A DNA stretch of 64,000 nt from positions 27,043 to 91,042 of IMG/VR virus record IMGVR_UViG_3300029787_005266; one strand, given 5' to 3'. The notes beneath the pieces are model-generated. The model searched no databases. It was given only the letters and a program-made list of their open reading frames with translations, and was not told the DNA's origin. Below are positions 1 to 64,000 of this stretch, in pieces. Numbering within the stretch: the first letter of the stretch is position 1; each line of letters starts with the position of its first letter. This DNA comes from a virus. Made by a program: the position numbers and the translations under genes.

Positions 1-1
1 C

Positions 2-3000
2 AAAGGTTTATTTTTTGCTGAAATAGAAGAAAACATAAGATACAAAACACCTTTTGATCCTGCAAATTATGATTCTTGGAACGATGAACATGTAGGTGAA
101 GTTTGGTTAGATACAAAGCAACTTAAATTTTTATGGTATGAACAAGGAGAGTTAGAACAAAGACTTTTAAACTGGGGGAAAATACATCCTGCAAGTGTTG
201 TATCAGTAAAAGAATGGGTGCGAAGCATTTATACTCCTACAAATTACAACATATTATCAGCAACAGTTGAAGGCCAACAACAAGATATCACAGGCACAGC
301 ACAAACAAATTTTGTTACACAGAATGTTTTTGACGATGTAAAAAATACGTTTGTTGAAAGATATTTTTACTGGGTAGAAAAATCTTCTACAGTACCTGCA
401 GTTGACAATAGATCTATCTCTACGGCACAAATTGCCAGCACAATTGAAGATCCAAAATCATATACTGAAAATTTCAGTGCTGTCGTTGACTCTAATGCAG
501 TTTTATTAAGTATCCAGCCAAGTGTGTTGACAAATAAAAATATTGCTTTTCATATTGAAAGCACTACAGACACTGACCCAATTCAAGCACATGAAGAGTA
601 TGTATTGTTATCAGAAGGTGATCCAAACGTTTCTTTGCCAAAAGATCTTGTACAAAAATATCACGATTCATTAGTTGGTGTAGATGTAAATGGTAGAACA
701 GTGCCTGATTTAGACTTCCCGGAAGACATGCGTTTTGGTACATTGAATAGACCTAGACAATCAATATTCAAAAATAGATTGAATGCACTGGAAACTGTGG
801 TTAAATTTATCAACACAAGATTGATATTACAACCATACGCAACACTGGTTGACTTGAGTTTGATGACTGCATCGGATCCTATTCCTAACATACTATTAGG
901 TGGCTACGATCAAATAGTTGACACTGACATAGACTTAGCCTATATCAATACAGAATCATTTATAGCTGGTCGCAAAGTGTTAGTCACAACAGATTCTTTG
1001 GTACAAGGATGGGCAATTTACAATTATGATGGCGAACAATTTATCAGAGAGCGTAACCAACAGTTTGATACAAATAGATATTGGTCATATGCTGATTATT
1101 ATGCTAATGGCTACTCATCTTTCACAGTGCCAGATATTATTGTAGCAGACGAAAAGGCAAAAAAACAACTGTCATCTGATATAGGACAAATTGTTAAAGT
1201 CAAGTCATCTTACAATGGGGCTTTTAGATTATATGTTACCACAGCAGATGGATATGATATTGTAGGAATTGGCAATGGCACAATTCAATTGGATGCTTCT
1301 TTGTATGATTACGCAAGTACATCTAGAGGATTTGGTGGCGAAGCATATGACTCTTTAACATTCGATGAAGAAGCAGTTCAAGAACTAAGAAATATTCTAC
1401 AGGCAATTAATTCGTTTGAAGAAAGTTCAGACTTTGATGCGTCAGAAGTATTCTTCACTGCGATCAAAGTTGCACTGGCTCAAGATCCTGGAGCAGACTG
1501 GGTTGTTAAATCATCATTTGTCAAAAAAACAAACGAAATAGAATCAATATCTACCCAATCTGAATTCCAATTAGATGTGTCAAACTCAGTTGATGCTTTC
1601 TTTGATGAAGTACTTCCATACAAGACACAAGTGCGTGATGATGTTAGCAAATATGGCATCAAAGAAACAATGGAAGGCGACTTCACTGACTTTGACAATC
1701 CTACGTATTGGGACAGCGACCTAGGAAAATATGTTACTCCGACAGTTGTAGCAGGTGACTCAACTTACTTCGATGTGTATGAAAATAATCCACACAAATT
1801 TTTCTCTGACAATTACAAATACAAAATTGTTGAAATTGCTGTAGACAAAGGCGGAGCAGGATACACAGTTGCTCCTAACATAACAATATCTGGAGGTGGA
1901 GGTTCGGGCACAGTTGCAAAAGCAAATATTCAAAACGGAGCTATTTCTAGTGTAAAAGTTATTACTCAAGGCACAGGTTATTCTACTAATCCAACAATTA
2001 CCTTAACAGGCGGTGGCGGAGGTGTTACAGAAGAAGCAAAAATACGTGCGGTGCTTACAAATAACAAAACAAGAAAACTTAATGAAACAATCAAGTTTGA
2101 CAGAGTAGCAGGCAACCATGCACTTGCTGGTGGCCCAGCAAGTATAAAGACTTGGACAAAAGATACAGTATTTGCTCAAGGTGACAACATCAGATATGAA
2201 AACGAAATATATCGTGCAATATATTCATTCAAATCCGGAGCCAAATTTGATGATGATGTGTTACTAGACGACTCTACAAACAACAATGATTCGTCAACAG
2301 CAAATCGTTATCAAGCTTTAGCATTATGGACAGCGGCTGACAGAATTCATGCTTTCTACGAACCAACAACTAATATGCCTGGTTTGATAGGAGATGGATC
2401 AACCACAATAAATGCATATGCACAACTGATGACTGGATTAGAATATCCAGGAACCAGATTACGTGCGACTACATTCCAAGCTGGTGAAGGATACGATGAA
2501 GCAAACTTTGATGTATTAGCATATGACAAAGCTACTGATGATCCATATGCTGATGCTGATACATTGACTGATTTGGATTTAGTTGTTGATTCAAAAACAT
2601 TCACAACAAATTTAGGAATGCGTCCAGAAGATATCAATGTTGTAGGTGACGCATTTATTTCTGAGTATTCCGCTCACGCACCAGAAGAAGTTTTACCAGG
2701 CGGTGTGTACGATACAATGGATATGAAAGTGTTTACAAGATCAACTGATGGAGCAAGTATTATACAAAAGAGAAATTATTATGGTGATGGATCAACAGTG
2801 TCATTTGCAATTCCAGAACCAAAAGCTCTAGAAGGTATTAGAGTGTTTATAAATGATCATTTCAAAGCACAAACTACTGATTACACTGTGGATTATAAAG
2901 CACAAACAATTACATTTACAACAGCTCCAGAAACAAATTCAATAATAAAAATTGTTGTAATTGGGGTATCAACTGATGACCTATTAGGCAAGTTTCAAGT

Positions 3001-4753
3001 TGAAGCAGATGGATCAACCACAGCATTTGATATCAATGTTGCATTCCATTTAATAAAACAAACTTACGTGTTGGTGAATGGTGTCAAAACATCTCACACA
3101 ATATCACAAACATCAAATGCAAGAACAACAACGGTAACATTTTCTTCTGCTCCTGCCGATGATGCTATTATAGATGTGTACGCATTTGATTTGCCAGCAT
3201 CTACAAAAGCATTTTCTGAAGTTGATCAAACAGAATACTCATTACCAACAGACTCTACAGAAATTAAAATTCAACTAACAACACTTCCGGGAGCGTTTGG
3301 ACCATTCCATCACAAAGTTTTTGTTGAAGGAGTCAGTGGAGACAATAATGGCACTGGTCGATACAAGTTGACACCACCACAGGTCAAATACTACACAGGT
3401 GATGACACAAGTACCGTTTACTTGTTGCCAGACGAACCTATTGGTAGTAATTTGGCAACACCAAGCAACATTGAAGTTTACAAAAATGGAGTCAAATTAT
3501 CTTTGGCCGAATACCAACTGCAATTTAATGCACAAAACAAAGGTGTAATAAACTTTAACACAGCACCAACAACTACTGACAATCTTGCCATAGTGCTTCT
3601 GTTAGGCATGGATTATACAGTTGATCTAGATGGAACACTTACACTACATGGCGATTGGTCAGATGGCAGTACAATGCATAATGAAAAAATCATCGTGACC
3701 ACATTTAACAATCATGATCAAATGACCATGCGTACAGAAGTATTCACAGGAGCAACAGGATCTTTAATTGATGTTGTAGCAGACTTTGGAGGACTTACAG
3801 GAGGAACTACTGCCTCTGATATTGATTATGGTGACCTAGGTGCGACAACCGCTGATTCAGAAGACTTTGGCTCTATTCTATCAAGCACACAAATTATAGA
3901 TATACAAGAAAAAGTTTATGAATTGGCATCAGCACCGTTGAACACAGATTATCTGTTTGTAGGAAAAAACAAAGGGTATTTGACTGCAAACGTGGATTAC
4001 AGATTAGAAGGTAAGAGACTGATACTTCCAAGAAGTGCGTTAGATCTGAGCGACACTATTTCTGTGACATATATCACTGGTCCACAAAGAAAAGAACCTA
4101 TGGGTTACAGGGTGTTCAAAGATATTCTAAACAGAACACATTACAGAAGATTGTCCAAAGCGGCTTCAACAAGACTTGTGCTAGATCTTGGTGTATCAGA
4201 CACAACAATGACCGTGACGGATGGCACTGCTCTACCAGAACCAGACACTGAAAATAATGCTCCTGGTGTGGTGTTTATCGGTACAGAGAGAATCAACTAT
4301 TTTGAGAAAGATGGCAATGTAATTTCAAGACTAGTAAGAGGAACATTAGGTACAGGAGTGAAACATCATGCAGGAGGATCAGTGGTTGTAGATGGATCCA
4401 AACATCAATCTATCGCAGGTTATGAAGACACAACCACATCTGAAGTACACACAAGTGACGGCTCAACAGTATTCTTCGGAACATCATTTACACCAGCAGA
4501 TGCAAATGAATTGGTGGTTCAAGTTGGTGGTACAGCAACTAAAGAATTCACTATAGGTGGAGATTCAACTGCAGGAATAACATTTACCACTGCTCCTGCA
4601 AATGGATTAACAATTAGGATTTCAAGAAAAACGGGATCAGTTTGGTATACATCTGGTGCGTCAACGGCATCGAATGGATTAGGATTACAACAATCAACAA
4701 CATCTCAAGCAACATTCTTACAGGCATCACCTGCTGATTTATCATTGCTATAA
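2..4753 (+). CDS. Very large virion structural protein (baseplate/tail-associated), 5'-truncated by window edge
   Basis: Frame is open from base 2 (KGLFFAEIEENIRYKTPFDPANY...WGKIHPASVVSVKEWV) into the listed 218 ORF. GGAGYT..P.ITISGGGG and GDGST..F beta-repeat motifs are typical of large myovirus baseplate proteins. Confidence 0.75.
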   Translation, partial: KGLFFAEIEENIRYKTPFDPANYDSWNDEHVGEVWLDTKQLKFLWYEQGELEQRLLNWGKIHPASVVSVKEWVRSIYTPTNYNILSATVEGQQQDITGTAQTNFVTQNVFDDVKNTFVERYFYWVEKSSTVPAVDNRSISTAQIASTIEDPKSYTENFSAVVDSNAVLLSIQPSVLTNKNIAFHIESTTDTDPIQAHEEYVLLSEGDPNVSLPKDLVQKYHDSLVGVDVNGRTVPDLDFPEDMRFGTLNRPRQSIFKNRLNALETVVKFINTRLILQPYATLVDLSLMTASDPIPNILLGGYDQIVDTDIDLAYINTESFIAGRKVLVTTDSLVQGWAIYNYDGEQFIRERNQQFDTNRYWSYADYYANGYSSFTVPDIIVADEKAKKQLSSDIGQIVKVKSSYNGAFRLYVTTADGYDIVGIGNGTIQLDASLYDYASTSRGFGGEAYDSLTFDEEAVQELRNILQAINSFEESSDFDASEVFFTAIKVALAQDPGADWVVKSSFVKKTNEIESISTQSEFQLDVSNSVDAFFDEVLPYKTQVRDDVSKYGIKETMEGDFTDFDNPTYWDSDLGKYVTPTVVAGDSTYFDVYENNPHKFFSDNYKYKIVEIAVDKGGAGYTVAPNITISGGGGSGTVAKANIQNGAISSVKVITQGTGYSTNPTITLTGGGGGVTEEAKIRAVLTNNKTRKLNETIKFDRVAGNHALAGGPASIKTWTKDTVFAQGDNIRYENEIYRAIYSFKSGAKFDDDVLLDDSTNNNDSSTANRYQALALWTAADRIHAFYEPTTNMPGLIGDGSTTINAYAQLMTGLEYPGTRLRATTFQAGEGYDEANFDVLAYDKATDDPYADADTLTDLDLVVDSKTFTTNLGMRPEDINVVGDAFISEYSAHAPEEVLPGGVYDTMDMKVFTRSTDGASIIQKRNYYGDGSTVSFAIPEPKALEGIRVFINDHFKAQTTDYTVDYKAQTITFTTAPETNSIIKIVVIGVSTDDLLGKFQVEADGSTTAFDINVAFHLIKQTYVLVNGVKTSHTISQTSNARTTTVTFSSAPADDAIIDVYAFDLPASTKAFSEVDQTEYSLPTDSTEIKIQLTTLPGAFGPFHHKVFVEGVSGDNNGTGRYKLTPPQVKYYTGDDTSTVYLLPDEPIGSNLATPSNIEVYKNGVKLSLAEYQLQFNAQNKGVINFNTAPTTTDNLAIVLLLGMDYTVDLDGTLTLHGDWSDGSTMHNEKIIVTTFNNHDQMTMRTEVFTGATGSLIDVVADFGGLTGGTTASDIDYGDLGATTADSEDFGSILSSTQIIDIQEKVYELASAPLNTDYLFVGKNKGYLTANVDYRLEGKRLILPRSALDLSDTISVTYITGPQRKEPMGYRVFKDILNRTHYRRLSKAASTRLVLDLGVSDTTMTVTDGTALPEPDTENNAPGVVFIGTERINYFEKDGNVISRLVRGTLGTGVKHHAGGSVVVDGSKHQSIAGYEDTTTSEVHTSDGSTVFFGTSFTPADANELVVQVGGTATKEFTIGGDSTAGITFTTAPANGLTIRISRKTGSVWYTSGASTASNGLGLQQSTTSQATFLQASPADLSLL

Positions 4754-4771
4754 AAAAATTAAAGAAAAAAA

Positions 4772-7006
4772 TTAAAGTCTGCCAACTACAACTTCAATAA
4801 CACCTACATCAGCAGTGTCTTTTGATTCAAGTGCTTTACCGATTATACAGCCAACTTGATATGATGCAGAATTAAGTTTTGTGCCTACACCTGCAATATT
4901 AGATGACACAATTAAATCTCCTTTTGCAACTACGCCCTTGACTTTGCAAGGCACACGCCCAGTAAGTGCCAAATCAACAACATGAGCACCTTCACATGCT
5001 TCATTCATGATAAAGCCTGGTGCTGTGGATACCACACCCGCCACTCTAGGATCATGTGATACTTCAGTTGTTGTGACTTCGTTTTCGCCACCAAATATAA
5101 TCACTGTGCCTGGCTCATACGGATTGTCAGCAACATATTTCTCAGCCAAGTCAGAATATTGTGCGGCAGTTGCCGTTGTAGTCAATATGTTTGTAGCAGG
5201 ATTGTATGATATTCCATTATCTGTAAACAGTGTATTGCCTGTGGCAGCTGAATCATCTGAATCAACAAATGTAATAAAGTGTGCCGCGTCTGTGCCGTCA
5301 CCTGATCGTGTTTTTACTGTGGTTGCGGCTACTGCCGAGGCAGTTATTGCAACGTTTCCAGCACCAGTAAATCCAACAGCTCCTCCTGTGACATCACCTG
5401 TAATTGAAAAGTTTCTTGATGTTGCTAGTACTGTGGCTGTGTCTGCGTTTCCTGTAAGTGCACCTATAAATGTTGTCGCTGTACAGTTTCTAAATGATGA
5501 AGCGTCTTTGTTGCCATCAACAACAACTGCTTTGTTGGCAGCTACTGTACCGTTTGTGATTCCGTCTAATTTTTCTAGATCAGTTTCATTCATTGAGGCT
5601 GTACCAATTACTAATGAACCTGATGTTGTTTGAATGTCTCCGTCAACATTCAATCCATCATTGATGTTTACAAAAGTTGAATCGGATGAAAGTATTTCAT
5701 TAACTGTTACAGTAGTGGCTGTCAAGTCTCCTTCGAAAGCTGCCACTATGGTTGCAGTTGATGAGTCTGTTACTGCTGTCGCTGTGCCTGCCGAGTTGGA
5801 AAGCACCGCTTTAAATTTATCATCGCCTTCGTTCCAATAAAATACCGCATTGTTGCCTGCTGATCCACGTTGTATTAATATTCCGCCGTCAATATCAGCA
5901 CCACCTGAATTGTTTTTGTTTAATTCTAATAATGCATCTGCAACTTCTAGTGTGGTTGTGTTTACAGAATTTGTTGTACCTGATACAGTTAAGTTTCCGT
6001 CAAGTTGTAAATCTCCACCAACATCCATGTTGCCAGTCATACTTAAATTTCTTATAGTGCCGATGTCAATGTTAGCATCAGCAACCAGTGCCTTGTTGGC
6101 AGCCGCTGTTCCATTTGTGATACCATCTAGTTTTTCTAGATCAGTTTCATTCATGTCAGCTGAGCCAATTATGAATGATCCTGTAGCAGTAACATTCCTA
6201 AATCCTGATGCATCACTATTGGCATCAACTACCACTGCTTTACTTGCCGCCACGGTGCCATTAGTGATACCATCCAGTTTTTCTAGATCAGTTTCATTCA
6301 TGTCTGCAGAGCCAATTATAAATGAACCAGTAGCTGTTACGTTTCTAAAGCCACTTGCGTCTTTGTCTGAATCAACTACCACTGCTTTGGATGCCGCCAC
6401 TGTGCCTGCTGTGACACCATCGATGGTTTCCAGTTCTGCTTCATTTATAGCCGCTGACCCAATAGTAAATCCTGCCGCAGTAACAGTGCCTGATGTGGTT
6501 TGAATATTTCCGTTGACATTAAGTCCATCATTTATGTTTACGAAAGCAGAATCAGTTGAAGATATTTCATTTACATTAAGAGTATCATTTATCTGTACAC
6601 CTGTTGAATCTGTTGATTGTATTTGGTTTACATTTAGTGGATTATTAATTGTGACAACACTCGAATCTTGAGCAGAAATTTCGTCTACACTAATACTTCT
6701 GTTCAAAGTAAATGTCATGGTGTTTCCAGCCGCTGATGTAGTAATATCATTACCTATAAAAGTGATATCACTCGCACCAGGAACCAAACTTACTGTGTTG
6801 GAACTTGAATCTGAAATATCTATTGTTGCCGCTGTGATGGACGACGCAATATCTGTAAATTTTGCAATTCTAACGCCACCTGCCGCAGAACCATCATGTA
6901 CTTTTAATGTGTTTAAATCCGTGTCTACAGTGACTTCACCCACAGCACCTGTGAAAGAACTGTGTTGAGATGTTGTGCCTCGTCTAAACTGTACCTGAGT
7001 TGTCAT
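4772..7006 (-). CDS. Tail fibre/spike: Mtd-N-like N-terminus, internal repeats, C-terminal Peptidase_G2-like intramolecular chaperone domain
   Basis: N-terminus QVQFRRGT...GEVTVDTD...VHDG; C-terminus YSDLAEKY...GVVST.P...LTGRVPCKV...IGKALE. Start set at ATG 7006, 7 nt downstream of a TAAATA box. Confidence 0.75.
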   Translation of the reverse strand: MTTQVQFRRGTTSQHSSFTGAVGEVTVDTDLNTLKVHDGSAAGGVRIAKFTDIASSITAATIDISDSSSNTVSLVPGASDITFIGNDITTSAAGNTMTFTLNRSISVDEISAQDSSVVTINNPLNVNQIQSTDSTGVQINDTLNVNEISSTDSAFVNINDGLNVNGNIQTTSGTVTAAGFTIGSAAINEAELETIDGVTAGTVAASKAVVVDSDKDASGFRNVTATGSFIIGSADMNETDLEKLDGITNGTVAASKAVVVDANSDASGFRNVTATGSFIIGSADMNETDLEKLDGITNGTAAANKALVADANIDIGTIRNLSMTGNMDVGGDLQLDGNLTVSGTTNSVNTTTLEVADALLELNKNNSGGADIDGGILIQRGSAGNNAVFYWNEGDDKFKAVLSNSAGTATAVTDSSTATIVAAFEGDLTATTVTVNEILSSDSTFVNINDGLNVDGDIQTTSGSLVIGTASMNETDLEKLDGITNGTVAANKAVVVDGNKDASSFRNCTATTFIGALTGNADTATVLATSRNFSITGDVTGGAVGFTGAGNVAITASAVAATTVKTRSGDGTDAAHFITFVDSDDSAATGNTLFTDNGISYNPATNILTTTATAAQYSDLAEKYVADNPYEPGTVIIFGGENEVTTTEVSHDPRVAGVVSTAPGFIMNEACEGAHVVDLALTGRVPCKVKGVVAKGDLIVSSNIAGVGTKLNSASYQVGCIIGKALESKDTADVGVIEVVVGRL
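6030..6470 (-). repeat. Three tandem 49-aa (147 bp) intragenic repeats, with a fourth copy near 5470-5615
   Basis: IGSA.MNETDLEKLDGITNGT.AA.KA.V.D...DAS.FRN; near-identical DNA at ~6117-6160 and ~6264-6307. Confidence 0.85.
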
Positions 7007-7013
7007 ATACATT

Positions 7014-7064
7014 TATTTACCAATATCGCAAACCTTGGTTTGCTGGATATCGTCGCCATAAATA
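7014..7064. promoter_or_regulatory. Divergent late-type promoters (TAAATA on - at 7014-7019, on + at 7059-7064) flanking a palindrome
   Basis: GCAAACC-TT-GGTTTGC at 7028-7043 with outer ATATC/GATAT arms; TAAATA resembles the T4 late box TATAAATA. Confidence 0.6.
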
Positions 7065-7073
7065 ATAAAATAC

Positions 7074-7733
7074 ATGACAGAGAAATTACAAACAGAATCA
7101 CAAACACAGGAAGAATCAGTGAAATCAACCGACGAAACACAAGGTGTAAACATAGAAGGTCATATCAAAATTTTTGACCCAGATTCAGGTGATGTGTATG
7201 TAGACAAAAAGAATGCAATCCACTATGAAAACTTCTCTGTTGCCCTAGCAAAAAGCATAGCAAATAGAACCACAGGATTTATAGAAGAAATGCATTTTGG
7301 TAATGGTGGTACAACTGTAGATTCTACCGGTGTAATTACATATTTGACGCCAAACTCTTCAGGAGACAATGCCAATTTATACAACAAAACATATTACAAA
7401 AGTGTTAACGATACTTCATCATTAAACACAGACACAGCAAGAAATAAAATCACCACAGCACATGTGAACGGCACAACTTACACAGACGTTATTGTGACAG
7501 CACTTTTAGATTTTGGTGAGCCTGCAGGGCAGAGTGCATTTGACAACACAACCAACGTGAATGATACCTATGTGTTCGACGAAATAGGATTATTTTCATG
7601 GGAAGGAACAGCAGGCACGGGAAATTTGTTGACTCATGTTATATTCCACCCTGTACAAAAATCTTTAAACAGATTGATACAGATAGATTATACAATCAGA
7701 ATACAGAGTTTGACTAATTTCGTAGACGTGTAA
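7074..7733 (+). CDS. Conserved virion structural protein (baseplate/fibre attachment region)
   Basis: GHIKIFD..., FDEIGL...LLTHVIFHPVQKSLNRLIQIDYTIRI; lies among fibre genes. Confidence 0.6.
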   Translation: MTEKLQTESQTQEESVKSTDETQGVNIEGHIKIFDPDSGDVYVDKKNAIHYENFSVALAKSIANRTTGFIEEMHFGNGGTTVDSTGVITYLTPNSSGDNANLYNKTYYKSVNDTSSLNTDTARNKITTAHVNGTTYTDVIVTALLDFGEPAGQSAFDNTTNVNDTYVFDEIGLFSWEGTAGTGNLLTHVIFHPVQKSLNRLIQIDYTIRIQSLTNFVDV

Positions 7734-7740
7734 TTTTAAT

Positions 7741-7746
7741 TAAATA
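7741..7746 (+). promoter_or_regulatory. Late promoter box TAAATA
   Basis: 6 nt upstream of ATG 7753; the same motif precedes other structural genes. Confidence 0.6.
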
Positions 7747-7752
7747 CACACG

Positions 7753-9351
7753 ATGGCATACACAATCAACAAAACAGATGGAACAATACTCGCAGTAATA
7801 CAGGACGGCCAATTAGACACAACCAGTTCTGTATCACTTCCTGGAAAATTATTTCAAAATTATGGTGAAATAATAAACGAAAATTTAGTAAAACTTCTGG
7901 AAAATTCTGCATCTGGCACGGCACCTACAGCTCCATTGACAGGTGAATTATGGTATGACAAGACTAATGCAAAATTAAAATTATATTCTGGCACAGAATT
8001 TATTAATATTGCCACAGCAGGAGGTGATGCTTTTACCATAGTTGGTGATGATTCAACAGGCACAGGTGTAAACATTGGTGAAACATTTCAATTTGCTGGA
8101 GGTAGTAATATAACAACTAGTGTGAGTGGAGACACTTTATCAATAGCCACAAGAGATCATATTATAGTAAGTGAAATTTCAGCAACAGATTCAGCATCAA
8201 TAAAAATTAATGATGTGTTGCAAGTGAATCAAATTGAATCTTCTGATTCAACTGGATTACAAATCAATGACACATTGAATGTGAACACTATTGCATCAAC
8301 AGACTCCACAGCAATTCAGATCAATGACACTTTAAATGTGTCTGGCACTGTGTCTGCGTCAACAATTCAAACAACAAATATTACACCTTCATTACTGAGT
8401 GAAGCAGTACAAATTAATTACATAGACACTGAAAAAATTTCCAGTTCATCATCTTCAGCAATTCAAGTGCAAGATGCTGTGAATATCAGTGGAGCATTGA
8501 CTGTAAATGGGTCACTGGTCACAGATGAAGATTTTACTATTGCAGGAGACGGAGCCACAGTGACAGGAATTAAAGACGAAGATGATATGTCTTCAAACAG
8601 TGCAACAAAACTGGCTACACAACAATCAATCAAAGCATATGTAGATAATGAAATAGGTGGCGGCACACTGGAGTTTAGTGATCTGTCTTCCAACACAGGA
8701 TCTATTGTGACAAAAGATGAAGAGTTGGTATTTGCTGGAGGAAACAGCATAACCACATCGGTAACGGCAGGATCTAACACAGTCAATATTGCATTAGATG
8801 ATAATATTGTTGTAAATGAAATTTCATCGTCAGACTCAACTGCGGTACAGATAAATGATACACTGAATGTAAACACAATATCATCATCTGACTCAACTGA
8901 AGTTACTGTTGAAGATGGATTGAATGTAAAAGGCACAGTTACAGCCACAGCTTTTAAAGGAGACGGATCAAATCTTACAGGAACTATATCTGTAACAAAC
9001 GGTGCTAACAACAGAGTTGTTACTGCCGCAAGTACTTCGGCTTTGAATGCAGAATCAAATTTTACATTTGACGGATCAACACTTGCTGTCACTGGAGCAA
9101 TAACTGGCTCCACAACAATTACGGTACCAACGTTGGATGTAAATGTAATACAATCTACAGATTCAACTGCTGTTCAAATAAACGAAGGCATAAATGTAAG
9201 TGGGGCCATTACAACATCAACAGGATTTACAGGAAATTTAACAGGTCAAGTAAATTCTATCACAGTTGGATCAAATGCTACTGGCACAAGAACAGTTTCA
9301 AGCAGTACGCCATCAGGTGGATCTGACGGAGACATTTGGTATAGGGTGTAA
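7753..9351 (+). CDS. Tail fibre protein (MAYTINKTDG family, SSDST repeats)
   Basis: N-terminal domain shared with 10246 and 13387; ~7 copies of a 19-aa repeat; ends GDIWY. Confidence 0.7.
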   Translation: MAYTINKTDGTILAVIQDGQLDTTSSVSLPGKLFQNYGEIINENLVKLLENSASGTAPTAPLTGELWYDKTNAKLKLYSGTEFINIATAGGDAFTIVGDDSTGTGVNIGETFQFAGGSNITTSVSGDTLSIATRDHIIVSEISATDSASIKINDVLQVNQIESSDSTGLQINDTLNVNTIASTDSTAIQINDTLNVSGTVSASTIQTTNITPSLLSEAVQINYIDTEKISSSSSSAIQVQDAVNISGALTVNGSLVTDEDFTIAGDGATVTGIKDEDDMSSNSATKLATQQSIKAYVDNEIGGGTLEFSDLSSNTGSIVTKDEELVFAGGNSITTSVTAGSNTVNIALDDNIVVNEISSSDSTAVQINDTLNVNTISSSDSTEVTVEDGLNVKGTVTATAFKGDGSNLTGTISVTNGANNRVVTAASTSALNAESNFTFDGSTLAVTGAITGSTTITVPTLDVNVIQSTDSTAVQINEGINVSGAITTSTGFTGNLTGQVNSITVGSNATGTRTVSSSTPSGGSDGDIWYRV

Positions 9352-9354
9352 CAT

Positions 9355-10212
9355 ATGACATCAAAGTTATATGTTAAGAATGACGGAACAATCCACAACA
9401 CAGAAGAAGTTTATGTAAAAAAGAACGGCAACTGGAAACGTGCTGGTCAAATTTTTGTTAAAGAAAGTGGAACTTGGGAACCACTATTTTCAAACTCAGG
9501 CAATGAAACATTCACCTCGGTTGGACAGCACACATTTCAAGTACCAGCTGGCATATACTCACTCTCAGTAGTCATCCAAGGAGGTGGCGGCGGAGGTGGT
9601 GGTGGTAATGAAGGCGGTTCTGGTGGCGGTGGCGGTGGTGGTGGCGCCGGTGGAAACATCACAGGAAGTATTTCTGTAAGACCATTTCAAGATTTGACAA
9701 TTACAGTAGGAGGTGCAGGAGCAGGTGCTCCTACAGCTCGGAGAGGCGTACTTCCAGTACCTCAAGGATCGGGAGGTGGTAATTCAAGGATTGTTACTCC
9801 ACAAGGAACATATGTGGCAAGCGGAGGCGCTCGAGGAGCATCAGCTCTTACAGGATTTGCTCCTGGCATGTTTGGTGCCGGAGGTGCAGGAGGTACTACA
9901 TCAGGTCCAACTGGACCAACATATACTACAGGAAATTCTGGCTCAAATGGTAGTGATAATGGTGGTGACGGTGCAAGTCAAACAGGTGGTACAGGAGGAA
10001 GTTCTCCCAATTCATTAGGAGCAGGTGGAACTGCAGGTGGATCTGGAGGAGGTGATGTAAACACTGGAGATTCGTCGGGTAAAGATGCATCAGGAAATGG
10101 TGCAGGAGGCGGTGGAGCCGGTGCACGTGACCGAGATCCTATTGTTTACTCGTTTCAATTTTGGTCAGGTGGCAATGGCACTGCTGGAAAAGTTACATTG
10201 TCCTGGAGTTAA
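9355..10212 (+). CDS. Glycine-rich tail/receptor-binding accessory protein
   Basis: YVK..G.W N-terminal repeats, F.VPAG...GGGGGG glycine-rich domain, G..G.V C-terminus. Confidence 0.65.
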   Translation: MTSKLYVKNDGTIHNTEEVYVKKNGNWKRAGQIFVKESGTWEPLFSNSGNETFTSVGQHTFQVPAGIYSLSVVIQGGGGGGGGGNEGGSGGGGGGGGAGGNITGSISVRPFQDLTITVGGAGAGAPTARRGVLPVPQGSGGGNSRIVTPQGTYVASGGARGASALTGFAPGMFGAGGAGGTTSGPTGPTYTTGNSGSNGSDNGGDGASQTGGTGGSSPNSLGAGGTAGGSGGGDVNTGDSSGKDASGNGAGGGGAGARDRDPIVYSFQFWSGGNGTAGKVTLSWS

Positions 10213-10233
10213 TCACCGATGAAACAAAACAGT

Positions 10234-10239
10234 TAAATA
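10234..10239 (+). promoter_or_regulatory. Late promoter box TAAATA
   Basis: 6 nt upstream of ATG 10246. Confidence 0.6.
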
Positions 10240-10245
10240 CATTAT

Positions 10246-12390
10246 ATGGCATACACAATTAACAAGACTGATGGTACTATTATTGCACAAGTAGAAGATG
10301 GAGTATTGAACACTGATACCTCATTGCAACTGATTGGCAGAAATTATCAATCATACGGTGAGCCATTCAACGAAAATCTTGTAAAATTATTAGAAAATTC
10401 AGCAGGTACTTCAGCACCAAGTAATCCTATTAGAGGAGAATTATGGTATGATGTTACTAATTTACAACTTAAAGTTTATGATGGAAACAATTTTGTTGCC
10501 ATAGGTGCAACACGCAATTCAGCCACTGCTCCAACTAATGGTGTAAGAACAGGAGATTTATGGAATCATATCACTAATGATCAGTTGTACTTGTATGATG
10601 GCACCAACTGGGATCTGATTGGACCAATTTACAAAGCAGGTGATGGCAAGTCAGGATGGTTAGTGGATGAAGAAAATTTATCAGGAGGTGGCACAGCAAA
10701 TGTTGTAGGTCTATATCAAGATGGCACACGAGTAGGAATATTATCAGCAACTGAAAGAACATTGGCATCAACACCAACAGGATTCGATTCTGCTACAATT
10801 AAAAAAGGATTAACATTTTACACTGACACAGATTCAACAACATTCAGATTGAATGGCACAGCTCAGAATGCATTAGAACTTGGTGGCACACCGGCCGCAA
10901 ATTATATTAACACTACAGACAATTCAACCATGAGTGGTACACTGTCAATTACAAATTCTCAAGGACTATCATTTGGACCATCAAGTGAAGGTCAATTGTT
11001 TATAGATTCAAACAATGTCATACTACAGAATAATAATTTTGATTCTATATTCTTTAGAATCAATCAATCATCAGTATTAGTAAATGCTGTAGAAATTACA
11101 AATGCCGCAGATTTAAGAGTGTATGGAAACTTACAAGTGGATGGTAACTTAGTGACCACTGGATCATCATCGTCGTTTGCTGATTCTAAATTAGTAGTAA
11201 ATGACCAATCACCTAGAGCATCTAACCAAAATGCTGGACTTGATATAGAAGGCGGCAGTGCAGGCACAGATGTCACATTACTTGTCACAGGTTCAGATGG
11301 TGGATACTTGGAGTCATCATCAGGTTTATCTGTTGCAACAGGCAAAGCATTCAGTGTAAACGGAACATCTGTTTTGAATGCCACAACTTTAGGATCAGCT
11401 GTAGTATCATCGTCTTTGACACAAGTTGGAGATTTATCAGTAGGAAACATAGTGAATGGATTTGGACCAATCAACAACAAAGGTAATGATGTACAAACCA
11501 CAGGTGTAACAAGTAACAGTGACATTATTGTTGAAGCCAGTTCATCAGATTCAACAGTCAAATGCACAATCACAGCAGTGAATGGAAATATTTTATCCCA
11601 AGGCACAGTGACAGGAACTAACGGAGTGATAGGTGGGAATACAACAATTAGTGGAAACGCAATAATAAATTCAAGTGGCGGAATAGACTTTGACGATGAA
11701 AATTTATCAACTTCTGGAACTATTACTGGAGCATCATTTACAGGAACTACTGTTGATACTTCAATATTAAAAAGTACAGACTCTACATTAATCACAGTTC
11801 AAGATGGCATGAGTATAGAAGGCGACCTTGTAGTGGAATCAATAAGTTCAGATGATTCAACATTTATTACAATCAACAGTGGAATTGAATTAGGTGGGCC
11901 GATCAGAGCAAACGATTCAGGCGCTGTGCAAATTGATGAAGGATTAAGAGTCTCGGGAGCATTGACAGTTTTAGACAATATAACGATTGCAGGAACAACA
12001 ACAGTAAGTCAAGTTTTAGATGAAGATGATTTTTCATCCGATGCCAATGATGCATTGGCCACACAACAATCGATAAAGGCATATGTGGCAACACAGATTG
12101 CGGCAATTTCAACAGATTTATTTTTCTCTTTGAATACAACAGGATTATCAAACACAGACATAGCATCACTTTTGGACACATTGGCTCCATCAGCGGCAAC
12201 AGGCACTAAAGCAAGAATAGCTGGTGTAAGTATCACTGCTTCTTCATCTTCATCATCCAACTATGTAGCGGCAATTGGTGATTCAAGAAATTCAGTATCA
12301 ACGTCCACAAGCACTACACTGAACCACACAAGAAATAATGACTTACTATTCACACGTGGTGGCTCCAACTGGGCATACACTTCAGGTTAA
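10246..12390 (+). CDS. Tail fibre protein (MAYTINKTDG family)
   Basis: Shared N-terminal domain, GELWYD/GDLW repeats, SDST repeats, ATQQSIKAYV motif. Confidence 0.7.
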   Translation: MAYTINKTDGTIIAQVEDGVLNTDTSLQLIGRNYQSYGEPFNENLVKLLENSAGTSAPSNPIRGELWYDVTNLQLKVYDGNNFVAIGATRNSATAPTNGVRTGDLWNHITNDQLYLYDGTNWDLIGPIYKAGDGKSGWLVDEENLSGGGTANVVGLYQDGTRVGILSATERTLASTPTGFDSATIKKGLTFYTDTDSTTFRLNGTAQNALELGGTPAANYINTTDNSTMSGTLSITNSQGLSFGPSSEGQLFIDSNNVILQNNNFDSIFFRINQSSVLVNAVEITNAADLRVYGNLQVDGNLVTTGSSSSFADSKLVVNDQSPRASNQNAGLDIEGGSAGTDVTLLVTGSDGGYLESSSGLSVATGKAFSVNGTSVLNATTLGSAVVSSSLTQVGDLSVGNIVNGFGPINNKGNDVQTTGVTSNSDIIVEASSSDSTVKCTITAVNGNILSQGTVTGTNGVIGGNTTISGNAIINSSGGIDFDDENLSTSGTITGASFTGTTVDTSILKSTDSTLITVQDGMSIEGDLVVESISSDDSTFITINSGIELGGPIRANDSGAVQIDEGLRVSGALTVLDNITIAGTTTVSQVLDEDDFSSDANDALATQQSIKAYVATQIAAISTDLFFSLNTTGLSNTDIASLLDTLAPSAATGTKARIAGVSITASSSSSSNYVAAIGDSRNSVSTSTSTTLNHTRNNDLLFTRGGSNWAYTSG

Positions 12391-12393
12391 CAA

Positions 12394-12888
12394 ATGCCTA
12401 TTCAGGCTCCTACACTTATTGAAAATTATTTAGGTAATGCTGAACATATCCTTGATCATGCAATACAGCATGGAGATTTTACAAGGCGTGAAAAAGGCAA
12501 ACGCAAATATCATCAGGCAAAACCTGGTGGTCCAATCAGCAAATTTTCTTCTTGGTTTATTCATGTGCATGATTCATTTGCTGATGTAATATTTGAAACA
12601 ATCCCACATGATCGCAAACATTGTACACAATTGGTATTGAACAAATATGATCCTGGAGATTATCTAGTAAAACACTGTGACGCACAAGGTTTATATTGGA
12701 AGTTTAAATTAGTGTATTTGACTGCTGGAGAACCACATTTTTGTTGGTATGATGAGCATGATAATCAACATTTCATACAGGAAAAAGTAGGCAGTATGCT
12801 GGATATGGATATTGGACTGTATCATGAAGTTACAATGATTGGTGATCATGAGCCAACAAAGTATAGCCTCTGTCTTTTATACGAATAA
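12394..12888 (+). CDS. 2OG-Fe(II) oxygenase-like protein
   Basis: LNKYDPGDYLVKHCD (HxD) ... HEV ... KYSL pattern. Confidence 0.6.
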   Translation: MPIQAPTLIENYLGNAEHILDHAIQHGDFTRREKGKRKYHQAKPGGPISKFSSWFIHVHDSFADVIFETIPHDRKHCTQLVLNKYDPGDYLVKHCDAQGLYWKFKLVYLTAGEPHFCWYDEHDNQHFIQEKVGSMLDMDIGLYHEVTMIGDHEPTKYSLCLLYE

Positions 12889-12899
12889 ATAACAGCACA

Positions 12900-13358
12900 A
12901 TGGCCAAGCAACAAATGACATTAATGTTCAATGCAAAAACAGGCATTCTGTTAGGTGAAAAACCTACAGATAATGACGTATTAGATCTAAGTAAATTCAA
13001 ATTTAAAGATGTTGAAATAGATCCTATACTGGATTTTTATGATGGAGACTATGACACTGGATCAGTCAAAGCCTGTGATGAGAAACCCATGCTGAATGAA
13101 TCAATTGTAAATGCACAAACCACTGAAAATATTGAAACAAAATATCCTTTGCACAAACAATTAAACATAATGATGGACATGTTAGACAAAAGTGATATGC
13201 CTAACACTTCTGAATTTGCAGACATGATGACACATATCAAGGATGTAGTAGAAGCAAGTAAACTTAAAAAGAAGACTTACTTAGAGTCAGATGCTTATCA
13301 TTATGAAACAGAAGAAGAAGCAAAGGAAAAGGCAAAGAAAGCGGTTGATTTCGACTAA
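12900..13358 (+). CDS. Hypothetical protein, possible fibre assembly/accessory
   Basis: Between fibre genes; IETKYPLHKQLN motif; TAAATA at 12886-12891. Confidence 0.45.
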   Translation: MAKQQMTLMFNAKTGILLGEKPTDNDVLDLSKFKFKDVEIDPILDFYDGDYDTGSVKACDEKPMLNESIVNAQTTENIETKYPLHKQLNIMMDMLDKSDMPNTSEFADMMTHIKDVVEASKLKKKTYLESDAYHYETEEEAKEKAKKAVDFD

Positions 13359-13368
13359 AAATCGAATG

Positions 13369-13376
13369 TATAAATA
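13369..13376 (+). promoter_or_regulatory. Exact T4-type late promoter TATAAATA
   Basis: 10 nt upstream of ATG 13387. Confidence 0.7.
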
Positions 13377-13386
13377 TTAATAGATC

Positions 13387-14934
13387 ATGGCATATACAAT
13401 TAATAAAACAGACGGATCAGTACTAGCTACAATAGCAGATGGTACTTTAGATACCTCAACCAGTTTACAACTCATAGGAAAAAACTATGCAGGTTACGGT
13501 GAAATCCTAAATGAAAATACAGTAAAGTTATTAGAAAATTTTGCAAACTCATCGGCACCAACAAATCCTTTAACTGGACAAATGTATTACAACACTGCCA
13601 CAGCACAGGTTGAAGTTTATAATGGAACAGCGTTCAAGGCAGTATCAGGAGCAATTATTTCTTCCACATCACCTACAACAGGATCACAAGGTGACTTATG
13701 GTATGATTCAGTCAACGGACAAGTTTATGTGTATTCAGGCACTGCTTGGGTATTGGTTGGACCACAAGCAACAGCAGGATCAGGAACATCAGGAGCCATT
13801 GTTAAATCAATTACTGATACTACTGGTACCGACAGAATTGTTACACAATTGGTTGTATCAGATTCAATTGTTGCAATGGCATCATCTGTTGAATTTACAC
13901 CACAGATTGCTGTATCAGGATATGCTACAATTAAAAAAGGACTTACATTAGGAACACAAATTACAAGCAACAAGTTCCAAGGCACAGCAACTGACTCAGA
14001 TGCATTAGGTGGAGTTGTTGCCGCAAACTATTTTAGATCAGATGCTTCAGACACAACCACAGGCACAGTAACTATAGCTTCTGACTCACCTTTGATTATA
14101 GGGGCAGATGGAGATTTAACAGTAACACAATCTGGATCAAACACAACTTTCAAAAATGTTACCACAGATGGAAATATTATTTTCAATGTAAATGATGGCG
14201 GAGTCGACACAGCAGTATTGACACTGACTGGATCAGATGCATCAGCAACAGTAACCAACTTAACTATTTCAGGCGATTTGACTGTGAGTGGCACAACAAC
14301 CACATTGAATACAACAAACATGGTGGTTGAAGATCCACTAATGATACTAAACAAAAACGCGGCATCAATCAGTGATAGAGATATTGGTCTTGTGTTTGAT
14401 AGAGGTATTAACCAAAATGTTGCCTTTATTTGGGATGAGTCTGCAGATGAATTTGCACTTGTAACAACAAATGAAGACGGTACAACAGCAGGTGCTGTTA
14501 GTATTGTTGGCTATGCCACTTTACATGCAACATCCACTGCCGCACAATATTCTGACCTTGCTGAGCGTTATGAAGCAGACTCAGTAATGGAGCCAGGAGA
14601 TGTTGTAAAAATTGGCGGTGAAAAAGAAATTACAAAAACAGTATCAGCAAATGATACAGATGTGTTTGGTGTTATATCAACTGATCCAGCATACAAAATG
14701 AATGAGGATGCTGGTAACAACGACACACATCCACACGTTGCACTTACAGGTCGTGTACCATGTAAAGTAATAGGTGCTGTAACAAAAGGTGAAAGATTAG
14801 TTTCGTCGGATACAACAGGGGTTGCAATAGTGGCAACTGGTGATTATAATATGCAAAGTGTAATTGGACGTGCTTTAGAAACAAGCACTGATGATGGTGT
14901 TAAAACAATAGAAGTTGTGGTAGGTAAAAATTAA
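13387..14934 (+). CDS. Tail fibre protein (MAYTINKTDG family) with C-terminal Peptidase_G2-like chaperone domain
   Basis: Shared N-terminus; C-terminus AQYSDLAERY...LTGRVPCKV...IGRALE is paralogous to the 4772 gene. Confidence 0.7.
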   Translation: MAYTINKTDGSVLATIADGTLDTSTSLQLIGKNYAGYGEILNENTVKLLENFANSSAPTNPLTGQMYYNTATAQVEVYNGTAFKAVSGAIISSTSPTTGSQGDLWYDSVNGQVYVYSGTAWVLVGPQATAGSGTSGAIVKSITDTTGTDRIVTQLVVSDSIVAMASSVEFTPQIAVSGYATIKKGLTLGTQITSNKFQGTATDSDALGGVVAANYFRSDASDTTTGTVTIASDSPLIIGADGDLTVTQSGSNTTFKNVTTDGNIIFNVNDGGVDTAVLTLTGSDASATVTNLTISGDLTVSGTTTTLNTTNMVVEDPLMILNKNAASISDRDIGLVFDRGINQNVAFIWDESADEFALVTTNEDGTTAGAVSIVGYATLHATSTAAQYSDLAERYEADSVMEPGDVVKIGGEKEITKTVSANDTDVFGVISTDPAYKMNEDAGNNDTHPHVALTGRVPCKVIGAVTKGERLVSSDTTGVAIVATGDYNMQSVIGRALETSTDDGVKTIEVVVGKN

Positions 14935-15926
14935 TGGGTTATACAGCTGGTGATACTATACTAGATAATGAGTACAATGATTTTGCCAATGATGCAAGTA
15001 ATAACATTAACGCAATTTGGGGTGCCAGTACTGGCAACAAAGGATACGGCCAAACAAACACTATATCGGCTGTTAGTGCCGGCAATGCCATTACAGCGGC
15101 ACAATGGAACACTCTACAAGACAGATTAAAATCAATTGCAGATCACCAAGGTACAACTATTAACAATGCGGCTGGATCACTTTCAGGTGGAGATACAGTT
15201 GAAATTTTAGCCAATTTTGGTGCTGATATAACCACAGTCACAAACGCAAGATACACAGTGGCAGGAGCCAATGTTACAGCATCATCCAACCCTAACTCAA
15301 TTAACAGATCATACACAGGAGATTGGACTACAAACACTATACATGAATGCAAATTTACTTTTGCATCATCTGATGCGGCAAGATACTTTTTCAATGCAGG
15401 TGGATCAATCACTCATGTATGGAATTTGTCTGGAAGTACAACATCAGACAAGTCCTCTGAGTGGGTAGACTTATTCAACACTAAAGCGGCCACATTCACT
15501 TTGGCGGGCGCCACTGATGGATTGAGTGGATCAGGATCACAGAATACAAATGCTAACGATGGATTTTGGAATACAAACTTGACCAATGGTGGATCCTATG
15601 TGGTAATTCAAAAAATGTTTGCTGACTCATCACCATACACATCAAACTATGTGCAATGGGAAGTAAAAATATCAGGCACATCAGGATCACTAGGCGGTAA
15701 AGGCGAAGTGGTTACAATCAAAGCCACAGCTAAAGACGATGCGGCTGATTCAAGTGATGAAGGACAAGGACCACAGGATGCCGCTGATGCGGCTCAAACA
15801 GCACTTGATGTTGTGGACGGCACACTGACATCATCATGGACATTTAATAAACCAAATACTAACCAATTGAACAACGATGCTATAGGCACAATTACAGCGG
15901 CTGAAGTATCTCAAACTCAAGCATAA
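14934..15926 (+). CDS. Virion structural protein
   Basis: GYGQ...ITAAQW..L, ARYFFNAGG.I motifs; Ser/Thr/Gly/Asn-rich; TAATG-coupled to fibre gene. Confidence 0.6.
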   Translation: MGYTAGDTILDNEYNDFANDASNNINAIWGASTGNKGYGQTNTISAVSAGNAITAAQWNTLQDRLKSIADHQGTTINNAAGSLSGGDTVEILANFGADITTVTNARYTVAGANVTASSNPNSINRSYTGDWTTNTIHECKFTFASSDAARYFFNAGGSITHVWNLSGSTTSDKSSEWVDLFNTKAATFTLAGATDGLSGSGSQNTNANDGFWNTNLTNGGSYVVIQKMFADSSPYTSNYVQWEVKISGTSGSLGGKGEVVTIKATAKDDAADSSDEGQGPQDAADAAQTALDVVDGTLTSSWTFNKPNTNQLNNDAIGTITAAEVSQTQA

Positions 15927-15944
15927 TCACATTTATAATTCTTA

Positions 15945-15973
15945 TTGATTTTTTGGCATAAACTTATTATAAT
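15945..15973 (+). promoter_or_regulatory. Sigma70-type promoter TTGATT-17-TATAAT heading the modification island
   Basis: -35 at 15945-15950, -10 at 15968-15973, ATG at 15979. Confidence 0.7.
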
Positions 15974-15978
15974 AAGTT

Positions 15979-16260
15979 ATGAGTTCGAAACAAAGATTTG
16001 CACTAAAACGTGATCTCTTATTGTTACAGCAACGAGTCAAATCACAAGAGGTGTTTGTGTATAATGGTTGCATGTTCAGGGCCGATGCCGTGACAGTGGC
16101 CTATGCACAGACAGTGAAAGATGATGCAGTTATCATAGATATAAATCAAACACCTTGCAGAATTGAAAACGCAGACGATTTTCGACGTACTCTACAACTT
16201 AAACACAACGAAATATTAAATGAGTATGAAAAAGAGTATCAAGAAATCACATTACGATAA
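15979..16260 (+). CDS. Hypothetical protein
   Basis: 93-aa ORF immediately after promoter. Confidence 0.55.
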   Translation: MSSKQRFALKRDLLLLQQRVKSQEVFVYNGCMFRADAVTVAYAQTVKDDAVIIDINQTPCRIENADDFRRTLQLKHNEILNEYEKEYQEITLR

Positions 16261-17008
16261 AGGCATATTGCTTTTCAGTTTTGACACACCTGAATTACAG
16301 TATTCAAAAATCACTAAAAAATGTATTGAACTGTTAAGAATATATTGTCCTGAGATTCCTGTAGTTGTTGTAGGCGACCAAATTATTAAATCTGCAGATT
16401 GGACTATACTGGCAGATGATCCTACTGCTAATGTGCATAATATCCGCGGTCCAAAACCATGGAAAAACTTAGCACGAGTTGATGCCTATGAACTATCACC
16501 TTTTGATACTACGATAATAATTGATTCTGATTATCTTGTGTATGACAACAATTTACTGAAGTTGTTTGAATCAGATCAACCAGTGTTGGCACACACCACG
16601 TGGTGTGATATAAATTATGCAGAAGTATCCAGACTACCAATGGGCAATTCTATGTTGGACATGATGTGGGCAACTGTGTTGATGTTCAAGAAAGACGACG
16701 CTGTAAGAGAGATGTTTGACACCTGGAGAAACATTTTGAAAAACTATCAATATTATGCACAGATGTTTGGACTGAACAAACGCATGATTAGAAATGACCA
16801 TGCGTTCACTATTGCTATGGCAAACATGCAAGACCATGGCTCTACAGAACACACAGTGATACCATGGGATATTATCACAGCCAATCAAAATTTTGAAGTA
16901 AAAAAGATCACAAATAAAAATATTGTGTTGCAAGATCAACATGGCGAAATAATAGTTGATCAAAGTGTACACATCTTAAACAAAGAAAGTTTATTAAATG
17001 CTATCTGA
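16220..17008 (+). CDS. GT-A fold glycosyltransferase-like protein
   Basis: AYELSPFDTTIIIDSDY (DxD), WATV..F, RNDHAF. Confidence 0.6.
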   Translation: MSMKKSIKKSHYDKGILLFSFDTPELQYSKITKKCIELLRIYCPEIPVVVVGDQIIKSADWTILADDPTANVHNIRGPKPWKNLARVDAYELSPFDTTIIIDSDYLVYDNNLLKLFESDQPVLAHTTWCDINYAEVSRLPMGNSMLDMMWATVLMFKKDDAVREMFDTWRNILKNYQYYAQMFGLNKRMIRNDHAFTIAMANMQDHGSTEHTVIPWDIITANQNFEVKKITNKNIVLQDQHGEIIVDQSVHILNKESLLNAI

Positions 17009-17825
17009 CAAAGAACAGTATGGATATCTTACATATGCTTTGAATACTGGTGACACAGATTATGAAAGTATTGCACATCTTTGGGCATTAAGTGTTAAAC
17101 TTACACACAAACATTGTCCATCACTTGCTGTAATTGTAAAAGACAAACAAAAATGTAGAAGTAGTTTACACACTGTATTTGATCATGTAATAGAATTACC
17201 CATCAGAGATGTTGTTAATAATATGCAGTATGAGTGCGATGTGTTAAAGTTATCACCTTTCAAAGAAACAGTCAAATTTGAAGCAGACATGCTGTGTACA
17301 TCCGACATAATGATATGGCAAAAATATTTTAGATTACGTGACTTGTGTTTTACAGGACATGTTTGCAATTTCAAACAACAACAAGCAGATGACTCGAAGT
17401 ATAGGAGATACATTAAAACAAACCTGTTACCTAATGTATATCAAGGATTATATTATGTAAGGACAACAAGACAGACCGACAAGTTTATGAAAACAGCTAA
17501 CAGTGTATTCAATAATTGGGATAAAGAAATTAAAAATTTGAGAATGTTTGACAAATTTGAACCATCTACAGATTTTGCATTCAGCATAGCATTAGACAAA
17601 CTAAACATGAATAATTGTGTCAGTAATGATGTGTATCCGTCTTTTATACATGTAAAACAAGGGATTGTAAAACAAGCAGATTGGGATCAGATAACATGGA
17701 GTTTATTAAAAAATAAGTATTTTACAGTGTGCGGTACACAATTATCATTGCCAATACATTATTTTGACAAGTCATTCTGTACGGAAAAACTAATAAGGGA
17801 GTATGAATATGCCGTTGGAATATAG
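16998..17825 (+). CDS. GT-A fold glycosyltransferase-like protein (paralogue, ExD)
   Basis: LSPFKETVKFEADM, STDFAFSIA, FIHVK. Confidence 0.55.
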   Translation: MLSDKEQYGYLTYALNTGDTDYESIAHLWALSVKLTHKHCPSLAVIVKDKQKCRSSLHTVFDHVIELPIRDVVNNMQYECDVLKLSPFKETVKFEADMLCTSDIMIWQKYFRLRDLCFTGHVCNFKQQQADDSKYRRYIKTNLLPNVYQGLYYVRTTRQTDKFMKTANSVFNNWDKEIKNLRMFDKFEPSTDFAFSIALDKLNMNNCVSNDVYPSFIHVKQGIVKQADWDQITWSLLKNKYFTVCGTQLSLPIHYFDKSFCTEKLIREYEYAVGI

Positions 17826-18147
17826 AATATATTATCAAGACGAAGAAATTACCACAGTGACAACACAGACTGCAGAAGGTGAATACATTGTGGTTGATTC
17901 AAAAAAATGGCTAGATGTACAAAATAGTCCATCAGCATGGAAAGTAATTGATAAAACACTGGAGAAAAAGATTATAGATCGTACAAATGGAAAAAAGAAA
18001 AAGAAATTTACAGTGAAAGGTCATGACACATTTCCAGGATGGGTAATAAAAAAATATCAACTGTATACAGCCATAGAATATGCTATTGAGGAACCTGAGT
18101 GGTTTGACCCCGAAAAACATGCAGTAGTAGGATATGAAGATGATTGA
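17803..18147 (+). CDS. Hypothetical protein
   Basis: Overlap-coupled ORF within operon. Confidence 0.5.
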   Translation: MNMPLEYRIYYQDEEITTVTTQTAEGEYIVVDSKKWLDVQNSPSAWKVIDKTLEKKIIDRTNGKKKKKFTVKGHDTFPGWVIKKYQLYTAIEYAIEEPEWFDPEKHAVVGYEDD

Positions 18148-19018
18148 TGTAGCAGACTTGGATGTAATTTTTTTAAGTTATAACGAACCAAACAAAGAAC
18201 ACAACTGGGCAGATTTACGTTCTAAATGTCCGTGGGCAAAACGTGTGGACGGTGTAGAAGGTTCTGATGCGGCACACAAAGCGGCAGGAGAAGCATCAAG
18301 CACAGAACGTTTTATTTTGATAGACGGAGACAACATTGTAAATCCTGCCCTATTTGATCAACAATTTGATATAGATAGTATGCCATCAGACGCAGTAATA
18401 CGTTATCAAGGATTGAATATTGTGAATGGATTAAAATATGGCAATGGCGGCGTGTCTTCTTGGACTAGGAAGTTTGTCAAAGAAATGAAGACACATGAAA
18501 ACTCACAAGGCGATGATGAAAGTCTAATTGAATTTTGTTTTCACAATCAATATGTTGCAATTCAAGAATGCTATTCTACTACTGTTATGAACAGCACTGA
18601 CAAACAAGCATGGCAGGCTGGATTCAGAGAAGGTGTCAAAATGAGTCTTGATGAAGGCAAACGGGTATCACCGGCAAATTTTGTGAAAAACATATGGCGC
18701 GGAAATTTGAGAAATTTGTGTATTTGGATGAGTGTTGGTGCTGATGTAAAGAATGGTCTATGGGCAATATATGGTGCTTGCCAAGGTTGTCTTTGGACCA
18801 CACTGCAACAGGATTGGGATCATTCTATTACACGTGACTTTACAGAATTAGACAATATATGGGATCAAACTATTGATCAAGGTGACGAAAGCCGAAAAAC
18901 AGCTATTAAGGAGATGCACAATGACTTGAACTATCATTTAGGATTAAATGTTGCACTACTAGATGATGAACAATCCAAGTTTGTTAAATTTATAAATTCA
19001 TGTCCAGCGACTACTTAA
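18134..19018 (+). CDS. GT2-like glycosyltransferase
   Basis: DVIFLSYNEP, RVDGVEG...AHKAA, FILIDGDN (DxD), NGLKYGNGG, AWQAGFREGVK. Confidence 0.65.
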   Translation: MKMIDVADLDVIFLSYNEPNKEHNWADLRSKCPWAKRVDGVEGSDAAHKAAGEASSTERFILIDGDNIVNPALFDQQFDIDSMPSDAVIRYQGLNIVNGLKYGNGGVSSWTRKFVKEMKTHENSQGDDESLIEFCFHNQYVAIQECYSTTVMNSTDKQAWQAGFREGVKMSLDEGKRVSPANFVKNIWRGNLRNLCIWMSVGADVKNGLWAIYGACQGCLWTTLQQDWDHSITRDFTELDNIWDQTIDQGDESRKTAIKEMHNDLNYHLGLNVALLDDEQSKFVKFINSCPATT

Positions 19019-20367
19019 CAGATGCCAACAAGGCAAAACTAAAACTAGATAAGATTTCTGATTCTATGTGTCTGGCAAAATGGATGCAGACTTCTTTACA
19101 CCTTACAAATGGCATGACAAACTCTTGCTATCATCCACCATTACACAAAATAGATGTAGAGCAAATCAAAACAAATCCTTCTAAATTACACAACACTGAT
19201 GAAAAGAAACAGCAACGTGATCTAATGATAAATGGAAAAAGACCAGAAGGTTGTTCATACTGTTGGAAGTTAGAAGATGACAAACAGATGAGTGATCGAC
19301 ATTATAGGTCAGGAGAACCATGGGCAATGGATCATTATCAAAATATTTTAGATAATCCACAAGCAGATATTGTGCCTACATATGTTGAGGTCGATTTCAG
19401 TAATGCATGTAACTTCAAATGTTCATATTGTTCGCCACAATTTTCAACTGCGTGGGCAAAAGAAACAGAAGAACATGGATCATGGCCAACATCAACACCA
19501 CATAATGATCCAGCACATTTTAAAGGTGACAGAAAAGTTATGCCACAAAATGATAATCCATATGTTGAAGCATTTTGGAAATGGTGGCCAGAACTGTATC
19601 CACAATTACGTCATTTTAGAATGACAGGTGGTGAACCTATGATGGATAAAAATACATTTAGGGTGTTTGATTATGTAATAGAAAATCCAAAAAAAGATTT
19701 GCATTTAAACGTAACTTCTAATTTTTGTCCACCTACTCCTGCACTAGGTGACAGATACTTTAACATGGTAAAAACAATGTGTGATGGAGCGATGATAGAA
19801 CACTTCATGCAATTTGTATCTTTAGATGCTTGGGGAGAAAGAGCAGAGTATATAAGAAACGGAATGGATTTTGGCACTGTATGGTCAAACGTACACAGAT
19901 ACTTGCATGATATTAAAGGTTACAATTCTATTACATTTATTATTACAATGAACAATCTTAGTGTGTCTAGTTTAAAAGAATTATTAGAAAACATTTTAAG
20001 ATTAAGAGAACAATATTCTACAACATATCAACGGGTGTGGTTCGACACACCTATTTTAAGGTTTCCCATATGGCAACATATAGGATTGTTGGACGAATCC
20101 TTTAACCATTATTTCGAGGAGGCTATAGAGTTTATGGAGCAACACCGACATGACTCTAACATGGCAGGGTTTAGAGATTTTGAAATTGCTAAACTTACTC
20201 GGACATACCGCATAATGCAACAAGGACTGGACAACAAGGAACAACACCTAGCAAACTTTTGGCGTTTCTTTCGAACTCATGACTCGAGACGTGAAACAGA
20301 TTTGTTAGGTGTTTTTCCAGAATACAAAGATTGGTTTAAACAATGTCAACAAGCAACGAAGATTTAA
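19000..20367 (+). CDS. Radical SAM enzyme with N-terminal twitch/SPASM-like domain (1 of 5)
   Basis: CNFKCSYC, GGEP; N-terminal CLAKW...SCYH...CSYC. Confidence 0.85.
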   Translation: MSSDYLTDANKAKLKLDKISDSMCLAKWMQTSLHLTNGMTNSCYHPPLHKIDVEQIKTNPSKLHNTDEKKQQRDLMINGKRPEGCSYCWKLEDDKQMSDRHYRSGEPWAMDHYQNILDNPQADIVPTYVEVDFSNACNFKCSYCSPQFSTAWAKETEEHGSWPTSTPHNDPAHFKGDRKVMPQNDNPYVEAFWKWWPELYPQLRHFRMTGGEPMMDKNTFRVFDYVIENPKKDLHLNVTSNFCPPTPALGDRYFNMVKTMCDGAMIEHFMQFVSLDAWGERAEYIRNGMDFGTVWSNVHRYLHDIKGYNSITFIITMNNLSVSSLKELLENILRLREQYSTTYQRVWFDTPILRFPIWQHIGLLDESFNHYFEEAIEFMEQHRHDSNMAGFRDFEIAKLTRTYRIMQQGLDNKEQHLANFWRFFRTHDSRRETDLLGVFPEYKDWFKQCQQATKI

Positions 20368-21689
20368 AATATAGAAGAGAGGTCCTAGACCCAAAATCTT
20401 CATCCTTCTGTGGAGCCAAATGGTATAATGCCACTATATGGTTAGGTTCTGGCATGACCACAAGTTGCCATCATCCTTTGCCACACAAAATTGATTTAGA
20501 AGCAGTAAAAAATAATCCCAAAGCTCTGCATAACACACCCGAGAAAAAATTACAACGTGAGCAGATGCAGGCAGGTGAAAGACCTGCAGGTTGTGAATAT
20601 TGTTGGAAAATAGAAGACCTAGGTGATAACAGTATATCTGACAGAGTATACAAATCAAACATATATTCAAATGAAGATTTAGAGACAGCATTTAACACAC
20701 CTTGTCAAAAAGATGTAGATTTACAAACATTAGAAATATCATTTGATAGGACTTGCAATTTTGCTTGTTCTTATTGTAATCCTGCTTTTTCTACTACGTG
20801 GGTAAAAGATATCAAACAACACGGAGCATATGAAAAACTACAATCAGACGGCAGAAATCATTTTACTCATGTACATGAATCATCACAACTGTATGGTTAT
20901 CAAGAATACAATCCCTACATAGAAGCATTTTGGAAGTGGTGGGATTCAGACTTACATCGTACATTGAAAGAATTAAGAGTCACAGGTGGTGAACCTTTGA
21001 TGAGTGCAGACATGTGGAAACTGTTTGATTGGTTCAAGGATAATCATGGCAAGTCAGATACTAGGCTAGCAATTAATTCGAATCTGTGTCCTAAAGACAA
21101 ATTAATGGATCAGTTGATTGAAAAGTCACACTATGTCAAAAACTTCGATGTCTATACTTCAGCTGAAGCAATGGGAACCAGAGCAGAGTATATTAGAGAT
21201 GGCATGGACTTTGCATTATGGAAAAAGAATTGTCTGCGTCTTATAAATGAAGGCAGTTTGTCAGGATTGCATGTAATGATGACTGTGAATGCATTGTGTT
21301 TAGATTCATTGCCAGAAATGATTGATCTCTTAGTAAGTTGGAAACGCAAGTATGGTCCTGATTACCCGAATTTTACTCTCAATATATTACGTTTTCCGTC
21401 ATTTCAGTCAGCAGTAGTATTGCCAACAAGTATCAAAAAAGAATGCATTGAGCAATTAACAAAGCAAACACATGATTATTACAATGATTTGCATGGTATG
21501 GAACTTAATCAAATGCTGAGATTAATAGAATACCTTAAAGAAGTCGAAAGTCCTCATGAGGGAGCGGACAATGTGGATAAATTACAGAGTGACTTCAAGA
21601 ACTTTTATTCACAGTATGATAAACGCAGAGGCAAAGACTTTGCAAATACATTTGGTAACAAAATGGTAACATGGTATGAGCAGTTATAA
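20343..21689 (+). CDS. Radical SAM enzyme with N-terminal twitch-like domain (2 of 5)
   Basis: CNFACSYC, GGEP; CGAKW...SCHH...CEYC. Confidence 0.85.
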   Translation: MSTSNEDLKYRREVLDPKSSSFCGAKWYNATIWLGSGMTTSCHHPLPHKIDLEAVKNNPKALHNTPEKKLQREQMQAGERPAGCEYCWKIEDLGDNSISDRVYKSNIYSNEDLETAFNTPCQKDVDLQTLEISFDRTCNFACSYCNPAFSTTWVKDIKQHGAYEKLQSDGRNHFTHVHESSQLYGYQEYNPYIEAFWKWWDSDLHRTLKELRVTGGEPLMSADMWKLFDWFKDNHGKSDTRLAINSNLCPKDKLMDQLIEKSHYVKNFDVYTSAEAMGTRAEYIRDGMDFALWKKNCLRLINEGSLSGLHVMMTVNALCLDSLPEMIDLLVSWKRKYGPDYPNFTLNILRFPSFQSAVVLPTSIKKECIEQLTKQTHDYYNDLHGMELNQMLRLIEYLKEVESPHEGADNVDKLQSDFKNFYSQYDKRRGKDFANTFGNKMVTWYEQL

Positions 21690-22956
21690 AGACAAAATGC
21701 CCACACAAGTGGATGCTGACAAACTGACAGATAAGCAAAAGTTTTTGTTGAACGATTCTAAATATTTTTGCACACTGCCTTGGACACATTTACACGCTTA
21801 TCCGAATGGAGCCGCATATCCTTGTTGTCTTGCAAAACATGAATTTCCCATTGGGTCTATGAAAGAAAACACTATGAAAGAATTATGGAATAGTGCAGAC
21901 ATGAAAGACATCAGGAAAAACATGTTGAATGAAAAACCATCCAAACAATGTACCAAGTGTTATGAGCAAGAAGAACATGGATGGACGTCAATGCGAGAAT
22001 CGTCTAATATACGTTATGGGCACCACATTGACAAAGTTCCACTTACAAAAGATGATGGAACTTATGATGATGTGAACATGATATATTGGGATATACGTTT
22101 TTCCAATCTGTGCAATTTGTCATGCAGATCCTGTGGCACATGGTTTTCTTCAAACTGGTATGATGACCAAGTAGCATTGTGGGGAGATCCTGGACACCCG
22201 AAAGTTACATATGCTGGCACCACTAAAATGGATGCCTATGAACAACTTATTGAATATTTGCCAATGGTCGAACAGGTATATTTTGCAGGTGGTGAACCTC
22301 TTATTATGGAAGAACATTATAAAATTTTACAAGCTCTTATAGATACAGGCAAAGCTGATAGTGTGCGGTTACTTTACAATACAAATTTAACCAGACTGTC
22401 GTACAAAAAAACAAATGTATTAGATATTTGGCCTGAATTTAAAGATGTGGCAGTAGGGGCATCTTTAGATGCTATGGGGCCGAGAGCAGAACTTATGCGT
22501 AATGGAACAAAATGGGCCGATGTAGAACGTAACAGAGAAGATATGTTGAAAAAATGTCCTGATGTTGATTTTTACATATCGCCAACTGTAGGCATTTTTA
22601 ACTATTCACACATAATTGACTTTCATAATGATTGGGTGCAAAAAGGATTCATCAGAGAAGGTGATATAAATGTAAACATGATACAAGATCCATTACATTA
22701 TAGAATAGATGTAATTACTCCAAAAATGAAAAAAGAAGTTGAACCAAAGTACAAAGAACACATAGAAAAGATTAGGCCAAAAGATCATTTGAATCGAGCC
22801 ACAGGTGGATTTGAATCTGCATTGAATATGATGATGGCCGATGATAGGAGTGATCTTATACCTACTTTCAAAAGAATCACATCACAGTTGGATAGACATC
22901 GTGGACAGGAAACACATGAAATATTTCCTGAGTTGTCGGAGATACTAATTGACTAA
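21676..22956 (+). CDS. Radical SAM enzyme with N-terminal twitch-like domain (3 of 5)
   Basis: CNLSCRSC, GGEP; CTLPW...PCC...CTKC. Confidence 0.85.
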   Translation: MSSYKDKMPTQVDADKLTDKQKFLLNDSKYFCTLPWTHLHAYPNGAAYPCCLAKHEFPIGSMKENTMKELWNSADMKDIRKNMLNEKPSKQCTKCYEQEEHGWTSMRESSNIRYGHHIDKVPLTKDDGTYDDVNMIYWDIRFSNLCNLSCRSCGTWFSSNWYDDQVALWGDPGHPKVTYAGTTKMDAYEQLIEYLPMVEQVYFAGGEPLIMEEHYKILQALIDTGKADSVRLLYNTNLTRLSYKKTNVLDIWPEFKDVAVGASLDAMGPRAELMRNGTKWADVERNREDMLKKCPDVDFYISPTVGIFNYSHIIDFHNDWVQKGFIREGDINVNMIQDPLHYRIDVITPKMKKEVEPKYKEHIEKIRPKDHLNRATGGFESALNMMMADDRSDLIPTFKRITSQLDRHRGQETHEIFPELSEILID

Positions 22957-24109
22957 AATTTGTACATTGCCTTGGATGCATTTAGAAACTACTCCGTTGG
23001 GCGAATATCGACCATGCTGTCTTGCAGAAGAATCAATCAAACGTTCAGATGGTACGCCATACGACATATCAAAAGGTGACACTATCAAAGATGCATTCAA
23101 TTCTGAATACATGGAGAATATGCGTGATGAATTTTTACAAGGTGGACAGCCTGAAACTTGTAGCAAGTGTTGGTCTTTAGAAGAAGCAGGTGGTACATCG
23201 AAAAGGATGATATCAAATGAAAAGTTTGGGATTAACACTGATGAAAAAGGTATTACATTCTTAGATTTAAAACTAGGCAATATTTGTAATTTAAAGTGCA
23301 GAATCTGTGGAGGATTTTCATCGTCTAAATGGGCCGCCGAAGAAATAAAGCAGGGCAGTGAAAATGCTAAAAGCTGGCTCAAAGCAGGCATGTGGCCACG
23401 CAAAACTGATTCATTATGGAACGAAGTTGTTGATATGTTGCCGCAAATAGAACATTTTGAATTTACTGGCGGCGAACCTTTTATGATTCAAGAACATTTT
23501 GACCTGTTAGAAAAAAGTGTTGAACTAGGCTATGCTAAACAGCAAGAAATACATTATAATACAAATGGCACACAGTTTCCAGAATATGCTATGAAACATA
23601 TATGGCCACATTTTAAAGATGTAGAAATAGCATTTAGTATTGATGACATAAGAGCAAGATTTGAATATCAGAGATATGGAGCCAAATGGGATCAAGTGAA
23701 CGAAAATATACGCAAGTTCAATGAATTAAAATCCAACAGTAAAAATATTTCAACACAGATTTGTTGCACAATTAACATCCAAAACATTTATAACTTAGAC
23801 AATATGGCTGATTGGATAAAGCAACAAAACTTTGATTATGTGTTTTACAATTATCTACATGAAGCAAAAGAATGGAATGTGCAATATTTGCCTATTCATT
23901 TGAAGCAAGAAATTAAAAAGAAACTTGAAGCATATGATGGAGACTTATGGCATTATAAACAGATACAAAATGCAATAAACTTTATGATGTCTGCAAATTT
24001 ATATTCAGAAGAAATGGACCATAAACGCAAGATAAAAATAAAACTGAGTGATCAATTTAGAAACGAATCATTTGCAGAAACTTTTCCAGAATTAAAAGAG
24101 TTAGTATGA
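22949..24109 (+). CDS. Radical SAM enzyme with N-terminal twitch-like domain (4 of 5)
   Basis: CNLKCRIC, GGEP; CTLPW...PCC...CSKC; TTG start. Confidence 0.85.
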   Translation: MTKICTLPWMHLETTPLGEYRPCCLAEESIKRSDGTPYDISKGDTIKDAFNSEYMENMRDEFLQGGQPETCSKCWSLEEAGGTSKRMISNEKFGINTDEKGITFLDLKLGNICNLKCRICGGFSSSKWAAEEIKQGSENAKSWLKAGMWPRKTDSLWNEVVDMLPQIEHFEFTGGEPFMIQEHFDLLEKSVELGYAKQQEIHYNTNGTQFPEYAMKHIWPHFKDVEIAFSIDDIRARFEYQRYGAKWDQVNENIRKFNELKSNSKNISTQICCTINIQNIYNLDNMADWIKQQNFDYVFYNYLHEAKEWNVQYLPIHLKQEIKKKLEAYDGDLWHYKQIQNAINFMMSANLYSEEMDHKRKIKIKLSDQFRNESFAETFPELKELV

Positions 24110-25434
24110 GCAAAGATTGGAAAACACCAGAAGAAGGCAATTTAACATTTTGTATGGCTCCATGGACACATACATATTTGTCACCTACATCTGAAAGACG
24201 TCTGTGTTGTGCTTCTACTGAGCCTGCACAAAGTTTTGAACAATACATTGATACATCTGAAGGCACAAACGAATATAATCCGATGTCTTTACCAGCATGG
24301 TGGAACAGTGATCATATGAAGTCTGTAAGGCAAAGAATGCTTAAGGGCGAGATGTTGCCAGAGTGTCAAGTGTGCAATCACAACATATTACATACTAGTC
24401 CTTACAGAAAACATTTCAATCAACTGTTTGAAAATTTAATTAAAGAAGCATACCAAAAAACAAATTCAGATGGCAGTACAGATATGCCAGTTGTATCTTT
24501 TGATTATAGATTTTCAAACTTGTGTAATTTTATGTGTAGAATGTGCGGATCAAATCTGTCCTCTAGTTGGGAAACTGAAGAAAGAAAATACATTGAAAAT
24601 TTTGACAAAGTTCGACCATGGGCAAGTAAAGAAGTAAAAAAAGCAACTGCAGAATTTGTCGCTAACATGGCAGAACCAGAATTTGAACATGCTATAAAAA
24701 ATAAACAAATCCGTGAAGTGTATTGGGTAGGTGGAGAACCATTGATGTATCATCAACATTGGAAGTTCATGAAAATGATTGTGGACACAGGACAAGCCGG
24801 TAATGTGTATGCAAGGTATAACACTAATTTAAGTAGGATAGTGTTCAAAAATTTAAACCTGTTTGACGATGTACTTTCAAAATTTAGTGCATGGGAAGTG
24901 TGTGCAAGTATAGATGGCACAGGCCCTACAGGCGAATATATTAGATCAGGTTTAGATTGGGAGAAATGGTTAGACAATTGGAAACATGCACACAAGTTTC
25001 AAAACGGTCGGAATAAAATATTAAATTTAGACTTCACTATAACCACAGCAGGAATATGGGAAATAGAAAAAATGTTCGAACTAAGTTTAGAATATAATGT
25101 ACCTATTATTGCAAAACAAACTTTCGCATTCAGTTCCGAAGTATTAATGAGTTGCAGAGCAATACCTAAACACATTTTACAAAGAATATTTTCTAACATT
25201 TTAGAAAGAATAGAGCCACGAGCAACAAAAAAACAAAAAGGTTTAGTGGATCAACTAAAACACATGATACAACAAGGACATTTTGTTGATGACTACCCTG
25301 ATGATTATGAAGAAGGAATAAAAGACGGCAAAGAATTTATTTTACACATGGAAAGTAGAAGAAAAAATCCTGTCACAATGCGTGAAATAATGTGGAAAGA
25401 CAAAGAACTAGGAGAATGGTATGACTCAATATAA
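24106..25434 (+). CDS. Radical SAM enzyme with N-terminal twitch-like domain (5 of 5)
   Basis: CNFMCRMC, GGEP; CMAPW...LCC...CQVC. Confidence 0.85.
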   Translation: MSKDWKTPEEGNLTFCMAPWTHTYLSPTSERRLCCASTEPAQSFEQYIDTSEGTNEYNPMSLPAWWNSDHMKSVRQRMLKGEMLPECQVCNHNILHTSPYRKHFNQLFENLIKEAYQKTNSDGSTDMPVVSFDYRFSNLCNFMCRMCGSNLSSSWETEERKYIENFDKVRPWASKEVKKATAEFVANMAEPEFEHAIKNKQIREVYWVGGEPLMYHQHWKFMKMIVDTGQAGNVYARYNTNLSRIVFKNLNLFDDVLSKFSAWEVCASIDGTGPTGEYIRSGLDWEKWLDNWKHAHKFQNGRNKILNLDFTITTAGIWEIEKMFELSLEYNVPIIAKQTFAFSSEVLMSCRAIPKHILQRIFSNILERIEPRATKKQKGLVDQLKHMIQQGHFVDDYPDDYEEGIKDGKEFILHMESRRKNPVTMREIMWKDKELGEWYDSI

Positions 25435-26101
25435 ACATATTGTTAGTGCAGGATGTTCTTTTATACATGGCAGTGAATTAGGTGATGAAGTTCCATATTC
25501 ACAGTCCACCTATCCTGCTTTGATATCAAAACAATTAGACACCACTTATGAATGTCTTGCATATCCTTCAGCATCTAATCAAGGCATAGCAAAAAATATT
25601 CTACAGCATTCACCACAGCAACACACATTGTACATTGTTCAATGGACATATCCTTCTAGGTTTGGAGTGAATCTAAATTTTGAAATTAAAGACAAAAACA
25701 AAAGCAAAACTACATGGTTTGATCTTGCTCCAAACTCATGGGATTACAATCCAAAAGCATTTCATGAATACACTGAATATTCAAAACAACTGATTGATAT
25801 GGGAATACCGGAACTAAGTGAACAATATTACAAGTATACAGGCAACAATGATCAGTTCATGTTCCAAACTGAACTCTGTGTGAAAGCAGTGCAACAGCAT
25901 TGTAGACAACACGAAGCAGGATATCTTTTTTATACTGCAACCAGTGAATTGCTACAATTGGAAGATATAAAAGGGTTTGATGGCAAAGGTTTTGTAGAAT
26001 GGGCAACAGACAGCAAGTATCCACATGGTCCTTACAAACATCCTTTACACCAAGCACATTCAGATGCCGCTTCGCTAGTAATGGTAAGATTAAAAGGATA
26101 A
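25421..26101 (+). CDS. SGNH/GDSL hydrolase-like protein
   Basis: AGCSFIHG block I-like, ASNQGI, VQWT..SR, C-terminal HP...AH. Confidence 0.55.
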   Translation: MTQYKHIVSAGCSFIHGSELGDEVPYSQSTYPALISKQLDTTYECLAYPSASNQGIAKNILQHSPQQHTLYIVQWTYPSRFGVNLNFEIKDKNKSKTTWFDLAPNSWDYNPKAFHEYTEYSKQLIDMGIPELSEQYYKYTGNNDQFMFQTELCVKAVQQHCRQHEAGYLFYTATSELLQLEDIKGFDGKGFVEWATDSKYPHGPYKHPLHQAHSDAASLVMVRLKG

Positions 26102-26109
26102 TTACACAT

Positions 26110-26214
26110 ATGTTTAGATGGATCAAAAAATTGTACAACAATATTCTTCTTGAAATACGGTACAGGAAAAAAATGAAAGAGCTGAAGAAGAAGGATCCTT
26201 TCATTTATCACTAA
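26110..26214 (+). CDS. Small basic 34-aa peptide ending DPFIYH
   Basis: MFRWIKKLYNNILLEIRYRKKMKELKKKDPFIYH fills the intergenic gap; PFIY-ending peptides are known beside carbamoyltransferases. Confidence 0.6.
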   Translation: MFRWIKKLYNNILLEIRYRKKMKELKKKDPFIYH

Positions 26215-26217
26215 TCA

Positions 26218-27255
26218 ATGAAAAATACTTTTTGCCTATGGGAATACACTGGAGTAGATTCTATCTACAACACTGGCAAACTTGTTAAAGACCTTACAAC
26301 GTATATCAAAACACAAACATTACAAAACGAAGAAATAATTTTAGATATGTATCCGGAAGGTTATAGTCTACATCATAATGGAGTATGGAGTATTATTGAA
26401 GCAGTGTGTGAAGCATGTGATACACACCCAGCATCTTTGACATTAGTAATTGGGGATATGACTGCCGATTATCCGTGTAACGTGATTATACATCAACCTA
26501 GATGGCTAATGGAAACTGCCGCTGAGTTTCCAAATTTTAAGCAAGATTTCGATAAAGTTGCAGAAAAAAAATTCTTGCACTTCATAGGTCGAGCCACGTG
26601 GGATAGGATAGGGGTCAACAAATATTTGAGAGAAAATTATGCTGATGATTCATGGGTAACAATCGGTCCAACTAGAAACAGACAAAGAGTAATTGATGAC
26701 ACATTTCATGGTTTGACAAACAATCACTTTACTCCTGATCAAATTGTAGACATGATGAAATACACTTTAAATCCTCCAAAAAACTTTTTGGTGGAAACAG
26801 CACGTGAAGATTACACTACGTTTCCAGATAATATGCTACCTTTACAGCATATGTACACCAATGCATTTGTTGAGATAGTACATGAAACAGACATACACGA
26901 TAATAATTTTTTTATAACAGAAAAAACTATCAGGCCAATCTTGTTCAAAAAGCCATTTATAACCATGTGCGGAAAACACTTCTGCAAGAATCTACGCACA
27001 CTAGGTTTTAAAACCTTTGATGATTGGTTTGATGAACGATATGATGAAGTTAATGCTAGACAACGATACGATGCAGTTCTTAAAAGAATTATTAATATTG
27101 GAAAAATGAGCTACAAAGAGTTGTCAGAATGGAACCTAGAAATGCGTGACACTGTTGAACATAATTTTCAGCATCTGCTTACAAAAGGTTGGCTAGAACA
27201 TTTAGACAAATTCGATGTACAATTTTGGCACGATGGCAAGGGACAATTATTATGA
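26218..27255 (+). CDS. Putative GT-B glycosyltransferase-like protein (GT10-like C-terminus)
   Basis: VEIVHET...FITEKTIRPI...PFI...LGFKTF..WFDE.YD. Confidence 0.5.
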   Translation: MKNTFCLWEYTGVDSIYNTGKLVKDLTTYIKTQTLQNEEIILDMYPEGYSLHHNGVWSIIEAVCEACDTHPASLTLVIGDMTADYPCNVIIHQPRWLMETAAEFPNFKQDFDKVAEKKFLHFIGRATWDRIGVNKYLRENYADDSWVTIGPTRNRQRVIDDTFHGLTNNHFTPDQIVDMMKYTLNPPKNFLVETAREDYTTFPDNMLPLQHMYTNAFVEIVHETDIHDNNFFITEKTIRPILFKKPFITMCGKHFCKNLRTLGFKTFDDWFDERYDEVNARQRYDAVLKRIINIGKMSYKELSEWNLEMRDTVEHNFQHLLTKGWLEHLDKFDVQFWHDGKGQLL

Positions 27256-28292
27256 TAGTAGACTCAGTCACAGAGTGTTATGATCTTAATGCATCAGGGC
27301 ATGTAAATTTGCACGAAACATTTCCATCTTTGAAAGATGACCTCCGTGCCTACTTTATCAGATGCAATAAACAAGGAATTAATCCTATTATAGATTTCAC
27401 CAATGAAGGGTATGGATTGTATGCCAATGGTGCGTGGCCAATCATTGAAAGTGTTGCCGAAGAATGTGGGATCAAAATGAATAGATTGACTTTGTACATA
27501 TCTGATATGTTTGCATCATATCCTTGCAACACAATGCCTTTAGTGAATGATAAATGGTTACAAGTGTATACACCAGATTCTGAACCAGATGTGACCGACA
27601 GACTTTTTAAAAAATTTGGTCATTTTATAGGAAGAGCATCACCAGATAGGCTGGCTATGCATGTGATGTTAGAAAAATATCAAAACGATATGTGGTACTC
27701 TATATGGAATGGCTGGGATTTTGATGACAATTTTTTTGCTAGATTAAAAAATTACATTCCATTCAAATTTGACAAAGGCAAACTGATAGGAAGAGCAAGA
27801 GAAGTAGCGGAACAATTACCTCAAAAAAATACATATGAAACTCCTAGTAAAGATGATTTTTATGAATGGCCTAGACAAGTTGCTCCATTACATTTTTATT
27901 ACAAAAATATGTTTGTTGATATTGTAAGTGAAACAGATCTTGACACTTGCTTCACTACAGAAAAAACTTTGAGACCTATTATTTTCAAAACACCATTTTT
28001 GTTAATGGCAGGCAAAGGCACACTGCAAAAATTAAAAGAGATTGGTTTTAAAACATTTAACAATTGGTGGTCAGAAGATTACGACAGGTATTCACACAGA
28101 CAAAGATTGGAAAAAATATTAGACATTGTAGATTGGATTAGTGTACAATACAATGTAAAGGAATTAAAAGCAGAAATGAATAGCATTTTGGAATACAATT
28201 ATAATCATTATGTGAATCAAACGTGGATTCCTATGGCAAAAGAGATGGGTATTCCGGACAGTGCATTTGGAGACACAAGAACATGGGAGTAG
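27252..28292 (+). CDS. Paralogue of 26218 (GT10-like C-terminus)
   Basis: VDIVSET...FTTEKTLRPI...PFL...IGFKTF..WWSEDYD; start moved to ATG 27252 (ATGA overlap). Confidence 0.5.
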   Translation: MIVDSVTECYDLNASGHVNLHETFPSLKDDLRAYFIRCNKQGINPIIDFTNEGYGLYANGAWPIIESVAEECGIKMNRLTLYISDMFASYPCNTMPLVNDKWLQVYTPDSEPDVTDRLFKKFGHFIGRASPDRLAMHVMLEKYQNDMWYSIWNGWDFDDNFFARLKNYIPFKFDKGKLIGRAREVAEQLPQKNTYETPSKDDFYEWPRQVAPLHFYYKNMFVDIVSETDLDTCFTTEKTLRPIIFKTPFLLMAGKGTLQKLKEIGFKTFNNWWSEDYDRYSHRQRLEKILDIVDWISVQYNVKELKAEMNSILEYNYNHYVNQTWIPMAKEMGIPDSAFGDTRTWE

Positions 28293-29731
28293 TTTGGGGA
28301 GCATCAGCACACTTTCATGATGCAGGCTTGAGTGTGGTCAAAGATGGCGAAGTTGTATTTGGTGCTCATGCAGAAAGATATTCTGGAGTAAAACATGACA
28401 AGTTGCTAAATCAAGACATTATCAACGAAGCACTTACTTGGGGTAGACCTGATGTAGTTGCATGGTACGAAAAACCATGGAAGAAGAATATTAGAAAGTT
28501 ATGGACTGGCGAATGGCGGTATTCAAAATTTGATACACACCCAAGCAAGTATCTTAAACAGTTTGGCATTGATGCTCCAGTTAAATTGTATGATCATCAT
28601 TACACTCATGCAACAGCAGGATATTTTACATCACCATTTAAAGAAGCAGTCATTGTGGTAGCAGATGCTATTGGAGAGTTTGAATGTATTACTATATGGG
28701 AGGCAAAAGGGAATAAACTAAAAAGACTGGCGTCATGGTCTTATCCTCACTCACTAGGTTTGTTATATTCAGCATTTACTCAAAGATGCGGATTGAAGCC
28801 TATGGATGAAGAGTATATCACAATGGGAATGGCAGGTTGGGGTGAACCTAAGTACGCACATCAAATCAAACAAGAATTTGTAAATCCGACACACTTTCAT
28901 TTGAAGAAAAATGTACACAAAGGAATAGGCAACTGGATGCCAGATGCACAAGTGGAGGATATTGCGGCTTCAATACAACAAGTCACAGAAGAGTGCATTG
29001 ATCAATTGATGTGTACTGCCTACACATGGACAAGAATGAACAATGTGGTTTTTATGGGTGGTGTTGCTCTCAACTGTGTGGCCAACCATTTGTTGCATGA
29101 TTACTTTGATAATGTGTGGATAATGCCCAATCCAGGAGATTGTGGATCTTCACTAGGAGCCGCACTTGCACACCGAGGATCACACGTTAAATGGCCGGGG
29201 CCGTACATTGGCACCAATATTGATAATCCATACCCTGTAGAGGCGTTATTGCACGAATTAGACACCAAAAAGATAGTGGGAGTAGCGTCTGGTCGTGCTG
29301 AATTTGGGCCACGTGCTTTAGGACACAGATCATTGTTAGCAGACCCTAGAGGCACTGAAATTAAAGATCAAGTGAACGCAATAAAACGCAGACAAAAGTT
29401 CAGACCATTTGCTCCTGCAATACTGGAAGAACATGTCCAACACAACTTTAAAATGTGTACCAGTCATTCACCTCATATGCAGTTTGTGGGCGAGTGTTTA
29501 AAACCAGATTTGTATCCAGCAATCATTCATGTGGATGGCACCAGCAGAGTACAAACAGTGGGCAAAAATGATTCAACAGGATTCAGAGCATTGTTAGAAG
29601 CTTGGTATGCTAAAACAGGTTGTCCTATGTTGTTGAATACGTCACTAAACATCAGAGGTGAGCCAATGGTAAACACAAGAGAAGATGCTGATCGCTTCGA
29701 AGAAAAATATGGTGTAAAGGTTTGCTCGTGA
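28283..29731 (+). CDS. O-carbamoyltransferase, NodU/CmcH/TobZ family
   Basis: HDAG, ERYS..KHD, HH..HA, GGVALNC, EFGPRALGHRS.LADP, KRRQ.FRPFAP, HVDGTSRVQTV, LLNTSLN; start at ATG 28283 after GGAG. Confidence 0.9.
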   Translation: MGVVWGASAHFHDAGLSVVKDGEVVFGAHAERYSGVKHDKLLNQDIINEALTWGRPDVVAWYEKPWKKNIRKLWTGEWRYSKFDTHPSKYLKQFGIDAPVKLYDHHYTHATAGYFTSPFKEAVIVVADAIGEFECITIWEAKGNKLKRLASWSYPHSLGLLYSAFTQRCGLKPMDEEYITMGMAGWGEPKYAHQIKQEFVNPTHFHLKKNVHKGIGNWMPDAQVEDIAASIQQVTEECIDQLMCTAYTWTRMNNVVFMGGVALNCVANHLLHDYFDNVWIMPNPGDCGSSLGAALAHRGSHVKWPGPYIGTNIDNPYPVEALLHELDTKKIVGVASGRAEFGPRALGHRSLLADPRGTEIKDQVNAIKRRQKFRPFAPAILEEHVQHNFKMCTSHSPHMQFVGECLKPDLYPAIIHVDGTSRVQTVGKNDSTGFRALLEAWYAKTGCPMLLNTSLNIRGEPMVNTREDADRFEEKYGVKVCS

Positions 29732-29732
29732 C

Positions 29733-32700
29733 ATGTATGACAGATATACATTCGAAGGACAAATTACGCAACATAAATCCAACACAGAATGGTATTGGCT
29801 CACAGACAGTCGAGTAGATTATTCTAATTTTAATTTTGATTATGATCCTCCCGATTGGGAAAAACAATTTATACATGCTTTTGGAGATCAACACTCTGTG
29901 CATGGCGGAACCTATCTGGTGCACATCAATCATAATAATGAAACAGACTTTAAATTTGTACCGCAAACAGTAACAAGAAATCAAGCATTTGATGTTTTTA
30001 CTGATACACATGAAATAGACTTTCAATCGGAAACATCAACTGAATGGTATTGGGTGACCAGTCCATTTAATGATTACGTCAATTTTGATTTTACATGGCA
30101 TCCTGCATTATGGGAGAAAAATTTTGTTCATGTTTTTCCTGATCAACACTGCACACATGGCGGCACTTACATTATCCATAAGGATTGTGACTTGGCAAAC
30201 ATTGAATACAAGTATCACAACTTTATCATCCAACGCACTGGATACAATCACCTTCATTGGAAAACTGATGACAGAAATTCATATGCTGGATTCGATTTTA
30301 CTTGGCATCCAGAACCATGGGAAGAAAAATATGTGCATTGTTTCGGCGATCAACATGCTGATGATTCACGCACATATTATGTTGCAGATGAAGTCGACTT
30401 TGCCAATGCAAGGAAATATTATCATCCTAAGACTGTAACATGTCACAAACCATTCCAAAGATTTCATGGTGTAAAAATACAGAACTGTATTACTGAAGAT
30501 GAATACTACTGGATAACCAGCGATGGCAATGATTACTCTAATTTTGATTTTACTTGGCATCCAGATGAATGGCAAAGCAAGTACGTTCATTGCTTCGGAG
30601 ATCAATACTCAGATGATGCTGGAACATACCTCGTGCATCGTGACACTGACATAAACAATGCCAGAACACAGTATCATCCAAATGCCATTACCCGTACAGA
30701 ATCATTTGAACAGTTTCATGTCAAAGGACTGCAAAAATGTGACACCAAACAAGATTGGTATTGGATTGTGGATGATGCAAATGATTACCAAAATTTTGAT
30801 TTCAAATGGCATCCAGAATCATGGAAGGGCAGATATGTCCACTGCTTCGGAGATCAACATTCTGACGATGCAAACACCTATCTAGTACCAAAAGACTGTG
30901 ATTTGGATAATGTCAAAGTAGAGTATCATAATCATGCTTTTCAACGTGTTAAACCATGGAATAGATTCAAAATAAGCGGTCTTAAGACGGTGTATTCGGA
31001 CACGGACTGGTACTGGATCATCTCCGATGAAAATGACTATACAGACTTCGATTTTACATGGCATCCAGAGAGTTGGCAAACCAAATATGTGCATTGTTTC
31101 GGTGATCAACATGCAGATGATTCCAACACATATCTGGTTCACAAAAGTCATGATATTACCAATATCAGATGGCAATATCACCCTGACACTGTTGTCAGAA
31201 CTGCTAAATTTGATATCATAGAATATGATGGAGAATTAAATCATCATGCAGAATCTGATACTGAATGGTATTGGTTAACAAGCAAAGAAAATGATTACTC
31301 TGATTTTGATTTCACATGGCATCCTGAAACAGCACAACGCAAATTTGTTCACGTGTTTGGAGATCAATTTTCAGAAACTTCAGGCACATATTTGATCAAT
31401 AAAGAATTGGATCCAAACGATTGTAGACAACAGTTCCATGAGAACAAAGTTGTACGCAAAACCACAGGCACAATACACAGATGTTCCAACATGATGCCTG
31501 ATGACGAAGGCACAAGATTGTTTTCAAACTTGTTTAATTTCATAAAACGAATAGCAAACAACAGTGATGAAAGAAACATTTGGATTACTGCTTCTATTGT
31601 AGATGATGCTAATTTTGATTACAAATGGCATCCTGCTGACTGGGAATCGAAGTATATTCATGTGTTCCACAATGAACAATCTGAATACGGATATGTAATG
31701 TGGGTGCCACTTGCTGAGTTCAAAAAGCAAATGGACACCTTGCAAAAATTAGAATGGTTCGATACAATAAAATATCATGCAACTGATTTGACCTATCATG
31801 ATCTTCCAGTGAACGAATATTCATTAGGCAAAGGCGCCGCCGAAAAGATACAACAACACACATTTACTCATCACTATGAATGGTTTGTGGAAGACAGTGT
31901 GCTCCAACAAAACTTGCCAAACTATTATCCTGCAAGATGGGACGAAGTCAACATCAATTGTTTTGGTACACATAAGCAAATGTTGTTAGTGCCACGTGAA
32001 GCAAAATCATTTGTAGTCGATCAAGTGTATGATTACCCTGCCATTGATACTCACCAACATAATATATCAACGCAACCTAATGACATAATTTTTATATCAT
32101 ATGATGAACCTATGGCTGATGAAAAATATGAACAACTCATAAAAAAATATCCAAGGGCCAAAAGGGTGCATGGGATAAAAGGTCAGACACAGGCTTATCA
32201 CAAAGCGGCAGAAACATCGAACACTGATTATTTTTTTGCTGTGTTCCCTAAGTTAGATATTCATCCTGACTTTGATTTTGAATATCAAGTTGATAGATTG
32301 CACAATCCCTGTCATTGGATTTTCAACAGTTTCAATCCAGTGAATGGTTTAAAATATGGTCATGAAGGTATAATTCTTTACAATAAAAATCTAGTGCTGG
32401 AAACGACAGATCCTGGAATAGACTTCACAATGTCCAAGGCACATGATTTTGAAGACATTATGAGTACCACAATGCTGTTCAATCAAGATCCATGGTTAGC
32501 ATGGAGAACTGCTTTCCGTGAAGTGGTTAAACTGAATTACTTTAATAGTCAAAAACCTGACAAGATTACACAGGAACGTTTACAGATTTGGTGTACAGTG
32601 GCGGAAGGTGAAAACAGCGAGTGGGTATTGCAAGGAGCGAATGACGGTCAAAAGTTTTTCGAAAGTGGTCAAGATCTAAAATTAAGTTATGATTTTGAAT

Positions 32701-32735
32701 GGTTGAAGAATCAGTTTAATAAGGTTTCCATTTAA
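29733..32735 (+). CDS. 1000-aa protein with ~8-9 W/F/H-rich repeats and a C-terminal GT2-like domain
   Basis: Repeat WYW..S..NDY..FDFTWHP..W..KYVHCFGDQ; C-terminal DIIFISYDEP...RVHGIKG...NGLKYGHEG...AWRTAFREVVK is homologous to 18134. Confidence 0.7.
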   Translation: MYDRYTFEGQITQHKSNTEWYWLTDSRVDYSNFNFDYDPPDWEKQFIHAFGDQHSVHGGTYLVHINHNNETDFKFVPQTVTRNQAFDVFTDTHEIDFQSETSTEWYWVTSPFNDYVNFDFTWHPALWEKNFVHVFPDQHCTHGGTYIIHKDCDLANIEYKYHNFIIQRTGYNHLHWKTDDRNSYAGFDFTWHPEPWEEKYVHCFGDQHADDSRTYYVADEVDFANARKYYHPKTVTCHKPFQRFHGVKIQNCITEDEYYWITSDGNDYSNFDFTWHPDEWQSKYVHCFGDQYSDDAGTYLVHRDTDINNARTQYHPNAITRTESFEQFHVKGLQKCDTKQDWYWIVDDANDYQNFDFKWHPESWKGRYVHCFGDQHSDDANTYLVPKDCDLDNVKVEYHNHAFQRVKPWNRFKISGLKTVYSDTDWYWIISDENDYTDFDFTWHPESWQTKYVHCFGDQHADDSNTYLVHKSHDITNIRWQYHPDTVVRTAKFDIIEYDGELNHHAESDTEWYWLTSKENDYSDFDFTWHPETAQRKFVHVFGDQFSETSGTYLINKELDPNDCRQQFHENKVVRKTTGTIHRCSNMMPDDEGTRLFSNLFNFIKRIANNSDERNIWITASIVDDANFDYKWHPADWESKYIHVFHNEQSEYGYVMWVPLAEFKKQMDTLQKLEWFDTIKYHATDLTYHDLPVNEYSLGKGAAEKIQQHTFTHHYEWFVEDSVLQQNLPNYYPARWDEVNINCFGTHKQMLLVPREAKSFVVDQVYDYPAIDTHQHNISTQPNDIIFISYDEPMADEKYEQLIKKYPRAKRVHGIKGQTQAYHKAAETSNTDYFFAVFPKLDIHPDFDFEYQVDRLHNPCHWIFNSFNPVNGLKYGHEGIILYNKNLVLETTDPGIDFTMSKAHDFEDIMSTTMLFNQDPWLAWRTAFREVVKLNYFNSQKPDKITQERLQIWCTVAEGENSEWVLQGANDGQKFFESGQDLKLSYDFEWLKNQFNKVSI
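29787..31720 (+). repeat. Eight ~75-100 aa intragenic tandem repeats
   Basis: Recurrent TTTGATTTTACWTGGCATCC-like and TTYGGNGATCAA DNA cores at ~240 bp spacing. Confidence 0.85.
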
Positions 32736-33921
32736 GTTCTAGTTTTTCTAACCAACTATTTCCTGCATGTTTGGCTTCATCAACTAATAATGTTATAGTG
32801 TGATCAAACGCATCCAAAAATCCTACGTCAAATGGTCTTGGTTTAATCCCAGGGCCTGACAGATGTTTTTTCACAATATCTTCAATCGAATCTTTTTTGA
32901 CGTTTCCGATGATATATCTGTCACTGCCTGGTCTGTCAAGAAATCCACTTTCATGATACACATACTGATTACCTAGACTATCCACAGCAGACGCCACTTG
33001 TGGAAAGCCATACCCGTCCATTTGTTCATAGTTTGCCATTTTGATTGGTCCGTCAATCAATCCATGTCTTACAGGATGTAATGCATAACCATAATCAATG
33101 TGTAGATGTTTCATGTCATCGTCGTTTGCACATTCTTCTTCAACTTCTAGAAATATATTGTGTAATGTGCTTCTCTCTACATTAGAAATATAATTGTTAC
33201 TCTGGCTAAAATCTTCCCGTAGTGTTATGAATGATATTTTGTAGTCACTGACTGCATTTATTTGTTTGATCATACGGAAAACTTTTTTTAGATCATTGCT
33301 GTGTCCGGGCAATATTATCCAGTTGACTCCTAGTCGTAAAGGTTTGTCTGACTCTGACATACGTTTACAAAAATTCTGTAAGTTTTTTACAACCATTTTA
33401 TGTGACTTATTATTTTTTGTGACTGAATAATAACTTTGATCATCGTATCCATAGAGACTTACACGCATCACTTCTAGGTCTAAGATACCAATCTGTTTAT
33501 CTACAAAGTTTTCTGTTAATGCGTAACCGTTGGTGTACAGTTGCATTTTAAATCCTTTTGAATTTCCGTAACGAATAATCTCCCCAATGTGTGGGTTTGT
33601 CAAAGGTTCTAATCCTCCACTTATTCTGAATCGGTCTTGCCAATTTTTGTCTGACTTAGGATCCTGATCAATAATGCTTTTGAAAACATCCAAACTGTCA
33701 TCAGCAATAGATCTTTCATATTTTGCATCATAGTTTCTTCCGCAAAAAGTACAAAAGAATTGACAGTTAAGGCCTGGATATAATCCTATTCGGTTAGGAT
33801 ATTTGTAAGTGTTGTTTACTGCATGTGACAGAGAACCATTGGCTAACAACGGTAATATTGTGTTGTTCCAGTATTTGTTTGCTTGATCTTCGCCTTTGGT
33901 ATGTTTATACCCTAATCTCAT
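32716..33921 (-). CDS. desII: DesII-like radical SAM NDP-4-amino-4,6-dideoxyhexose deaminase (ammonia-lyase)
   Basis: Colinear with DesII motifs as I recall them: YWxNTxLPL, GLYPGxxCxFxCxFC, SGGLEPLTNP, YTNxxALTE, RxSLYG, REDF/YS, LHIDYGYAL, PQVA..VD.LG, RYIxG, DxFD. Confidence 0.85.
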   Translation of the reverse strand: MRLGYKHTKGEDQANKYWNNTILPLLANGSLSHAVNNTYKYPNRIGLYPGLNCQFFCTFCGRNYDAKYERSIADDSLDVFKSIIDQDPKSDKNWQDRFRISGGLEPLTNPHIGEIIRYGNSKGFKMQLYTNGYALTENFVDKQIGILDLEVMRVSLYGYDDQSYYSVTKNNKSHKMVVKNLQNFCKRMSESDKPLRLGVNWIILPGHSNDLKKVFRMIKQINAVSDYKISFITLREDFSQSNNYISNVERSTLHNIFLEVEEECANDDDMKHLHIDYGYALHPVRHGLIDGPIKMANYEQMDGYGFPQVASAVDSLGNQYVYHESGFLDRPGSDRYIIGNVKKDSIEDIVKKHLSGPGIKPRPFDVGFLDAFDHTITLLVDEAKHAGNSWLEKLELKWKPY

Positions 33922-35050
33922 TGTGATAGAATTCCTTAACCTTTTGTATTATATAATCCTGTTGATCTGTGTCTAGGTGTTGACTTGAAGGCAAACTCAC
34001 AATGTGTTTGCTAACTTGCTCGGTGATAGGTAAAGGATGCCGTACGCCATTATGGTAAGGTTCAAACACATGACAAGGATGTCTGAAGTGTATGTTTGTG
34101 TAAATTTCTTGGTCTTTAAGCCACTGCATTAATTCGTCACGTCTTTCTACTTGGATATTATAAACGTAGAAAGTCATCTTGCTCCATGGCACTTCAGGCA
34201 ATGTTTTTATTATGCCTTTCACATCTTTGAATGCATCATTATATTTTCTGCAAATTTCTTGTTTCTTATTCATCCATTTATCTACATAAGGAAGTTTTGC
34301 ACACAACACAGCCGCTTGAATATTATCTATCCTTGTGTTGTAACCAATTTTTTCATATTCGAATCTAACACGTCTTCCATGATCTCTATACATTTTGCAT
34401 TCTTCGATTAAATCTTTCCTCCCCATAACACAGCCAGCATCACCTATGGCCCCTAAATTTTTCACTGGATTAAAACTTACACAAGCAAGATCCACTCCTT
34501 TGACAGCACCTAATTTGGTTCCTAAATAATCTGAACCAAATGCTTGAGCGGCATCTTCGATCAAATACAAATTGTGTTTGTTTTTTATTTCGATAATTTT
34601 GTTTATGTCTGGTGATTGTCCATATATGTCTACAAACAGAATTGCTTTTGTTTTGTCTGTTATAGCATGTTCAATTTTGTCTATGTCTATGTGATAGTAA
34701 TCATCGATGTCAACAAACACAGGAGATGCACCAACTACTGCAATAGATTCTGGAGTACTAACGAATGTATGACTAGGAACTATGACTTCATCGCCTGGTC
34801 CTATACCGCAGGCCTTCAAAGCAATAATCAATGCCATTGTACCACTTCCACATGACGCAACTGATTCACAACCTATGTAGTCCATAATCATTTGTTCTAA
34901 TGTGTCTCGATATCCTGTGGTAGTTCCAAACACTGCATTGCCAGTAATGAAATTGTTTGTGTCTAATACTTCTTGTATTGCTTGATCAATATCGTGTTTG
35001 CATTCTTGATATTGTGATTGTAAATCTGTAAATTCTATAGGTAACTTCAT
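33905..35050 (-). CDS. DegT/DnrJ/EryC1/StrS PLP sugar aminotransferase (DesI-like by context)
   Basis: SGTMAL, GPGDEVIVP, IEDAAQAFG, SFNPVKNLG (PLP Lys), GDAG, SLP. Confidence 0.9.
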   Translation of the reverse strand: MKLPIEFTDLQSQYQECKHDIDQAIQEVLDTNNFITGNAVFGTTTGYRDTLEQMIMDYIGCESVASCGSGTMALIIALKACGIGPGDEVIVPSHTFVSTPESIAVVGASPVFVDIDDYYHIDIDKIEHAITDKTKAILFVDIYGQSPDINKIIEIKNKHNLYLIEDAAQAFGSDYLGTKLGAVKGVDLACVSFNPVKNLGAIGDAGCVMGRKDLIEECKMYRDHGRRVRFEYEKIGYNTRIDNIQAAVLCAKLPYVDKWMNKKQEICRKYNDAFKDVKGIIKTLPEVPWSKMTFYVYNIQVERRDELMQWLKDQEIYTNIHFRHPCHVFEPYHNGVRHPLPITEQVSKHIVSLPSSQHLDTDQQDYIIQKVKEFYHNEIRV

Positions 35051-35964
35051 AATATTGTATCGTGATTAATGTCTTCTAATGCTTGTTTCAAATCAAACTT
35101 ACTGGAATATCCAATTGATTTAAGTTTTGTTATATTTAATGCTCCGCGATTGGGAAAATATTTCTCTCTGTTTACAGGTAAAACTTTGCTCTTACTATTG
35201 TAAAAATTAACCACAGACTCTGCAATTTCTTTTATGGTGAATGTTTGTTCACTGCTGATATTGAATGTTTCATTTTTTACAGTATCCTTTAATGTTAAAG
35301 TTACTGCTTCTATCAGGTCTTTCACATATGTTATATCTGTTGTAGAATCTTGTGCATAAAATATGTCTTGATCTTGTAATGCTGATTTAATAAATTTAGG
35401 CATAAGTCTGTCTGCAATATCGTAATCCCCAAACACACAAATTGGTCTAAAAATAACATAATCAACAGTATCTCTTGTAATTGCTTTTAACAGTTTTTCT
35501 TGTGTAAGTTTTAAACTACCATACAAATTTATAGGTGAACACAAACTGTTTTCATCTGCATCATCTTGATAATTTCCATACACATTTGAACTGCTGAACA
35601 ATATGTATTTTTTTGGTTTGTACGAAAAAGTGTTTACCAGTCCGGTGATCATTGTCTCTGATGCCACAGTCGGATATTGTTCAACTAAACTTACTCTTGG
35701 ATACGATGCAAGATTTATTACAACATCTGGTTGGAAGTCTGTATACAATGAATCAATTTTACTTCTTTCAAGTATTGATCCATTAATAGTGTTGACGTTA
35801 TTCCAATTTTTGATTCTTGAACTGATAATTTTTTGTTTGATAGTTTCGTTCTCAATACCAAATAAAGTAAAATTATCGTAGACGCAAATTTGGTGATCCT
35901 CTTGCAAATGGTTTACTAGGTGGTGCCCGATAAATCCAGCACCACCAAATATAAGGATCTTCAT
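35047..35964 (-). CDS. Extended SDR NAD-dependent sugar epimerase/dehydratase
   Basis: GGAGFIG, SSSNVYG, YGSLK (YxxxK). Confidence 0.85.
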   Translation of the reverse strand: MKILIFGGAGFIGHHLVNHLQEDHQICVYDNFTLFGIENETIKQKIISSRIKNWNNVNTINGSILERSKIDSLYTDFQPDVVINLASYPRVSLVEQYPTVASETMITGLVNTFSYKPKKYILFSSSNVYGNYQDDADENSLCSPINLYGSLKLTQEKLLKAITRDTVDYVIFRPICVFGDYDIADRLMPKFIKSALQDQDIFYAQDSTTDITYVKDLIEAVTLTLKDTVKNETFNISSEQTFTIKEIAESVVNFYNSKSKVLPVNREKYFPNRGALNITKLKSIGYSSKFDLKQALEDINHDTIL

Positions 35965-35970
35965 TACGGA

Positions 35971-36558
35971 TTACTCCGCGGACTTCTTAGGTCGTCCTTT
36001 TTTAGGTCTTAGTTCAGGATCAAGTTCATATGCTCTTTCCCTCATAGCCAACATTTGTTCTTCTAGTTTGTTTGCTCTATTGATCATCAATTTTGCTTCT
36101 GTCTTTCTAGAATCACCTTGTTCGTTTGTGTCAGCCTGTATTGCAAGACCTTCTACTCTAACACCTTTTTGTTCTGCAATCAATTCATTCAATTTGTCCA
36201 ATTGAATTGCATCAGCACCTTCTTCTGTCACTAACACATTTTCAGTTGATTGTTTAATCAACAATCCTTTGTTGTGTAAATGCTCAAGTACTGAAATGCC
36301 TTGAATTGAGTTGGCTGCCGATGCTTCATTTGGATCTAATGAATCTTCTAATGGCATCTTCATTCTTCCAAGTATATGTGCAAACTCAAATGCGTTTTGT
36401 CCATCATTGGATTCCAATAATCCCATCACTTGATCCTCTTCGAATGGTCTAAGTGCATCCTTATCGATCACTAATGAAGACATTGGATCACCTGGTAAAG
36501 TTCTATTGATTACAATCACTTTATTTCCAGTGGATTTTAATTGTCCTATGTGTTTCAT
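35971..36558 (-). CDS. Hypothetical protein
   Basis: 195-aa ORF with basic tail KKGRPKK. Confidence 0.6.
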   Translation of the reverse strand: MKHIGQLKSTGNKVIVINRTLPGDPMSSLVIDKDALRPFEEDQVMGLLESNDGQNAFEFAHILGRMKMPLEDSLDPNEASAANSIQGISVLEHLHNKGLLIKQSTENVLVTEEGADAIQLDKLNELIAEQKGVRVEGLAIQADTNEQGDSRKTEAKLMINRANKLEEQMLAMRERAYELDPELRPKKGRPKKSAE

Positions 36559-36843
36559 TTATTCTCCTTCCGCAGGTGCGTCAGTCTCTGCTGGTGCTTC
36601 TGCTGGTTGTTGTTCCGCTTCTTTGGCATCTACGCCTTTTAAGAAAGCATCCAACTTATCAAATACTGCTCCAACAGTTCCTAGTTCAGGACCTTTGAAT
36701 GAACCTCGTTGTGATGAGATATCGATAATTGTTCTTAAGTTTCTCAAATCGGCCACAGTCAGTGCGGGTGCTTCTGCTTGTGGTGTAGTAACTGTACCAT
36801 CTTGTGGAACAGTTGCTTCTTCTGTTTTTGTTTCTTCTGACAT
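36559..36843 (-). CDS. Hypothetical acidic protein
   Basis: Strong SD AAGGAG; L.V.DL....IID....RG.F...E...VG core. Confidence 0.65.
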   Translation of the reverse strand: MSEETKTEEATVPQDGTVTTPQAEAPALTVADLRNLRTIIDISSQRGSFKGPELGTVGAVFDKLDAFLKGVDAKEAEQQPAEAPAETDAPAEGE

Positions 36844-36873
36844 TAGTGTCTCCTTATATTATAATATATGTAC

Positions 36874-36903
36874 ATTATAATTTATCTAAGGAGCGATTGT
36901 CAA
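36874..36903 (-). promoter_or_regulatory. Sigma70-type promoter TTGACA-18-TATAAT
   Basis: TGTCAA at 36898-36903 and ATTATA at 36874-36879; could drive transcription through the SDR-DegT-DesII cassette. Confidence 0.7.
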
Positions 36904-38087
36904 GAATAATAAACGGTTTGCCCAAAAGGTGGTTTTACATGATCACCACTGTGTATGACCCAAAGTGTATCACAATGATCTGGATCACCCCATTGGTCCC
37001 AAGTTTCTCCATCAGTGAAAACCACTAGCATGGATGGACGTATTTCTTCATCTTGCATGTATTTCCAATTGACTGAAATATCAGTACCACCATATCCAGC
37101 GGGTTGGTAATCTTCAAGTTCTTTGCCATCCCATGTTTCAAATGTTTCATCAGCATGTACGTCTGTATCAAAACACCATACTCTGATTTTGTAATCATCA
37201 AATTCATCTTTGATGCCATTTATTTCACCTAAGAAATCTTGCAACATCTTATTATCAATTGAGCCTGATGTGTCAATAGCAACATGAACGTCAAGTTCAT
37301 TGTCTACATCTAGTCCAGGTAAAACTGCATTTGTGGAATACATTTTTCTAGATGGTCGTGTCCATGTGTAATTGTTTTTGATCTGACTTTTGATAGAAGT
37401 TCTAAGCATCTGTCTCCAGTCTAGTTTTGGAGAAGTAATGTCTGTAATCAATCTTTCAAGTCCTGCAGGAACATTACCAGCACCTGATGATTCAGCCGCC
37501 TTGGCTGATTGTATCAGACTGTTTTTAATTTCATCTTTTAGTTGATCTTGTTCAGCCTTGCTCATGCCTTCACCAATTTTTATAGTTTGTTTTGTGCCGT
37601 CTTTATTTTCAATGGTTGCTTCACCCTTATCTAGATCTAGATGTACATCTAAAGTTTTCTGTTGTTTTTGATAATCACTTAATTTTTCATAAATTTGTTC
37701 TGCACTCAAACCGTCATACTGTGGATCATATAATGGAGCCAAATCGCCTGTAGGTGGTCTGCCAATATTTTCATTAATGATAAGAGTGTTAATCGCATAA
37801 TCGGCCGCAACATTCCATCCCTGTGGATCTCGTTCACCTCTTCTTAGCATGTGTTCAAATGCAACATGAAGCACTTCATGACAAATCAAAAATTCAACTT
37901 GTTTTACATCTAATTTATTGATAAAGTCTGCATTGTAATATAAATGTTTTCCATCAGTGGCCGCAGTTGGTAAGCCTGGAGTTTCTTTCAATACCAACCT
38001 TGTAGCCATGTTGCCAAAGAAAGGTTTCTTCAACAACAATGATATTCTGGCTGTGACCAGTTTTTCTTCTACTGCTGACTTATGCAT
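36900..38087 (-). CDS. Metallopeptidase-like (HExxH) plus VWA-like domain protein (DUF2201 type)
   Basis: TAATDG, HEVLH, WNVAADYAIN, IDTSGS (MIDAS), GGTD, FTDG. Confidence 0.85.
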   Translation of the reverse strand: MHKSAVEEKLVTARISLLLKKPFFGNMATRLVLKETPGLPTAATDGKHLYYNADFINKLDVKQVEFLICHEVLHVAFEHMLRRGERDPQGWNVAADYAINTLIINENIGRPPTGDLAPLYDPQYDGLSAEQIYEKLSDYQKQQKTLDVHLDLDKGEATIENKDGTKQTIKIGEGMSKAEQDQLKDEIKNSLIQSAKAAESSGAGNVPAGLERLITDITSPKLDWRQMLRTSIKSQIKNNYTWTRPSRKMYSTNAVLPGLDVDNELDVHVAIDTSGSIDNKMLQDFLGEINGIKDEFDDYKIRVWCFDTDVHADETFETWDGKELEDYQPAGYGGTDISVNWKYMQDEEIRPSMLVVFTDGETWDQWGDPDHCDTLWVIHSGDHVKPPFGQTVYYS

Positions 38088-39165
38088 TTTCCATACTCGC
38101 TACAACATACTTGCCAAATTGTTTATGAAACTTAGTAAACGATTTTAATTTACTAGGCTTCATTGGCAGTTTATAAGTTGATAAAGCAATCTTGGCACCC
38201 ATCACTGTAAGTTCAGTGTCAAAGTTGTCCATCATAAAGTTTAAGAAGCAGTCTGCTTTCTTATCAAAGTCTTTGTCTTTTTTATCGGCTGACTCTTTAA
38301 GTTCATAACACATACTCACTGCCAGTGAATATTGTCCACTTACTTCAGTTTTCTTCTTCATTTCTTTTACTTTACCACTTAGTATGTCTGTAGGATTAGG
38401 AAGGTCTGACGCAATTTTACGATGAGCCATAAATTTGATTGCCAAACCTTCCCCTACTGCACCTGCTACGAGATCGGTGAGTGATGTCTCAGGCAGGGAT
38501 TCTGTAAGTAGTTGACTCACGAATGCCCATGTTCTAGGAGTAGCAAACGCCTTACTAGAACCTTTAGGATCGAAGTCATACAAATCTTGTTTTGTAAATG
38601 TAATATAACCTACAACATCCGGATGAATGTTATGTAGAGTTGCCCATTCAAACCAATCTTCAAAATCAACTTTCATTTCCAAGTGTACAAATCTATTAGA
38701 CAACGGAGCAGGCATTCTAAATGTTACGCCTCTGTCTGTCTCTCTATTACCAGCCGCTACAATTGACACTCCTTCTGGTAATTTGTAAGCACCAACCTGT
38801 CTGTTTAGTATAAGTTGATAAGCCGCCGCCTGTACTGCCGGAGGTGCCGCATTGATCTCATCTAAGAATAAAATTGCAGTACTCTTAGGATCACTTGGTA
38901 ATTCAATTGGTGGTGCCCACTCCATCAAGTTGGATTTTGAATTGTAAAATGGAATACCTTTAATATCTGTTGGCTCCCACAATGGAAGTCTTATATCAAT
39001 TACTTCACGTTTTTCAATCTCACCAATTTGTTTTACAATGTCGGATTTACCAATACCAGGTGCACCCCATACCATGCATGGTCTCTTAAGATCAATACAA
39101 TGTTTTAAGGCTGTAATAACCTGGGTTGGTCCAATCTGTCTTGTTGTTTCTACTGTTTTGCTCAT
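38080..39165 (-). CDS. MoxR-like AAA+ ATPase
   Basis: GAPGIGKS Walker A, LFLDE Walker B, AAGN, NRF, TPRTW. Confidence 0.9.
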   Translation of the reverse strand: MSKTVETTRQIGPTQVITALKHCIDLKRPCMVWGAPGIGKSDIVKQIGEIEKREVIDIRLPLWEPTDIKGIPFYNSKSNLMEWAPPIELPSDPKSTAILFLDEINAAPPAVQAAAYQLILNRQVGAYKLPEGVSIVAAGNRETDRGVTFRMPAPLSNRFVHLEMKVDFEDWFEWATLHNIHPDVVGYITFTKQDLYDFDPKGSSKAFATPRTWAFVSQLLTESLPETSLTDLVAGAVGEGLAIKFMAHRKIASDLPNPTDILSGKVKEMKKKTEVSGQYSLAVSMCYELKESADKKDKDFDKKADCFLNFMMDNFDTELTVMGAKIALSTYKLPMKPSKLKSFTKFHKQFGKYVVASMENA

Positions 39166-39196
39166 CTGCTCACCTTTGTTAAGTTAATATAGTTCT

Positions 39197-39224
39197 ATTA
39201 TAATACCAAACAAGAGAGAGTCAA
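39197..39224 (-). promoter_or_regulatory. Sigma70-type promoter TTGACT-16-TATAAT
   Basis: AGTCAA at 39219-39224 and ATTATA at 39197-39202, upstream of the AAA ATPase. Confidence 0.65.
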
Positions 39225-39252
39225 CCGAATAAAAACCAATTAGATCAACAAC

Positions 39253-40170
39253 TTACAATTTAAATAATCGAGTAATCATAGAATCGAACCATTTAGGTTC
39301 TTGTTTTCCGTCGAATCCTGTTGCATTCACATTGTGAAAAGCCGTTTTTGTGTTGGTCACTGCTGTAGAAGTTGTATCAATATGAAACAGATTTGTTCTA
39401 AATGGATCCATATTCTTGACGTCATGGTAATATGTAGGTTTGTCACGGTGAGAATAATTTGACATAACCGGATCCATAAATTTTGTTCTTTTCCGAACAA
39501 GTGCTTCGTGTTCTTTTACTAACTCTGGAACTCTGCCTTGCTTCCAATCTATATGCTCAAATATATTTTTCACTATGCCTATCGAAGGAGCAACTACTTC
39601 ATTGGCAAATTTCCATTGGTCCAACGGTGTAGGGTGTATGTCATTGTAGAGCGGTGCTTTATCGCTTCTATGCATAGAGAAACAAGTGTGATTGAGACTC
39701 CAAGATCCTGTGGTCATTAGTTTGAGATACCTTCTCTCTTGGGGAGTAAATTGGAAATAGAAGAAATTATAGCATTCTATGTTTCTTGTCTGGCACAATA
39801 GATTGACTGCATCTATACACATGGCCAAGTTTCTTAATCTCTCATTTGGATGAAAATGTTCTCCAACATACTTGAGATCTGTATGTGTTACAACATCCTT
39901 ATACTGTGGACAATATCTTTCATGCCCAGTCCACATAACACAAACTTTTCCTACATCTTTTGGATCATGAGCACGTTCGAATTTGCACACTGGTACTCTG
40001 TTGTTCAAATAATCAATTACTCTATAGGCAATAATACTGTTATCGATACCAGCCTCTCCCACATTGACCACTTGATGAGGTTGCTTTTCAGTTGACCATT
40101 CTTTAAGATAATTGGCCCAAGTAGGCCATTTGTATTGCGTGAAACTACAACCTGCAGTTAAAACTATCAT
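39253..40170 (-). CDS. SGNH hydrolase-like hypothetical protein
   Basis: AGCSFT, G..GIDN..I, VMWT...R, DIHPTP. Confidence 0.5.
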   Translation of the reverse strand: MIVLTAGCSFTQYKWPTWANYLKEWSTEKQPHQVVNVGEAGIDNSIIAYRVIDYLNNRVPVCKFERAHDPKDVGKVCVMWTGHERYCPQYKDVVTHTDLKYVGEHFHPNERLRNLAMCIDAVNLLCQTRNIECYNFFYFQFTPQERRYLKLMTTGSWSLNHTCFSMHRSDKAPLYNDIHPTPLDQWKFANEVVAPSIGIVKNIFEHIDWKQGRVPELVKEHEALVRKRTKFMDPVMSNYSHRDKPTYYHDVKNMDPFRTNLFHIDTTSTAVTNTKTAFHNVNATGFDGKQEPKWFDSMITRLFKL

Positions 40171-40511
40171 ACCGCAAAGTTTTCAAGATCACCGTCGAGT
40201 AATTGCAACATTACCGCTGGCTTCTCAGAAAAGAATAACACATATGTTTTCTTTTGGTTTATATAATAAGGACACGAACAGGCACGATCAAGATTCAACA
40301 TGCCTTTCACAGTCATTGTATTTTTCAATTTGATTTTATAATGCTTGAAATCACAGTGTTTCAACAAGTGAAATCCTTTATAGGTCAATTGGAAATTAGT
40401 TGCATCACTTTTGATATTGCGGAACATGACAGCAGGCAGGCTTCTGATAGAATCAGAGACACCGCATCGTCCTTTTACAATGTTGGCAAGTGCAAGTTTA
40501 GTGAGTTTCAT
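40167..40511 (-). CDS. Hypothetical protein
   Basis: Overlap-coupled ORF. Confidence 0.55.
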   Translation of the reverse strand: MKLTKLALANIVKGRCGVSDSIRSLPAVMFRNIKSDATNFQLTYKGFHLLKHCDFKHYKIKLKNTMTVKGMLNLDRACSCPYYINQKKTYVLFFSEKPAVMLQLLDGDLENFAV

Positions 40512-40794
40512 CTTTCAACAACTTGCCCTTGGTTAGTTCATACACTGCAAAATCTTTTGTCTTGAACATATTGTTGAGTTTCTGTGCTAGGTTATGAGCA
40601 TGACCAGGATTCGAAAAAGAAACTTTCTTGTATTTTGGCCCTGGGTAGTTGGACACTATAGAAGAAGTTTTGAGATTGATTGGTTTCTGTTTGAAGAACA
40701 CCGCAAAGATGGCAGAAGCCTCTAAGATCTCTTCCATCTTGAAACTTTTGTTGTTTGTGTGTTGCAACAAGGTCTTTGGTTTTGGCCTACTCAT
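40498..40794 (-). CDS. Hypothetical basic phage protein
   Basis: MSRPKP...GPKYKKVSFSNPGHA.NLA; TAAATA 10 nt upstream (40805-40810). Confidence 0.65.
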   Translation of the reverse strand: MSRPKPKTLLQHTNNKSFKMEEILEASAIFAVFFKQKPINLKTSSIVSNYPGPKYKKVSFSNPGHAHNLAQKLNNMFKTKDFAVYELTKGKLLKDETH

Positions 40795-40838
40795 ATGTAA
40801 TGAGTATTTATCGGTCTATTTAAGCAGGGCGTTGGTTT

Positions 40839-41081
40839 TTATTCTAGTTCTAGTGCTACAAGATCATCATATCCGCCAACACGATCGCCATTGATAAAAA
40901 TTTGTGGAACTGTCCTTACAGTTGGATACTCAGCCATGAATGACTCTCTGACAGCAGGGTCTTCTATGCTTTCTTCAGTCCATTCTAATCCTTTTGACTG
41001 CAACAGAGATTTGGCTTTGACACAGTATGGACAAACTGTTTTTGTAATCATTTTAATTTCTTTAATATCTTCTATTTTCAT
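40839..41081 (-). CDS. Glutaredoxin
   Basis: CPYC, RTVPQIFI, GGYDDL. Confidence 0.9.
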   Translation of the reverse strand: MKIEDIKEIKMITKTVCPYCVKAKSLLQSKGLEWTEESIEDPAVRESFMAEYPTVRTVPQIFINGDRVGGYDDLVALELE

Positions 41082-41776
41082 TTGTGCTCCTCGTATTGCA
41101 TATTGTTATAATTTGTATGTATATAGTTTACATCGGAAAGATCAAAAAACTTTTTGTTGTAATCTACAAAATCTATTTTTTTCATCTCTTTGAAATCATT
41201 TGTGGAAAATATCAGCCACTGATTTGTAACAAATCTCAATGGCAATGTTTTCACTATGTATTGTAAATCGTCTTTCACCAAGTTTGATAAGTGTATCATT
41301 TTATTATAATGGCTGTATACTATTGTGTCTGGTCTTTCGTCTTGGTCCAAGTCGCATATTTGTCTAAGATCAAAGCCTGGAATGTTAATAGTGATCATCT
41401 TTGATTTCTTAATTGATGAAATACTTGAAACCTTTTCTTTGATATGCTCAAAATCTCCTGTAAATTTAAAATATTGTCTGATCAAATATGTCACTAAATG
41501 ATATTCTTTTTCAGATAAGGCCCACTTGCCCTGCAATGGTTCGTAATTTGTAATGTTGCAGTCGATACCCTCTAAAGCAACACATAAGTCTAAACATGTA
41601 TAACCTCCTAGTGCAGTAATATTTGTAGGCTTTATATGAGCCATTATTTGTTTGAGTAAAAAATATTCTAATAAGTCGTGATCAAAATAAAATTTTGCAA
41701 CATCATATGTGAAGTTGTTATGACTGTTAACACTTTTTGTGAAAGAATTTAATTTAGTGTGTAAAGATTCTAGCAT
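41078..41776 (-). CDS. Hypothetical protein
   Basis: 232-aa AT-rich ORF with no recognised motif. Confidence 0.5.
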   Translation of the reverse strand: MLESLHTKLNSFTKSVNSHNNFTYDVAKFYFDHDLLEYFLLKQIMAHIKPTNITALGGYTCLDLCVALEGIDCNITNYEPLQGKWALSEKEYHLVTYLIRQYFKFTGDFEHIKEKVSSISSIKKSKMITINIPGFDLRQICDLDQDERPDTIVYSHYNKMIHLSNLVKDDLQYIVKTLPLRFVTNQWLIFSTNDFKEMKKIDFVDYNKKFFDLSDVNYIHTNYNNMQYEEHK

Positions 41777-41785
41777 CCGGTTTCA

Positions 41786-42001
41786 TTACTCTTTGAATCC
41801 TCCGCCGGTAAGTTCTATTTCCTGTACCTGATTTGGCGTATTAATTTGCTTATCTACTAGTCTTAGTAACAACATGTTCAAAGCATTTCTAACTCTTTTG
41901 ATAGTTTCGATATCAAATTTCATTTCCTTTTGCCTGGAATTATCTGCTCTGTTTATTGCTTCGATAAAATTTTTGATATGTAATGTTTCGTCTTGCTTCA
42001 T
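41786..42001 (-). CDS. Hypothetical protein
   Basis: Ends ELTGGGFKE; TAAATA 5 nt upstream. Confidence 0.6.
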   Translation of the reverse strand: MKQDETLHIKNFIEAINRADNSRQKEMKFDIETIKRVRNALNMLLLRLVDKQINTPNQVQEIELTGGGFKE

Positions 42002-42017
42002 ACTGCTATTTAAACAA

Positions 42018-42518
42018 TCACTTTGACCTGTTTACTAGTGAAAAAGCCTGTTTTTGTTCAGTAACAGTTTTGAACGGGCCTTTAAATTCATTGCCTTCTA
42101 GTGTGCTCAGTTTGGGGCAAAATCCTCTTACCCAACCTTTGGGGAAATGAACTAAAAAATATCCAGCCGCATACATGTTGTCCGAATTTGCACTCTTACT
42201 GTATAGAGCAATTTTTTTATGCACATCAAACACACCATTGTGTGGAATGTGTTTAGTTGGATAGTCATACAATACTCTGTCAGGTTCCTGCGGTTCGATC
42301 TCTGCAGAATGATCTAGTACAAATTTAGTGTTTACTTCATCTTCCGTCATGGTTAGTATTGTGGAATCTACACAAGTAATCACATATTGTGTGTCTGTGT
42401 GTTTTTGAATTGTACCTATTTTGGAACCGTTATGTAATAACAACCAGAATCTGTTAGGCAACAACTGCTTCGTTGTTACTGACTCTTGCGTTAAAAGGCT
42501 CTGCATAAAATTTGACAT
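42018..42518 (-). CDS. Hypothetical protein (start uncertain)
   Basis: YAAGYF...W...FCPKL.TL....F.GPFKT motif. Confidence 0.55.
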   Translation of the reverse strand: MSNFMQSLLTQESVTTKQLLPNRFWLLLHNGSKIGTIQKHTDTQYVITCVDSTILTMTEDEVNTKFVLDHSAEIEPQEPDRVLYDYPTKHIPHNGVFDVHKKIALYSKSANSDNMYAAGYFLVHFPKGWVRGFCPKLSTLEGNEFKGPFKTVTEQKQAFSLVNRSK

Positions 42519-43464
42519 TGTCTCTTATCCTTACTAGTTCATGTTTACTACAAAATTTTAACAGATGTATACCAACATTTGCAACCTGTTTTGGATTATT
42601 TTCTGTGTCTGCTATTGTTGAAAACATAATCTCTTTTATATCATCAGGTTGTTGGGTTAAGTCTATCACTTGTTGATTAGTAGCATATTCTTGTTTCACT
42701 ATTCTTTCTTTGCCTTCATGATCAACCCATCTTGCATTCATAATATTATTCCATGCAAATCCTTGATTGTGTCGATCTTCGAATGCTTCTAACAACTTGT
42801 TTTTTCTTACTTTTGGATATGCTGAAAACACATTGTCTGACGAATCACCACGCATACATTTTTCGAACAACAACCATTCTGGATTGGGTGCTTCTTTTTC
42901 TGCTTTTGTTTTTTTGTCTATGATATGTTTTCCATGCTCATCAAAAAAGCCTTCATGAGTAATCAGCACATCGGTAATGCCATTGTACTGTGAAACATTA
43001 TGAGCAATCAATTGGTAGAAATCAGAATCAGAACTTACTATGATATGATTGTCATCTGGATGCGATTGAATCCATCCTGCAATATAATCATCTGCTTCTA
43101 GTCTTGAGTGTTGTAATACTGTGCTATTTGTTTTTGTTTCTACAAACTCTTTGAATGAATCAAACGATTCCCAAAACACTTTGTCTGCTTCCATTTCTGC
43201 TGGGGACATGGCTTCACGTGTTTCTTTCCTATTTGCTTTGTATGGAGTGTATGCATCTTTACGCCAAGACCTACCTTCAAAACAAAACACAACATGATCT
43301 GCTTTGAATCTTTCCCAACATTTTTTAACTGAGTTGATACAGATATGTAATGCTAGGCCTGTCTTGGTGTCTATATCATCACCACGGACAACATGTCTCG
43401 CCCTAAAGAATGTGTTGGCAGAATCAAAAAGTAGATATGTTTTAGGAGATTTCAGTTTTGCCAT
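42454..43464 (-). CDS. rnh: RNase H / 5'-3' flap exonuclease (T4 Rnh-like)
   Basis: D..N...R, SWRK, YKANR, EADD.IA, SSDSDF.QL, GDSSDNV. Confidence 0.85.
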   Translation of the reverse strand: MAKLKSPKTYLLFDSANTFFRARHVVRGDDIDTKTGLALHICINSVKKCWERFKADHVVFCFEGRSWRKDAYTPYKANRKETREAMSPAEMEADKVFWESFDSFKEFVETKTNSTVLQHSRLEADDYIAGWIQSHPDDNHIIVSSDSDFYQLIAHNVSQYNGITDVLITHEGFFDEHGKHIIDKKTKAEKEAPNPEWLLFEKCMRGDSSDNVFSAYPKVRKNKLLEAFEDRHNQGFAWNNIMNARWVDHEGKERIVKQEYATNQQVIDLTQQPDDIKEIMFSTIADTENNPKQVANVGIHLLKFCSKHELVRIRDNVKFYAEPFNARVSNNEAVVA

Positions 43465-43795
43465 CCTCTCTCACTGTGCGTTTTACTATTTCTTCTGTGC
43501 TTCTGCCCATTGGAGTATCTTCTGTGGCAATAGTATTACACAACACTGAGAACCAATGATCAACAATCTCTTCATCAGAGTTGCCTGAGAACCCATGTTC
43601 TTTCAGATTAGTTACAAAATGTTTGTTCCAATCCAATTCAAAATAACCCATCTTTGGATTGTCTGCATCAACTTTTGTGTCCAAAACTTTAACATAAGGC
43701 ACACCTTCTTTTGTTGCTATTTCTTTTTCTGTTAGGGGTGTTTGTACTGTATTCTTTTTCTTACCACCAAACATGTTTTTCATTTTATCTAACAT
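43442..43795 (-). CDS. Hypothetical protein
   Basis: Start moved to ATG 43795, 6 nt after TATAAT; GYFELDWN..F...L. Confidence 0.6.
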   Translation of the reverse strand: MLDKMKNMFGGKKKNTVQTPLTEKEIATKEGVPYVKVLDTKVDADNPKMGYFELDWNKHFVTNLKEHGFSGNSDEEIVDHWFSVLCNTIATEDTPMGRSTEEIVKRTVREDGKTEIS

Positions 43796-43801
43796 AGTAT
43801 T

Positions 43802-43830
43802 ATTATAAGCATTCTTACCAAATTTGTCAA
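43802..43830 (-). promoter_or_regulatory. Perfect sigma70 promoter TTGACA-17-TATAAT
   Basis: TGTCAA at 43825-43830 (overlaps queE stop), ATTATA at 43802-43807. Confidence 0.85.
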
Positions 43831-44723
43831 GTACCAATTGCATTACCAAACAGATATACATGAACTCTGGCCGCTACATTGAAACCACGTTGAAATGCCT
43901 TTTTGGCAACTTCTCCTGCTGTCATACTCTGTTCTTCTTCTCTTGCTCCAACAGGCATCACCCATACAGGCCAATCAACACCGACATCTCGAAATTGCTT
44001 AACCACAGAGTCAAGTTCTTCCCATTCTCTATCTCTGTGTCCAACAACAAATTTAAGTTGTCCAAAGTCTCTTGTTTCTTTATATTCAGCAACTGTTTCT
44101 GGTTTGATTGCTTTTGCGGCTTTTTCTCCTGCTACTGACCAAAGTTTTGGACTCACTGAAAAGAATACTTCTTGTTCCATGTTAGCCAGAAACTCTTTTG
44201 TTGTATCTTTCAACTTTTGTGTACCGTTGGTCTCGAATGTAATCGAACTAGGAGTGTTCTCACGTTCTTGTAAAGATTTCATTATTCCAACTATGGCATC
44301 CTGTGTCATCAACATCAATGGCTCTCCGCCAGTAAAACAAAGATGTTGTGTCTGATCTGACACAGGATGTCTAAACAATCCATCAGGATTGGAGTCGTTG
44401 CGGAGAATATCTACAATTTTGTCTGCTAACACTTCAGGAGTTTCTTGCCCCATCAAGTGTTTAAATTTTTTTGCCCAAGTGTATGAAGAATCACAACCAT
44501 GTTTCCAAACAGGCAAGTCTTCAACCCTGTTTACTGTTTTAGGATCAAAGTCTTCATATGGTAATTCATAAGTGTCTGGATTGGTTGGATCTATTTGTCC
44601 AAACCCGTTGCATTGTAAGTTACACAAGAAAAATCTTATCCATGCAGTTGGCACACCTGTATAGTGTCCTTCGCCTTGGATAGAGTGGAAGATCTCGGAA
44701 TAGTAATACTTCTTGTCAGACAT
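43827..44723 (-). CDS. queE: 7-carboxy-7-deazaguanine synthase (radical SAM)
   Basis: EIFHSIQGEG...G.P..WIR...CNLQC(long insert)GCDS, TGGEP, ETNGT, SVSPKL, R.H; start at ATG 44723. Confidence 0.85.
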   Translation of the reverse strand: MSDKKYYYSEIFHSIQGEGHYTGVPTAWIRFFLCNLQCNGFGQIDPTNPDTYELPYEDFDPKTVNRVEDLPVWKHGCDSSYTWAKKFKHLMGQETPEVLADKIVDILRNDSNPDGLFRHPVSDQTQHLCFTGGEPLMLMTQDAIVGIMKSLQERENTPSSITFETNGTQKLKDTTKEFLANMEQEVFFSVSPKLWSVAGEKAAKAIKPETVAEYKETRDFGQLKFVVGHRDREWEELDSVVKQFRDVGVDWPVWVMPVGAREEEQSMTAGEVAKKAFQRGFNVAARVHVYLFGNAIGT

Positions 44724-44729
44724 AGTGTT

Positions 44730-44758
44730 ATTATACAATAGTATTTAGACAATGTCAA
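44730..44758 (-). promoter_or_regulatory. Perfect sigma70 promoter TTGACA-17-TATAAT with TAAATA nested in the spacer
   Basis: TGTCAA at 44753-44758, ATTATA at 44730-44735, TATTTA at 44742-44747; ATG 6 nt after the -10. Confidence 0.85.
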
Positions 44759-45335
44759 ATGTAAGTTCTCTGCAATCACGATGAGTACCTGCCTTGGGTG
44801 TGTAATTGCCTTTGGCTATATATTCGTCTAATAACTTGCTACAATGTATTGAATGTTCTATAGACATATTGTAATGATACCCTATTATGAAAGTGTCTTG
44901 TTCTTTCCATGTTATATTAGGATCTCTTCCATCCATAGACATACGTTTCATAGTTTGGTATTGTTCTTTATTGTCTAATAGTATACAACCTCCTCGTTTT
45001 GCATCAATAGGTTTGCCATTGCCAAAACTTAAACATTGTACTTGTCCTTGTCTATACATGTCTGGAGATAGTTGCCATGCACTGTCCCAGATATTTGATC
45101 CATGCAATTGATATTCGCCGATCCATTCTTCGCCGGTCAATTCATATATAATGCCCAACTTGTGAAACAACATAGGCACACTCAAATATGTAAAGGCAGT
45201 GCTTGTAATCTTTTTGGGTTTGGCATATCTAAGTGCAATTTCTAATGCATGGGTGCAACAATCAGTTGCTATCACATATGGAGCGCCTGTAAATTTAGAC
45301 AGTTTATCTTCAAATTGTTTTATTTGTTCGAGCAT
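44745..45335 (-). CDS. Short (196 aa) DegT-family PLP-dependent protein
   Basis: FEDKL..FTG, CT.AL, WDSA, LSFGNGKP (PLP Lys), GG.IL, G..YNM; lacks the C-terminal domain. Confidence 0.65.
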   Translation of the reverse strand: MLEQIKQFEDKLSKFTGAPYVIATDCCTHALEIALRYAKPKKITSTAFTYLSVPMLFHKLGIIYELTGEEWIGEYQLHGSNIWDSAWQLSPDMYRQGQVQCLSFGNGKPIDAKRGGCILLDNKEQYQTMKRMSMDGRDPNITWKEQDTFIIGYHYNMSIEHSIHCSKLLDEYIAKGNYTPKAGTHRDCRELTFDIV

Positions 45336-45838
45336 GTGACCTGCATTGTATATCGATGTTCATATCCCATATTGTAGGCGGCATGTAAAGTTGAACCTTT
45401 CCAACTGCATACATCTCCAGCTTTCCATGTAGAAAATACATTATTTTCAATCTGCATCATGTGTCCTATTTTAGCATCTTCTAGAAAAATTATATACCTA
45501 TGAATGTCGGCAATGTCATTTATTTCGTATGCTTTTACATAGTTTTCATACAAGTCAGAATGCAGTGGCAAAATATTTCCAGGAGGTGTTCTGTTGAATG
45601 CAACAGCAACAATGTCGTAATCAAATTGTGCTGTCACTTCATTGACAAATTTTGGCATAGGATTTGGCATACTGTAAACATCATTGTTGATGATATGCTT
45701 GTAAGGATCTTGACTATATTGGATGTAATTGTTAGATCCATATCCACCTAATGTTTTATAATCTAGATTGATAAAGTCTTGTATGTTCCAACATACTTTA
45801 ATATTTGTTATCAAAAGTGTACTCCAATTCATAATCAC
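45320..45838 (-). CDS. Cupin/2OG-Fe(II) oxygenase-like protein (start uncertain)
   Basis: PGNILPLHSD (HxD)...HAAYN...RYTMQV. Confidence 0.6.
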   Translation of the reverse strand: MIMNWSTLLITNIKVCWNIQDFINLDYKTLGGYGSNNYIQYSQDPYKHIINNDVYSMPNPMPKFVNEVTAQFDYDIVAVAFNRTPPGNILPLHSDLYENYVKAYEINDIADIHRYIIFLEDAKIGHMMQIENNVFSTWKAGDVCSWKGSTLHAAYNMGYEHRYTMQVTCSNK

Positions 45839-46778
45839 GTTCTAGTTCAACAGTGCAACAATGTGGTCCGCCACTCAAAGATCTCTGATGTCTCATATGC
45901 ACAGGTATTACAGTGAATCCTTTTGTTTCTAACACATTGATCAAATTAGTTTGTGTGGATTGCACAACCACAGTGTCTTCGTCAAGACTCACACAATTCA
46001 TGCCAGTCCATTGACTCATCATTGCTTCAGGGCCTGCATAATTCATTTCTATAGGTTCTGGACATTCTATTAAATCCCAATTACGCATACCGTACGGTAA
46101 CACATCTTTATTTTTAATTCTACTAGGATTTATTAATGCAGTGCCAGGTTTCAGCAAAGCAATAGTGCTGTCTAAATGAGAGTAGGAATATACATCTGAA
46201 ATAATATGCACATTGAAGTTTGGTCCAAGTAATTTTTGTAATTGTTCTGCTCCTGCATAGTTGCCAGTATTAGAATGTAGATACAAAATATCTCTACCTG
46301 CTCTTAGTACATTAGCGGCATCCCACATTGGCGTAAAATTTACAGTAGCCAATTTGTTTTTGTTCATAATACAACTATCTTCATAATCCTTTTGCGTGAA
46401 TTGTATTGCAGTAAGGTCATTTGTAACTTTGCACATATATTTGTATTCGTCTTTTCTGCAGTTCATAGACATAGGTGATGCTATTATTTTTTTATCAATG
46501 GTTAAAATATTATCACGTGGGCAATACAAATAATGATTAACTTCTGCTGGTTCAGGCCTGATTACCTCTGATCCAAAGTCTTTGTAAATTTTTGCTAAAG
46601 ATTCTAAATCTTCATTTGCTTCATCTATAATTGTTTGTGAATATGCTCCTACAGGAATAGAATCTTGTAATGATCGATCAGCATAATTGATGTGTCTAAC
46701 TCCTAATTCATTAGGCAAATATCTCGCACCTGTGGCAGTGCCAACGATAACCTTTTTAACTTTGCCCCATTCGTTCAT
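45798..46778 (-). CDS. Amidinotransferase (pentein; AGAT/StrB1-like)
   Basis: EWG.VKKVIVG, CPRD, DAAN, SNTGN, HLDST, GGPHCCT (Asp-His-Cys triad). Confidence 0.85.
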   Translation of the reverse strand: MNEWGKVKKVIVGTATGARYLPNELGVRHINYADRSLQDSIPVGAYSQTIIDEANEDLESLAKIYKDFGSEVIRPEPAEVNHYLYCPRDNILTIDKKIIASPMSMNCRKDEYKYMCKVTNDLTAIQFTQKDYEDSCIMNKNKLATVNFTPMWDAANVLRAGRDILYLHSNTGNYAGAEQLQKLLGPNFNVHIISDVYSYSHLDSTIALLKPGTALINPSRIKNKDVLPYGMRNWDLIECPEPIEMNYAGPEAMMSQWTGMNCVSLDEDTVVVQSTQTNLINVLETKGFTVIPVHMRHQRSLSGGPHCCTVELERDYELEYTFDNKY

Positions 46779-46801
46779 TCATTAAATACTTATATAATAC
46801 A

Positions 46802-47869
46802 ATGTTACGCCAATTTAAAAGATGGTCTCCATGGGATCCTGTGAAATCAATTATGCTTGGTTCCTGTTATTCTGAAAAATTTTTTGAGCCAGTAAAAAAC
46901 CAAAAGTTACGAGAATCATTACAAAAAATCTGTATTGAAACAAACGAAGATATAGATCGAATAGAAAGAATTTACCGAAGCATGGATGTAGAAGTGACTC
47001 GAACATTGATTGATGAATCTGAAACAATTGAAGATTATTTGGATGACTCGGGAGCATTGAAACACAAAGCATGGAAACCAAAGTCACTAGTACCGCGCCC
47101 ACCTATTATGCCACGAGACTGTCAAGTTGTGATAGGAGAACATATGTTCGTAAATTTAATAGGTGATCGAAACATGATGAAGTCTTTGTTCAACGTAATG
47201 GATGATCCAATTGAACAGTGTGTGATTCCAGTTGATCACGGCTTCAAAGGATTACATGGAGGGCATCAAACATTAATAGGAAATAGATTATACTTAGACA
47301 CTGATGCAGGCAATTATGATCCGGAGTACAATGAAAAATTCAAACGTATTCTAAATCATTACTATCCCCAAATACAAGTGCATCAGTTAGAAATAGGTGG
47401 CCATAATGATTGTTGTTTTCATCCTTGCAAACCAGGTGTGCTGATTTCCTTAAACGACATACAGAATTACGATGAAACATTTCCAGGCTGGGATGTTCAT
47501 TATATTGAAGATGCTAATCTTGACAAAGTTGAAGGTTGGTTAGATATAAAAGATAAGAATAAGGGCAGATGGTGGGTGCCAGGTGAAGAGAAGAACAATG
47601 AATTTGCAGAATTTGTTGAAACATGGCTAACAGAATGGGTAGGATATGTAGAAGAAACGGTGTTTGATGTTAATGTTCATATGGTAAATCCTGAAACAGT
47701 AATTGTTAATTCACATAACAAAGAACTATTTTCTTATTTCGAAACACACAAAATACAACCAATTATTGCTCCATTCAGGCACAGACACTTTTGGGATGGA
47801 GGAGTGCATTGTATGACTTTAGATTTATATCGTGAAGGTGAGTGTGAAGATTATTTTTCCCAAGGATAA
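46802..47869 (+). CDS. Second amidinotransferase-like pentein enzyme, divergently transcribed
   Basis: WDP.K...LG, MPRD, HNDCCF..CKPG, FDVN, FWDGGVHCMTLDL.R. Confidence 0.8.
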   Translation: MLRQFKRWSPWDPVKSIMLGSCYSEKFFEPVKNQKLRESLQKICIETNEDIDRIERIYRSMDVEVTRTLIDESETIEDYLDDSGALKHKAWKPKSLVPRPPIMPRDCQVVIGEHMFVNLIGDRNMMKSLFNVMDDPIEQCVIPVDHGFKGLHGGHQTLIGNRLYLDTDAGNYDPEYNEKFKRILNHYYPQIQVHQLEIGGHNDCCFHPCKPGVLISLNDIQNYDETFPGWDVHYIEDANLDKVEGWLDIKDKNKGRWWVPGEEKNNEFAEFVETWLTEWVGYVEETVFDVNVHMVNPETVIVNSHNKELFSYFETHKIQPIIAPFRHRHFWDGGVHCMTLDLYREGECEDYFSQG

Positions 47870-48279
47870 ACAATCCAGGTAGGCTCTTTATCCTTATCAA
47901 TTTTTTGAAACCAATAATCAACACTAAATTCTGAAGGTATGTTGTCATGTATGACAGCATAGTCAATATCTAAATTTCTTTGATCAAACATATCCTGTAA
48001 GAATCTAAATGTTTCTCCAGTATCATTTATATCATCTACACACAAATATCTCCCATGTGGAATATCATGAATCATTGTAGGTTTATTCACATGGTCACGT
48101 AATGAACAATTGACTGAATACATTGGAATATCTAATTCGTGAGATATAATTACAGCAGGAATAAGTCCACCTCTTTGTATGCCTATGACTGCTTTATATC
48201 CCATGTCTCTGGCATTGTCCGCAATTAATCTACTTGCTTCTTGTATTTGTGTCCATGTGATGAATATTTTGTCTGGCAT
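47851..48279 (-). CDS. Type I purine phosphoribosyltransferase (Gpt-like)
   Basis: GIQRGGLIPA, CVDDINDTGET, WIVYPWE. Confidence 0.9.
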   Translation of the reverse strand: MPDKIFITWTQIQEASRLIADNARDMGYKAVIGIQRGGLIPAVIISHELDIPMYSVNCSLRDHVNKPTMIHDIPHGRYLCVDDINDTGETFRFLQDMFDQRNLDIDYAVIHDNIPSEFSVDYWFQKIDKDKEPTWIVYPWEK

Positions 48280-48977
48280 TATTTCGGAGCGAATTGTTGT
48301 TGCAGTTTTATATTGTCCATAAATTCTTTCTTTGTTGCTGGATCAGTTGCAAACGCACCTTCTAACACAGTGGTCTGTGTCAAACTTGAATGTGCTTCAA
48401 TTCCTCTGTGTTCAACACAACCGTGAGTTGCTTGAACATAAACACCAACATTCTCGGAGTTGGTTGCTTTCATTATTTCTCTACATATATCCATTGCAAG
48501 TTCTTCTTGCAGTGTTCCACGTTTTGCACACCATTGTGCTATCCTTGTATATTTGCTTAAACCTATTAATGTATCTCCAGCAATAATACCAATGTATGCT
48601 ACACCCTTCACTGGTTGATGATGATGTGAACACATACTTACTATCTCTGATCTCACAGTCAACAAACCTTTGTATGCAGTTGTTGAATCATTTGGAAATG
48701 CAGTGGCAGGCGGCATTGGATCATACCTACCGCTCATTAATTCGTTGATATACATCTTTGATAATCTTTTTGCAGTCCCGTTACTATTTGGATCATTTTC
48801 CACGTCAATGACTAATCCTTCTAACACCTTTTGAAACTGATGTGTAAGTTCATCTATCAGCATTTCTTTTTCGCCCTCTTGTATGAACTCACTTATATTA
48901 TCACCGGCCCAAAATCTTTTGCCTGCTTCTTGTAATCGTTGTCTTATTCTTTTAGATATTAAGAAAACCTCTGTCAT
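48279..48977 (-). CDS. folE: GTP cyclohydrolase I
   Basis: SMCSHH, GLSKYTRI, LQEEL, HGC...RG. Confidence 0.95.
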   Translation of the reverse strand: MTEVFLISKRIRQRLQEAGKRFWAGDNISEFIQEGEKEMLIDELTHQFQKVLEGLVIDVENDPNSNGTAKRLSKMYINELMSGRYDPMPPATAFPNDSTTAYKGLLTVRSEIVSMCSHHHQPVKGVAYIGIIAGDTLIGLSKYTRIAQWCAKRGTLQEELAMDICREIMKATNSENVGVYVQATHGCVEHRGIEAHSSLTQTTVLEGAFATDPATKKEFMDNIKLQQQFAPK

Positions 48978-50026
48978 GTTTTTAGTATACTTTCGTTGAT
49001 TGTTTTGTACAAGTTATTTCCATGGAAAAAATTATTCTTAAGAGATTGTTTTTGATGTTGCATCTTTATTCTATATGAATCATAATTGTCCATGTAATCA
49101 CAGATTGTATTTAGAATTTTATCTTTGTGTACCAAATAATCTTTCATACTGCTGGTCCATTCTGAAGGATATTTGAAATCATCGAACATTTCAGTATAAC
49201 TTAATCTATCAGGAACCATTGGAATAACATCTAGCAGTAAACCTTCAAATCCAGATATTCCAAGTGTTTCTTGCAAGTTTGCAGAAAATAATAATTTAGA
49301 TTCGGCCAACAAGTTGTGATAATCATCTTTTGATCTTGGTTCTTCTTGTGCAATCACAAATTCATATTGTGGCAATGCATCTTTTAAATCATAAAAAATG
49401 TCTGGTTGTTTTTCAGGAGCAATTCTGTGTGGAAACAGTATGATATCTTTTTTAGGCATATCTTTAAATGCTTCTAATTCTTGATCCATGTATTCCATCG
49501 GCCAACCAGTTCTTGTGATCTTGTCTTTATCCAAGTTTAATGTATCGGCAAACATATCGATATGAAAGTCTGTAGCAAAAAAATTGTCATCATAACAATC
49601 ATACATCGAACGTTCAGCATTTCTCACCCATGGTTTGTCACCTATTAGTCTACCCAGAAAGTCTGCTGGGTCATATGAACCTGCATGCCACATACCGCCT
49701 ATCTTAATTTTTATATTCAACAGTTCTGCCATGTATCGCAGTTGAATCACCGTAGGATTCCATGCATCGGTGTACAAAAAATAATCTCCATTTTTCACTT
49801 CTCCGTCACAAAACATTTGACCAATTTTTTCTAATTGTTTGGATTTGTATACATTGGTGCCTCCAAAATTTAAGAATGCTCCTGGAGTAGTTGCTTGTGG
49901 AGTATCGCCACCTGATATAGTCATCACAGATTGATTCGTGTGTCTACCTAATTGCTTGGGCAAATATTTTTTCCACTGTGCTGTGTATCTTGTTTCAACT
50001 GCTTCTATGTCTACTATAAAAATCAT
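48974..50026 (-). CDS. GT-B glycosyltransferase (phage DNA glucosyltransferase/GT4-like)
   Basis: FPHRIAPEKQP, SANLQETLGIS..EG, P.VPDRLSY.EM. Confidence 0.65.
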   Translation of the reverse strand: MIFIVDIEAVETRYTAQWKKYLPKQLGRHTNQSVMTISGGDTPQATTPGAFLNFGGTNVYKSKQLEKIGQMFCDGEVKNGDYFLYTDAWNPTVIQLRYMAELLNIKIKIGGMWHAGSYDPADFLGRLIGDKPWVRNAERSMYDCYDDNFFATDFHIDMFADTLNLDKDKITRTGWPMEYMDQELEAFKDMPKKDIILFPHRIAPEKQPDIFYDLKDALPQYEFVIAQEEPRSKDDYHNLLAESKLLFSANLQETLGISGFEGLLLDVIPMVPDRLSYTEMFDDFKYPSEWTSSMKDYLVHKDKILNTICDYMDNYDSYRIKMQHQKQSLKNNFFHGNNLYKTINESILKT

Positions 50027-51075
50027 TTTACTGTATATTGTTCATAAACTCTATTTTGTACATTATGTGTCTTTACAAAGGTAGCACATTTTGGCATATC
50101 TTTCAACCTTCTTGCTCCAATATATGTTGCAGACGATCGTACACCGCCAAGTATATCTTCAACTGTTTCTTTGACTGATCCTCTGTATGGTAACGTAATC
50201 AATCTTCCTTCATTACCACGATAACCATCTTTTCTTTTTCCATGCACTTCTCTTGCTCTGTCCGAACTCATGCCATAAAATTCAACTTGTCCATCAACTA
50301 TTTTTTGTTCTGATTCATCATGGCCTGCCAGCATACCGCCTATCATAACCATGTGAGCACCGCCACCTAATGCTTTTGCAATATCTCCTGGAAACACACA
50401 TCCACCATCTGCCATTATGTGTCCATCAACACCATTGGCCGCATCTGAACATTCACATATTGCTGAAAACTGTGGCACACCCACACCAGTCATTGTTCTG
50501 GTTGTGCATACTGAACCAGGACCAATTCCTATTTTTACAATATCAGCACCATTCAAGATAAGTTCTTCAGTCATTTCCGGTGACACAACATTGCCAGCAA
50601 TTATAATTTTATCTGGGTATTCTTCACGGATACGTTTTACAAAGTCAATAAATTTTTGGTGATAGGCATTTGCAACATCAATTGTAATAAATTTAACATC
50701 TGGAAAACTGGCCAACACCTCAGTCATAGTTTTGTAATCAGGTGCATCTGGATCCCACATAACATTTGTACCGGTACATACCGAAACAGATTGCAATCTA
50801 AGTCCAGTACCTGCCGCTTGTTTCCATTGATCAACTGTGGTAGACTTTGTGATCACAGTCATCATTTTGTATTCTTGTAAGACCTTTGCCATTGAAAAAG
50901 TGCCAACACCATCCATATTTGATGCAAATATAGGACAAAATTCTAACTGTTTGCCAGAGTTTATAAAATTAAATGTTCTAGTCATTTTTACATCTGCACG
51001 TGATGTCAGTGTTGATCTTTTAGGTTGCAATAACACATCATCAAAATTTAACTTTACTTCTGATTTAATTCTCAT
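50023..51075 (-). CDS. guaC: GMP reductase
   Basis: DVLLQPKRSTL.SR, NMDGVGTF, IDVAN, KIGIGPGSVCTTR, FYGMSS, GGVRS..TY.GA..L. Confidence 0.9.
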   Translation of the reverse strand: MRIKSEVKLNFDDVLLQPKRSTLTSRADVKMTRTFNFINSGKQLEFCPIFASNMDGVGTFSMAKVLQEYKMMTVITKSTTVDQWKQAAGTGLRLQSVSVCTGTNVMWDPDAPDYKTMTEVLASFPDVKFITIDVANAYHQKFIDFVKRIREEYPDKIIIAGNVVSPEMTEELILNGADIVKIGIGPGSVCTTRTMTGVGVPQFSAICECSDAANGVDGHIMADGGCVFPGDIAKALGGGAHMVMIGGMLAGHDESEQKIVDGQVEFYGMSSDRAREVHGKRKDGYRGNEGRLITLPYRGSVKETVEDILGGVRSSATYIGARRLKDMPKCATFVKTHNVQNRVYEQYTVK

Positions 51076-51374
51076 ACATATAAACTTTCTGTTTGATCAA
51101 TGCATTTAAATCTTAAATTCAAATAACTTTGTATTTCTGTTTTGTCGCATGAAAACACAACACAATCAAGTCCTGCATCTTCAAAATAAAAGTCTTTGCC
51201 ATAGGTCCAACCTTTAAGTCCTAAGTCATTGCTCACTATACACCCAACATCAAAGTCTTTGTATCCACTGTTTAATGCACCACCTTCGACAGCATAATAA
51301 GAATTTCTGTCACTAGTATCTGTACTTGATACTATCACCTTTGTCTTGTATCGATATGGCCCAGGATTACTCAA
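51072..51374 (-). CDS. Hypothetical protein
   Basis: ATGA-coupled ORF in operon. Confidence 0.5.
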   Translation of the reverse strand: MSNPGPYRYKTKVIVSSTDTSDRNSYYAVEGGALNSGYKDFDVGCIVSNDLGLKGWTYGKDFYFEDAGLDCVVFSCDKTEIQSYLNLRFKCIDQTESLYV

Positions 51375-51754
51375 TTTACAGTCTCCGCAAATGGAAACTC
51401 CATATCAGCACCATTTTCTCCATCTTCACTTACAGAAATTTTAATATATCTGCCTGGATATCTTGCTTTGATTTGTTCTGCTAAATCTTCGCCCATCATT
51501 TCACAACTTTTATAATCAAGTTCTATTATGCCATCGCCATATAAATTTTCAAGCCATCTTTTGAACTGTATAAACTCTATGTCTCTGTCATCATGAAATA
51601 CTTCGATCCATACTTTAAAATGAAATATGTGCCTGTGTGGATATCCCAAAAAGGACACGTCATATTCATCACCTGTTGCTAATTTAGGATCTGTAAGTGC
51701 CGCAGGATATTTGTGTATGCCTTCTTTACTGAATGTTACCCATATTGTGTTCAT
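51371..51754 (-). CDS. queD: QueD-like 6-carboxytetrahydropterin synthase (T-fold)
   Basis: EGIH, HRHIFHF, DIEF, SCE, VSEDGENG; clustered with folE/queE/dpdA. Confidence 0.65.
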   Translation of the reverse strand: MNTIWVTFSKEGIHKYPAALTDPKLATGDEYDVSFLGYPHRHIFHFKVWIEVFHDDRDIEFIQFKRWLENLYGDGIIELDYKSCEMMGEDLAEQIKARYPGRYIKISVSEDGENGADMEFPFAETVN

Positions 51755-52269
51755 AGTATTTCATCATCTCCATATTCATTCCAATCAGTAAAATGTTCCT
51801 CTTTTATCAGGTCACGTACCGACCAACACCATACTCCTGGATTTGTTGCTTTAAAGTCTTTGTCATCAATCTTAAAAATCACATTGCCTTTCATTTCCAT
51901 AATATTTTCTACAGGCACTGCATATACTATTGAAAATTTTGGATTGGATAAAAAATTTGTTATTTCTTTTAAGTCTGCGTTGCCAGGAACATCAAGTGTG
52001 ACATGATAATTCTGCAATAGTTTTTTTATTGTTGGCATTAACATTTCTTTATCAAGTGCATCAAAATATTTGAAACAATGATTGGCTCCAAGATAAATGT
52101 GTGTACAATTATTTTCTTCTGCATACTTTTCAATATCTTCATCTTCTTGATGTCTAACAACAAACAATGTCTTCATTCCTTGTGTAGGCGTTTTTTCTAC
52201 TTCTGTGCCTATAAAAAATTCAGCAGTGTCTGTTACACCTGTTGAGTAATCACGTTTCATCATTATCAA
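51751..52269 (-). CDS. Hypothetical protein in deazaguanine locus (start may be 52260/52263)
   Basis: F.G.EVE.TP..G.KTLFV, HIYLGANH, KIDD.DF.ATNPGVW. Confidence 0.6.
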   Translation of the reverse strand: MIMMKRDYSTGVTDTAEFFIGTEVEKTPTQGMKTLFVVRHQEDEDIEKYAEENNCTHIYLGANHCFKYFDALDKEMLMPTIKKLLQNYHVTLDVPGNADLKEITNFLSNPKFSIVYAVPVENIMEMKGNVIFKIDDKDFKATNPGVWCWSVRDLIKEEHFTDWNEYGDDEIL

Positions 52270-52498
52270 ACTTTTCGTCTATCCATTTGTTTAAACTTTC
52301 ATCAGAAGTGTCTGAGCCTCTCATTTCTTCAAGTTCATCTAAAAGTTGTTTCATTTGTAATTTTTTCTTTTTAGCATCTAGTAATATTTCTTTGTGATCC
52401 CATGATCTGTTAAGTTCTCTCTGTGCTTCAAGTTGTTTGACAGTTTTCTTTAATTTTTTCAATTCTTGTTTGAAATTTAAAATTTTTGCTGATGCCAT
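52250..52498 (-). CDS. Small coiled-coil hypothetical protein
   Basis: Start moved to ATG 52498 (TAATG coupling). Confidence 0.5.
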   Translation of the reverse strand: MASAKILNFKQELKKLKKTVKQLEAQRELNRSWDHKEILLDAKKKKLQMKQLLDELEEMRGSDTSDESLNKWIDEKFDNDET

Positions 52499-52731
52499 TA
52501 TAATCCTTTCACTTTTTTCCATGCTGAATGTAAAACATAAAACCATAATCCATTAATAGAAGGTTCAACTAATGCAACAACACCCGCCTCCCATATACTT
52601 GCTCCAGTCATTGCACTGACAACTATCATTGCTATACAAATATGGCCTGTAGTGTAGATTAATGCTAGAGCCAACGAACTTTTTATTAATTCTTTAAATG
52701 CTCCTTGAATTCCTTGTGTAAATTCTGTCAT
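52498..52731 (-). CDS. Small membrane protein (DUF2061-like)
   Basis: IYT.GH..IAM....TGA.....VALVEP..N..WFY.LH..W. Confidence 0.6.
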   Translation of the reverse strand: MTEFTQGIQGAFKELIKSSLALALIYTTGHICIAMIVVSAMTGASIWEAGVVALVEPSINGLWFYVLHSAWKKVKGL

Positions 52732-54191
52732 TATACATCCTCGAATAAATTGTTAAATTGTGTTGTTGCGTTCACAGTTTTTTTGCCTGTTGCTCCTCTT
52801 GTTCCTATGATACTCATCCAATACTTTGAATACTCTTCTATTATAGCATCTGCTATACTTCTGTCATCCGTTGCAAAAATGGCTTCTACAATATCACGGA
52901 ACATTATTCGATCAAATGATTCATTGACCAACATGTCTGGTATAATGCCTTGATCGTACTGTCTGTTTGCTTCTTGTACTGCGTTGATATGCATCCAAAC
53001 ATTATGGCCCATCATGACTGCATATGAAAAAGAATCCCAAGATGTTTTGCCTTCTTTACCAATCTTGTTCAAGTCTCCTGGTCCATATATGCATATATCC
53101 TTTGCTTGTAACCCATCTGTAATAGGTGAATCTAAGAAACTTGAATGCTTGCCTTCTCTTATAAATGCCTGTGAAAATGGTGTTGTATCTGTGGATAACT
53201 TTTTGTCATCTATACTGGGAACCATTCTATACACCCATTTGGTTCTGTCTTCTGTTTCTAGTTCACAATAAATTTGTCCGTTTGCAGTGGCAAGGAAAGG
53301 AGATGCACAATCAAATGTTACCATAAAGTTTTCATTATGGTATTTGCGTACTGCTCTTTGTATGTCTGTTAGTAGTGTTGCCCATTCTAATTTTGACGTA
53401 CCAAGAAAATGCATAACATCATGTACACCCTTTTCCAGTAATCCATCAAAACGTAATGCAACCAATCTTTTCAACACTAGATGCACATCACACATATTTT
53501 GCCCACCCATTGACCAACCATTTAAATGATTGCCTGGATGTTGCTTAGGATCAGAATAATGTTTCATATGTTCATACCAAGCATCAGCATCAGCATGATT
53601 TTCACCTTGTAAAACATTCAGAAACTTACAAGCACCTGTTCTGTGCTTCATGAAGTACTCATTGTTTATATCTGTGGCCTTAAGTGCTTCTTCATAACTA
53701 CCTACACCTGATGCCTTTGCTCCTTCCGGAGAACGTGCTACCCAGGCAGGGATATCTAAGATCATTCCATAATCCATCATCTCGTCCATCCAGTTAAGCA
53801 CAAGTTCACGTTTCTTCTGTGCTTTAGGACATGAAGGATCTTTCCAATCACCTTCCCATTTACCTTTACCTATCTGGAATCCACCTGAGTCGCCTAACAC
53901 CCATGATGTTGATCTGTCACGTTTACGGAACATATCTTCTTTGGGAGAATCTTTTGAAAGATCCAAATCAGCATGACCTGCCGAATACAAACACCACTTG
54001 TATTGGAATTGGCCTTCATTGGGATTCAGATAATTCAAACTTTCAATACCGTGTTTGAAGTTTTTGGGGATACGTGAAGGATCGACGTAATCGGTATGCA
54101 TCTGTTTCCCAATGAAAGTAGCGTAAAACCCACTGGTAGCAGGGAGGAAATGAGCGAAATCCTTTTGCTCTTCAGTTAGGTTAATTCTCAT
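52731..54191 (-). CDS. dpdA: DpdA-like DNA 7-deazaguanine transglycosylase (TGT fold)
   Basis: GDSGGFQ, MILDIP, NVLQG, GWSMGG, HFLG, TFDCASP, HN; start at ATG 54191; clustered with folE/queD/queE. Confidence 0.8.
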   Translation of the reverse strand: MRINLTEEQKDFAHFLPATSGFYATFIGKQMHTDYVDPSRIPKNFKHGIESLNYLNPNEGQFQYKWCLYSAGHADLDLSKDSPKEDMFRKRDRSTSWVLGDSGGFQIGKGKWEGDWKDPSCPKAQKKRELVLNWMDEMMDYGMILDIPAWVARSPEGAKASGVGSYEEALKATDINNEYFMKHRTGACKFLNVLQGENHADADAWYEHMKHYSDPKQHPGNHLNGWSMGGQNMCDVHLVLKRLVALRFDGLLEKGVHDVMHFLGTSKLEWATLLTDIQRAVRKYHNENFMVTFDCASPFLATANGQIYCELETEDRTKWVYRMVPSIDDKKLSTDTTPFSQAFIREGKHSSFLDSPITDGLQAKDICIYGPGDLNKIGKEGKTSWDSFSYAVMMGHNVWMHINAVQEANRQYDQGIIPDMLVNESFDRIMFRDIVEAIFATDDRSIADAIIEEYSKYWMSIIGTRGATGKKTVNATTQFNNLFEDV

Positions 54192-54192
54192 A

Positions 54193-54930
54193 TTACTTGC
54201 TTTGTGCAGGAAGTATGTATTGATATTTGCCAACGCCTGAATCAAGCACAATCTGTAATGCACCATCATCTGAAAAACTCATTTCGCAATCAGCAGTTTC
54301 TATCAATTTTAAAATTTGTGTAACTTGTGCAACAGGCCATGCCCATGATTTGGTTAACTCACCAGTCACGCCAGTTTCAAATACAAACTCACCAGCATGT
54401 GATGAAGCATCACCAAACTTAAATTTTAAGTTTCCATCTTCAGTTAGCACAGTAAACACATTCTCTTCTGAGTTTGCTTGTGCTTGAAAGTTTAATCTTT
54501 GTACTGCTGGCATAGTTGGCTTCATGGTTACATGCCAGTTTACTCCTCTAAACTTCACAGACTTTAATTTTTCATTAACAATCTCTGAATTCATAAATCT
54601 ATAATCATTTTTGAAATCTTTGTTTGCATTTTCAAAATGTAAACCTGTTGGCACTGTTTCGCCATTACGATCTTGTGTGTTCACAGTAATTTCTGCTTTG
54701 TCTTTGTATTCAGGACATTTTAATATAATGTCTAACTTGCCTAAGTTAGGCATTCCAAATGTGCCTTTCATTTCTGCAACAGGTTTGTTAAATTCTGCTT
54801 TCACAACAACTGATCTGTCTTCAGCCATTGCATCCATTTCTGTTTTTGCATCATCACCTACAATCTTGACAAGGTCAATAAACCCTAATGAATGTGTGTG
54901 CTTAACAATGTCTTGTAATATATCCTTCAT
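54193..54930 (-). CDS. Probable DNA polymerase sliding clamp (gp45-like)
   Basis: ~245 aa two-domain beta/alpha pattern, FG...L..L, C-terminal YQYILPA; strong SD; next to DNA polymerase. Confidence 0.55.
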   Translation of the reverse strand: MKDILQDIVKHTHSLGFIDLVKIVGDDAKTEMDAMAEDRSVVVKAEFNKPVAEMKGTFGMPNLGKLDIILKCPEYKDKAEITVNTQDRNGETVPTGLHFENANKDFKNDYRFMNSEIVNEKLKSVKFRGVNWHVTMKPTMPAVQRLNFQAQANSEENVFTVLTEDGNLKFKFGDASSHAGEFVFETGVTGELTKSWAWPVAQVTQILKLIETADCEMSFSDDGALQIVLDSGVGKYQYILPAQSK

Positions 54931-54953
54931 ATGTGTATCTCCTATATAAAACT

Positions 54954-54982
54954 ATTATAAGAGTAATTAGATCAAAAGTCAA
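54954..54982 (-). promoter_or_regulatory. Sigma70-type promoter TTGACT-17-TATAAT heading the clamp-dpdA-queD-guaC-GT-folE-PRT run
   Basis: AGTCAA at 54977-54982, ATTATA at 54954-54959. Confidence 0.75.
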
Positions 54983-54985
54983 ATA

Positions 54986-55813
54986 TTATTCACCAATCTT
55001 TTCCATTTTGGTTGGGCCTTTTTTGATGCTCTCTAGTGATCCAGGTTTTTGCATGGATAAAAATGAGTAATGGTCTTCTATGTGATAAAACTCACAATTC
55101 ATATCAAACTTTTTCGCCATCCTTTTTATTATAGTTTCTGTACAGTATGTGCGTTTTTTTGACACTACCGAGGTCCATTCTTGTTCTTGGTCGGCATCAC
55201 TGAAATGTATAAAAGCAGAACCACCTGGTTTTAACATCTGATTAAAAGATGATATCAAATTTCTCATCTGTTCTAAAGACAAATAAGGAAAATAATCAAG
55301 ACACACAATGTTTCCAATTTGTCCATATGGAACGTGCATGTCTGGAATGTCACCATGTATTTCTAATGGTTTATGTCTGTACTGTTGCGGGTTGGATTTT
55401 TCTCTTAGATTGTCACGCAGGTGCTGATCTATGTCATTCATTTTAAATTTATTCGAGAGCACATAAACCAAATGTGATTTTACACCTTGTTCTGTATAAA
55501 GCAGTGTAGTTGGACAAAGCCACGCCATTGGATATCGCCAATCACTTTGTCGCACTAACCATGTTTTAATAAATTGCTCTACGTTTTGATTGTGAGTGAT
55601 TTTTAGTGTTTCAAAAAACTTTTCATCGAATCCCATGGCAAGACTTTTACCCATATCATCATTAATCATTTGATATGCTTCGTCTGAACTTTGAATGTAA
55701 TTTTCAAGTGATTCAAGATCTTGATGCAACTCACTTTTGAACATGTCAAAGTTTTCATTACATGCTTCTTTAAGAATCTTTACTGCTTCCTTTATTTGAT
55801 ATCTTGATGCCAT
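54986..55813 (-). CDS. Class I SAM-methyltransferase-like protein (degenerate motif I)
   Basis: IVCLDYFPYL...MLKPGG.AFI.F; no clear GxGxG. Confidence 0.5.
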   Translation of the reverse strand: MASRYQIKEAVKILKEACNENFDMFKSELHQDLESLENYIQSSDEAYQMINDDMGKSLAMGFDEKFFETLKITHNQNVEQFIKTWLVRQSDWRYPMAWLCPTTLLYTEQGVKSHLVYVLSNKFKMNDIDQHLRDNLREKSNPQQYRHKPLEIHGDIPDMHVPYGQIGNIVCLDYFPYLSLEQMRNLISSFNQMLKPGGSAFIHFSDADQEQEWTSVVSKKRTYCTETIIKRMAKKFDMNCEFYHIEDHYSFLSMQKPGSLESIKKGPTKMEKIGE

Positions 55814-58446
55814 TACCCAAATAATTTATCAAATGTATTATCGGCTTCTGAATTTCCTAGGTCCCAATCCAGAACACCTATCAAATTATCTAATTTTTTG
55901 TTGATCAAAGTTGCCTCCATTTCATCATCTGCAAATGGCATTTCTTTAAACCATTCTGGAATACGCAATTCATCTGTTGGATATGCAATAGATGTATATC
56001 CCATAGGATTGTCCTTAAGTTTGCATACGATACATTTTTGTCCATCTATGATCTCCATGGAATATCTGTCATTGTAAACCTTTTTGAGTGTGTTCCAATT
56101 GATGGCCGCTCGTACATGACCAGGCATGTTTATTTTGCCTTTACGTTTTTCACGTGAATGATACTCAGTAAGTTTGTTAACACGTCTTGGCGATCCTTTT
56201 TCCCATCCTGGCATCTTTTTAAATTCTAATCTAAAGTCTGCAATGAACTCCATTATCTCTTGTTCTTCTTTTCCTGTAAGCACTTTGTCCAACACATCTG
56301 ACAGGAAGTTTTGTATGTAACTAGGAGTATCTGAACGTTTAAGATCTAGTCCCATTGCTTTTATTTTGTCTATTTTGTTTCCTTCAAGATCATATATCTT
56401 AATAGCATATCTTTTCTTTGTGATGAATAATCCTTTTGACCCAACAACTTCTCTACCTGCTTTTATTAATTTACCATATGTAGATGGACAGTTGAATGCA
56501 TCTTGCATATATTTTGTAAATGATTTGTTTACTTCTTCTGCAACAGAGTCATACAGTTGCGTTACCGATTCTTCTGACCAAGGGATATTGCCTGCATCTA
56601 TTTCTTCTTTCAAAGGAGCATAAGCACTGAAATACACAGAGTCTGTGTCACCATATATCACAGATGGCCCTACATAATCATATGTGCCACAAATGATTTC
56701 ATTAGTCTTTGCCGCCATGTGTTTTGTAATGCATCTGCCAGTCAATGTTGTAGATTGTCCAATTCTTATATCAAAGAATCTACAACCTGGATTTAGTAAT
56801 GCACCATATAGAGAATTCAAATTAATTTTTTTAACCAACTGTCGCTTATCCCAAAATTCTTGTTCTACTTTGTTGCCGGCATCAATTGCCTGTTGCAGTT
56901 TGCCTTGCATTTCTTTTCTTTCTGCATACCAACGTTCTAACAAGCCTGGGATTACTCCTGCAAATTCATGTGTAAAAATTGTGCCATTTGCACTCAAGAA
57001 CCAAGGTTTCCCTTGATCATAAATCAAATCATACACTTCTGCCGCACTCAGTATGTTTGACTCTCCATTCTCCCAATCAATTGTGATGCTTTGTGCTCTG
57101 TCTTTAAGCATCACGGCACTGTACTCTAGTGTGCCAAATTGGCCTTCCCATGCACCTGCAAAACTGACTTTTTGTGCCATCTTACCATCTATAAAGTCTT
57201 CAGTCAAATCTTGCCGCAGTTGTCCAACAATAGTTTCATTGCCCATGTTAAGTGATCTAATCACACTTGGATACAGTGAATTAATGTCAATGGATCCAAT
57301 CCAGTCATGCAATCCTTTTTTTGGATATGCCACATAGGCACCTGCCGCAGGGTCTGATCCTGGTTCACGCCTTACTCTGTCAGGAACAACCATGCCACGT
57401 CTATGTGCTTCATTAATAATGCCTTGCTCAGTCACTGCCACAGCACCCATTGTAGTTTGAATTAATACTGTGTTTTGGTGTGCTAGTTCGTTTGAGAGAT
57501 CAATAAATTTAAGTTTTGCATCAAGTCTGCCTAGCAGTGCTGTATCTTGTCTGTTATACTCAATAAATTTTACAAAGTCTTCATTGTATAATTGATCAAG
57601 TGTACCTTCATAAGGTGTCTTTTGCTCACCAAGTTCATGTTTAGATATAAAGTCTAATGCGTATGAATGTCTTTCTTCGTATGTGTATTTTCTATACAGT
57701 TGCATATAGTCTAAATGCACTCGGCCTATTATGTCATATGTGACCTCTTCGTTGCCAAAACGTTCAAATGTTCGTTTGCGTGGAAACGTATTCCACAAAC
57801 ACAAACGCCTTGTGTCGTCTTTGCTCAACACTTTGGCAATTCTATGCACAGTGTATGGAATATCAAATCCTTCTGAGTTCCAACCTGATATTACATCAGC
57901 ATCTTCTATGATTGTGATAAACTTGTCCAACATGTCTGCTTCATCTGGACACAACATTGTATTTTCAAATTGTTGTTCTACAATTTCTGGATTAGGAAAG
58001 TTTTTTGGTGGAACAGCAAGTGTAATCAATTGATCCATCCAGTCCAAATACACAGTGACAGAAATGATAGGAGACCATGCATCTGCTGGTTTGGCATATC
58101 CTTTAGCTGGATCAAAGTCTACCTCAATATCAAAAAAGGCACACTGTAATTTTGGAGTCTCTTTGCCCAGATAGTTTTCTTCCAAGCACCTAAAGATTGG
58201 ATTTACATCTGACTCATACATTTTTTTGTCTTTGTGAAAAGCACATTCACGTTTAAATTCTTTGCCCTGTTTGGTTGCTATTCTACTGACTGGATTACCA
58301 TATATGCTTTTGTATTTGCCTTTGGGATCATCATAGTATGCCACATAACGAGCAGGATATTCTGTGAAATATCTCTTGCCTTCTCTGCGTTCTACCACAG
58401 ATATCTTGTCTGCTTCTCTATCGAATAATGCGTCTACGTAACTCAT
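55813..58446 (-). CDS. gp43: Family B DNA polymerase with 3'-5' exonuclease
   Basis: FDIE, GWNSEGFDIPY, YNRQD, DINSLYPS, KINLNSLYG, YGDTDS, KKRY. Confidence 0.95.
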   Translation of the reverse strand: MSYVDALFDREADKISVVERREGKRYFTEYPARYVAYYDDPKGKYKSIYGNPVSRIATKQGKEFKRECAFHKDKKMYESDVNPIFRCLEENYLGKETPKLQCAFFDIEVDFDPAKGYAKPADAWSPIISVTVYLDWMDQLITLAVPPKNFPNPEIVEQQFENTMLCPDEADMLDKFITIIEDADVISGWNSEGFDIPYTVHRIAKVLSKDDTRRLCLWNTFPRKRTFERFGNEEVTYDIIGRVHLDYMQLYRKYTYEERHSYALDFISKHELGEQKTPYEGTLDQLYNEDFVKFIEYNRQDTALLGRLDAKLKFIDLSNELAHQNTVLIQTTMGAVAVTEQGIINEAHRRGMVVPDRVRREPGSDPAAGAYVAYPKKGLHDWIGSIDINSLYPSVIRSLNMGNETIVGQLRQDLTEDFIDGKMAQKVSFAGAWEGQFGTLEYSAVMLKDRAQSITIDWENGESNILSAAEVYDLIYDQGKPWFLSANGTIFTHEFAGVIPGLLERWYAERKEMQGKLQQAIDAGNKVEQEFWDKRQLVKKINLNSLYGALLNPGCRFFDIRIGQSTTLTGRCITKHMAAKTNEIICGTYDYVGPSVIYGDTDSVYFSAYAPLKEEIDAGNIPWSEESVTQLYDSVAEEVNKSFTKYMQDAFNCPSTYGKLIKAGREVVGSKGLFITKKRYAIKIYDLEGNKIDKIKAMGLDLKRSDTPSYIQNFLSDVLDKVLTGKEEQEIMEFIADFRLEFKKMPGWEKGSPRRVNKLTEYHSREKRKGKINMPGHVRAAINWNTLKKVYNDRYSMEIIDGQKCIVCKLKDNPMGYTSIAYPTDELRIPEWFKEMPFADDEMEATLINKKLDNLIGVLDWDLGNSEADNTFDKLFG

Positions 58447-58667
58447 GTAATATAGTTTAACACAATCCCGCCTGTGCCTACAAGGAATAATACAGCATTG
58501 GTTACAATCAAAGACGGTTCACGCCACATACAAGAAACAGCCAGCCATATGAGACCTCCTAGTGCTAGTATGATAGCTCCTAGGGGGTAGATGCCAAATG
58601 CATTAACGCCTGTACCCACAATTAAAATTGCGGTGGCTAGCCATTTCAGTAATGTGTCTAGTTTCAT
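58443..58667 (-). CDS. Small membrane protein
   Basis: Three hydrophobic segments. Confidence 0.6.
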   Translation of the reverse strand: MKLDTLLKWLATAILIVGTGVNAFGIYPLGAIILALGGLIWLAVSCMWREPSLIVTNAVLFLVGTGGIVLNYIT

Positions 58668-59083
58668 ATAGAATCAAGTAACTCTGCTAATTTCTTCTTT
58701 GATTTTCCAACTGCTTTTTGTGTTGCAATTTGTTCTTTGTTAGAGATATCATTGCCGACTACAACCAACCCGATCATGCCCATGGACTTATGTGGTGTAC
58801 AAACATAATAGTATATGCCTGGAGTTTCAAATGTGTGCGAAAACTCTTTGTTCATTTTGCTTTTCTTTGGCAGTGTTGCTCCTTCTGGGCCGGCAACAAA
58901 TTCAACATTGTGTCCTTTGGAGGTTGGTAACCAAGTTATTGTATGCTCAACATCGATGTTTACAACGTCTTCTGAGTAAACCATTTTGGCTCCGTCATCG
59001 CGTTTGTTTAACATGTCGATAGTGTGTTCTGCATATGCAGGTGTTACAAATAAAAAAACTAATAGTGTAATAATGTATTTCAT
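58664..59083 (-). CDS. Pseudoazurin/plastocyanin-type blue copper protein with signal peptide
   Basis: Signal peptide ending AYA; GHNV and CTPH...GM type-1 Cu ligands; MLNK...MVY N-terminus and C-terminal helices of pseudoazurin. Confidence 0.9.
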   Translation of the reverse strand: MKYIITLLVFLFVTPAYAEHTIDMLNKRDDGAKMVYSEDVVNIDVEHTITWLPTSKGHNVEFVAGPEGATLPKKSKMNKEFSHTFETPGIYYYVCTPHKSMGMIGLVVVGNDISNKEQIATQKAVGKSKKKLAELLDSI

Positions 59084-59092
59084 GTATGCTCC

Positions 59093-59344
59093 TTATCTTG
59101 CTATGTCTAATAATACTTCTAAGTCTTCAAAATCTTCTCGTTCAGCGGCCGCACTGTCTTTGAATCTCACATTTATTGCTTTCATCAGCACTGCTGGTTT
59201 TATGTTAAGTTCAAGTGCTACTGCTTTAACTGTGTCACGCAAGCCTTCATTTAAATCTTGTACTTCTTGTTTTACATTTGTGCCTTGTTGAATGATCTGT
59301 TTAATCTTGGCTTGATCATCAGAACTAAAGTTTGCTATTGCCAT
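59093..59344 (-). CDS. Phage DsbA-like dsDNA-binding protein
   Basis: 83-aa helical protein, L.D.VKAVA.EL.IKP....KAI; strong SD. Confidence 0.6.
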   Translation of the reverse strand: MAIANFSSDDQAKIKQIIQQGTNVKQEVQDLNEGLRDTVKAVALELNIKPAVLMKAINVRFKDSAAAEREDFEDLEVLLDIAR

Positions 59345-59366
59345 AATTGTCTCCTTTGAAAAAATT

Positions 59367-59395
59367 ATTATACAACGTAATAATGAATTTGTCTA
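59367..59395 (-). promoter_or_regulatory. Sigma70-type promoter TAGACA-17-TATAAT
   Basis: TGTCTA at 59390-59395, ATTATA at 59367-59372; upstream of the dsbA-like/pseudoazurin/polymerase run. Confidence 0.7.
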
Positions 59396-59536
59396 TTGAT
59401 TTCTAGTTTGTTTTTTCATTCCAGCACTGAAATATCTCACAGAGCCTTCTTTGTTTTTCTTAAGACCACGACTGCCTGGAGACTGTGGTTTTTCAATCTG
59501 TTTAGATACTGCTACAAATTCTTTAATCTTCACCAT
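59393..59536 (-). CDS. Small basic protein (47 aa, MVKIKEF...)
   Basis: ATG 59536 fills the gap; N-terminus resembles neighbouring MRIKEI/MRAVEI proteins. Confidence 0.45.
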   Translation of the reverse strand: MVKIKEFVAVSKQIEKPQSPGSRGLKKNKEGSVRYFSAGMKKQTRNQ

Positions 59537-60227
59537 ACATCGCGTCCGAGTTGTCTTTGTCATATTTAGTGAATCTACTACCATCCTTGTATGTGGCACC
59601 TTTTGATCCAAACTCGGTCATGTAGTCATCGGAAGTGCCGCCAGTCCTTTTGTTTTCAACGGTGTACACTGTTTGATCAATTTTGTATCCTGGGTTGCGT
59701 GTGAGTCTGTCTGTGATGTATGCATCATCAGTCCACACAATTCTGTTGTTTGGATAAATGAAAAAGTTTCCATCATCCATTTTAAATGTGTGTCCGCACT
59801 TGTGTTCAGGATCTTCTGCAAAATTGCAGTCTGTGTTGCCAGCATGATTTTCCCAAGACCAATCTAGTGTGAACATGTATTCACCCCAATGTCTGCCACC
59901 ATGCAAATCAATCAATTCTGCTCTGCGTCTTGCCAATCTGTGTCGCACATTTACATCAATGTAAGGGGAAAAACAATTCCAATACTGATGCATTTCTATA
60001 GGATGTATAGGAGCATCTTCTTTCCAACAGAATGCCATGATAGGTCTGCGTGTCCAGTTTACTCCATTTTCCATCAATGCTTCAAACAATGGAACTTTGT
60101 GTTCCATGGATGCAACTGAATGAACTTCTGCCACAGAAAAATCGCCGTGACCTTTTTGATGATCGTACATGTACTCATCTCTTATTAAACATGTGAAGGG
60201 TGGTAGGTTATGATTCAAGTATGCCAT
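59523..60227 (-). CDS. Hypothetical phage protein
   Basis: MAYLNHNLP, WNCFS, YMFTLDW, EHKCGH, YPNNR. Confidence 0.7.
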   Translation of the reverse strand: MAYLNHNLPPFTCLIRDEYMYDHQKGHGDFSVAEVHSVASMEHKVPLFEALMENGVNWTRRPIMAFCWKEDAPIHPIEMHQYWNCFSPYIDVNVRHRLARRRAELIDLHGGRHWGEYMFTLDWSWENHAGNTDCNFAEDPEHKCGHTFKMDDGNFFIYPNNRIVWTDDAYITDRLTRNPGYKIDQTVYTVENKRTGGTSDDYMTEFGSKGATYKDGSRFTKYDKDNSDAMYGED

Positions 60228-60245
60228 GGATACTACTATATATCA

Positions 60246-60656
60246 CTACTTCTTTTTGGTGGCTACGTTTTTTGCTTTTCCGCGTCGGTTTTTGTTTGGG
60301 TCTTCTCTACGTTTTCTGCTGGCCGCAGATTTTCTACCTTTTTTACCTAGAGCCTGTGCTTTCGATCTTGGTAGACATTTAGGTTTGCCTTCTTTGCTTG
60401 AACCTCTAGCACAATCTCCTCTAATTTTTCCATCAGGACCAAATCTTACCCACTTGTCTTTGAACCATTTTTTAAGTCCAGAATGATTTGATTCATCGAG
60501 ATCACCAAATGTAAGTTCTTCACAGTTGATGCAATAATCAATTTGATCTAGATCTTCTTTCTTGACACAGTTGGGAACACGTTTGCCGAACATAGTTTTC
60601 ATGCCCTTCTTTTGGTATCCGTCCCAACACTTTTCTGAAATTTCTACTGCTCTCAT
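60246..60656 (-). CDS. Small basic Cys-motif protein, putative head-internal
   Basis: KCWDGY..KGMK...GKRVPNCV and GLKKWF..KWV...KPKCLP modules recur in marine T4-like phages. Confidence 0.6.
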   Translation of the reverse strand: MRAVEISEKCWDGYQKKGMKTMFGKRVPNCVKKEDLDQIDYCINCEELTFGDLDESNHSGLKKWFKDKWVRFGPDGKIRGDCARGSSKEGKPKCLPRSKAQALGKKGRKSAASRKRREDPNKNRRGKAKNVATKKK

Positions 60657-60838
60657 TACTTGCTCTTGTTACCCCAGTTGGCCGCACCTTTTTTACGACA
60701 CTGAACTAGAGCACCAGAGGCATAGGCTGAAGGCCAAACTTTATATCTTGATTTTACTTTATGATAGCAGGCATCTTTCTTTTCTGCTAATTTTTCGAAT
60801 TCTTCTTCTGTAATTGCTATGTCGTTAAACTTTACCAT
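60656..60838 (-). CDS. Small basic protein, putative head-internal
   Basis: KKDACYHKVKSRYKVWPSAYASGALVQCRKKGAANWG; start at ATG 60838. Confidence 0.6.
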   Translation of the reverse strand: MVKFNDIAITEEEFEKLAEKKDACYHKVKSRYKVWPSAYASGALVQCRKKGAANWGNKSK

Positions 60839-62523
60839 TTTCTGCAACTCCAATATCTTGCTTTTGTTTTAGGTCCTGGATTGTCACAGTTGTGTCTTGC
60901 TCTGAAAGAACGTCTTGCCGCTGGGTTGGATTTACGGATTCTCATAGTTTTTCTTTTTGCTGATGTTCCACCATGTCCAAAATTAACTTTTTTTACATTG
61001 CCTGTTTTCGGATCTTTCACATAAACTTTAAACTTTTTTACATCACCTCTTGTGGGTTTGTTCAATTGCACTTTTCTACCTTGATATTCTGCTTCCCACA
61101 TTTCTTCTGTTGGATATCCTAATACGCCAAATGTTTCATGGAAGTCAGCATCATCACTTAATGTAAGTTCATCTTCGTTTGGAAAGTCAACACCATGTCC
61201 ATCATCGCCTATTGCTTTGTTAAGCATCTGCATGGCAGGCATAATTTGTCCTTTTTCTAAAAGTTCGATAGCATTACCTACTTGCTCTCTTATATGATCC
61301 TCATCATTTGCTTTAGGATCGTTTACAGGATCAGCACTTGGATCATATGTGCCGTTCAGTATTTCTGTAAGTTCATCAGCAAGTCTTGTTGGATTTAAGT
61401 TGCCCATCTCTGTGTTGTTGATTTGCCCCATAAAGTCTTCTACTTCGTCTTTCAATCTGTTAAGTGTGTTGGCATCTTCTTTCAAACCCATTTTCCTTGC
61501 TTCGTCATCTAGATCTGCTTTTCTTTTGATAATTTCTTTTTTAAGTTTTTCATTACTGTTTGTTGCAGGATCCATCTGTAATCTTTGTAATTCTGCTTTC
61601 TTGGCCATGTAGTCTTCTTTGTTTTTGATTTCTACACGTTTGTATTCTGTGACATCATCCTGTGTTGGATTTTGCAAATAATCTTTGACTGATGAAATTT
61701 TGTCTGCCGCCACTGCTAATTTGTTTGTGATCCAAGTCATAATGTTTTCATCACCTGGATTGTTTTGAAACATTTTATAAAGTTCCATTGCATCTTTGGC
61801 AATCTGTGCTGTTTTGGCCTGCATTGAATCTGTGTCAGTGTGACCATCTTCTGTGGTCATTATAACTCTGTCTGAGTCTTTGCTTTGTGAAACTGTTTTG
61901 TTTGCTTTGATGAATTGCAATATTTTGTTTATTTCTTCTATTGGTGCACGTTTAACATAGGTCTCAACCATGTCGCCAATTGAATCAGACATTGTCTCTC
62001 TGTCTAAATTTAGTGCGCCTTCCATTGCATTCTTTGTGGCAGTGGCATACATCACAGCGTCAGCATCCTTGCCATATCTCTTTTTGAAGTCTGCTTTGTT
62101 TTTCTTCATGCCTTTGACCAAACGTTCTTTTTCATCTTCTTCGCCTTTGGTCATTGATCTACCTGAAGTGGTGTGTTTGCCACCATGTGCTTCAGCAAGT
62201 TCATAACCATCTGCTTTGTATTTTGCAAGGTCTTTCTTGTCTATGGTAATAACTTTACCATCTTTGACAACCATCACTTCTGTTTTGGGATCTTTTAATT
62301 GTCTTGCTTGATATTCGCCCAACATCATCTGTACCAGTTTGGAATTAGCAAAGGTTTCGTTTTGAGCACACAAATTTGCTAGGTGTGTACGGGGTTGGAT
62401 GCCGTTTGCTTTAGCATCGTCACGGATCATTTTTTCAAAGTCTAATAACTTGTCCTTAGGTGTTTGTTCTGGCTCTTTGGCTTTGTCCATGGAGTCGAAT
62501 AAATTTGATAAGAAACTAGTCAT
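60832..62523 (-). CDS. Modular acidic protein with basic C-terminal domain, putative head-internal
   Basis: KKRYGKDA..VMYATATK module; C-terminal EAEYQGRKV.L.KP...KKVNFG...SFRARHNC...ARYWSC; TAAATA 5 nt upstream. Confidence 0.6.
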   Translation of the reverse strand: MTSFLSNLFDSMDKAKEPEQTPKDKLLDFEKMIRDDAKANGIQPRTHLANLCAQNETFANSKLVQMMLGEYQARQLKDPKTEVMVVKDGKVITIDKKDLAKYKADGYELAEAHGGKHTTSGRSMTKGEEDEKERLVKGMKKNKADFKKRYGKDADAVMYATATKNAMEGALNLDRETMSDSIGDMVETYVKRAPIEEINKILQFIKANKTVSQSKDSDRVIMTTEDGHTDTDSMQAKTAQIAKDAMELYKMFQNNPGDENIMTWITNKLAVAADKISSVKDYLQNPTQDDVTEYKRVEIKNKEDYMAKKAELQRLQMDPATNSNEKLKKEIIKRKADLDDEARKMGLKEDANTLNRLKDEVEDFMGQINNTEMGNLNPTRLADELTEILNGTYDPSADPVNDPKANDEDHIREQVGNAIELLEKGQIMPAMQMLNKAIGDDGHGVDFPNEDELTLSDDADFHETFGVLGYPTEEMWEAEYQGRKVQLNKPTRGDVKKFKVYVKDPKTGNVKKVNFGHGGTSAKRKTMRIRKSNPAARRSFRARHNCDNPGPKTKARYWSCRKW

Positions 62524-62531
62524 GTAGGTAT

Positions 62532-62747
62532 TTATTCTGCGAGGACTTCTGTTCCGCCTGGGTTGACGGTGAGTGTGTTAGCAGTGAAAGGCACTTTTCC
62601 GGTGTTTTTAACAACGATTTTTTTCACTGGTAGGCTTGTATCCGGAGTCAACAGTGTGTGCTTCCAAGGCAATGTTTGATCTAGGAATAATTCATTATTC
62701 AAATACAGTTGTAAACTGGCTGGACATGAACCATGTATTTGGATCAT
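62532..62747 (-). CDS. Hypothetical protein
   Basis: ATGA-coupled 71-aa ORF. Confidence 0.45.
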   Translation of the reverse strand: MIQIHGSCPASLQLYLNNELFLDQTLPWKHTLLTPDTSLPVKKIVVKNTGKVPFTANTLTVNPGGTEVLAE

Positions 62748-62989
62748 CGCTTGAGTAGTGGTCCACCAAACAGTGATGTGCCTTTCATATCAAGGGCATT
62801 GTCTGTGGGTTTTTGTTTTTTGGATTTTGGTGGTCTAGGTGCTTTGGTTCCTGACTTGCCAGGTGACCCTGTAAATGATTTTTTCTTTCTGTCTTTGCCT
62901 ATTGCTATGTGTGGACTGGTGACAGTAGCAATATTTCCAGAGGCAGTTGCACCTGCTGTGGCTTGTTCTAGTATTTCTTTGATACGCAT
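62744..62989 (-). CDS. Small basic protein (MRIKEILE...ATAGATASGNIA)
   Basis: Start at ATG 62989, 5 nt after TAAATA (62995-63000). Confidence 0.6.
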   Translation of the reverse strand: MRIKEILEQATAGATASGNIATVTSPHIAIGKDRKKKSFTGSPGKSGTKAPRPPKSKKQKPTDNALDMKGTSLFGGPLLKR

Positions 62990-62993
62990 AATA

Positions 62994-63782
62994 CTATTTA
63001 ACTTCCACATTGCCGTTAATTAGATCGAATTGCTTGTAGTATTCGGGCAACGATTCCATCATCTGGAAATTAAACACACTGCGATCTATAAATTGCAACA
63101 GACGTATATAACCAGTGACGTATTGTTCCATTTGTAAATTTTTATCAGTGGATTGTGTATTCTTCCTTATAATCAAATTGGCATCCTGATCTATTTCTGC
63201 AATCATCGACACATGATCTATCTGATGCTTGTCATTTGCATTATTCAGAATATAATTTTCTTGTGTGCTGTCTTTGTCTTCGAAACCTTCTAACAGCAAC
63301 TTGTTCATTCCTTTTACGTTTTTCAAAGGTGTTTGATTATCCAACATCACATAACCGCTACGTAGAGTCAGTAATAGTTGACATGGCTGTTCACCAAATA
63401 TAAAATTTTTATCATTTTTCCATAATGTGTTTTTTAACCATCCTGCATCAGTATGATGCAATGAGTCAACATGATATTGATAAGGATGTCCATTAACAAG
63501 CACTGCATATAATAACATAGCACTACCTTCACCATCTTTTGTATAAACTGTTTTTGGGTTAACGTCTTCTTGTTTTGCTACTTCGTCACGTGATCGAGGC
63601 ACAATTCTAAAAGTGTATTTGTATGTTCCATCTTCCTCATGTGTGATAGGCTTTGTGAGAATCAAACAATCATGATGATGCCAGTAGAATTCATCTATCA
63701 AGACATCATTGCAATAAAGTCTTATATCAGAGTAGCACAAACTTTCATTGGTATACAACATGAATTGAACTTGGTGTGTCAT
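62994..63782 (-). CDS. Hypothetical protein
   Basis: 262-aa ORF with no recognised motif. Confidence 0.5.
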   Translation of the reverse strand: MTHQVQFMLYTNESLCYSDIRLYCNDVLIDEFYWHHHDCLILTKPITHEEDGTYKYTFRIVPRSRDEVAKQEDVNPKTVYTKDGEGSAMLLYAVLVNGHPYQYHVDSLHHTDAGWLKNTLWKNDKNFIFGEQPCQLLLTLRSGYVMLDNQTPLKNVKGMNKLLLEGFEDKDSTQENYILNNANDKHQIDHVSMIAEIDQDANLIIRKNTQSTDKNLQMEQYVTGYIRLLQFIDRSVFNFQMMESLPEYYKQFDLINGNVEVK

Positions 63783-63790
63783 GCTGTTAA

Positions 63791-64000
63791 TTATTTTTTC
63801 TTTTTTTTGCCTCTACGCATATTGAGTTGCCAACGGGCCATGCGTCCTTTTTCTCCACCTGCTTTGGCATACTTTTGTAACTGTGCCATGGTAGCACCTT
63901 TTGGTATGCCCACTCTTTTTGATATGCCTTTGCGTCCAGGCTTTTTGCCATCAGCAAAATTGTCCACCAATGTGTCTATGCTTTCATCTACTATGATAAC
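63791..64000 (-). CDS. 3' end of a protein with a basic C-terminal module (not in ORF track)
   Basis: Open from window edge: ...VDNFADGKKPGRKGISKRVGIPKG...RMARWQLNMRRGKKKKK*. Confidence 0.65.
   Translation of the reverse strand, partial: VIIVDESIDTLVDNFADGKKPGRKGISKRVGIPKGATMAQLQKYAKAGGEKGRMARWQLNMRRGKKKKK

What the first reader, a model, noticed from the sequence alone, without database searches (positions are those of the whole stretch)
15945..35964. ~20 kb glycan-tailoring island abutting the tail-fibre genes: candidate virion glycosylation system
Seen: one promoter, then a chain of overlapping or closely spaced genes. These are 3 GT-A-like, 5 radical SAM, 1 SGNH-like, a PFIY peptide, 2 GT10-like, a carbamoyltransferase and a repeat GT. 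They converge head-on (20-nt 3' overlap) with the NDP-sugar cassette. Established: some phages glycosylate virion proteins, and NodU-type enzymes carbamoylate sugars. Inference: the island builds an elaborate carbamoylated/deoxy glycan on fibres or capsid, or remodels the host surface. It appears separate from the DNA-modification locus at 44-54 kb, which has its own GT.
Basis: partly seen in the sequence, partly recalled or inferred. Interest (0 to 1): 0.85.

Follow-up and report, generated by a model that had tools for sequence, protein, structure and literature searches.

The report
Jumbo-phage radical-SAM sugar-tailoring operon
An uncultured marine giant phage carries, right behind its tail-fibre genes, a tightly packed 20-kb block of soluble sugar-transferring enzymes, five radical SAM enzymes from a family I found no characterised member of, and a carbamoyl-adding enzyme with a tiny partner peptide. 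It most likely builds a heavily edited sugar chain, but the product and what it is attached to remain unknown.

Summary
The anatomy is real. One sigma70-like promoter (15945-15973) drives 16 overlapping or abutting + strand genes (15979-32735). They meet a minus-strand SDR/DegT/DesII-like cassette in a 20-nt 3' overlap.

Shown here:
- Five N-terminal-twitch radical SAM enzymes (NF033640), a NodU/CmcH-type carbamoyltransferase and a conserved 34-aa ...DPFIYH peptide.
- A GT-A-fold enzyme (294 aa) and a GT-B-fold pair (345/346 aa).
- A 1000-aa protein with eight ~84-aa repeats and a C-terminal GT-A domain.

Not shown:
- The GT-A label for the 262/275-aa pair and the SGNH label for the 226-aa protein.
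- Membership of GT10.

All products lack membrane segments. Gene order, fibre genes included, is kept in 11 metagenomic relatives and partly in Ralstonia phage RsoM2USA.

- The fibre genes use a T4-late-like TAAATA motif, while the island uses an early-type promoter.
- The GT-B model's best structural match is the T4 DNA beta-glucosyltransferase.
- The carbamoyltransferase-peptide pair also occurs without any radical SAM or GT.

Best reading: cytoplasmic assembly of an edited glycan on a soluble acceptor. Odds: virion proteins about 0.4, DNA 0.2, host or soluble product 0.2. This scan has already found the same kind of operon on other DNA at least eight times.

The parts
13387..15926 (+). Two fibre-module genes (515 aa and 330 aa) directly upstream of the island. 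TATAAATA lies at 13369-13376.
   Evidence: PHROG tail-fibre and virion structural matches. Homologs precede the island in L003-L007, L015, L018, L019, L022 and RsoM2USA.
15945..15973 (+). Sigma70-like promoter TTGATT-17-TATAAT. Its -10 box ends 5 nt before the ATG at 15979.
   Evidence: It sits in the only intergenic gap of the + strand operon.
15979..16260 (+). 93-aa protein, unknown function
   Evidence: No Pfam, PHROG or NCBIfam match. Conserved at 30-94% in 8 relatives.
16220..17008 (+). 262-aa protein with a DSD motif (TTIIIDSDYLV). Putative nucleotide-sugar transferase; fold not tested.
   Evidence: Paralog of the 275-aa protein (hhalign 98.4%, E 6e-15). D102 and D104 are invariant. No Pfam or PDB sequence match.
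16998..17825 (+). 275-aa paralog of the 262-aa protein
   Evidence: No family match.
17803..18147 (+). 114-aa protein, unknown function
   Evidence: Only a weak hit to phrog_8017. Conserved at 30-89% in L003-L007.
18134..19018 (+). 294-aa GT-A-fold glycosyltransferase with a DGD motif at residues 64-66
   Evidence: AF2 pLDDT 85. All top Foldseek hits are GT-A, led by PBCV-1 A64R at E 1e-5. VIA gives Z 10.2 to B4GALNT1 and 10.0 to STIV A197. More than 7900 relatives, mostly from metagenomes, none with a Pfam domain.
19000..20367 (+). Radical SAM 1, N-terminal twitch type (subtype A)
   Evidence: NF033640, E 1.5e-95. Cys motifs.
20343..21689 (+). Radical SAM 2, N-terminal twitch type (subtype A)
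   Evidence: NF033640, 311 bits. 49.6% identical to a RsoM2USA gene.
21676..22956 (+). Radical SAM 3, N-terminal twitch type (subtype B)
   Evidence: NF033640, E 1.8e-121. A profile built from it matches the BtrN twitch domain at E 1e-5.
22949..24109 (+). Radical SAM 4, N-terminal twitch type (subtype B); TTG start, or ATG at 22976
   Evidence: NF033640, 345 bits.
24106..25434 (+). Radical SAM 5, N-terminal twitch type (subtype B)
   Evidence: NF033640, E 4.9e-92.
25421..26101 (+). 226-aa protein with GCSF...GNND motifs. The SGNH-like label is untested.
   Evidence: No Pfam, PHROG or NCBIfam match. Conserved in L003, L005, L006, L015 and L019.
26110..26214 (+). 34-aa basic peptide ending in DPFIYH, the partner of the carbamoyltransferase
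   Evidence: 12 invariant positions in 8 phages. A DPFIY-ending ORF lies within 1.5 kb of the carbamoyltransferase start in 55 of 80 viral loci, often 0-12 nt before it. An unannotated copy exists in RsoM2USA.
26218..27255 (+). 345-aa GT-B-fold glycosyltransferase
   Evidence: AF2 pLDDT 85. Foldseek and VIA hits are all GT-B: T4 BGT Z 10.3, GtfB-type Z 9.3, FUT9 Z 9.2. Many uncharacterised phage relatives in BFVD.
27252..28292 (+). 346-aa paralog of the GT-B enzyme (the ORF could also start at TTG 27189)
   Evidence: 33-35% identical to the 345-aa protein.
28283..29731 (+). NodU/CmcH-type carbamoyltransferase (the ORF could also start at GTG 28223)
   Evidence: Pfam PF02543 and PF16861. More than 580 viral contigs encode relatives. 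28-30% identical to cyanophage 'Nol-like carbamoyltransferase'.
29733..32735 (+). 1000-aa acidic protein: eight ~84-aa repeats (residues ~15-700) plus a C-terminal GT-A-like domain (784-1000) that has FPK in place of DxD
   Evidence: Repeats. The C-terminus matches the 294-aa family at E 1e-18 to 1e-30. Net charge is -68. Repeat number varies among relatives.
32716..33921 (-). DesII-like radical SAM enzyme (a 4-amino-4,6-dideoxyhexose ammonia-lyase type)
   Evidence: TIGR04426, E 5.8e-96, 322 bits, below the 450 cut-off. Missing from relatives L005, L006 and L007.
33905..35050 (-). DegT/DnrJ/EryC1-type sugar aminotransferase
   Evidence: Pfam E 1.9e-96. Best NCBIfam models are PseC, LegC and dTDP-4-amino-4,6-dideoxygalactose transaminase, all below their cut-offs.
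35047..35964 (-). Extended SDR acting on a nucleotide sugar (dehydratase, epimerase or reductase; not resolved)
   Evidence: Pfam Epimerase, E 1e-31. dTDP-glucose 4,6-dehydratase model scores 99 bits against a cut-off of 365; GalE model scores 80 bits.
35971..36843 (-). 195-aa and 94-aa proteins of unknown function, upstream of the sugar cassette on the same strand with no gap holding a promoter
   Evidence: phrog_15894, function unknown. The 195-aa gene abuts the SDR in L007 as well.

Best explanation
The block is a phage-encoded, entirely soluble pathway that assembles and chemically edits an oligosaccharide inside the infected cell.

Inferred steps:
1. The minus-strand cassette (SDR, DegT aminotransferase, DesII-like radical SAM) turns a host NDP-4-keto-6-deoxyhexose into amino- and deoxy-sugar donors.
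2. The GT-A enzyme (294 aa), the two GT-B enzymes, probably the 262/275-aa pair, and the GT-A domain of the repeat protein add sugars one after another directly to a soluble acceptor.
3. The five anciently diverged N-twitch radical SAM enzymes each perform a different radical edit on the growing glycan.
4. The carbamoyltransferase works together with its 34-aa partner peptide.

Shown: the enzyme classes, folds, operon structure, conservation and lack of membrane segments.

Inferred: the order of steps, the sugar chemistry, and the acceptor. I judge the acceptor most likely to be virion proteins (the fibres or the 4308-aa protein encoded just upstream).
For: - Enzyme classes and folds.
- All five radical SAMs keep the CX3CX2C and the 4-Cys auxiliary site. 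Each has its own ortholog at 47-98% identity in relatives, while the paralogs are only 20-36% alike. That points to five distinct jobs.
- In L021/L022 the GT-B genes alternate with radical SAM genes. One bacterial relative is a GT2-radical SAM fusion.
- No product has a hydrophobic 19-mer above 1.5 on the Kyte-Doolittle scale, so there is no lipid-linked machinery.
- The block follows the fibre genes in 9 of 9 metagenomic relatives with enough flank, and in RsoM2USA it follows MS-verified virion genes (PMC8504454).
- The GTs are acidic (pI 4.9-5.9), which fits poorly with binding DNA.
- DS[ST] tripeptides are 3-4 times over-represented in the 4308-aa protein and two fibres, with 0 of 300 shuffles reaching the count. 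This could be an acceptor motif.
- The 294-aa model's best Foldseek match is the PBCV-1 capsid-glycan GT.
Against: - No glycan or acceptor has been observed.
- The island has a sigma70-type promoter like the queE and AAA genes. Every fibre gene preceded by a gap has TAAATA, the most avoided AT hexamer of the contig at 23 seen against 98 expected. The island is therefore not co-promoted with virion genes.
- Synteny among kin is not independent evidence.
- Bacterial N-twitch radical SAM genes rarely sit beside GTs (2 GT2 and 2 GT1 among 131 neighbours). They sit beside further paralogs, PhyH dioxygenases and TPR proteins.
- The carbamoyltransferase-peptide pair often stands alone.
- The 515-aa fibre next to the island has no DS[ST].
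Confidence: 0.4

Rival explanations
1. DNA hypermodification. The GTs put one or several sugars on a hydroxylated base of the phage DNA, and the radical SAM and carbamoyl enzymes edit that sugar to block host nucleases.
For: - The GT-B model's best match is the T4 DNA beta-glucosyltransferase (Z 10.3). The T4 alpha-glucosyltransferase and the phage HY126 DNA arabinosyltransferase (Z 8.5 each) are also in the top ten.
- Poly-glycosylated bases exist: tri-arabinosyl-5hoC in RB69 and DLP3 (PMC13326640).
- The promoter is early-type, as at the 7-deazaguanine genes 8 kb away.
- RsoM2USA has a second, divergent ThyA homolog.
Against: - Fucosyltransferases and protein O-GTs score within about 1 Z of the DNA GTs.
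- The GTs and the repeat protein are acidic; the repeat protein has net charge -68.
- No ThyA-type hydroxylase or hydroxymethylase was found in the 91-kb contig or in relatives G002 and G003, though all are fragments.
- In RsoM2USA the divergent ThyA lies more than 100 kb from both clusters.
- Six GT-type domains plus five radical SAMs exceed any known DNA glycan.
Confidence: 0.2
2. A host-directed or soluble product. The enzymes edit a host glycoconjugate precursor or make a free sugar-based metabolite (aminoglycoside-like) during early infection.
For: - The promoter is early-type.
- The enzyme set recalls aminoglycoside and macrolide-sugar pathways: a BtrN-like twitch domain, DesII-like and DegT enzymes, and a TobZ/NodU-class carbamoyltransferase.
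- Bacteria pair N-twitch radical SAMs with carbamoyltransferases without any phage context, in L030, L034, L046 and L076.
- T4-like cyanophages and pelagiphages carry carbamoyltransferases among variable genes.
Against: - There is no transporter, flippase, polymerase, priming GT or membrane protein.
- The position behind the fibre genes is strictly conserved.
- The GT families are found almost only in viruses.
Confidence: 0.2
3. A peptide-centred pathway. The 34-aa DPFIY peptide is the scaffold or carrier on which the carbamoyl group, and in this phage the glycan, is built. Precedents are HypE for HypF and the LysW carrier protein.
For: - The C-terminus DPFIY is invariant, and translation is coupled to the carbamoyltransferase (gap 0-12 nt in many loci).
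- The motif also ends longer proteins of 139-366 aa in L132, L144 and L145.
- HypF-type enzymes belong to the same superfamily (weak HypF hit) and act on a protein C-terminus (my own knowledge).
Against: - The peptide follows the carbamoyltransferase, not the radical SAMs or GTs. In 34 of the 80 viral loci no N-twitch radical SAM was detected, and many of these carry the peptide.
- It is absent from all bacterial radical SAM loci.
- It could simply be a small subunit.
Confidence: 0.1

Closest known systems
Chlorovirus PBCV-1 capsid glycosylation (A64R and other virus-encoded GTs)
   Same: Both use virus-encoded, soluble GTs that build a complex glycan in the cytoplasm without host lipid-linked machinery. 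The 294-aa model's best Foldseek hit is A64R (2p6w, E 1e-5).
   Different: Similarity is at fold level only (TM 0.32-0.43, 13-15% identity). PBCV-1 has no radical SAM array, carbamoyltransferase or partner peptide. The acceptor here is unknown.
Mycobacteriophage virion glycosylation (Freeman et al. 2023, as cited in PMC12619734)
   Same: In both, phage GT genes lie beside structural genes and would decorate virion proteins.
   Different: No homology was tested. Here the operon has its own early-type promoter, and no glycan has been shown.
Phage DNA glycosyltransferases (T4 beta- and alpha-GT; RB69, DLP3 and HY126 arabinosyl-5hoC system, PMC13326640)
   Same: All are minimal GT-B enzymes of phages. 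T4 BGT is the top structural match of the 345-aa model (Z 10.3, rmsd 6.1, 251 aligned residues). The promoter is early-type.
   Different: Identity is 10%. The proteins are acidic. No linked base hydroxylase was found. Far more enzymes are present than any known DNA glycan needs.
DesI/DesII steps of desosamine biosynthesis
   Same: A DegT-type aminotransferase sits next to a DesII-like radical SAM enzyme with an intact CX3CX2C.
   Different: Both score below the equivalog cut-offs (322 against 450; DesI model 146 against 650). The DesII-like protein lacks about 80 N-terminal residues of the model. The cassette is optional among relatives.
NCBIfam NF033640 N_Twi_rSAM; BtrN as the structural reference for twitch domains
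   Same: All five proteins pass the family cut-off. The N-terminal domain matches the BtrN twitch at E 1e-5.
   Different: The auxiliary domain is N-terminal rather than C-terminal. My paper searches turned up no study of this family.
Cyanophage and pelagiphage 'Nol-like carbamoyltransferase' (S-SSM7, P-SSM2, HTVC008M)
   Same: They share the same Pfam domains at 28-31% identity.
   Different: The closer marine phage clade (49-71% identity, more than 580 contigs) carries the DPFIY peptide. Whether the cyanophage genes do was not checked.

Membership tests
NCBIfam NF033640 (N_Twi_rSAM) | Score over the curated cut-off (170 bits) across the full length | tested here: met
   Five genes score 309-406 bits and cover profile positions 1-398.
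NCBIfam NF033640 (N_Twi_rSAM) | Radical SAM CX3CX2C plus an N-terminal Cys-rich twitch domain | tested here: met
   C146, C150 and C153, and C32, C51, C92 and C95, are invariant in all five. The N-terminus matches the BtrN twitch and Pfam SPASM.
NodU/CmcH carbamoyltransferases (Pfam PF02543 + PF16861) | Both domains score over the gathering cut-offs | tested here: met
   135.5 and 173.3 bits against cut-offs of 24 and 27.
NodU equivalog (NF041651) | Score over 1000 bits | tested here: not met
   124 bits. The protein belongs to the same superfamily but is not NodU itself.
DesII (TIGR04426) | Score over the equivalog cut-off of 450 | tested here: not met
   322 bits, covering profile positions 82-448 of 468. 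It is DesII-like only.
DesII (TIGR04426) | Adjacent C4 sugar aminotransferase and an intact CX3CX2C | tested here: met
   The DegT gene overlaps it. The CQFFCTFC motif is present.
GT-A glycosyltransferases (294 aa) | GT-A Rossmann-like fold with a DxD after strand 4 | tested here: met
   pLDDT 85. The top 30 Foldseek hits are GT-A. VIA Z reaches 10.2. D64-G-D66 is nearly invariant.
GT2 (Pfam PF00535) | Profile match | tested here: not met
   No Pfam hit at E 0.01. The atlas gives only a 0.87 lead.
GT10 fucosyltransferases (Pfam PF00852) | Profile match to the GT10 catalytic domain | tested here: not met
   No hit at E 0.01, and none at E 10 in the six-frame search.
GT10 fucosyltransferases | Structural similarity standing above other GT-B families | tested here: inconclusive
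   FUT9 Z 9.2, FUT11 Z 8.7, FucT13 Z 8.1 and 5zoi Z 7.9. These tie with a GtfB-type enzyme at 9.3 and fall below T4 BGT at 10.3.
Phage DNA glycosyltransferase systems | Linked enzyme that makes a hydroxylated or hydroxymethylated pyrimidine (ThyA homolog) | tested here: inconclusive
   None was found in the 91-kb contig, G002 or G003, but these are 11-24% fragments. RsoM2USA has a divergent ThyA homolog far from the clusters.
Virion glycosylation systems | Glycan found on virion proteins | not testable with these tools
   This needs glycoproteomics of virions.
Virion glycosylation systems | Same promoter class as the virion genes | tested here: not met
   The fibre genes have TAAATA 9-15 nt before the ATG. 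The island has TTGATT-17-TATAAT and no TAAATA at any gene start. Timing is inferred from the T4 analogy.
Und-P-linked surface polysaccharide loci (O-antigen, capsule) | Membrane priming GT, flippase, polymerase | tested here: not met
   The highest 19-residue Kyte-Doolittle mean among island products is 1.48, so no transmembrane segment is predicted.
Radical SAM RiPP systems | Precursor peptide that co-occurs with the maturase | tested here: not met
   The peptide tracks the carbamoyltransferase. It is absent from the bacterial radical SAM loci.
SGNH hydrolases (226 aa) | Profile match or SGNH fold | tested here: inconclusive
   No Pfam hit. Motifs GCSF and GNND were seen by eye.

The most novel reading that the evidence does not exclude
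The invariant C-terminus ...RKRDPFIY[K/R/H] of the 34-aa peptide may be a carrier or acceptor site, loaded at its tyrosine by the carbamoyltransferase in the manner of HypF acting on HypE. In phages with the full operon, the GTs and N-twitch radical SAM enzymes would then build a glycosylated, radical-edited product on it. That would be a carrier-peptide pathway in viruses that I did not find described, spread over more than 580 viral contigs.
Probability: 0.12. Interest if true: 0.85.

Novelty: new variant of a known kind. Interest (0 to 1): 0.62.

Why it matters
Virus-encoded glycosylation is known from a few systems: chlorovirus capsids, some mycobacteriophages, and phage DNA. None of these uses radical SAM chemistry.

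- This operon puts 5 enzymes of an uncharacterised radical SAM family in a glycan context. Relatives carry up to 8, and earlier notes of this scan report up to 12. The family has more than 10,000 clusters at 50% identity.
- It is abundant in marine and freshwater phages.
- Finding the product would assign a reaction to that family.
- It would also show whether large phages coat their fibres or their DNA with edited sugars.
- It would explain the widespread carbamoyltransferase-peptide pair of marine phages.

Tried and rejected
1. 'The repeats are amplified GT fragments': hhalign of the 8 repeat units against the 294-aa family gives probability 0.5%. Rejected at profile level.
2. The 262-aa family against the 294-aa family: no relation.
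3. PDB sequence searches found nothing for the 1000-aa protein, the radical SAM as a single sequence, and profiles of the 294, 345 and 262 families.
4. PHROGs has no family for any unknown island protein.
5. Megablast against isolated phages found no match.
6. Bacterial context of the radical SAM family shows no polysaccharide-locus signature.
7. Neighbours of stand-alone carbamoyltransferase-peptide pairs are a mixed set of T4-like genes with no common partner.
8. The 'late' label therefore rests on the motif alone.
9. The claimed GT of the 44-54 kb locus: the 350-aa gene shows no link to the GT-B family or to the PDB.
10. Paper searches for this operon type found nothing specific.

- Relatives cannot be drawn for a virus record.
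- The 5-paralog alignment was too divergent for a genome scan.
- The 34-aa peptide is too short for the search for homologous proteins.

Full report
**Context**

The window is the right-hand 64 kb of a 91-kb IMG/VR virus record that CheckV rates 24% complete, so the genome is roughly 380 kb. Its family-B DNA polymerase is 43-48% identical to those of jumbo phages: Sinorhizobium Phosso, Agrobacterium Atu_ph07 and the E. coli 121Q-like phages. Positions 1-15926 encode virion proteins and fibres. Positions 43-54 kb hold 7-deazaguanine-type genes: GTP cyclohydrolase I and a QueE-like radical SAM. GC content is uniform at 0.34-0.41, so the block is not a compositional island.

**Anatomy**

Between 15926 and 32735 the + strand has a single gap, 15927-15978. 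It holds TTGATT-17-TATAAT. Sixteen genes follow with overlaps of 4-41 nt or gaps of 8 nt or less. The last one ends at 32735, 20 nt inside the 3' end of the minus-strand gene 32716-33921. No intrinsic terminator separates the two units.

**What the genes are**

- **Radical SAM array.** Five consecutive genes (19000-25434) belong to NCBIfam NF033640, 'twitch domain-containing radical SAM protein', at 309-406 bits against a cut-off of 170. All keep the CX3CX2C and four N-terminal cysteines. A family profile matches the twitch domain of BtrN at E 1e-5. Paralogs are 20-36% identical, but each has its own ortholog at 47-98% identity in related phages. The duplications are therefore old and each copy is kept.
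- **Carbamoyltransferase.** 28283-29731 is a NodU/CmcH-type enzyme.
- **GT-A enzyme.** The 294-aa protein has no Pfam match. It folds with pLDDT 85 into a GT-A glycosyltransferase. All top Foldseek hits are GT-A, led by PBCV-1 A64R at E 1e-5, and VIA Z reaches 10.2. It carries a nearly invariant DGD.
- **GT-B pair.** The 345-aa protein and its paralog fold as GT-B at pLDDT 85.
- **Repeat protein.** The 1000-aa protein has eight ~84-aa repeats with the core WYW..DY.NFDF.WHP..W..YVH.FGDQ. Its C-terminal domain is homologous to the 294-aa GT-A. It is very acidic, with net charge -68.
- **Sugar cassette.** The minus-strand cassette is an extended SDR, a DegT aminotransferase and a DesII-like radical SAM. 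All three score below the equivalog cut-offs.

**Labels that I could not confirm**

- The 262 and 275-aa proteins are paralogs with a conserved DxD-like motif. Neither Pfam, PDB profiles nor the GT8 model recognise them.
- The 226-aa 'SGNH-like' protein has no profile match.
- The Pfam GT10 model finds nothing in the contig, even at E 10. Fucosyltransferases appear among the structural neighbours (FUT9 Z 9.2), but they tie with other GT-B families and rank below the T4 DNA beta-glucosyltransferase at Z 10.3.
- The idea that the repeats are amplified GT fragments fails a profile comparison.

**The peptide**

The real gene is 26110-26214 (34 aa, pI 10.2), not the 71-aa ORF. Twelve positions, including the C-terminal DPFIY, are invariant in eight phages.

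A scan with the carbamoyltransferase found more than 580 viral contigs. Of the 80 fetched loci:
- 55 have a DPFIY-ending ORF within 1.5 kb of the carbamoyltransferase start, often 0-12 nt before it.
- A few have the motif at the end of proteins of 139-366 aa.
- 34 show no N-twitch radical SAM, and 53 show no 294-like GT. The neighbours of such stand-alone pairs are ordinary T4-like genes with no common theme.

An unannotated copy lies near the RsoM2USA carbamoyltransferase. No bacterial radical SAM locus has it.

The peptide is therefore the partner of the carbamoyltransferase, not of the radical SAMs. The carbamoyltransferase need not act on the island's glycan.

**Conservation**

The following all keep the order fibre (515 aa) - 330 aa - 93 - 262 - 275 - (114) - 294 - radical SAMs - ... 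- peptide - carbamoyltransferase - repeat protein - SDR:
- five IMG/VR contigs at 65-86% identity;
- six phage contigs binned into bacterial MAGs at 42-51% identity.

What varies among them:
- the number of radical SAMs (4-8);
- the number of GT-B paralogs (1-5, interleaved with radical SAM genes in L021 and L022);
- the number of repeats;
- DegT and DesII, which are often absent;
- extras such as a B12-radical SAM, a 2OG oxygenase and an FNR-like reductase.

Ralstonia phage RsoM2USA has a mini-cluster (262-like, 275-like, 294-like, radical SAM, 294-like) just after virion genes that were identified by mass spectrometry (PMC8504454).

**The radical SAM family outside phages**

The family has 10,255 clusters at 50% identity. 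Some members are fused to TPR, Sel1 or GT2 domains. In 28 bacterial loci the neighbours are mostly further paralogs (22 of 131), PhyH dioxygenases (7) and TPR proteins (5). GTs are rare. A carbamoyltransferase is adjacent in four loci. This neither proves nor refutes a sugar substrate.

**Expression signals**

Each fibre-module gene preceded by a gap (starts at 7074, 7753, 10246, 12900, 13387) has TAAATA 9-15 nt before its ATG. That hexamer is the most avoided AT-only hexamer of the contig, seen 23 times against 98 expected. This fits a T4-type late promoter core, an analogy drawn from my own knowledge.

The island instead starts with a sigma70-type promoter, as do the queE and AAA genes. No island gene start has TAAATA. 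The block is therefore a separate unit, probably expressed earlier. That fits DNA or host-directed functions as well as early provisioning of a glycosylation machine.

**Acceptor**

- No island product has a membrane segment. A lipid-linked surface-polysaccharide route is unlikely, and a soluble acceptor is implied.
- For virion proteins: the conserved position, the acidic enzymes, the PBCV-1-like GT-A, and a 3-4-fold excess of DS[ST] in the 4308-aa protein and two fibres. That motif was chosen after seeing the data, is partly explained by repeats, and is absent from the adjacent 515-aa fibre.
- For DNA: the structural neighbours of the GT-B enzyme, the promoter class, and the recent proof that phages poly-glycosylate bases (PMC13326640).

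My odds are: virion proteins 0.4, DNA 0.2, host or soluble product 0.2, peptide-centred 0.1.

**Comparison and novelty**

The block works like virus-encoded cytoplasmic glycosylation (PBCV-1, mycobacteriophages) or phage DNA glycosylation. It is not a member of any characterised system:
- The GT families have no Pfam or PHROG model.
- I found no published study of the radical SAM family.
- The carbamoyltransferase-peptide pair is undescribed in the papers I could search.

Earlier notes of this scan describe the same operon type in at least eight other phage genomes, with the same open question. This instance is therefore not unique. The points I add here, on this instance:
- the contrast in promoter class;
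- the DNA-GT structural neighbours;
- the independence of the carbamoyltransferase-peptide module;
- the failure of the 'amplified GT fragment' idea.

Noticed in passing
window 7059, 7741, 10234, 12886, 13371 (+); 7014, 40805, 42007, 62529 (-): TAAATA (often ATAAATA or TATAAATA) lies 9-15 nt before the start codons of virion genes. It is the most under-represented AT-only hexamer of the contig, seen 23 times against 98 expected. This is probably the late-promoter core of this phage.
   Followed up: partly
window 1-12390 (4308-aa protein, fibres 4772-7012, 7753-9351, 10246-12390): The DS[ST] tripeptide is 3-4 times over-represented relative to residue shuffles in the giant virion protein (20 against 4.8) and two fibres (5 against 1.2; 6 against 1.4). 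It is not enriched in the 515-aa fibre, the 1161-aa structural protein or any enzyme.
   Followed up: partly
L001 14216-14338 (Ralstonia phage RsoM2USA, record about 125.9 kb): There is an unannotated small ORF ending ...RKQDPFIYK between RsoM2USA_201 and _200, one gene before the carbamoyltransferase RsoM2USA_199. The GenBank record misses this conserved peptide gene.
   Followed up: partly
L014 15653-16372; L021 14966-15688; L061 364-1086 and 4883-5605; L005 14474-15199: A ~240-aa ORF recurs beside the peptide and carbamoyltransferase in relatives. In L014, the only copy scanned, it carries FAD_binding_6 and NAD_binding_1 domains (FNR-like), which could make it an electron supplier for the radical SAM enzymes. 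This window has no homolog in the island.
   Followed up: partly
L014 4438-5937 and 1428-2195: A relative's island also carries a B12-binding radical SAM (class B methylase type) and a 2OG-Fe(II) oxygenase. The tailoring set is therefore modular.
   Followed up: no
W01 (RsoM2USA) 7739-8398 and 334307-335206: There are two thymidylate-synthase homologs, one canonical (243 bits) and one divergent (85 bits). The divergent one could be a pyrimidine hydroxylase or hydroxymethylase, which hints at modified DNA in that phage.
   Followed up: no
window 36900-39165 (-): A DUF2201 metallopeptidase/VWA protein and a MoxR-type AAA ATPase form a pair behind their own sigma70-like promoter, just beyond the sugar cassette. 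Their function here is unknown.
   Followed up: no
L014-L022, L061 (genome contigs): Contigs carrying this phage operon are binned into bacterial MAGs labelled Legionellales, Betaproteobacteria, Verrucomicrobia, Rickettsiales, Haliscomenobacter and Gammaproteobacteria. They are most likely phage contigs mis-binned into those MAGs.
   Followed up: partly

What the first reader, a model, noticed from the sequence alone, without database searches (positions are those of the whole stretch)
32716..35964. Phage-encoded SDR + DegT + DesII-like cassette: macrolide-type deoxysugar chemistry in a virus
Seen: three overlapping genes. The last matches DesII motif by motif (YWxNTxLPL, GLYPGxxCxFxCxFC, SGGLEPLTNP, LHIDYGYAL, PQVA) and lacks only an N-terminal extension. 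Established: in actinomycete desosamine/chalcose pathways a 4,6-dehydratase, the DesI aminotransferase and DesII convert NDP-glucose to a 3-keto-4,6-dideoxy sugar. Inference: this phage makes an NDP-4,6-dideoxyhexose donor for its own glycosyltransferases. I know of no described phage DesII pathway.
Basis: partly seen in the sequence, partly recalled or inferred. Interest (0 to 1): 0.88.

Follow-up and report, generated by a model that had tools for sequence, protein, structure and literature searches.

The report
DesII-type sugar cassette in giant phage
A fragment of a very large uncultured marine phage carries a genuine but shortened relative of DesII, the radical enzyme that removes the 4-position group from antibiotic sugars. 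It is coupled to a sugar aminotransferase and an NAD-type sugar oxidoreductase, so the phage probably makes a rare deoxy-amino sugar for its own glycan machinery, but not by the textbook desosamine route.

Summary
Three overlapping minus-strand genes encode an extended SDR, a DegT aminotransferase and a radical SAM enzyme that is clearly of the DesII family. It scores 322 bits to TIGR04426 and 227 bits to PDB 8HZV, its model superposes at TM 0.85, and every published cluster, SAM-binding and catalytic residue is kept. Most of the N-terminal helical domain is missing.

The proposed pathway is only partly supported.
- The SDR lacks the Asp/Glu pair of 4,6-dehydratases in all 10 orthologues.
- The DegT is of the DesV/QdtB class, not DesI. 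Against the Streptomyces narbonensis des cluster it scores 242 bits to the desV-position gene and 112 bits to the desI-position gene.

The SDR + DesII + DegT core is conserved in at least 16 IMG/VR contigs of huge phages (up to 345 kb), inside a glycan island with GT-A-fold proteins. It is absent from GenBank phages, PHROGs and the searched literature. The phage clade groups with Pelagibacteraceae homologues. Outside actinomycetes, DesII homologues had no DegT in the 8-kb block fetched around them (0 of 46), and those checked pair with oxidoreductases.

Best reading: the DesII-like enzyme makes an NDP-3-keto-deoxyhexose and the DegT aminates C3.

This scan has already found DesII-type cassettes in other jumbo-phage genomes, with similar verdicts.

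The parts
35047..35964 (-). Extended SDR (305 aa). It has GxxGxxG, Asp30 at the end of beta2 (NAD type), and a Ser/Tyr/Lys triad (SSSNVYG ... YGSLK). It has no dehydratase acid/base pair.
   Evidence: Pfam PF01370 1e-31. TIGR01181 98.6 bits against a cut-off of 365. Sequence. Alignment of 10 phage orthologues, all SSSxVYG. Best PDB hits score only 50-70 bits and are epimerase, decarboxylase or dehydratase-like.
33905..35050 (-). DegT-family PLP aminotransferase (381 aa) of the DesV/QdtB/WbpE class. It has the PLP lysine (SFNPVK197) and the EDAAQA motif.
   Evidence: PF01041 1.9e-96. PDB: 7b0d 265 bits, QdtB 237, DesV (2oga) 222, WbpE 210, DesI (2po3) 99. Against the S. narbonensis des cluster: desV-position gene 34%/242 bits, desI-position gene 26%/112 bits. 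Tree.
32716..33921 (-). DesII-family radical SAM enzyme (401 aa), short form lacking most of the N-terminal helical domain. Key residues: C53/C57/C60, GGLE 102-105, R153/S155/Y157, D237, E324, D370.
   Evidence: TIGR04426 322 bits. 8HZV 227 bits. Residue mapping to PMC11434129. AlphaFold model pLDDT 81.7, Foldseek 8hzv_A E 9e-32, TM 0.85, rmsd 2.5 A. Residues invariant across groups.
29733..32735 (+). Context: a 1000-aa protein convergent with, and overlapping by 20 nt, the DesII-like gene. Its C-terminal domain is homologous to the 294-aa GT-A-fold protein at 18134-19018. It lies next to the cassette in all relatives.
   Evidence: tblastn self-hit, 28% over 210-233 aa. Synteny. No Pfam match.
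28223..29731 (+). Context: carbamoyltransferase, conserved in the island of relatives.
   Evidence: Pfam Carbam_trans_N/C 4e-39 and 4e-51. 48-54% identical copies in relatives.
19000..25434 (+). Context: five consecutive radical SAM paralogues. Pfam finds a SPASM domain N-terminal to the radical SAM domain in two of them (21676-22956 and 22949-24109).
   Evidence: Pfam and PHROGs. Copies in relatives.
18134..19018 (+). Context: 294-aa protein with a GT-A glycosyltransferase-like fold.
   Evidence: AlphaFold model mean pLDDT 65 (N-terminal 170 residues mostly 70-92). Foldseek top hit is the PBCV-1 capsid-glycosylating GT 2p6w, E 9e-6; all 49 hits at E<=0.001 are GT-A or nucleotidyltransferase folds.

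Best explanation
The trio is a working nucleotide-sugar tailoring module of a huge marine phage. The contig is 91 kb and CheckV rates it 24% complete.

Shown:
- The radical SAM protein is a DesII-family enzyme with an intact cluster site, SAM site and catalytic Glu/Asp.
- The DegT is an intact PLP aminotransferase of the DesV/QdtB class.
- The SDR is an NAD-type extended SDR without dehydratase residues.
- SDR + DesII + this DegT class form the constant core of the cassette across a lineage of huge phages, next to GT-A-fold proteins. In one relative, L005, the DegT frame carries an in-frame stop.

Inferred mechanism:
- The DesII-like enzyme abstracts H-3 of an NDP-6-deoxyhexose and produces an NDP-3-keto sugar.
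- It does so either by eliminating the C4 substituent (NH3 as in DesII, or OH as DesII does in part with TDP-fucose), or by dehydrogenation as DesII does with TDP-quinovose.
- The DegT then transaminates C3, giving an NDP-3-amino-3,4,6-trideoxy- or 3-amino-3,6-dideoxy-hexose that the island's glycosyltransferases use.
- The SDR most likely prepares the DesII substrate from a 4-keto or 4-hydroxy precursor supplied by the host or by phage genes outside the window (ketoreduction or epimerisation).

I put about 0.85 on the general statement (a DesII-type radical deoxy/amino-sugar module for a phage glycan) and about 0.5 on the specific order DesII then DegT at C3.
For: DesII membership. Catalytic residue mapping against PMC11434129.

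DegT class:
- The top PDB matches are QdtB, DesV and WbpE, which I know as C3 aminotransferases; DesI scores only 99 bits.
- In the S. narbonensis des locus the window protein matches the desV-position gene at 242 bits and the desI-position gene at 112 bits. The same two-level pattern recurs in about 50 actinomycete loci.
- The DesI clade is a separate long branch with 100% support.

SDR: no D/E pair in 10 of 10 orthologues.

Conserved core:
- SDR, DesII and a type-A DegT occur in every phage locus whose flanks were long enough, although the L005 copy of the DegT has an in-frame stop. A second DegT (type B) is present in only about half.

DesII homologues outside actinomycetes:
- None of 46 had a DegT in the 8-kb block fetched around the match, against 53 of 62 in actinomycetes.
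- Those checked pair with oxidoreductases, either fused Gfo/Idh/MocA or adjacent. A 4-amino substrate is therefore not a family-wide requirement.

Other support: DesII's side activities on 4-OH substrates are documented (PMC11434129). GT-A-fold neighbours. The stretch recurs near-identically in marine metagenomes from about 11 studies, with 19 runs holding at least half of the sampled words.
Against: - No enzyme activity was tested, and regiochemistry of DegT enzymes cannot be read reliably from sequence.
- If the DegT acts at C3, no encoded source of a 4-amino substrate is visible in this phage. The model then needs either host-supplied NDP-viosamine or a non-amino substrate, which no natural DesII homologue has been shown to use.
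- If the SDR only prepares substrate, its strict conservation beside a type-B DegT in relatives is not explained.
- One relative, L005, has an in-frame stop in its type-A DegT but an intact type B, so a single aminotransferase of either type may be enough.
- Only 24% of the genome is in hand.
- The nucleotide carrier (dTDP, GDP or UDP) is unknown. Near-complete relatives encode Gmd and GalE but no sugar nucleotidyltransferase.
Confidence: 0.5

Rival explanations
1. A chalcose-like route, the nearest workable form of the first reader's idea. Host dTDP-4-keto-6-deoxyglucose is aminated at C4 by the DegT, which plays DesI's role although it is not of DesI's clade. The DesII-like enzyme then deaminates it to the 3-keto-4,6-dideoxy sugar, and the SDR reduces C3. 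The product is an NDP-4,6-dideoxyhexose.
For: - All three conserved genes are used in one linear path from a near-universal host metabolite.
- At least one DegT is present in every phage locus.
- The catalytic Glu/Asp that are proposed to bind the C4 ammonium are invariant.
- The SDR has a reductase-compatible Ser/Tyr/Lys triad.
- Other lineages have an oxidoreductase fused or adjacent to DesII-like genes, which would fit a lyase-plus-ketoreductase pair.
Against: - The DegT resembles C3 aminotransferases far more than any C4 aminotransferase: 237-265 bits against 96-161 bits in PDB, and 242 against 112 bits in a real des cluster.
- The SDR has the NAD-type Asp at the end of beta2, typical of epimerases, decarboxylases and dehydratases with tightly bound NAD+, not of NADPH ketoreductases (inference from SDR knowledge).
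Confidence: 0.25
2. The cassette does not serve a virion or phage-directed glycan. Its sugar, or a non-sugar product, instead goes to phage DNA hypermodification (a 7-deazaguanine/DpdA-type locus was noted about 10 kb away by another first-stage note) or to a small molecule.
For: - In this window the trio is transcribed with the DUF2201/AAA genes on the minus strand, not with the plus-strand island.
- The DNA polymerase and nucleotide-metabolism genes follow on the same strand.
- Glycosylated DNA bases are known in phages (my own knowledge).
Against: - In the relatives the trio is co-oriented with, and embedded in, the glycan island (carbamoyltransferase, GT-like protein, radical SAM paralogues).
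- The GT-A-fold neighbour's best structural match is a capsid-glycosylating viral GT.
- I did not test for a link to the deazaguanine locus.
Confidence: 0.1
3. The genes are a recently captured host surface-polysaccharide fragment (an auxiliary metabolic gene set) with no phage-specific role, or they are decaying.
For: - The window's DegT is 50-56% identical to many marine metagenome proteins of unknown origin, closer than to most phage type-A copies at 36-41%.
- The phage DesII clade groups with Pelagibacteraceae homologues.
Against: - The DesII and SDR clades are phage-specific, monophyletic and deep (48-98% identity), with all catalytic residues invariant.
- Synteny is conserved across contigs up to 345 kb.
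- The genes are intact and overlapping.
- The Pelagibacteraceae copies are only 34-41% identical.
Confidence: 0.05

Closest known systems
DesII of Streptomyces venezuelae (TDP-4-amino-4,6-dideoxy-D-glucose deaminase; TIGR04426; PDB 8HZV/8HZY)
   Same: Same fold (TM 0.85, 34% identity). CX3CX2C, the GGE, ribose and beta6 SAM motifs, and the catalytic E408 and essential D456 equivalents are all kept.
   Different: - Scores below the equivalog cut-off (322 against 450 bits).
- Belongs to a separate clade from the actinomycete enzymes.
- Lacks about 88 residues of the N-terminal helical domain.
- Has a phage-specific Arg to His change next to the catalytic Glu, and an Arg and a His where actinomycete DesII has Leu and Gln.
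- Has no DesI-clade partner.
- Sits in a phage glycan island, not a macrolide cluster.
DesV / QdtB / WbpE class of NDP-sugar C3 aminotransferases
   Same: These are the best solved relatives of the window's DegT, at 210-265 bits. The PLP lysine and the Asp/Gln motif are present. The gene is translationally coupled to a DesII homologue, as DesV follows DesII in the pathway.
   Different: Only 33-35% identical to actinomycete DesV. In the tree it sits with uncharacterised marine proteins. Regiochemistry is untested.
AprD4/AprD3 (radical SAM diol dehydratase plus NAD(P)H reductase for C3' deoxygenation in apramycin)
   Same: It works like a possible model for the DesII-like plus oxidoreductase pairs. 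A radical SAM lyase makes a ketone that a partner dehydrogenase handles. The pairing with an oxidoreductase (fused or adjacent) recurs in the DesII branch that contains the phages.
   Different: It is a different radical SAM family and uses an aminoglycoside substrate. This is an analogy from my own knowledge plus the mention of AprD4 in PMC11434129, and was not tested.
Virus-encoded nucleotide-sugar pathways (chlorovirus PBCV-1 capsid glycosylation; mimivirus viosamine and rhamnose pathways)
   Same: The virus encodes both sugar-tailoring enzymes and GT-A glycosyltransferases. The best structural match of the island's 294-aa protein is the PBCV-1 capsid GT A64R.
   Different: Those are eukaryotic giant viruses, and they use no radical SAM sugar chemistry (my own knowledge).

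Membership tests
DesII family (TIGR04426, radical SAM NDP-sugar C3-radical lyase) | CX3CX2C cluster motif and the SAM-binding GGE, ribose and beta6 motifs | tested here: met
   C53/C57/C60, GGLE 102-105, R153/S155/Y157 and D237 align to DesII C141/145/148, G187-E190, R238/S240/Y242 and D323. All are invariant in the 11 phage rows and nearly so in the 45 cellular rows: the Asp237 position is Asn in 11 of 12 Acidobacteriota rows.
DesII family (TIGR04426, radical SAM NDP-sugar C3-radical lyase) | Active-site Glu408 and essential Asp456 | tested here: met
   E324 and D370 align to them and are invariant in all groups.
DesII family (TIGR04426, radical SAM NDP-sugar C3-radical lyase) | Overall fold of solved DesII | tested here: met
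   Model pLDDT 81.7. Foldseek 8hzv_A E 9e-32, TM 0.85/0.71, rmsd 2.5 A over 385 columns. The next family, BlsE, scores E 9e-9.
DesII family (TIGR04426, radical SAM NDP-sugar C3-radical lyase) | NCBIfam equivalog score cut-off (450 bits), i.e. same function as macrolide DesII | tested here: not met
   322.1 bits. The protein falls in a separate clade from actinomycete DesII.
DesII family (TIGR04426, radical SAM NDP-sugar C3-radical lyase) | N-terminal six-helix domain | tested here: not met
   The alignment starts at DesII residue 101 and profile position 82. The short form lacks the ~60-aa insert present in the longer phage forms.
DesII family (TIGR04426, radical SAM NDP-sugar C3-radical lyase) | Deamination of TDP-4-amino-4,6-dideoxy-D-glucose | not testable with these tools
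   Needs anaerobic enzymology.
NDP-hexose 4,6-dehydratase (RmlB/DesIV, TIGR01181) | Acid/base pair (Asp-Glu, or Asp-Lys / Ser-Glu variants) directly after the catalytic Thr/Ser | tested here: not met
   The window has SSSNVYG and all nine orthologues have SSSMVYG. The motif rule is from my knowledge of RmlB, Gmd, PseB and CDP-glucose dehydratases.
NDP-hexose 4,6-dehydratase (RmlB/DesIV, TIGR01181) | Family score cut-off | tested here: not met
   98.6 bits against a cut-off of 365.1.
DesI (TIGR04427, dTDP-4-keto-6-deoxyglucose 4-aminotransferase) | Family score cut-off and clade membership | tested here: not met
   145.7 bits against a cut-off of 650. 26%/112 bits to the S. narbonensis desI-position gene. 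The DesI clade is a separate branch with 100% support.
DesV/QdtB-class NDP-sugar 3-aminotransferases | Closest similarity to characterised C3 enzymes; PLP Lys present | tested here: met
   QdtB 237, DesV 222 and WbpE 210 bits. desV-position gene 242 bits. K197 in SFNPVK.
DesV/QdtB-class NDP-sugar 3-aminotransferases | Amino transfer at C3 | not testable with these tools
   Regiochemistry needs an assay. The tree places the protein with uncharacterised marine enzymes.
GT-A glycosyltransferases (for the island's 294-aa protein and the C-terminus of the 1000-aa protein) | GT-A Rossmann-like fold with an acidic metal/nucleotide motif | tested here: inconclusive
   Moderate model (pLDDT 65). All 49 hits at E<=0.001 are GT-A or nucleotidyltransferase folds, but TM is only 0.3-0.4. 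No Pfam hit. Protein atlas lead to GT2 at only 0.87.

The most novel reading that the evidence does not exclude
The phage enzyme and its Pelagibacteraceae, Acidobacteriota, Omnitrophota and cyanobacterial relatives form an uncharacterised, widespread branch of the DesII family. This branch would not need a 4-amino substrate. Partnered with an NAD-dependent oxidoreductase, it would act as a radical dehydratase or dehydrogenase on ordinary NDP-6-deoxyhexoses. That would be a new general route to 4-deoxy or 3-keto sugars. Huge marine phages would have recruited it and coupled it to a C3 aminotransferase to decorate their virions.
Probability: 0.3. Interest if true: 0.8.

Novelty: new variant of a known kind. 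Interest (0 to 1): 0.6.

Why it matters
DesII is the only characterised member of its family and is known only from actinomycete antibiotic sugar pathways. Here the family appears as a conserved gene of a lineage of huge marine phages, in a shortened form and with different partners. It sits next to relatives from SAR11, one of the most abundant ocean bacteria.

If the chemistry is confirmed, it would be, to my knowledge and in the sources searched, the first radical-SAM sugar-tailoring step described in a virus. It would also give a handle on what the large radical-SAM-rich glycan islands of these phages build. And it would test whether DesII-type enzymes deoxygenate non-amino sugars in nature.

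Tried and rejected
- blastn of the trio against GenBank phages found no match.
- The search for related loci on genome contigs with subfamily-specific peptide patterns found nothing. A family-wide motif scan then found 115 cellular loci.
I therefore could not inspect the 192-kb and 291-kb metagenome contigs that carry proteins 82% or more identical to those of the window.
- Full-text searches for the PDB codes 7B0D and 8VR2, to learn what the top structural relatives do, returned only unrelated papers.
- Pfam and PHROGs gave nothing for the six small island ORFs.
- JGI names of DegT and SDR homologues are generic COG names and gave no functional lead.
- Sequencing runs: no RNA holder was listed.
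- I considered the 195-aa gene directly upstream of the SDR as a pathway member. I set it aside because in relatives it travels with DUF2201/AAA and not with the sugar genes.
- I rejected the idea that the type-B DegT of relatives is a DesI orthologue. Four of the five type-B copies form their own clade outside DesI; the fifth, the L009 copy, is a very long branch placed near type A.

Full report
**What is there.** The window is bases 27043-91042 of a 91-kb IMG/VR virus record that CheckV rates 24% complete. The whole genome is therefore probably well over 300 kb. The window starts with virion and tail-fibre genes and ends with a family B DNA polymerase and nucleotide-metabolism genes.

At 32716-35964 three minus-strand ORFs overlap by 4 and 17 nt:
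- a 305-aa extended SDR;
- a 381-aa DegT aminotransferase;
- a 401-aa radical SAM protein (Pfam).

The stop end of the radical SAM gene overlaps by 20 nt the end of a convergent 1000-aa gene. That gene closes a plus-strand island holding five radical SAM paralogues, a carbamoyltransferase and several ORFs with no family match.

**The radical SAM protein is a DesII-family enzyme.**
- It scores 322 bits (E 6e-96) to TIGR04426, against 60 bits for the next family.
- It scores 227 bits (E 5e-66) to the solved S. venezuelae DesII.
- I mapped the residues named in the structure paper (PMC11434129) through that alignment. Present are the three cluster cysteines (C53/C57/C60), the GGE motif (102-105), the ribose motif (R153/S155/Y157), the beta6 Asp (D237), the proposed general base E408 (E324) and the essential D456 (D370).
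- An AlphaFold model built on 20 homologues (pLDDT 81.7) superposes on 8HZV with TM 0.85 and rmsd 2.5 A. The next fold, BlsE, is 23 orders of magnitude weaker in E-value.

It differs from DesII in four ways:
- The score is below the equivalog cut-off of 450 bits.
- About 88 residues of the six-helix N-terminal domain are absent.
- All phage copies have His where every cellular copy has Arg, next to the catalytic Glu.
- Like the other non-actinomycete groups, the phage copies carry an Arg and a His where actinomycete DesII has Leu and Gln.

**The SDR is not a 4,6-dehydratase.** Its catalytic segment reads SSSNVYG...YGSLK, and the nine phage orthologues read SSSMVYG. Known NDP-hexose 4,6-dehydratases carry an acid/base pair right after the catalytic Thr/Ser (TDE in RmlB; my own knowledge), and that pair is missing here. 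The protein scores 98.6 bits to TIGR01181 against a cut-off of 365. Its best solved relatives, at 50-70 bits, are a mixture of epimerases, decarboxylases and dehydratases. An Asp at the end of beta2 (VYDN) points to NAD rather than NADP binding (inference). Its homologues form a tight phage-lineage family, with cellular proteins only at about 30% identity.

**The DegT is of the DesV/QdtB class, not DesI.**
- Its best solved relatives are 7b0d (265 bits), QdtB (237), DesV 2oga (222) and WbpE (210). DesI 2po3 scores 99 bits and other C4 enzymes 96-161 bits. The identities of 2oga and 2po3 are from my own knowledge.
- As an independent check, a family-wide motif scan of GTDB genomes brought in real des-type clusters. 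In Streptomyces narbonensis the gene directly upstream of desII (the desI position) matches the window protein at 26% and 112 bits. The gene at the desV position matches at 34% and 242 bits. The same two-level pattern holds over about 50 actinomycete loci.
- In a tree, the DesI-position genes form one long, fully supported branch. The window protein sits with L007's copy and uncharacterised marine proteins, next to the other phage type-A copies.
- The PLP lysine (K197) and the EDAAQA motif are present, so it is an aminotransferase and not a ColD/E1-type dehydratase.

**A conserved module of a huge-phage lineage.**
- An alignment-based scan of IMG/VR found 16 loci on contigs of 30 to 345 kb, two of them 95-99% complete. 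The DesII homologues come in a short form (60-98% identity) and a long form (about 50% identity).
- In all of these loci the SDR, the DesII homologue, a DegT, a homologue of the 1000-aa protein, the carbamoyltransferase, N-SPASM radical SAM paralogues and a DUF2201/AAA pair lie together. Usually the sugar genes are co-oriented with the island.
- Many relatives carry a second, more divergent DegT (type B) between the SDR and DesII. This gives the order SDR, B, DesII, A.
- Type B is missing in this window, in its near-identical twin L003, and in L007, L004 and L016/L017. In L005 type B is intact while type A has an in-frame stop.
- The constant core is therefore SDR + DesII + at least one DegT. 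Type B is not a DesI orthologue either.
- Five relatives, including the two near-complete ones, have no sugar nucleotidyltransferase. One encodes elsewhere a Gmd-like protein (408 bits, cut-off 415) and a GalE. The nucleotide carrier is open.

**Not described before, as far as I could search.**
- tblastn against 50,697 GenBank phage records found nothing at E 1e-10.
- PHROGs has only generic radical SAM hits at 21 bits.
- Full-text searches for DesII with phage, the enzyme's systematic name, and desosamine with bacteriophage found nothing relevant. A recent huge-phage preprint does not mention these genes.
- The stretch itself recurs near-identically in marine metagenomes of about 11 studies from 2014 to 2024.
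- Homologues come from Tara Oceans samples, including a <0.22 um fraction.
- Within this scan, other agents have already reported DesII-type cassettes in other jumbo-phage genomes with similar verdicts.

**The wider family changes the odds on mechanism.**
- The motif scan recovered 115 cellular DesII homologues. In the tree the phage clade is monophyletic (100) and joins Pelagibacteraceae homologues (98). Actinomycete DesII forms a separate clade beside Acidobacteriaceae. The AT-rich rows were flagged for composition, so this grouping needs a composition-robust check.
- A DegT gene lies within the 8-kb block in 53 of 62 actinomycete loci and in 0 of 46 non-actinomycete loci.
- In the non-actinomycete lineages I inspected, the partner is an oxidoreductase. 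It is a Gfo/Idh/MocA domain fused to the DesII-like domain in an Omnitrophota and a Gloeocapsa genome. It is a separate Gfo/Idh/MocA ORF directly upstream, or an SDR nearby, in Pelagibacteraceae. In the two Acidobacteriaceae loci and the one Elusimicrobia locus inspected the neighbours are glycosyltransferases.
- The catalytic Glu/Asp are invariant everywhere, so they do not separate deaminases from possible dehydratases.
- DesII itself dehydrogenates TDP-quinovose and partly dehydrates TDP-fucose (PMC11434129).

**Most likely mechanism.**
- Shown: three intact, coupled enzymes of the stated classes in a conserved phage glycan island.
- Inferred: the DesII-like enzyme makes an NDP-3-keto-deoxyhexose by C3 radical chemistry. 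The DesV/QdtB-class DegT aminates C3. The SDR acts on the precursor. GT-A-fold proteins of the island then use the product. The 294-aa protein's model best matches the PBCV-1 capsid glycosyltransferase.
It is economical, but it runs against the DegT's class and the SDR's NAD-type signature.

**Limits.**
- No activity data exist.
- Only a quarter of the genome is in hand.
- Both trees were quick searches with SH-aLRT support only.

Noticed in passing
window 19000-25434 (+): Five consecutive radical SAM paralogues. Pfam places a SPASM domain N-terminal to the radical SAM domain in two of them (residues 32-96 and 5-75). Copies are conserved in related huge phages.
   Followed up: partly
window 26218-27255 and 27189-28292 (+): Two adjacent paralogues (35% identical over 313 aa) with no Pfam or PHROG family. 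Weak homologues occur in the islands of relatives.
   Followed up: partly
window 36900-39165 (-): A DUF2201 metallopeptidase/VWA-like protein and a MoxR-type AAA ATPase, plus the 195-aa phrog_15894 protein at 35971-36558. They are conserved beside the sugar cassette in every related contig, in either orientation.
   Followed up: partly
window 44745-45335 (-): A 196-aa ORF matching only two pieces of the DegT profile (positions 25-77 and about 163-223). A similar 205-239-aa gene is conserved in four large relatives. In one of them it lies next to a GalE-like SDR and a KedN5-family B12 radical SAM methyltransferase (L144).
   Followed up: partly
L143:750-1727 (G001, 345-kb relative): A near-complete relative encodes a GDP-mannose 4,6-dehydratase-like protein (408 bits, cut-off 415) far from the cassette. 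This hints that the lineage may work on GDP-linked 6-deoxy sugars.
   Followed up: partly
L067:150-2753 and L103:759-3482: Gfo/Idh/MocA oxidoreductase domains are fused N-terminally to DesII-like radical SAM domains (867 and 907 aa) in an Omnitrophota MAG and a Gloeocapsa MAG. In Pelagibacteraceae the two are separate adjacent genes (L076, L117).
   Followed up: yes
L026, L057 (Acidobacteriaceae MAGs): In these two loci, DesII homologues sit directly before WecG/TagA-type and Bac_transf sugar transferases, with no DegT gene in the 8-kb block. No DegT was found in any of the 24 Acidobacteriota loci.
   Followed up: partly
L005 (IMGVR_UViG_3300018428_005148), about 9179-10250: The type-A DegT downstream of DesII carries an in-frame TAA, while a second DegT upstream is intact. 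This is either a sequencing error or ongoing loss of one aminotransferase.
   Followed up: no
window 32716-33921, residue 323: All 11 phage DesII homologues have His where all 45 cellular homologues have Arg (DesII R407), directly before the catalytic Glu.
   Followed up: partly
window 50023-51075 and 55813-58446 (-): An IMPDH/GMP-reductase-family protein (5.7e-66) and a family B DNA polymerase. No tRNA genes were found in the 64 kb.
   Followed up: no

What the first reader, a model, noticed from the sequence alone, without database searches (positions are those of the whole stretch)
43827..54191. 7-deazaguanine DNA-modification locus without queC/queF but with GT, PRTase, GMP reductase and amidinotransferases
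Seen: folE, queD-like, queE and dpdA-like genes, with no QueC, QueF or ArcS motifs in the window. Established: FolE/QueD/QueE make CDG, QueC is needed for preQ0, and DpdA inserts deazaguanines into DNA. Inference: either queC is elsewhere or host-supplied, or the base is CDG-derived. The interleaved tailoring genes suggest a hypermodified (glycosylated or guanidinylated) deazaguanine that has not been described.
Basis: partly seen in the sequence, partly recalled or inferred. Interest (0 to 1): 0.85.

Follow-up and report, generated by a model that had tools for sequence, protein, structure and literature searches.

The report
Phage deazaguanine DNA module with glycosyltransferase
A fragment of an uncultured marine giant phage carries genes to replace guanine in its DNA with a 7-deazaguanine by the known route that needs no QueC; a sugar-transferring enzyme always accompanies these genes, so the DNA may carry a sugar-bearing purine that no paper I found describes, whereas the GMP reductase and amidinotransferases are extras found only in this sub-lineage.

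Summary
FolE, a QueE-like radical SAM enzyme, a purine PRTase, a GMP reductase, a GT-B glycosyltransferase and two StrB1-like amidinotransferases are all real.

Two labels need correcting.
- The "queD-like" gene is DpdL, the proposed CDG decarboxylase. It has LGYPHRHIF, matching the published LxxxHRHxF signature.
- The "dpdA-like" gene (52731-54191) is invisible to the Pfam TGT model. Its model matches TGT and DpdA structures (Z 15-17, against 11.4 or less for generic TIM barrels).

QueC, QueF and ArcS are absent here and in relatives that are 92-97% complete. The known DpdL route explains that absence.

Across 57 related viral contigs the core is PolB, p245, DpdA-like, p172, DpdL, GT, FolE, (PRTase), QueE. 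The DpdA-like + GT + DpdL set recurs in PA5oct, ACP17, X1 and ZZ01; in BCSR5 only the GT and a QueE annotation were confirmed.

GMP reductase, the amidinotransferases and the cupin lie in the locus only in the four closest contigs. Elsewhere they lie apart from it, and the amidinotransferase then sits in a radical-SAM/glycan island.

My best reading is post-replicative insertion of 7-deazaguanine with probable glycosylation. A guanidinylated base is possible but unsupported.

This scan has already reported the GT-linked module on many other genomes.

The parts
43827..44738 (-). QueE-like radical SAM enzyme (CDG synthase candidate); core gene
   Evidence: phrog_2076 at 4.7e-56. NCBIfam QueE models give 1e-9 to 1e-12 but fall below their cut-offs. 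35-37% identical to the ZZ01 and PA5oct QueE. QGEG is present in 46 of 46 homologues.
44745..45335 (-). Half-size DegT-like protein (196 aa) that keeps the SFGNGK lysine motif; accessory gene
   Evidence: PF01041 at 2.8e-14, N-terminal part only. Two-piece alignment to AHBA synthase 1b9h. 37.5% identical to the 195-aa S-SCSM2R protein. Homologues lie next to the GT in L023 and L063.
45320..45838 (-). Cupin / 2OG-oxygenase-like protein (172 aa); accessory gene
   Evidence: Weak match to PF05118, 0.0012. 37% identical to the S-SCSM2R '2OG-Fe(II) oxygenase family protein'.
45798..46778 (-). Amidinotransferase AT326 (StrB1/AGAT type); accessory gene
   Evidence: PDB 1bwd at 1.3e-57 and AGAT at 1e-34. 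GGPHCCT and HLD motifs present. Found in the locus only in the 4 closest contigs.
46802..47869 (+). Divergent amidinotransferase paralogue AT355, the only + strand gene in this block; accessory gene
   Evidence: HsvA (5wpi) at 5e-07 and StrB1 at 4e-04, over the C-terminal GGVHCMT region. phrog_25854.
47851..48279 (-). Purine phosphoribosyltransferase (XGPRT-like)
   Evidence: PF00156 at 1.9e-09. NF006613 at 2e-18, below its cut-off. 1vdm at 1.5e-14. Homologues occur in phiST, immuto 2-6A, CP220, ZZ01 and PA5oct. Present in 27 of 57 loci.
48279..48977 (-). GTP cyclohydrolase I (FolE); core gene
   Evidence: PF01227 at 129 bits against a 27-bit cut-off. Present in 49 of 57 loci.
48974..50026 (-). 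GT-B (GT4-like) glycosyltransferase; core gene tied to the DpdA-like gene and DpdL
   Evidence: Model pLDDT 87. Foldseek matches to BshA, MshA and glycogen synthase at about 1e-9. ACP17 gp124 matches with TM 0.89. QE-x7-E present in 55 of 55 homologues. 46% identical to PA5oct gp317.
50023..51075 (-). GMP reductase (GuaC type); accessory gene in this position
   Evidence: NF003470 at 451.6 bits, above its 397-bit cut-off. In the locus in only 4 of 57 contigs. Located elsewhere in G002 and G006.
51072..51374 (-). Unknown 100-aa protein, specific to this sub-lineage
   Evidence: No family hit. Found only in the 4 closest contigs.
51371..51754 (-). DpdL (QueD paralogue, proposed CDG decarboxylase); core gene
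   Evidence: Carries LGYPHRHIF. LxxxHRHxF is present in 54 of 54 homologues and CxxxHGH in 0 of 54. 34% identical to phiST CGPG_00067, 55% to ACP17 gp125 and 60% to PA5oct gp318.
51751..52269 (-). Conserved unknown p172, a frequent module member
   Evidence: Present in 31 of 57 loci. 28% identical to ACP17 gp122, E 1e-12. No PDB or Atlas match.
52731..54191 (-). Long, divergent DpdA/TGT-fold enzyme (486 aa from M27; longest ORF to 54269); core gene
   Evidence: Model pLDDT 87. The Foldseek top 50 are all TGT. VIA-align gives ArcTGT Z 17.2, TGT 16.7 and DpdA 7ui4 15.1, against 11.4 or less for generic TIM barrels. D127, S128, G129, G130 and D320 are invariant. hhalign gives 95.5% to the TGT-annotated protein of phage X1.

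Best explanation
This is a QueC-independent 7-deazaguanine DNA-modification module of the 'long DpdA + GT4 + DpdL' type, sitting in the replication region of a PA5oct-related marine jumbo phage.

Proposed pathway:
1. FolE converts GTP to H2NTP (family assignment shown).
2. A QueD encoded outside this contig, or supplied by the host, makes CPH4 (inferred).
3. The QueE-like enzyme makes CDG (family assignment shown, activity inferred).
4. DpdL removes the carboxyl group to give 7-deazaguanine, as proposed for phiST (inferred).
5. The TGT-fold protein exchanges guanine in DNA for this base after replication (fold and motifs shown, activity inferred).
6. The GT4 enzyme, which travels with these genes, adds a sugar to the base, either before or after insertion (inferred from conserved linkage only).

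Supporting genes: the XGPRT-like PRTase most likely salvages the guanine released by the exchange, and the GMP reductase rebalances the purine pool.

Accessory cassette: the mini-DegT/cupin/twin-amidinotransferase cassette converts a hydroxyl to a guanidino group on a sugar or cyclitol. It is borrowed from the phage's radical-SAM/glycan system and is not a fixed part of the module.
For: - Gene identities.
- TGT-superfamily fold of the 486/512-aa protein, with invariant DSGG and FD(C/A/S)ASP aspartates.
- Homology chain from the window protein through PA5oct gp316 and ACP17 gp123 to the TGT-annotated X1 protein.
- DpdL signature in 54 of 54 homologues.
- Synteny across 57 IMG/VR loci.
- Synteny in PA5oct, ACP17, X1 and ZZ01, with a GT homologue beside an annotated QueE in BCSR5.
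- Four-base overlaps chain p172, DpdL, p100, GMPR, GT, FolE and PRTase into one operon.
- No QueC, QueF or ArcS in relatives that are 92-97% complete.
- PA5oct DNA resists several G-containing restriction sites and is attacked by nucleases specific for hypermodified DNA. Its chemistry is unknown: PMC12191111.
- phiST has DpdA3 + DpdL but no detectable GT homologue, and its DNA contains dDG: PMC10516641.
- ACP17 dpdL + dpdA alone gave no dDG in E. coli.
- Precedent for a Glyco_trans_4 enzyme glycosylating a 7-deazapurine base (huimycin).
- The accessory genes lie outside the locus in relatives.
Against: - No chemistry is available for any member of this module type.
- DpdL's decarboxylase activity has never been shown. 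7-Deazaguanine itself offers no hydroxyl, so the acceptor atom for a sugar is unclear (N2, C7, or the carboxyl group if CDG is the inserted base).
- The DpdA-like protein is recognised only by fold and short motifs. Mapping D320 onto the DpdA nucleophile D256 was not checked residue by residue.
- QueD is missing from the 91-kb contig, which is only 24% of the genome.
- Mini-DegT and cupin genes do sit next to the GT in a second sub-lineage. The cassette may therefore be more closely tied to the module than I assume.
- The PRTase and GMP reductase are translationally coupled to the module here. That also fits a nucleotide-level route.
Confidence: 0.45

Rival explanations
1. The DNA base is plain 2'-deoxy-7-deazaguanosine (dDG), as in phiST. 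The GT4 enzyme, and in this clade the amidinotransferase cassette, act on something else, such as a virion protein, a glycan or a small molecule. They merely share the operon.
For: - phiST reaches dDG with DpdA3 + DpdL, and no GT homologue was detected there.
- The window also has a large GT/radical-SAM glycan island and a sugar-nucleotide cassette at 15979-35964 (earlier notes).
- In G001, G006, S-SCSM2R and CP220 the amidinotransferase lies in such islands.
- 7-Deazaguanine has no obvious glycosyl acceptor.
Against: - The GT lies close to the DpdA-like gene and DpdL across very different phage backbones: T4-like ACP17, cyanophage ZZ01, jumbo PA5oct and X1. In BCSR5 only the GT and a QueE annotation were confirmed.
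- The GT is highly conserved (mean column identity 65%).
- ACP17 dpdA + dpdL alone gave no dDG in E. coli.
- PA5oct is targeted by nucleases described as specific for hypermodified DNA.
Confidence: 0.25
2. A pre-replicative, tubercidin/toyocamycin-like nucleotide route. The PRTase converts CDG or 7-deazaguanine to a ribonucleotide. The GMP-reductase homologue acts as TubD/ToyE or drains competing GMP. The analogue then reaches DNA as a dNTP through the polymerase.
For: - FolE + QueE + PRTase + GMP reductase without QueC is the tubercidin gene logic.
- Here the PRTase and GMP reductase are translationally coupled to FolE, GT and DpdL.
- PRTase homologues occur in the phages with fully substituted genomes: phiST, CP220 and immuto 2-6A.
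- The ADG nucleoside was seen in CP220-infected cells.
Against: - A TGT-fold base-exchange enzyme with intact catalytic motifs is a core gene.
- The PRTase is present within the fetched 10-kb flanks in only 27 of 57 loci, and the GMP reductase in 4 of 57.
- tblastn found no PRTase homologue in ACP17, X1 or BCSR5.
- The GMP reductase scores as an ordinary GuaC, above the equivalog cut-off and 51% identical to Salmonella GuaC.
- No UbiD, Nudix/HAD, dNMP kinase or MazG gene was seen in the locus.
Confidence: 0.1
3. The module acts on RNA or makes a free 7-deazapurine glycoside. This would be a huimycin-like metabolite or a tRNA modification used for host takeover, not a DNA modification.
For: - The structural matches to tRNA-acting TGTs (Z 16.7-17.2) are slightly better than the match to DpdA (Z 15.1).
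- GT + deazapurine is the huimycin/dapiramicin logic.
Against: - The module always sits in the replication block between PolB and RNase H.
- PA5oct virion DNA is modified at G.
- Cui et al. report a DpdA-family gene in every phage known to carry a 7-deazaguanine in its DNA.
Confidence: 0.07

Closest known systems
DpdL/DpdA3 dDG system of Cellulophaga phage phiST (FolE, QueD, QueE, DpdL, DpdA3; Cui, Hutinet et al., NAR 2023, PMC10516641)
   Same: QueC-less pathway. It has a DpdL with the LxxxHRHxF motif, FolE, QueE, a TGT-superfamily enzyme and an XGPRT-like PRTase in the genome.
   Different: - phiST's DpdA3 is 259 aa and is not detectably homologous at HMM level. hhalign gives only 59% over 83 columns.
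- phiST has no detectable GT4 homologue and no p172 homologue in the fetched loci.
- phiST has a MazG-like gene that is absent here.
- phiST's product, dDG, has been measured. The product here is unknown.
Pseudomonas jumbo phage PA5oct (Wroclawvirus) gp314-gp325 region
   Same: Same phage group and same gene order: PolB, phrog_12062 protein, DpdA-like gp316 (37%), GT gp317 (46%), DpdL gp318 (60%), PRTase gp321, QueE gp322, RNase H. Its DNA shows G-site restriction resistance (PMC12191111).
   Different: - In PA5oct's locus, no ORF matched the window's GMP reductase, amidinotransferases, cupin, mini-DegT or FolE.
- The paper that studied PA5oct named only QueE and PTPS, not the DpdA-like, GT or DpdL genes.
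Bacterial DpdA (Salmonella Montevideo, PDB 7UI4) and tRNA-guanine transglycosylases
   Same: TIM-barrel TGT fold (Z 15.1-17.2). A DSGGFQ-type acid/base aspartate and a conserved aspartate in an FDxxSP strand end.
   Different: - About 13-15% identity.
- Missed by the Pfam TGT model, PADLOC and a profile search of PDB sequences.
- No invariant cysteines that could form a TGT-type zinc site.
- No DpdB partner was seen.
Tubercidin / toyocamycin biosynthesis (CDG or preQ0 + PRTase + GMP-reductase homologue)
   Same: FolE, QueE, a PRTase and a GMP-reductase homologue are clustered. The tubercidin branch also lacks QueC.
   Different: - Those clusters lack any TGT/DpdA. They have a UbiD decarboxylase and a phosphatase, and they yield free nucleosides.
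- Here a TGT-fold enzyme is core and the GMP reductase is optional.
Streptidine branch of streptomycin biosynthesis (aminotransferase + StrB1 amidinotransferase)
   Same: AT326 matches StrB1 at 1.3e-57. It is paired with a DegT-family protein and an oxidising enzyme. This is the same logic for converting a hydroxyl to a guanidino group (pathway from my own knowledge).
   Different: The aminotransferase is a half-size 196-aa form. The substrate is unknown, and the setting is a phage.

Membership tests
DpdA / TGT superfamily | TGT-type TIM-barrel fold | tested here: met
   The Foldseek top 50 are all TGT, E about 1e-6. VIA-align wide search gives ArcTGT 17.2, QTRT2 17.1, TGT 16.7, DpdA 7ui4 15.1 and Cap10 13.9. 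The next, unrelated TIM barrels score 11.4 or less.
DpdA / TGT superfamily | General acid/base aspartate in a DSGG(F) motif, with the stacking Phe four residues later (DpdA D95/F99) | tested here: met
   LGDSGGFQ is present. D127, S128 and G130 are invariant in both a 25-sequence and a 57-sequence alignment, and G129 is invariant in the first and nearly so in the second. D127 follows predicted strand 123-127.
DpdA / TGT superfamily | Nucleophile aspartate (DpdA D256 / TGT D280) and base-recognition aspartate (D130 / D156) | tested here: inconclusive
   D320 (FDCASP) is invariant, and D172 and D166 are nearly invariant. Each lies at the end of a strand. hhalign pairs ISFDC with ISYDS of the X1 TGT-like protein. 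No residue-level superposition on 7UI4 was possible.
DpdA / TGT superfamily | Match to the Pfam TGT model (PF01702) or the PADLOC Dpd models | tested here: not met
   No hit. Only 1 of 57 family members matches, at E 0.007. The control shows the model also misses the published DpdA3 of phiST and CP220, so this says little.
DpdA / TGT superfamily | Guanine / 7-deazaguanine exchange in DNA | not testable with these tools
   Needs a biochemical assay or nucleoside MS.
DpdL (proposed CDG decarboxylase) | QueD paralogue with LxxxHRHxF in place of CxxxHGH | tested here: met
   LGYPHRHIF is present. 54 of 54 homologues carry the DpdL motif and none carries CxxxHGH.
DpdL (proposed CDG decarboxylase) | Homology to phiST CGPG_00067, and a context with FolE, QueE and a DpdA but no QueC | tested here: met
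   34% identity, E 2.6e-13. Context shown.
DpdL (proposed CDG decarboxylase) | Decarboxylation of CDG | not testable with these tools
   The authors who proposed the activity have not shown it either.
GT-B / GT4 retaining glycosyltransferases | Two-Rossmann GT-B fold | tested here: met
   Matches BshA, MshA, glycogen synthase and PimA with TMq 0.6-0.67, E about 1e-9.
GT-B / GT4 retaining glycosyltransferases | E-x7-E motif in the C-terminal domain | tested here: met
   QETLGISxYE is present in 55 of 55 homologues, and E253 and E261 are invariant.
GT-B / GT4 retaining glycosyltransferases | Match to the Pfam Glycos_transf_1 / Glyco_trans_4 models | tested here: not met
   No Pfam, NCBIfam or PHROG hit.
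QueE (CDG synthase) | QueE family models and the QGEG / radical-SAM cysteine motif | tested here: inconclusive
   phrog_2076 at 4.7e-56 with full-length coverage. The NCBIfam QueE equivalogs score only 25-45 bits, far below their cut-offs. QGEG is present in 46 of 46 homologues, but the cysteine motif is an unusual C-x3-C-x(about 42)-C.
GMP reductase (GuaC) | Score above the NCBIfam equivalog cut-off | tested here: met
   NF003470 at 451.6 bits against a 397-bit cut-off. TubD/ToyE-type specificity cannot be excluded from sequence.
Amidinotransferase (AGAT/StrB1) | Full-length homology and the catalytic Cys/His motifs | tested here: met
   AT326 matches 1bwd at 1.3e-57 over residues 2-319. It has GGPHCCT and HLD. 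AT355 has GGVHCMT.
Tubercidin-type nucleotide pathway | PRTase + GMP-reductase homologue + decarboxylase + phosphatase, and no TGT/DpdA | tested here: not met
   The PRTase and GMP reductase are present. However, a TGT-fold enzyme is core, and no UbiD, Nudix or HAD gene was found in the locus.

The most novel reading that the evidence does not exclude
In this sub-lineage the GT4 enzyme puts a sugar on the 7-deazaguanine. The operon-coupled mini-DegT, cupin and twin StrB1-like amidinotransferases then convert sugar hydroxyls to guanidino groups. The result would be a cationic guanidino-sugar purine in DNA, a kind of DNA hypermodification with no described precedent.
Probability: 0.12. Interest if true: 0.9.

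Novelty: new variant of a known kind. Interest (0 to 1): 0.66.

Why it matters
The 7-deazaguanine DNA modifications described in the papers I searched carry small substituents at C7; none carries a sugar, and I know of no glycosylated purine reported in natural DNA.

A glycosyltransferase locked to a distinct, long DpdA lineage and to DpdL predicts such a base. The GT family has at least 8000 clusters at 90% identity in metagenomes. The DpdA-like family has 1359 clusters at 50% identity.

The prediction can be tested directly in cultured phages: PA5oct, ACP17, X1, BCSR5 and ZZ01.

It would also explain two existing observations. PA5oct behaves as hypermodified, and ACP17 dpdA + dpdL alone failed to give dDG.

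The DpdA-like family is invisible to the HMMs now used to find such systems, so surveys undercount them. This window adds a cassette able to make guanidino sugars, which could extend the chemistry further.

Tried and rejected
- Pfam TGT searches of the contig and of five large relatives found nothing. I set this aside as uninformative because the same model misses the published DpdA3 of phiST and CP220.
- The one QueC-like hit in relative G001 (25.5 bits, N-terminal PP-loop only) reads as an NAD-synthetase-like protein, not QueC.
- A profile of the DpdA-like family found no TGT or DpdA among PDB sequences, only chance Bcl-xL hits. PADLOC found nothing either.
- The family profile also does not reach phiST DpdA3 or the ZZ01 447-aa protein.
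- p172 gave no PDB or ESM Atlas lead.
- megablast of the locus against GenBank phages found nothing.
- A single-sequence scan for amidinotransferase loci recovered only the same three close contigs.
- I first considered that the PRTase + GMP reductase meant a DpdA-less nucleotide route. I demoted this once the TGT fold was shown.
- I considered a C-amidination of 7-deazaguanine by the amidinotransferase to give archaeosine or ADG. I dropped it because nothing supports it and the cassette lies outside the module in relatives.
- One literature search was wasted because 'QueE' matched 'queen'.
- The supplementary tables of the 2023 paper are not held. I could therefore not check whether PA5oct-type proteins were already listed there as DpdA.

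Full report
**Setting**

The window is 64 kb of a 91-kb IMG/VR viral contig that CheckV rates as 24% complete. Gene order and protein similarity place it with Pseudomonas jumbo phage PA5oct. Both share the order PolB, phrog_12062 protein, a roughly 500-aa unknown, GT, a small T-fold protein, PRTase, QueE, RNase H. A plastocyanin gene at 58664-59083 hints at a cyanobacterial host.

**Checking the observation**

- FolE: PF01227, 1.4e-37.
- QueE-like radical SAM enzyme: phrog_2076, 4.7e-56. The NCBIfam QueE models match but fall below their cut-offs.
- Purine PRTase: closest to xanthine-guanine PRTases.
- GMP reductase: above the NCBIfam equivalog cut-off.
- AT326: full-length homology to StrB1, 1.3e-57.
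- AT355: a divergent paralogue on the opposite strand.
- A half-size DegT-like protein and a cupin-like protein complete the set.

QueC, QueF and ArcS are absent from the contig. They are also absent from relatives that are 97% and 92% complete. The single weak QueC hit is an NAD-synthetase-like PP-loop protein.

**Two corrections**

First, the 'queD-like' gene (51371-51754) is not QueD. It carries LGYPHRHIF. That is the LxxxHRHxF signature by which Cui, Hutinet et al. defined DpdL, their proposed CDG decarboxylase (PMC10516641). All 54 homologues in related contigs have this motif and none has CxxxHGH. A real QueD is missing from the contig but present elsewhere in 4 of 5 large relatives. In G001 it lies inside the module.

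Second, the 'dpdA-like' gene (52731-54191; M27 is the likely start, since it avoids overlap with the upstream gene) has no Pfam, NCBIfam, PHROG or PADLOC hit.
- An alignment of 25 homologues shows invariant LGDSGGFQ and FD(C/A/S)ASP motifs.
- Its AlphaFold model has pLDDT 87. It matches only TGTs in the Foldseek top 50.
- In an independent all-against-all search it scores Z 17.2 for ArcTGT, 17.1 for QTRT2, 16.7 for TGT, 15.1 for DpdA 7UI4 and 13.9 for Cap10. Generic TIM barrels score 11.4 or less.
- A profile of 57 diverse members aligns with 95.5% probability to the TGT-annotated protein of Xanthomonas phage X1. That protein is 38% identical to ACP17 gp123.
- The failure of the Pfam TGT model is uninformative, because it also misses the published DpdA3 proteins.
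- The family is large: 1359 clusters at 50% identity.

**What is core and what is accessory**

I searched IMG/VR with the GT and retrieved 57 loci. BLAST of every window gene against them gave these counts:

| Gene | Loci with a homologue (of 57) |
|---|---|
| DpdL | 54 |
| DpdA-like | 52 |
| FolE | 49 |
| p245 | 48 |
| QueE | 46 |
| PolB | 45 |
| p172 | 31 |
| PRTase | 27 |
| Mini-DegT | 8 |
| Cupin | 6 |
| GMP reductase, p100, AT326, AT355 | 4 each (the contigs with 90-95% GT identity) |

The set of long DpdA, GT4 and DpdL recurs outside this phage group. It is found in T4-like Acidovorax phage ACP17 (gp122-126, where gp122 is a p172 homologue), Xanthomonas X1 and Synechococcus ZZ01. Burkholderia BCSR5 has a GT homologue next to a 446-aa gene and an annotated QueE, but its small neighbouring gene showed no DpdL motif in my check.

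The GT model is a GT-B/GT4 fold with an invariant E-x7-E motif. tblastn found no GT homologue in phiST, CP220 or the Flavobacterium phages that use the short DpdA3. phiST DNA contains plain dDG.

**The accessory genes**

- In relatives G002 and G006 a GMP reductase exists but lies roughly 60-90 kb from the module.
- In G001 and G006 the amidinotransferase sits beside homologues of the window's radical-SAM/glycan-island genes, with a cupin as well in G001. These lie far from the module.
- The best match to the three-gene cassette (37%, 37% and 42% identity) is in Synechococcus phage S-SCSM2R. There it lies inside a GT/2OG-oxygenase/radical-SAM cluster, and that phage has no QueE homologue.
- CP220 likewise keeps its amidinotransferase among radical-SAM and GT genes.

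The cassette is therefore a mobile unit for sugar or cyclitol tailoring. Its logic (oxidise, transaminate, amidinate) parallels streptidine synthesis; that parallel rests on my own knowledge.

It is not fully independent of the module, however. In a second sub-lineage, mini-DegT copies and a cupin lie directly between the GT and FolE. In the window the cassette is packed tightly against QueE.

**Mechanism**

The best-supported reading runs as follows.
1. GTP is converted to CDG by FolE, a QueD encoded elsewhere and the QueE-like enzyme.
2. DpdL decarboxylates CDG to 7-deazaguanine.
3. The TGT-fold enzyme exchanges guanine in DNA for this base after replication.
4. The conserved GT glycosylates it.

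Only the family and fold assignments are shown. Every activity is inferred.

Experimental context comes from PA5oct. [quoted passage not shown] In addition, ACP17 dpdL + dpdA failed to give dDG in E. coli.

A glycosyltransferase acting on a 7-deazapurine base has a precedent in huimycin biosynthesis.

The PRTase is most simply a salvage enzyme for the guanine released by the exchange, and the GMP reductase a purine-pool balancer. The same pair also fits a tubercidin-like nucleotide route. I rank that route lower because the TGT-fold enzyme is core and the pair is optional.

**Novelty**

QueC-less deazaguanine systems with DpdL are published. PA5oct's modified G and ACP17's dpdA/dpdL have been noted. 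The fixed GT partner and the long DpdA lineage that HMMs miss are described in no paper I could search.

Earlier follow-ups in this scan reached the same conclusion on many other genomes. What is new in this window is only the interleaved GMP reductase and the guanidino-forming cassette, and I find these to be clade-specific.

Noticed in passing
window 58664-59083 (-): Plastocyanin/azurin-family protein (PF00127, 2.3e-15) just beyond PolB. This is a typical cyanophage auxiliary gene, so the host may be a cyanobacterium.
   Followed up: no
window 44745-45335 (-); L063:11066-12246; L005:6281-6868: A conserved family of half-size (about 196 aa) DegT-like proteins. They keep the SF-x-x-GK lysine motif but lack about half of the fold. 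Two tandem copies occur in L063 and L019, and one copy occurs in cyanophage S-SCSM2R, where it is annotated as AHBA synthase.
   Followed up: partly
window 43827-44738 (-): The QueE-like enzyme has an unusual cysteine spacing, C-x3-C followed by an insertion of about 42 residues before the third Cys (…CNLQC…HGCD). This is conserved in 46 of 46 homologues.
   Followed up: partly
window 46778-47869: AT355 is the only + strand gene in a roughly 31-kb block of - strand genes. It starts 23 bp from the divergent AT326, and its 3' end overlaps the 3' end of the PRTase gene by 19 bp. This suggests a recent inversion or insertion.
   Followed up: no
window 32716-35964 (-): Radical SAM (401 aa) + full-length DegT aminotransferase (PF01041, 1.9e-96) + NAD-dependent epimerase/dehydratase. 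This sugar-nucleotide cassette could supply a donor sugar. An earlier follow-up in this scan treated it separately.
   Followed up: partly
window 36900-39165 (-): A pair made of a DUF2201 metallopeptidase/VWA-like protein and a MoxR-type AAA ATPase. It is conserved in relative G006 (39-53% identity).
   Followed up: no
window 54986-55813 (-): A weak SAM-methyltransferase-like protein (275 aa; Methyltransf_25, E 0.0014) between PolB and the phrog_12062 protein. BLAST found homologues in 8 related loci (4 close; the other 4 at only 20-27% identity).
   Followed up: no
L001 (PA5oct) 4596-9822: The PA5oct DNA polymerase is annotated in two pieces separated by a Hef-like homing endonuclease. The window's PolB is one intact 877-aa ORF.
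   Followed up: no
L073 5332-5865 (phage X1); L074 5152-5799 (BCSR5): X1 and BCSR5 carry a PAPS-reductase-family (PP-loop) gene between FolE and the GT. It might stand in for QueC in those lineages. It is absent from the window.
   Followed up: no
window 40839-41081 (-): Glutaredoxin gene (PF00462, 2.6e-14) in the replication block.
   Followed up: no
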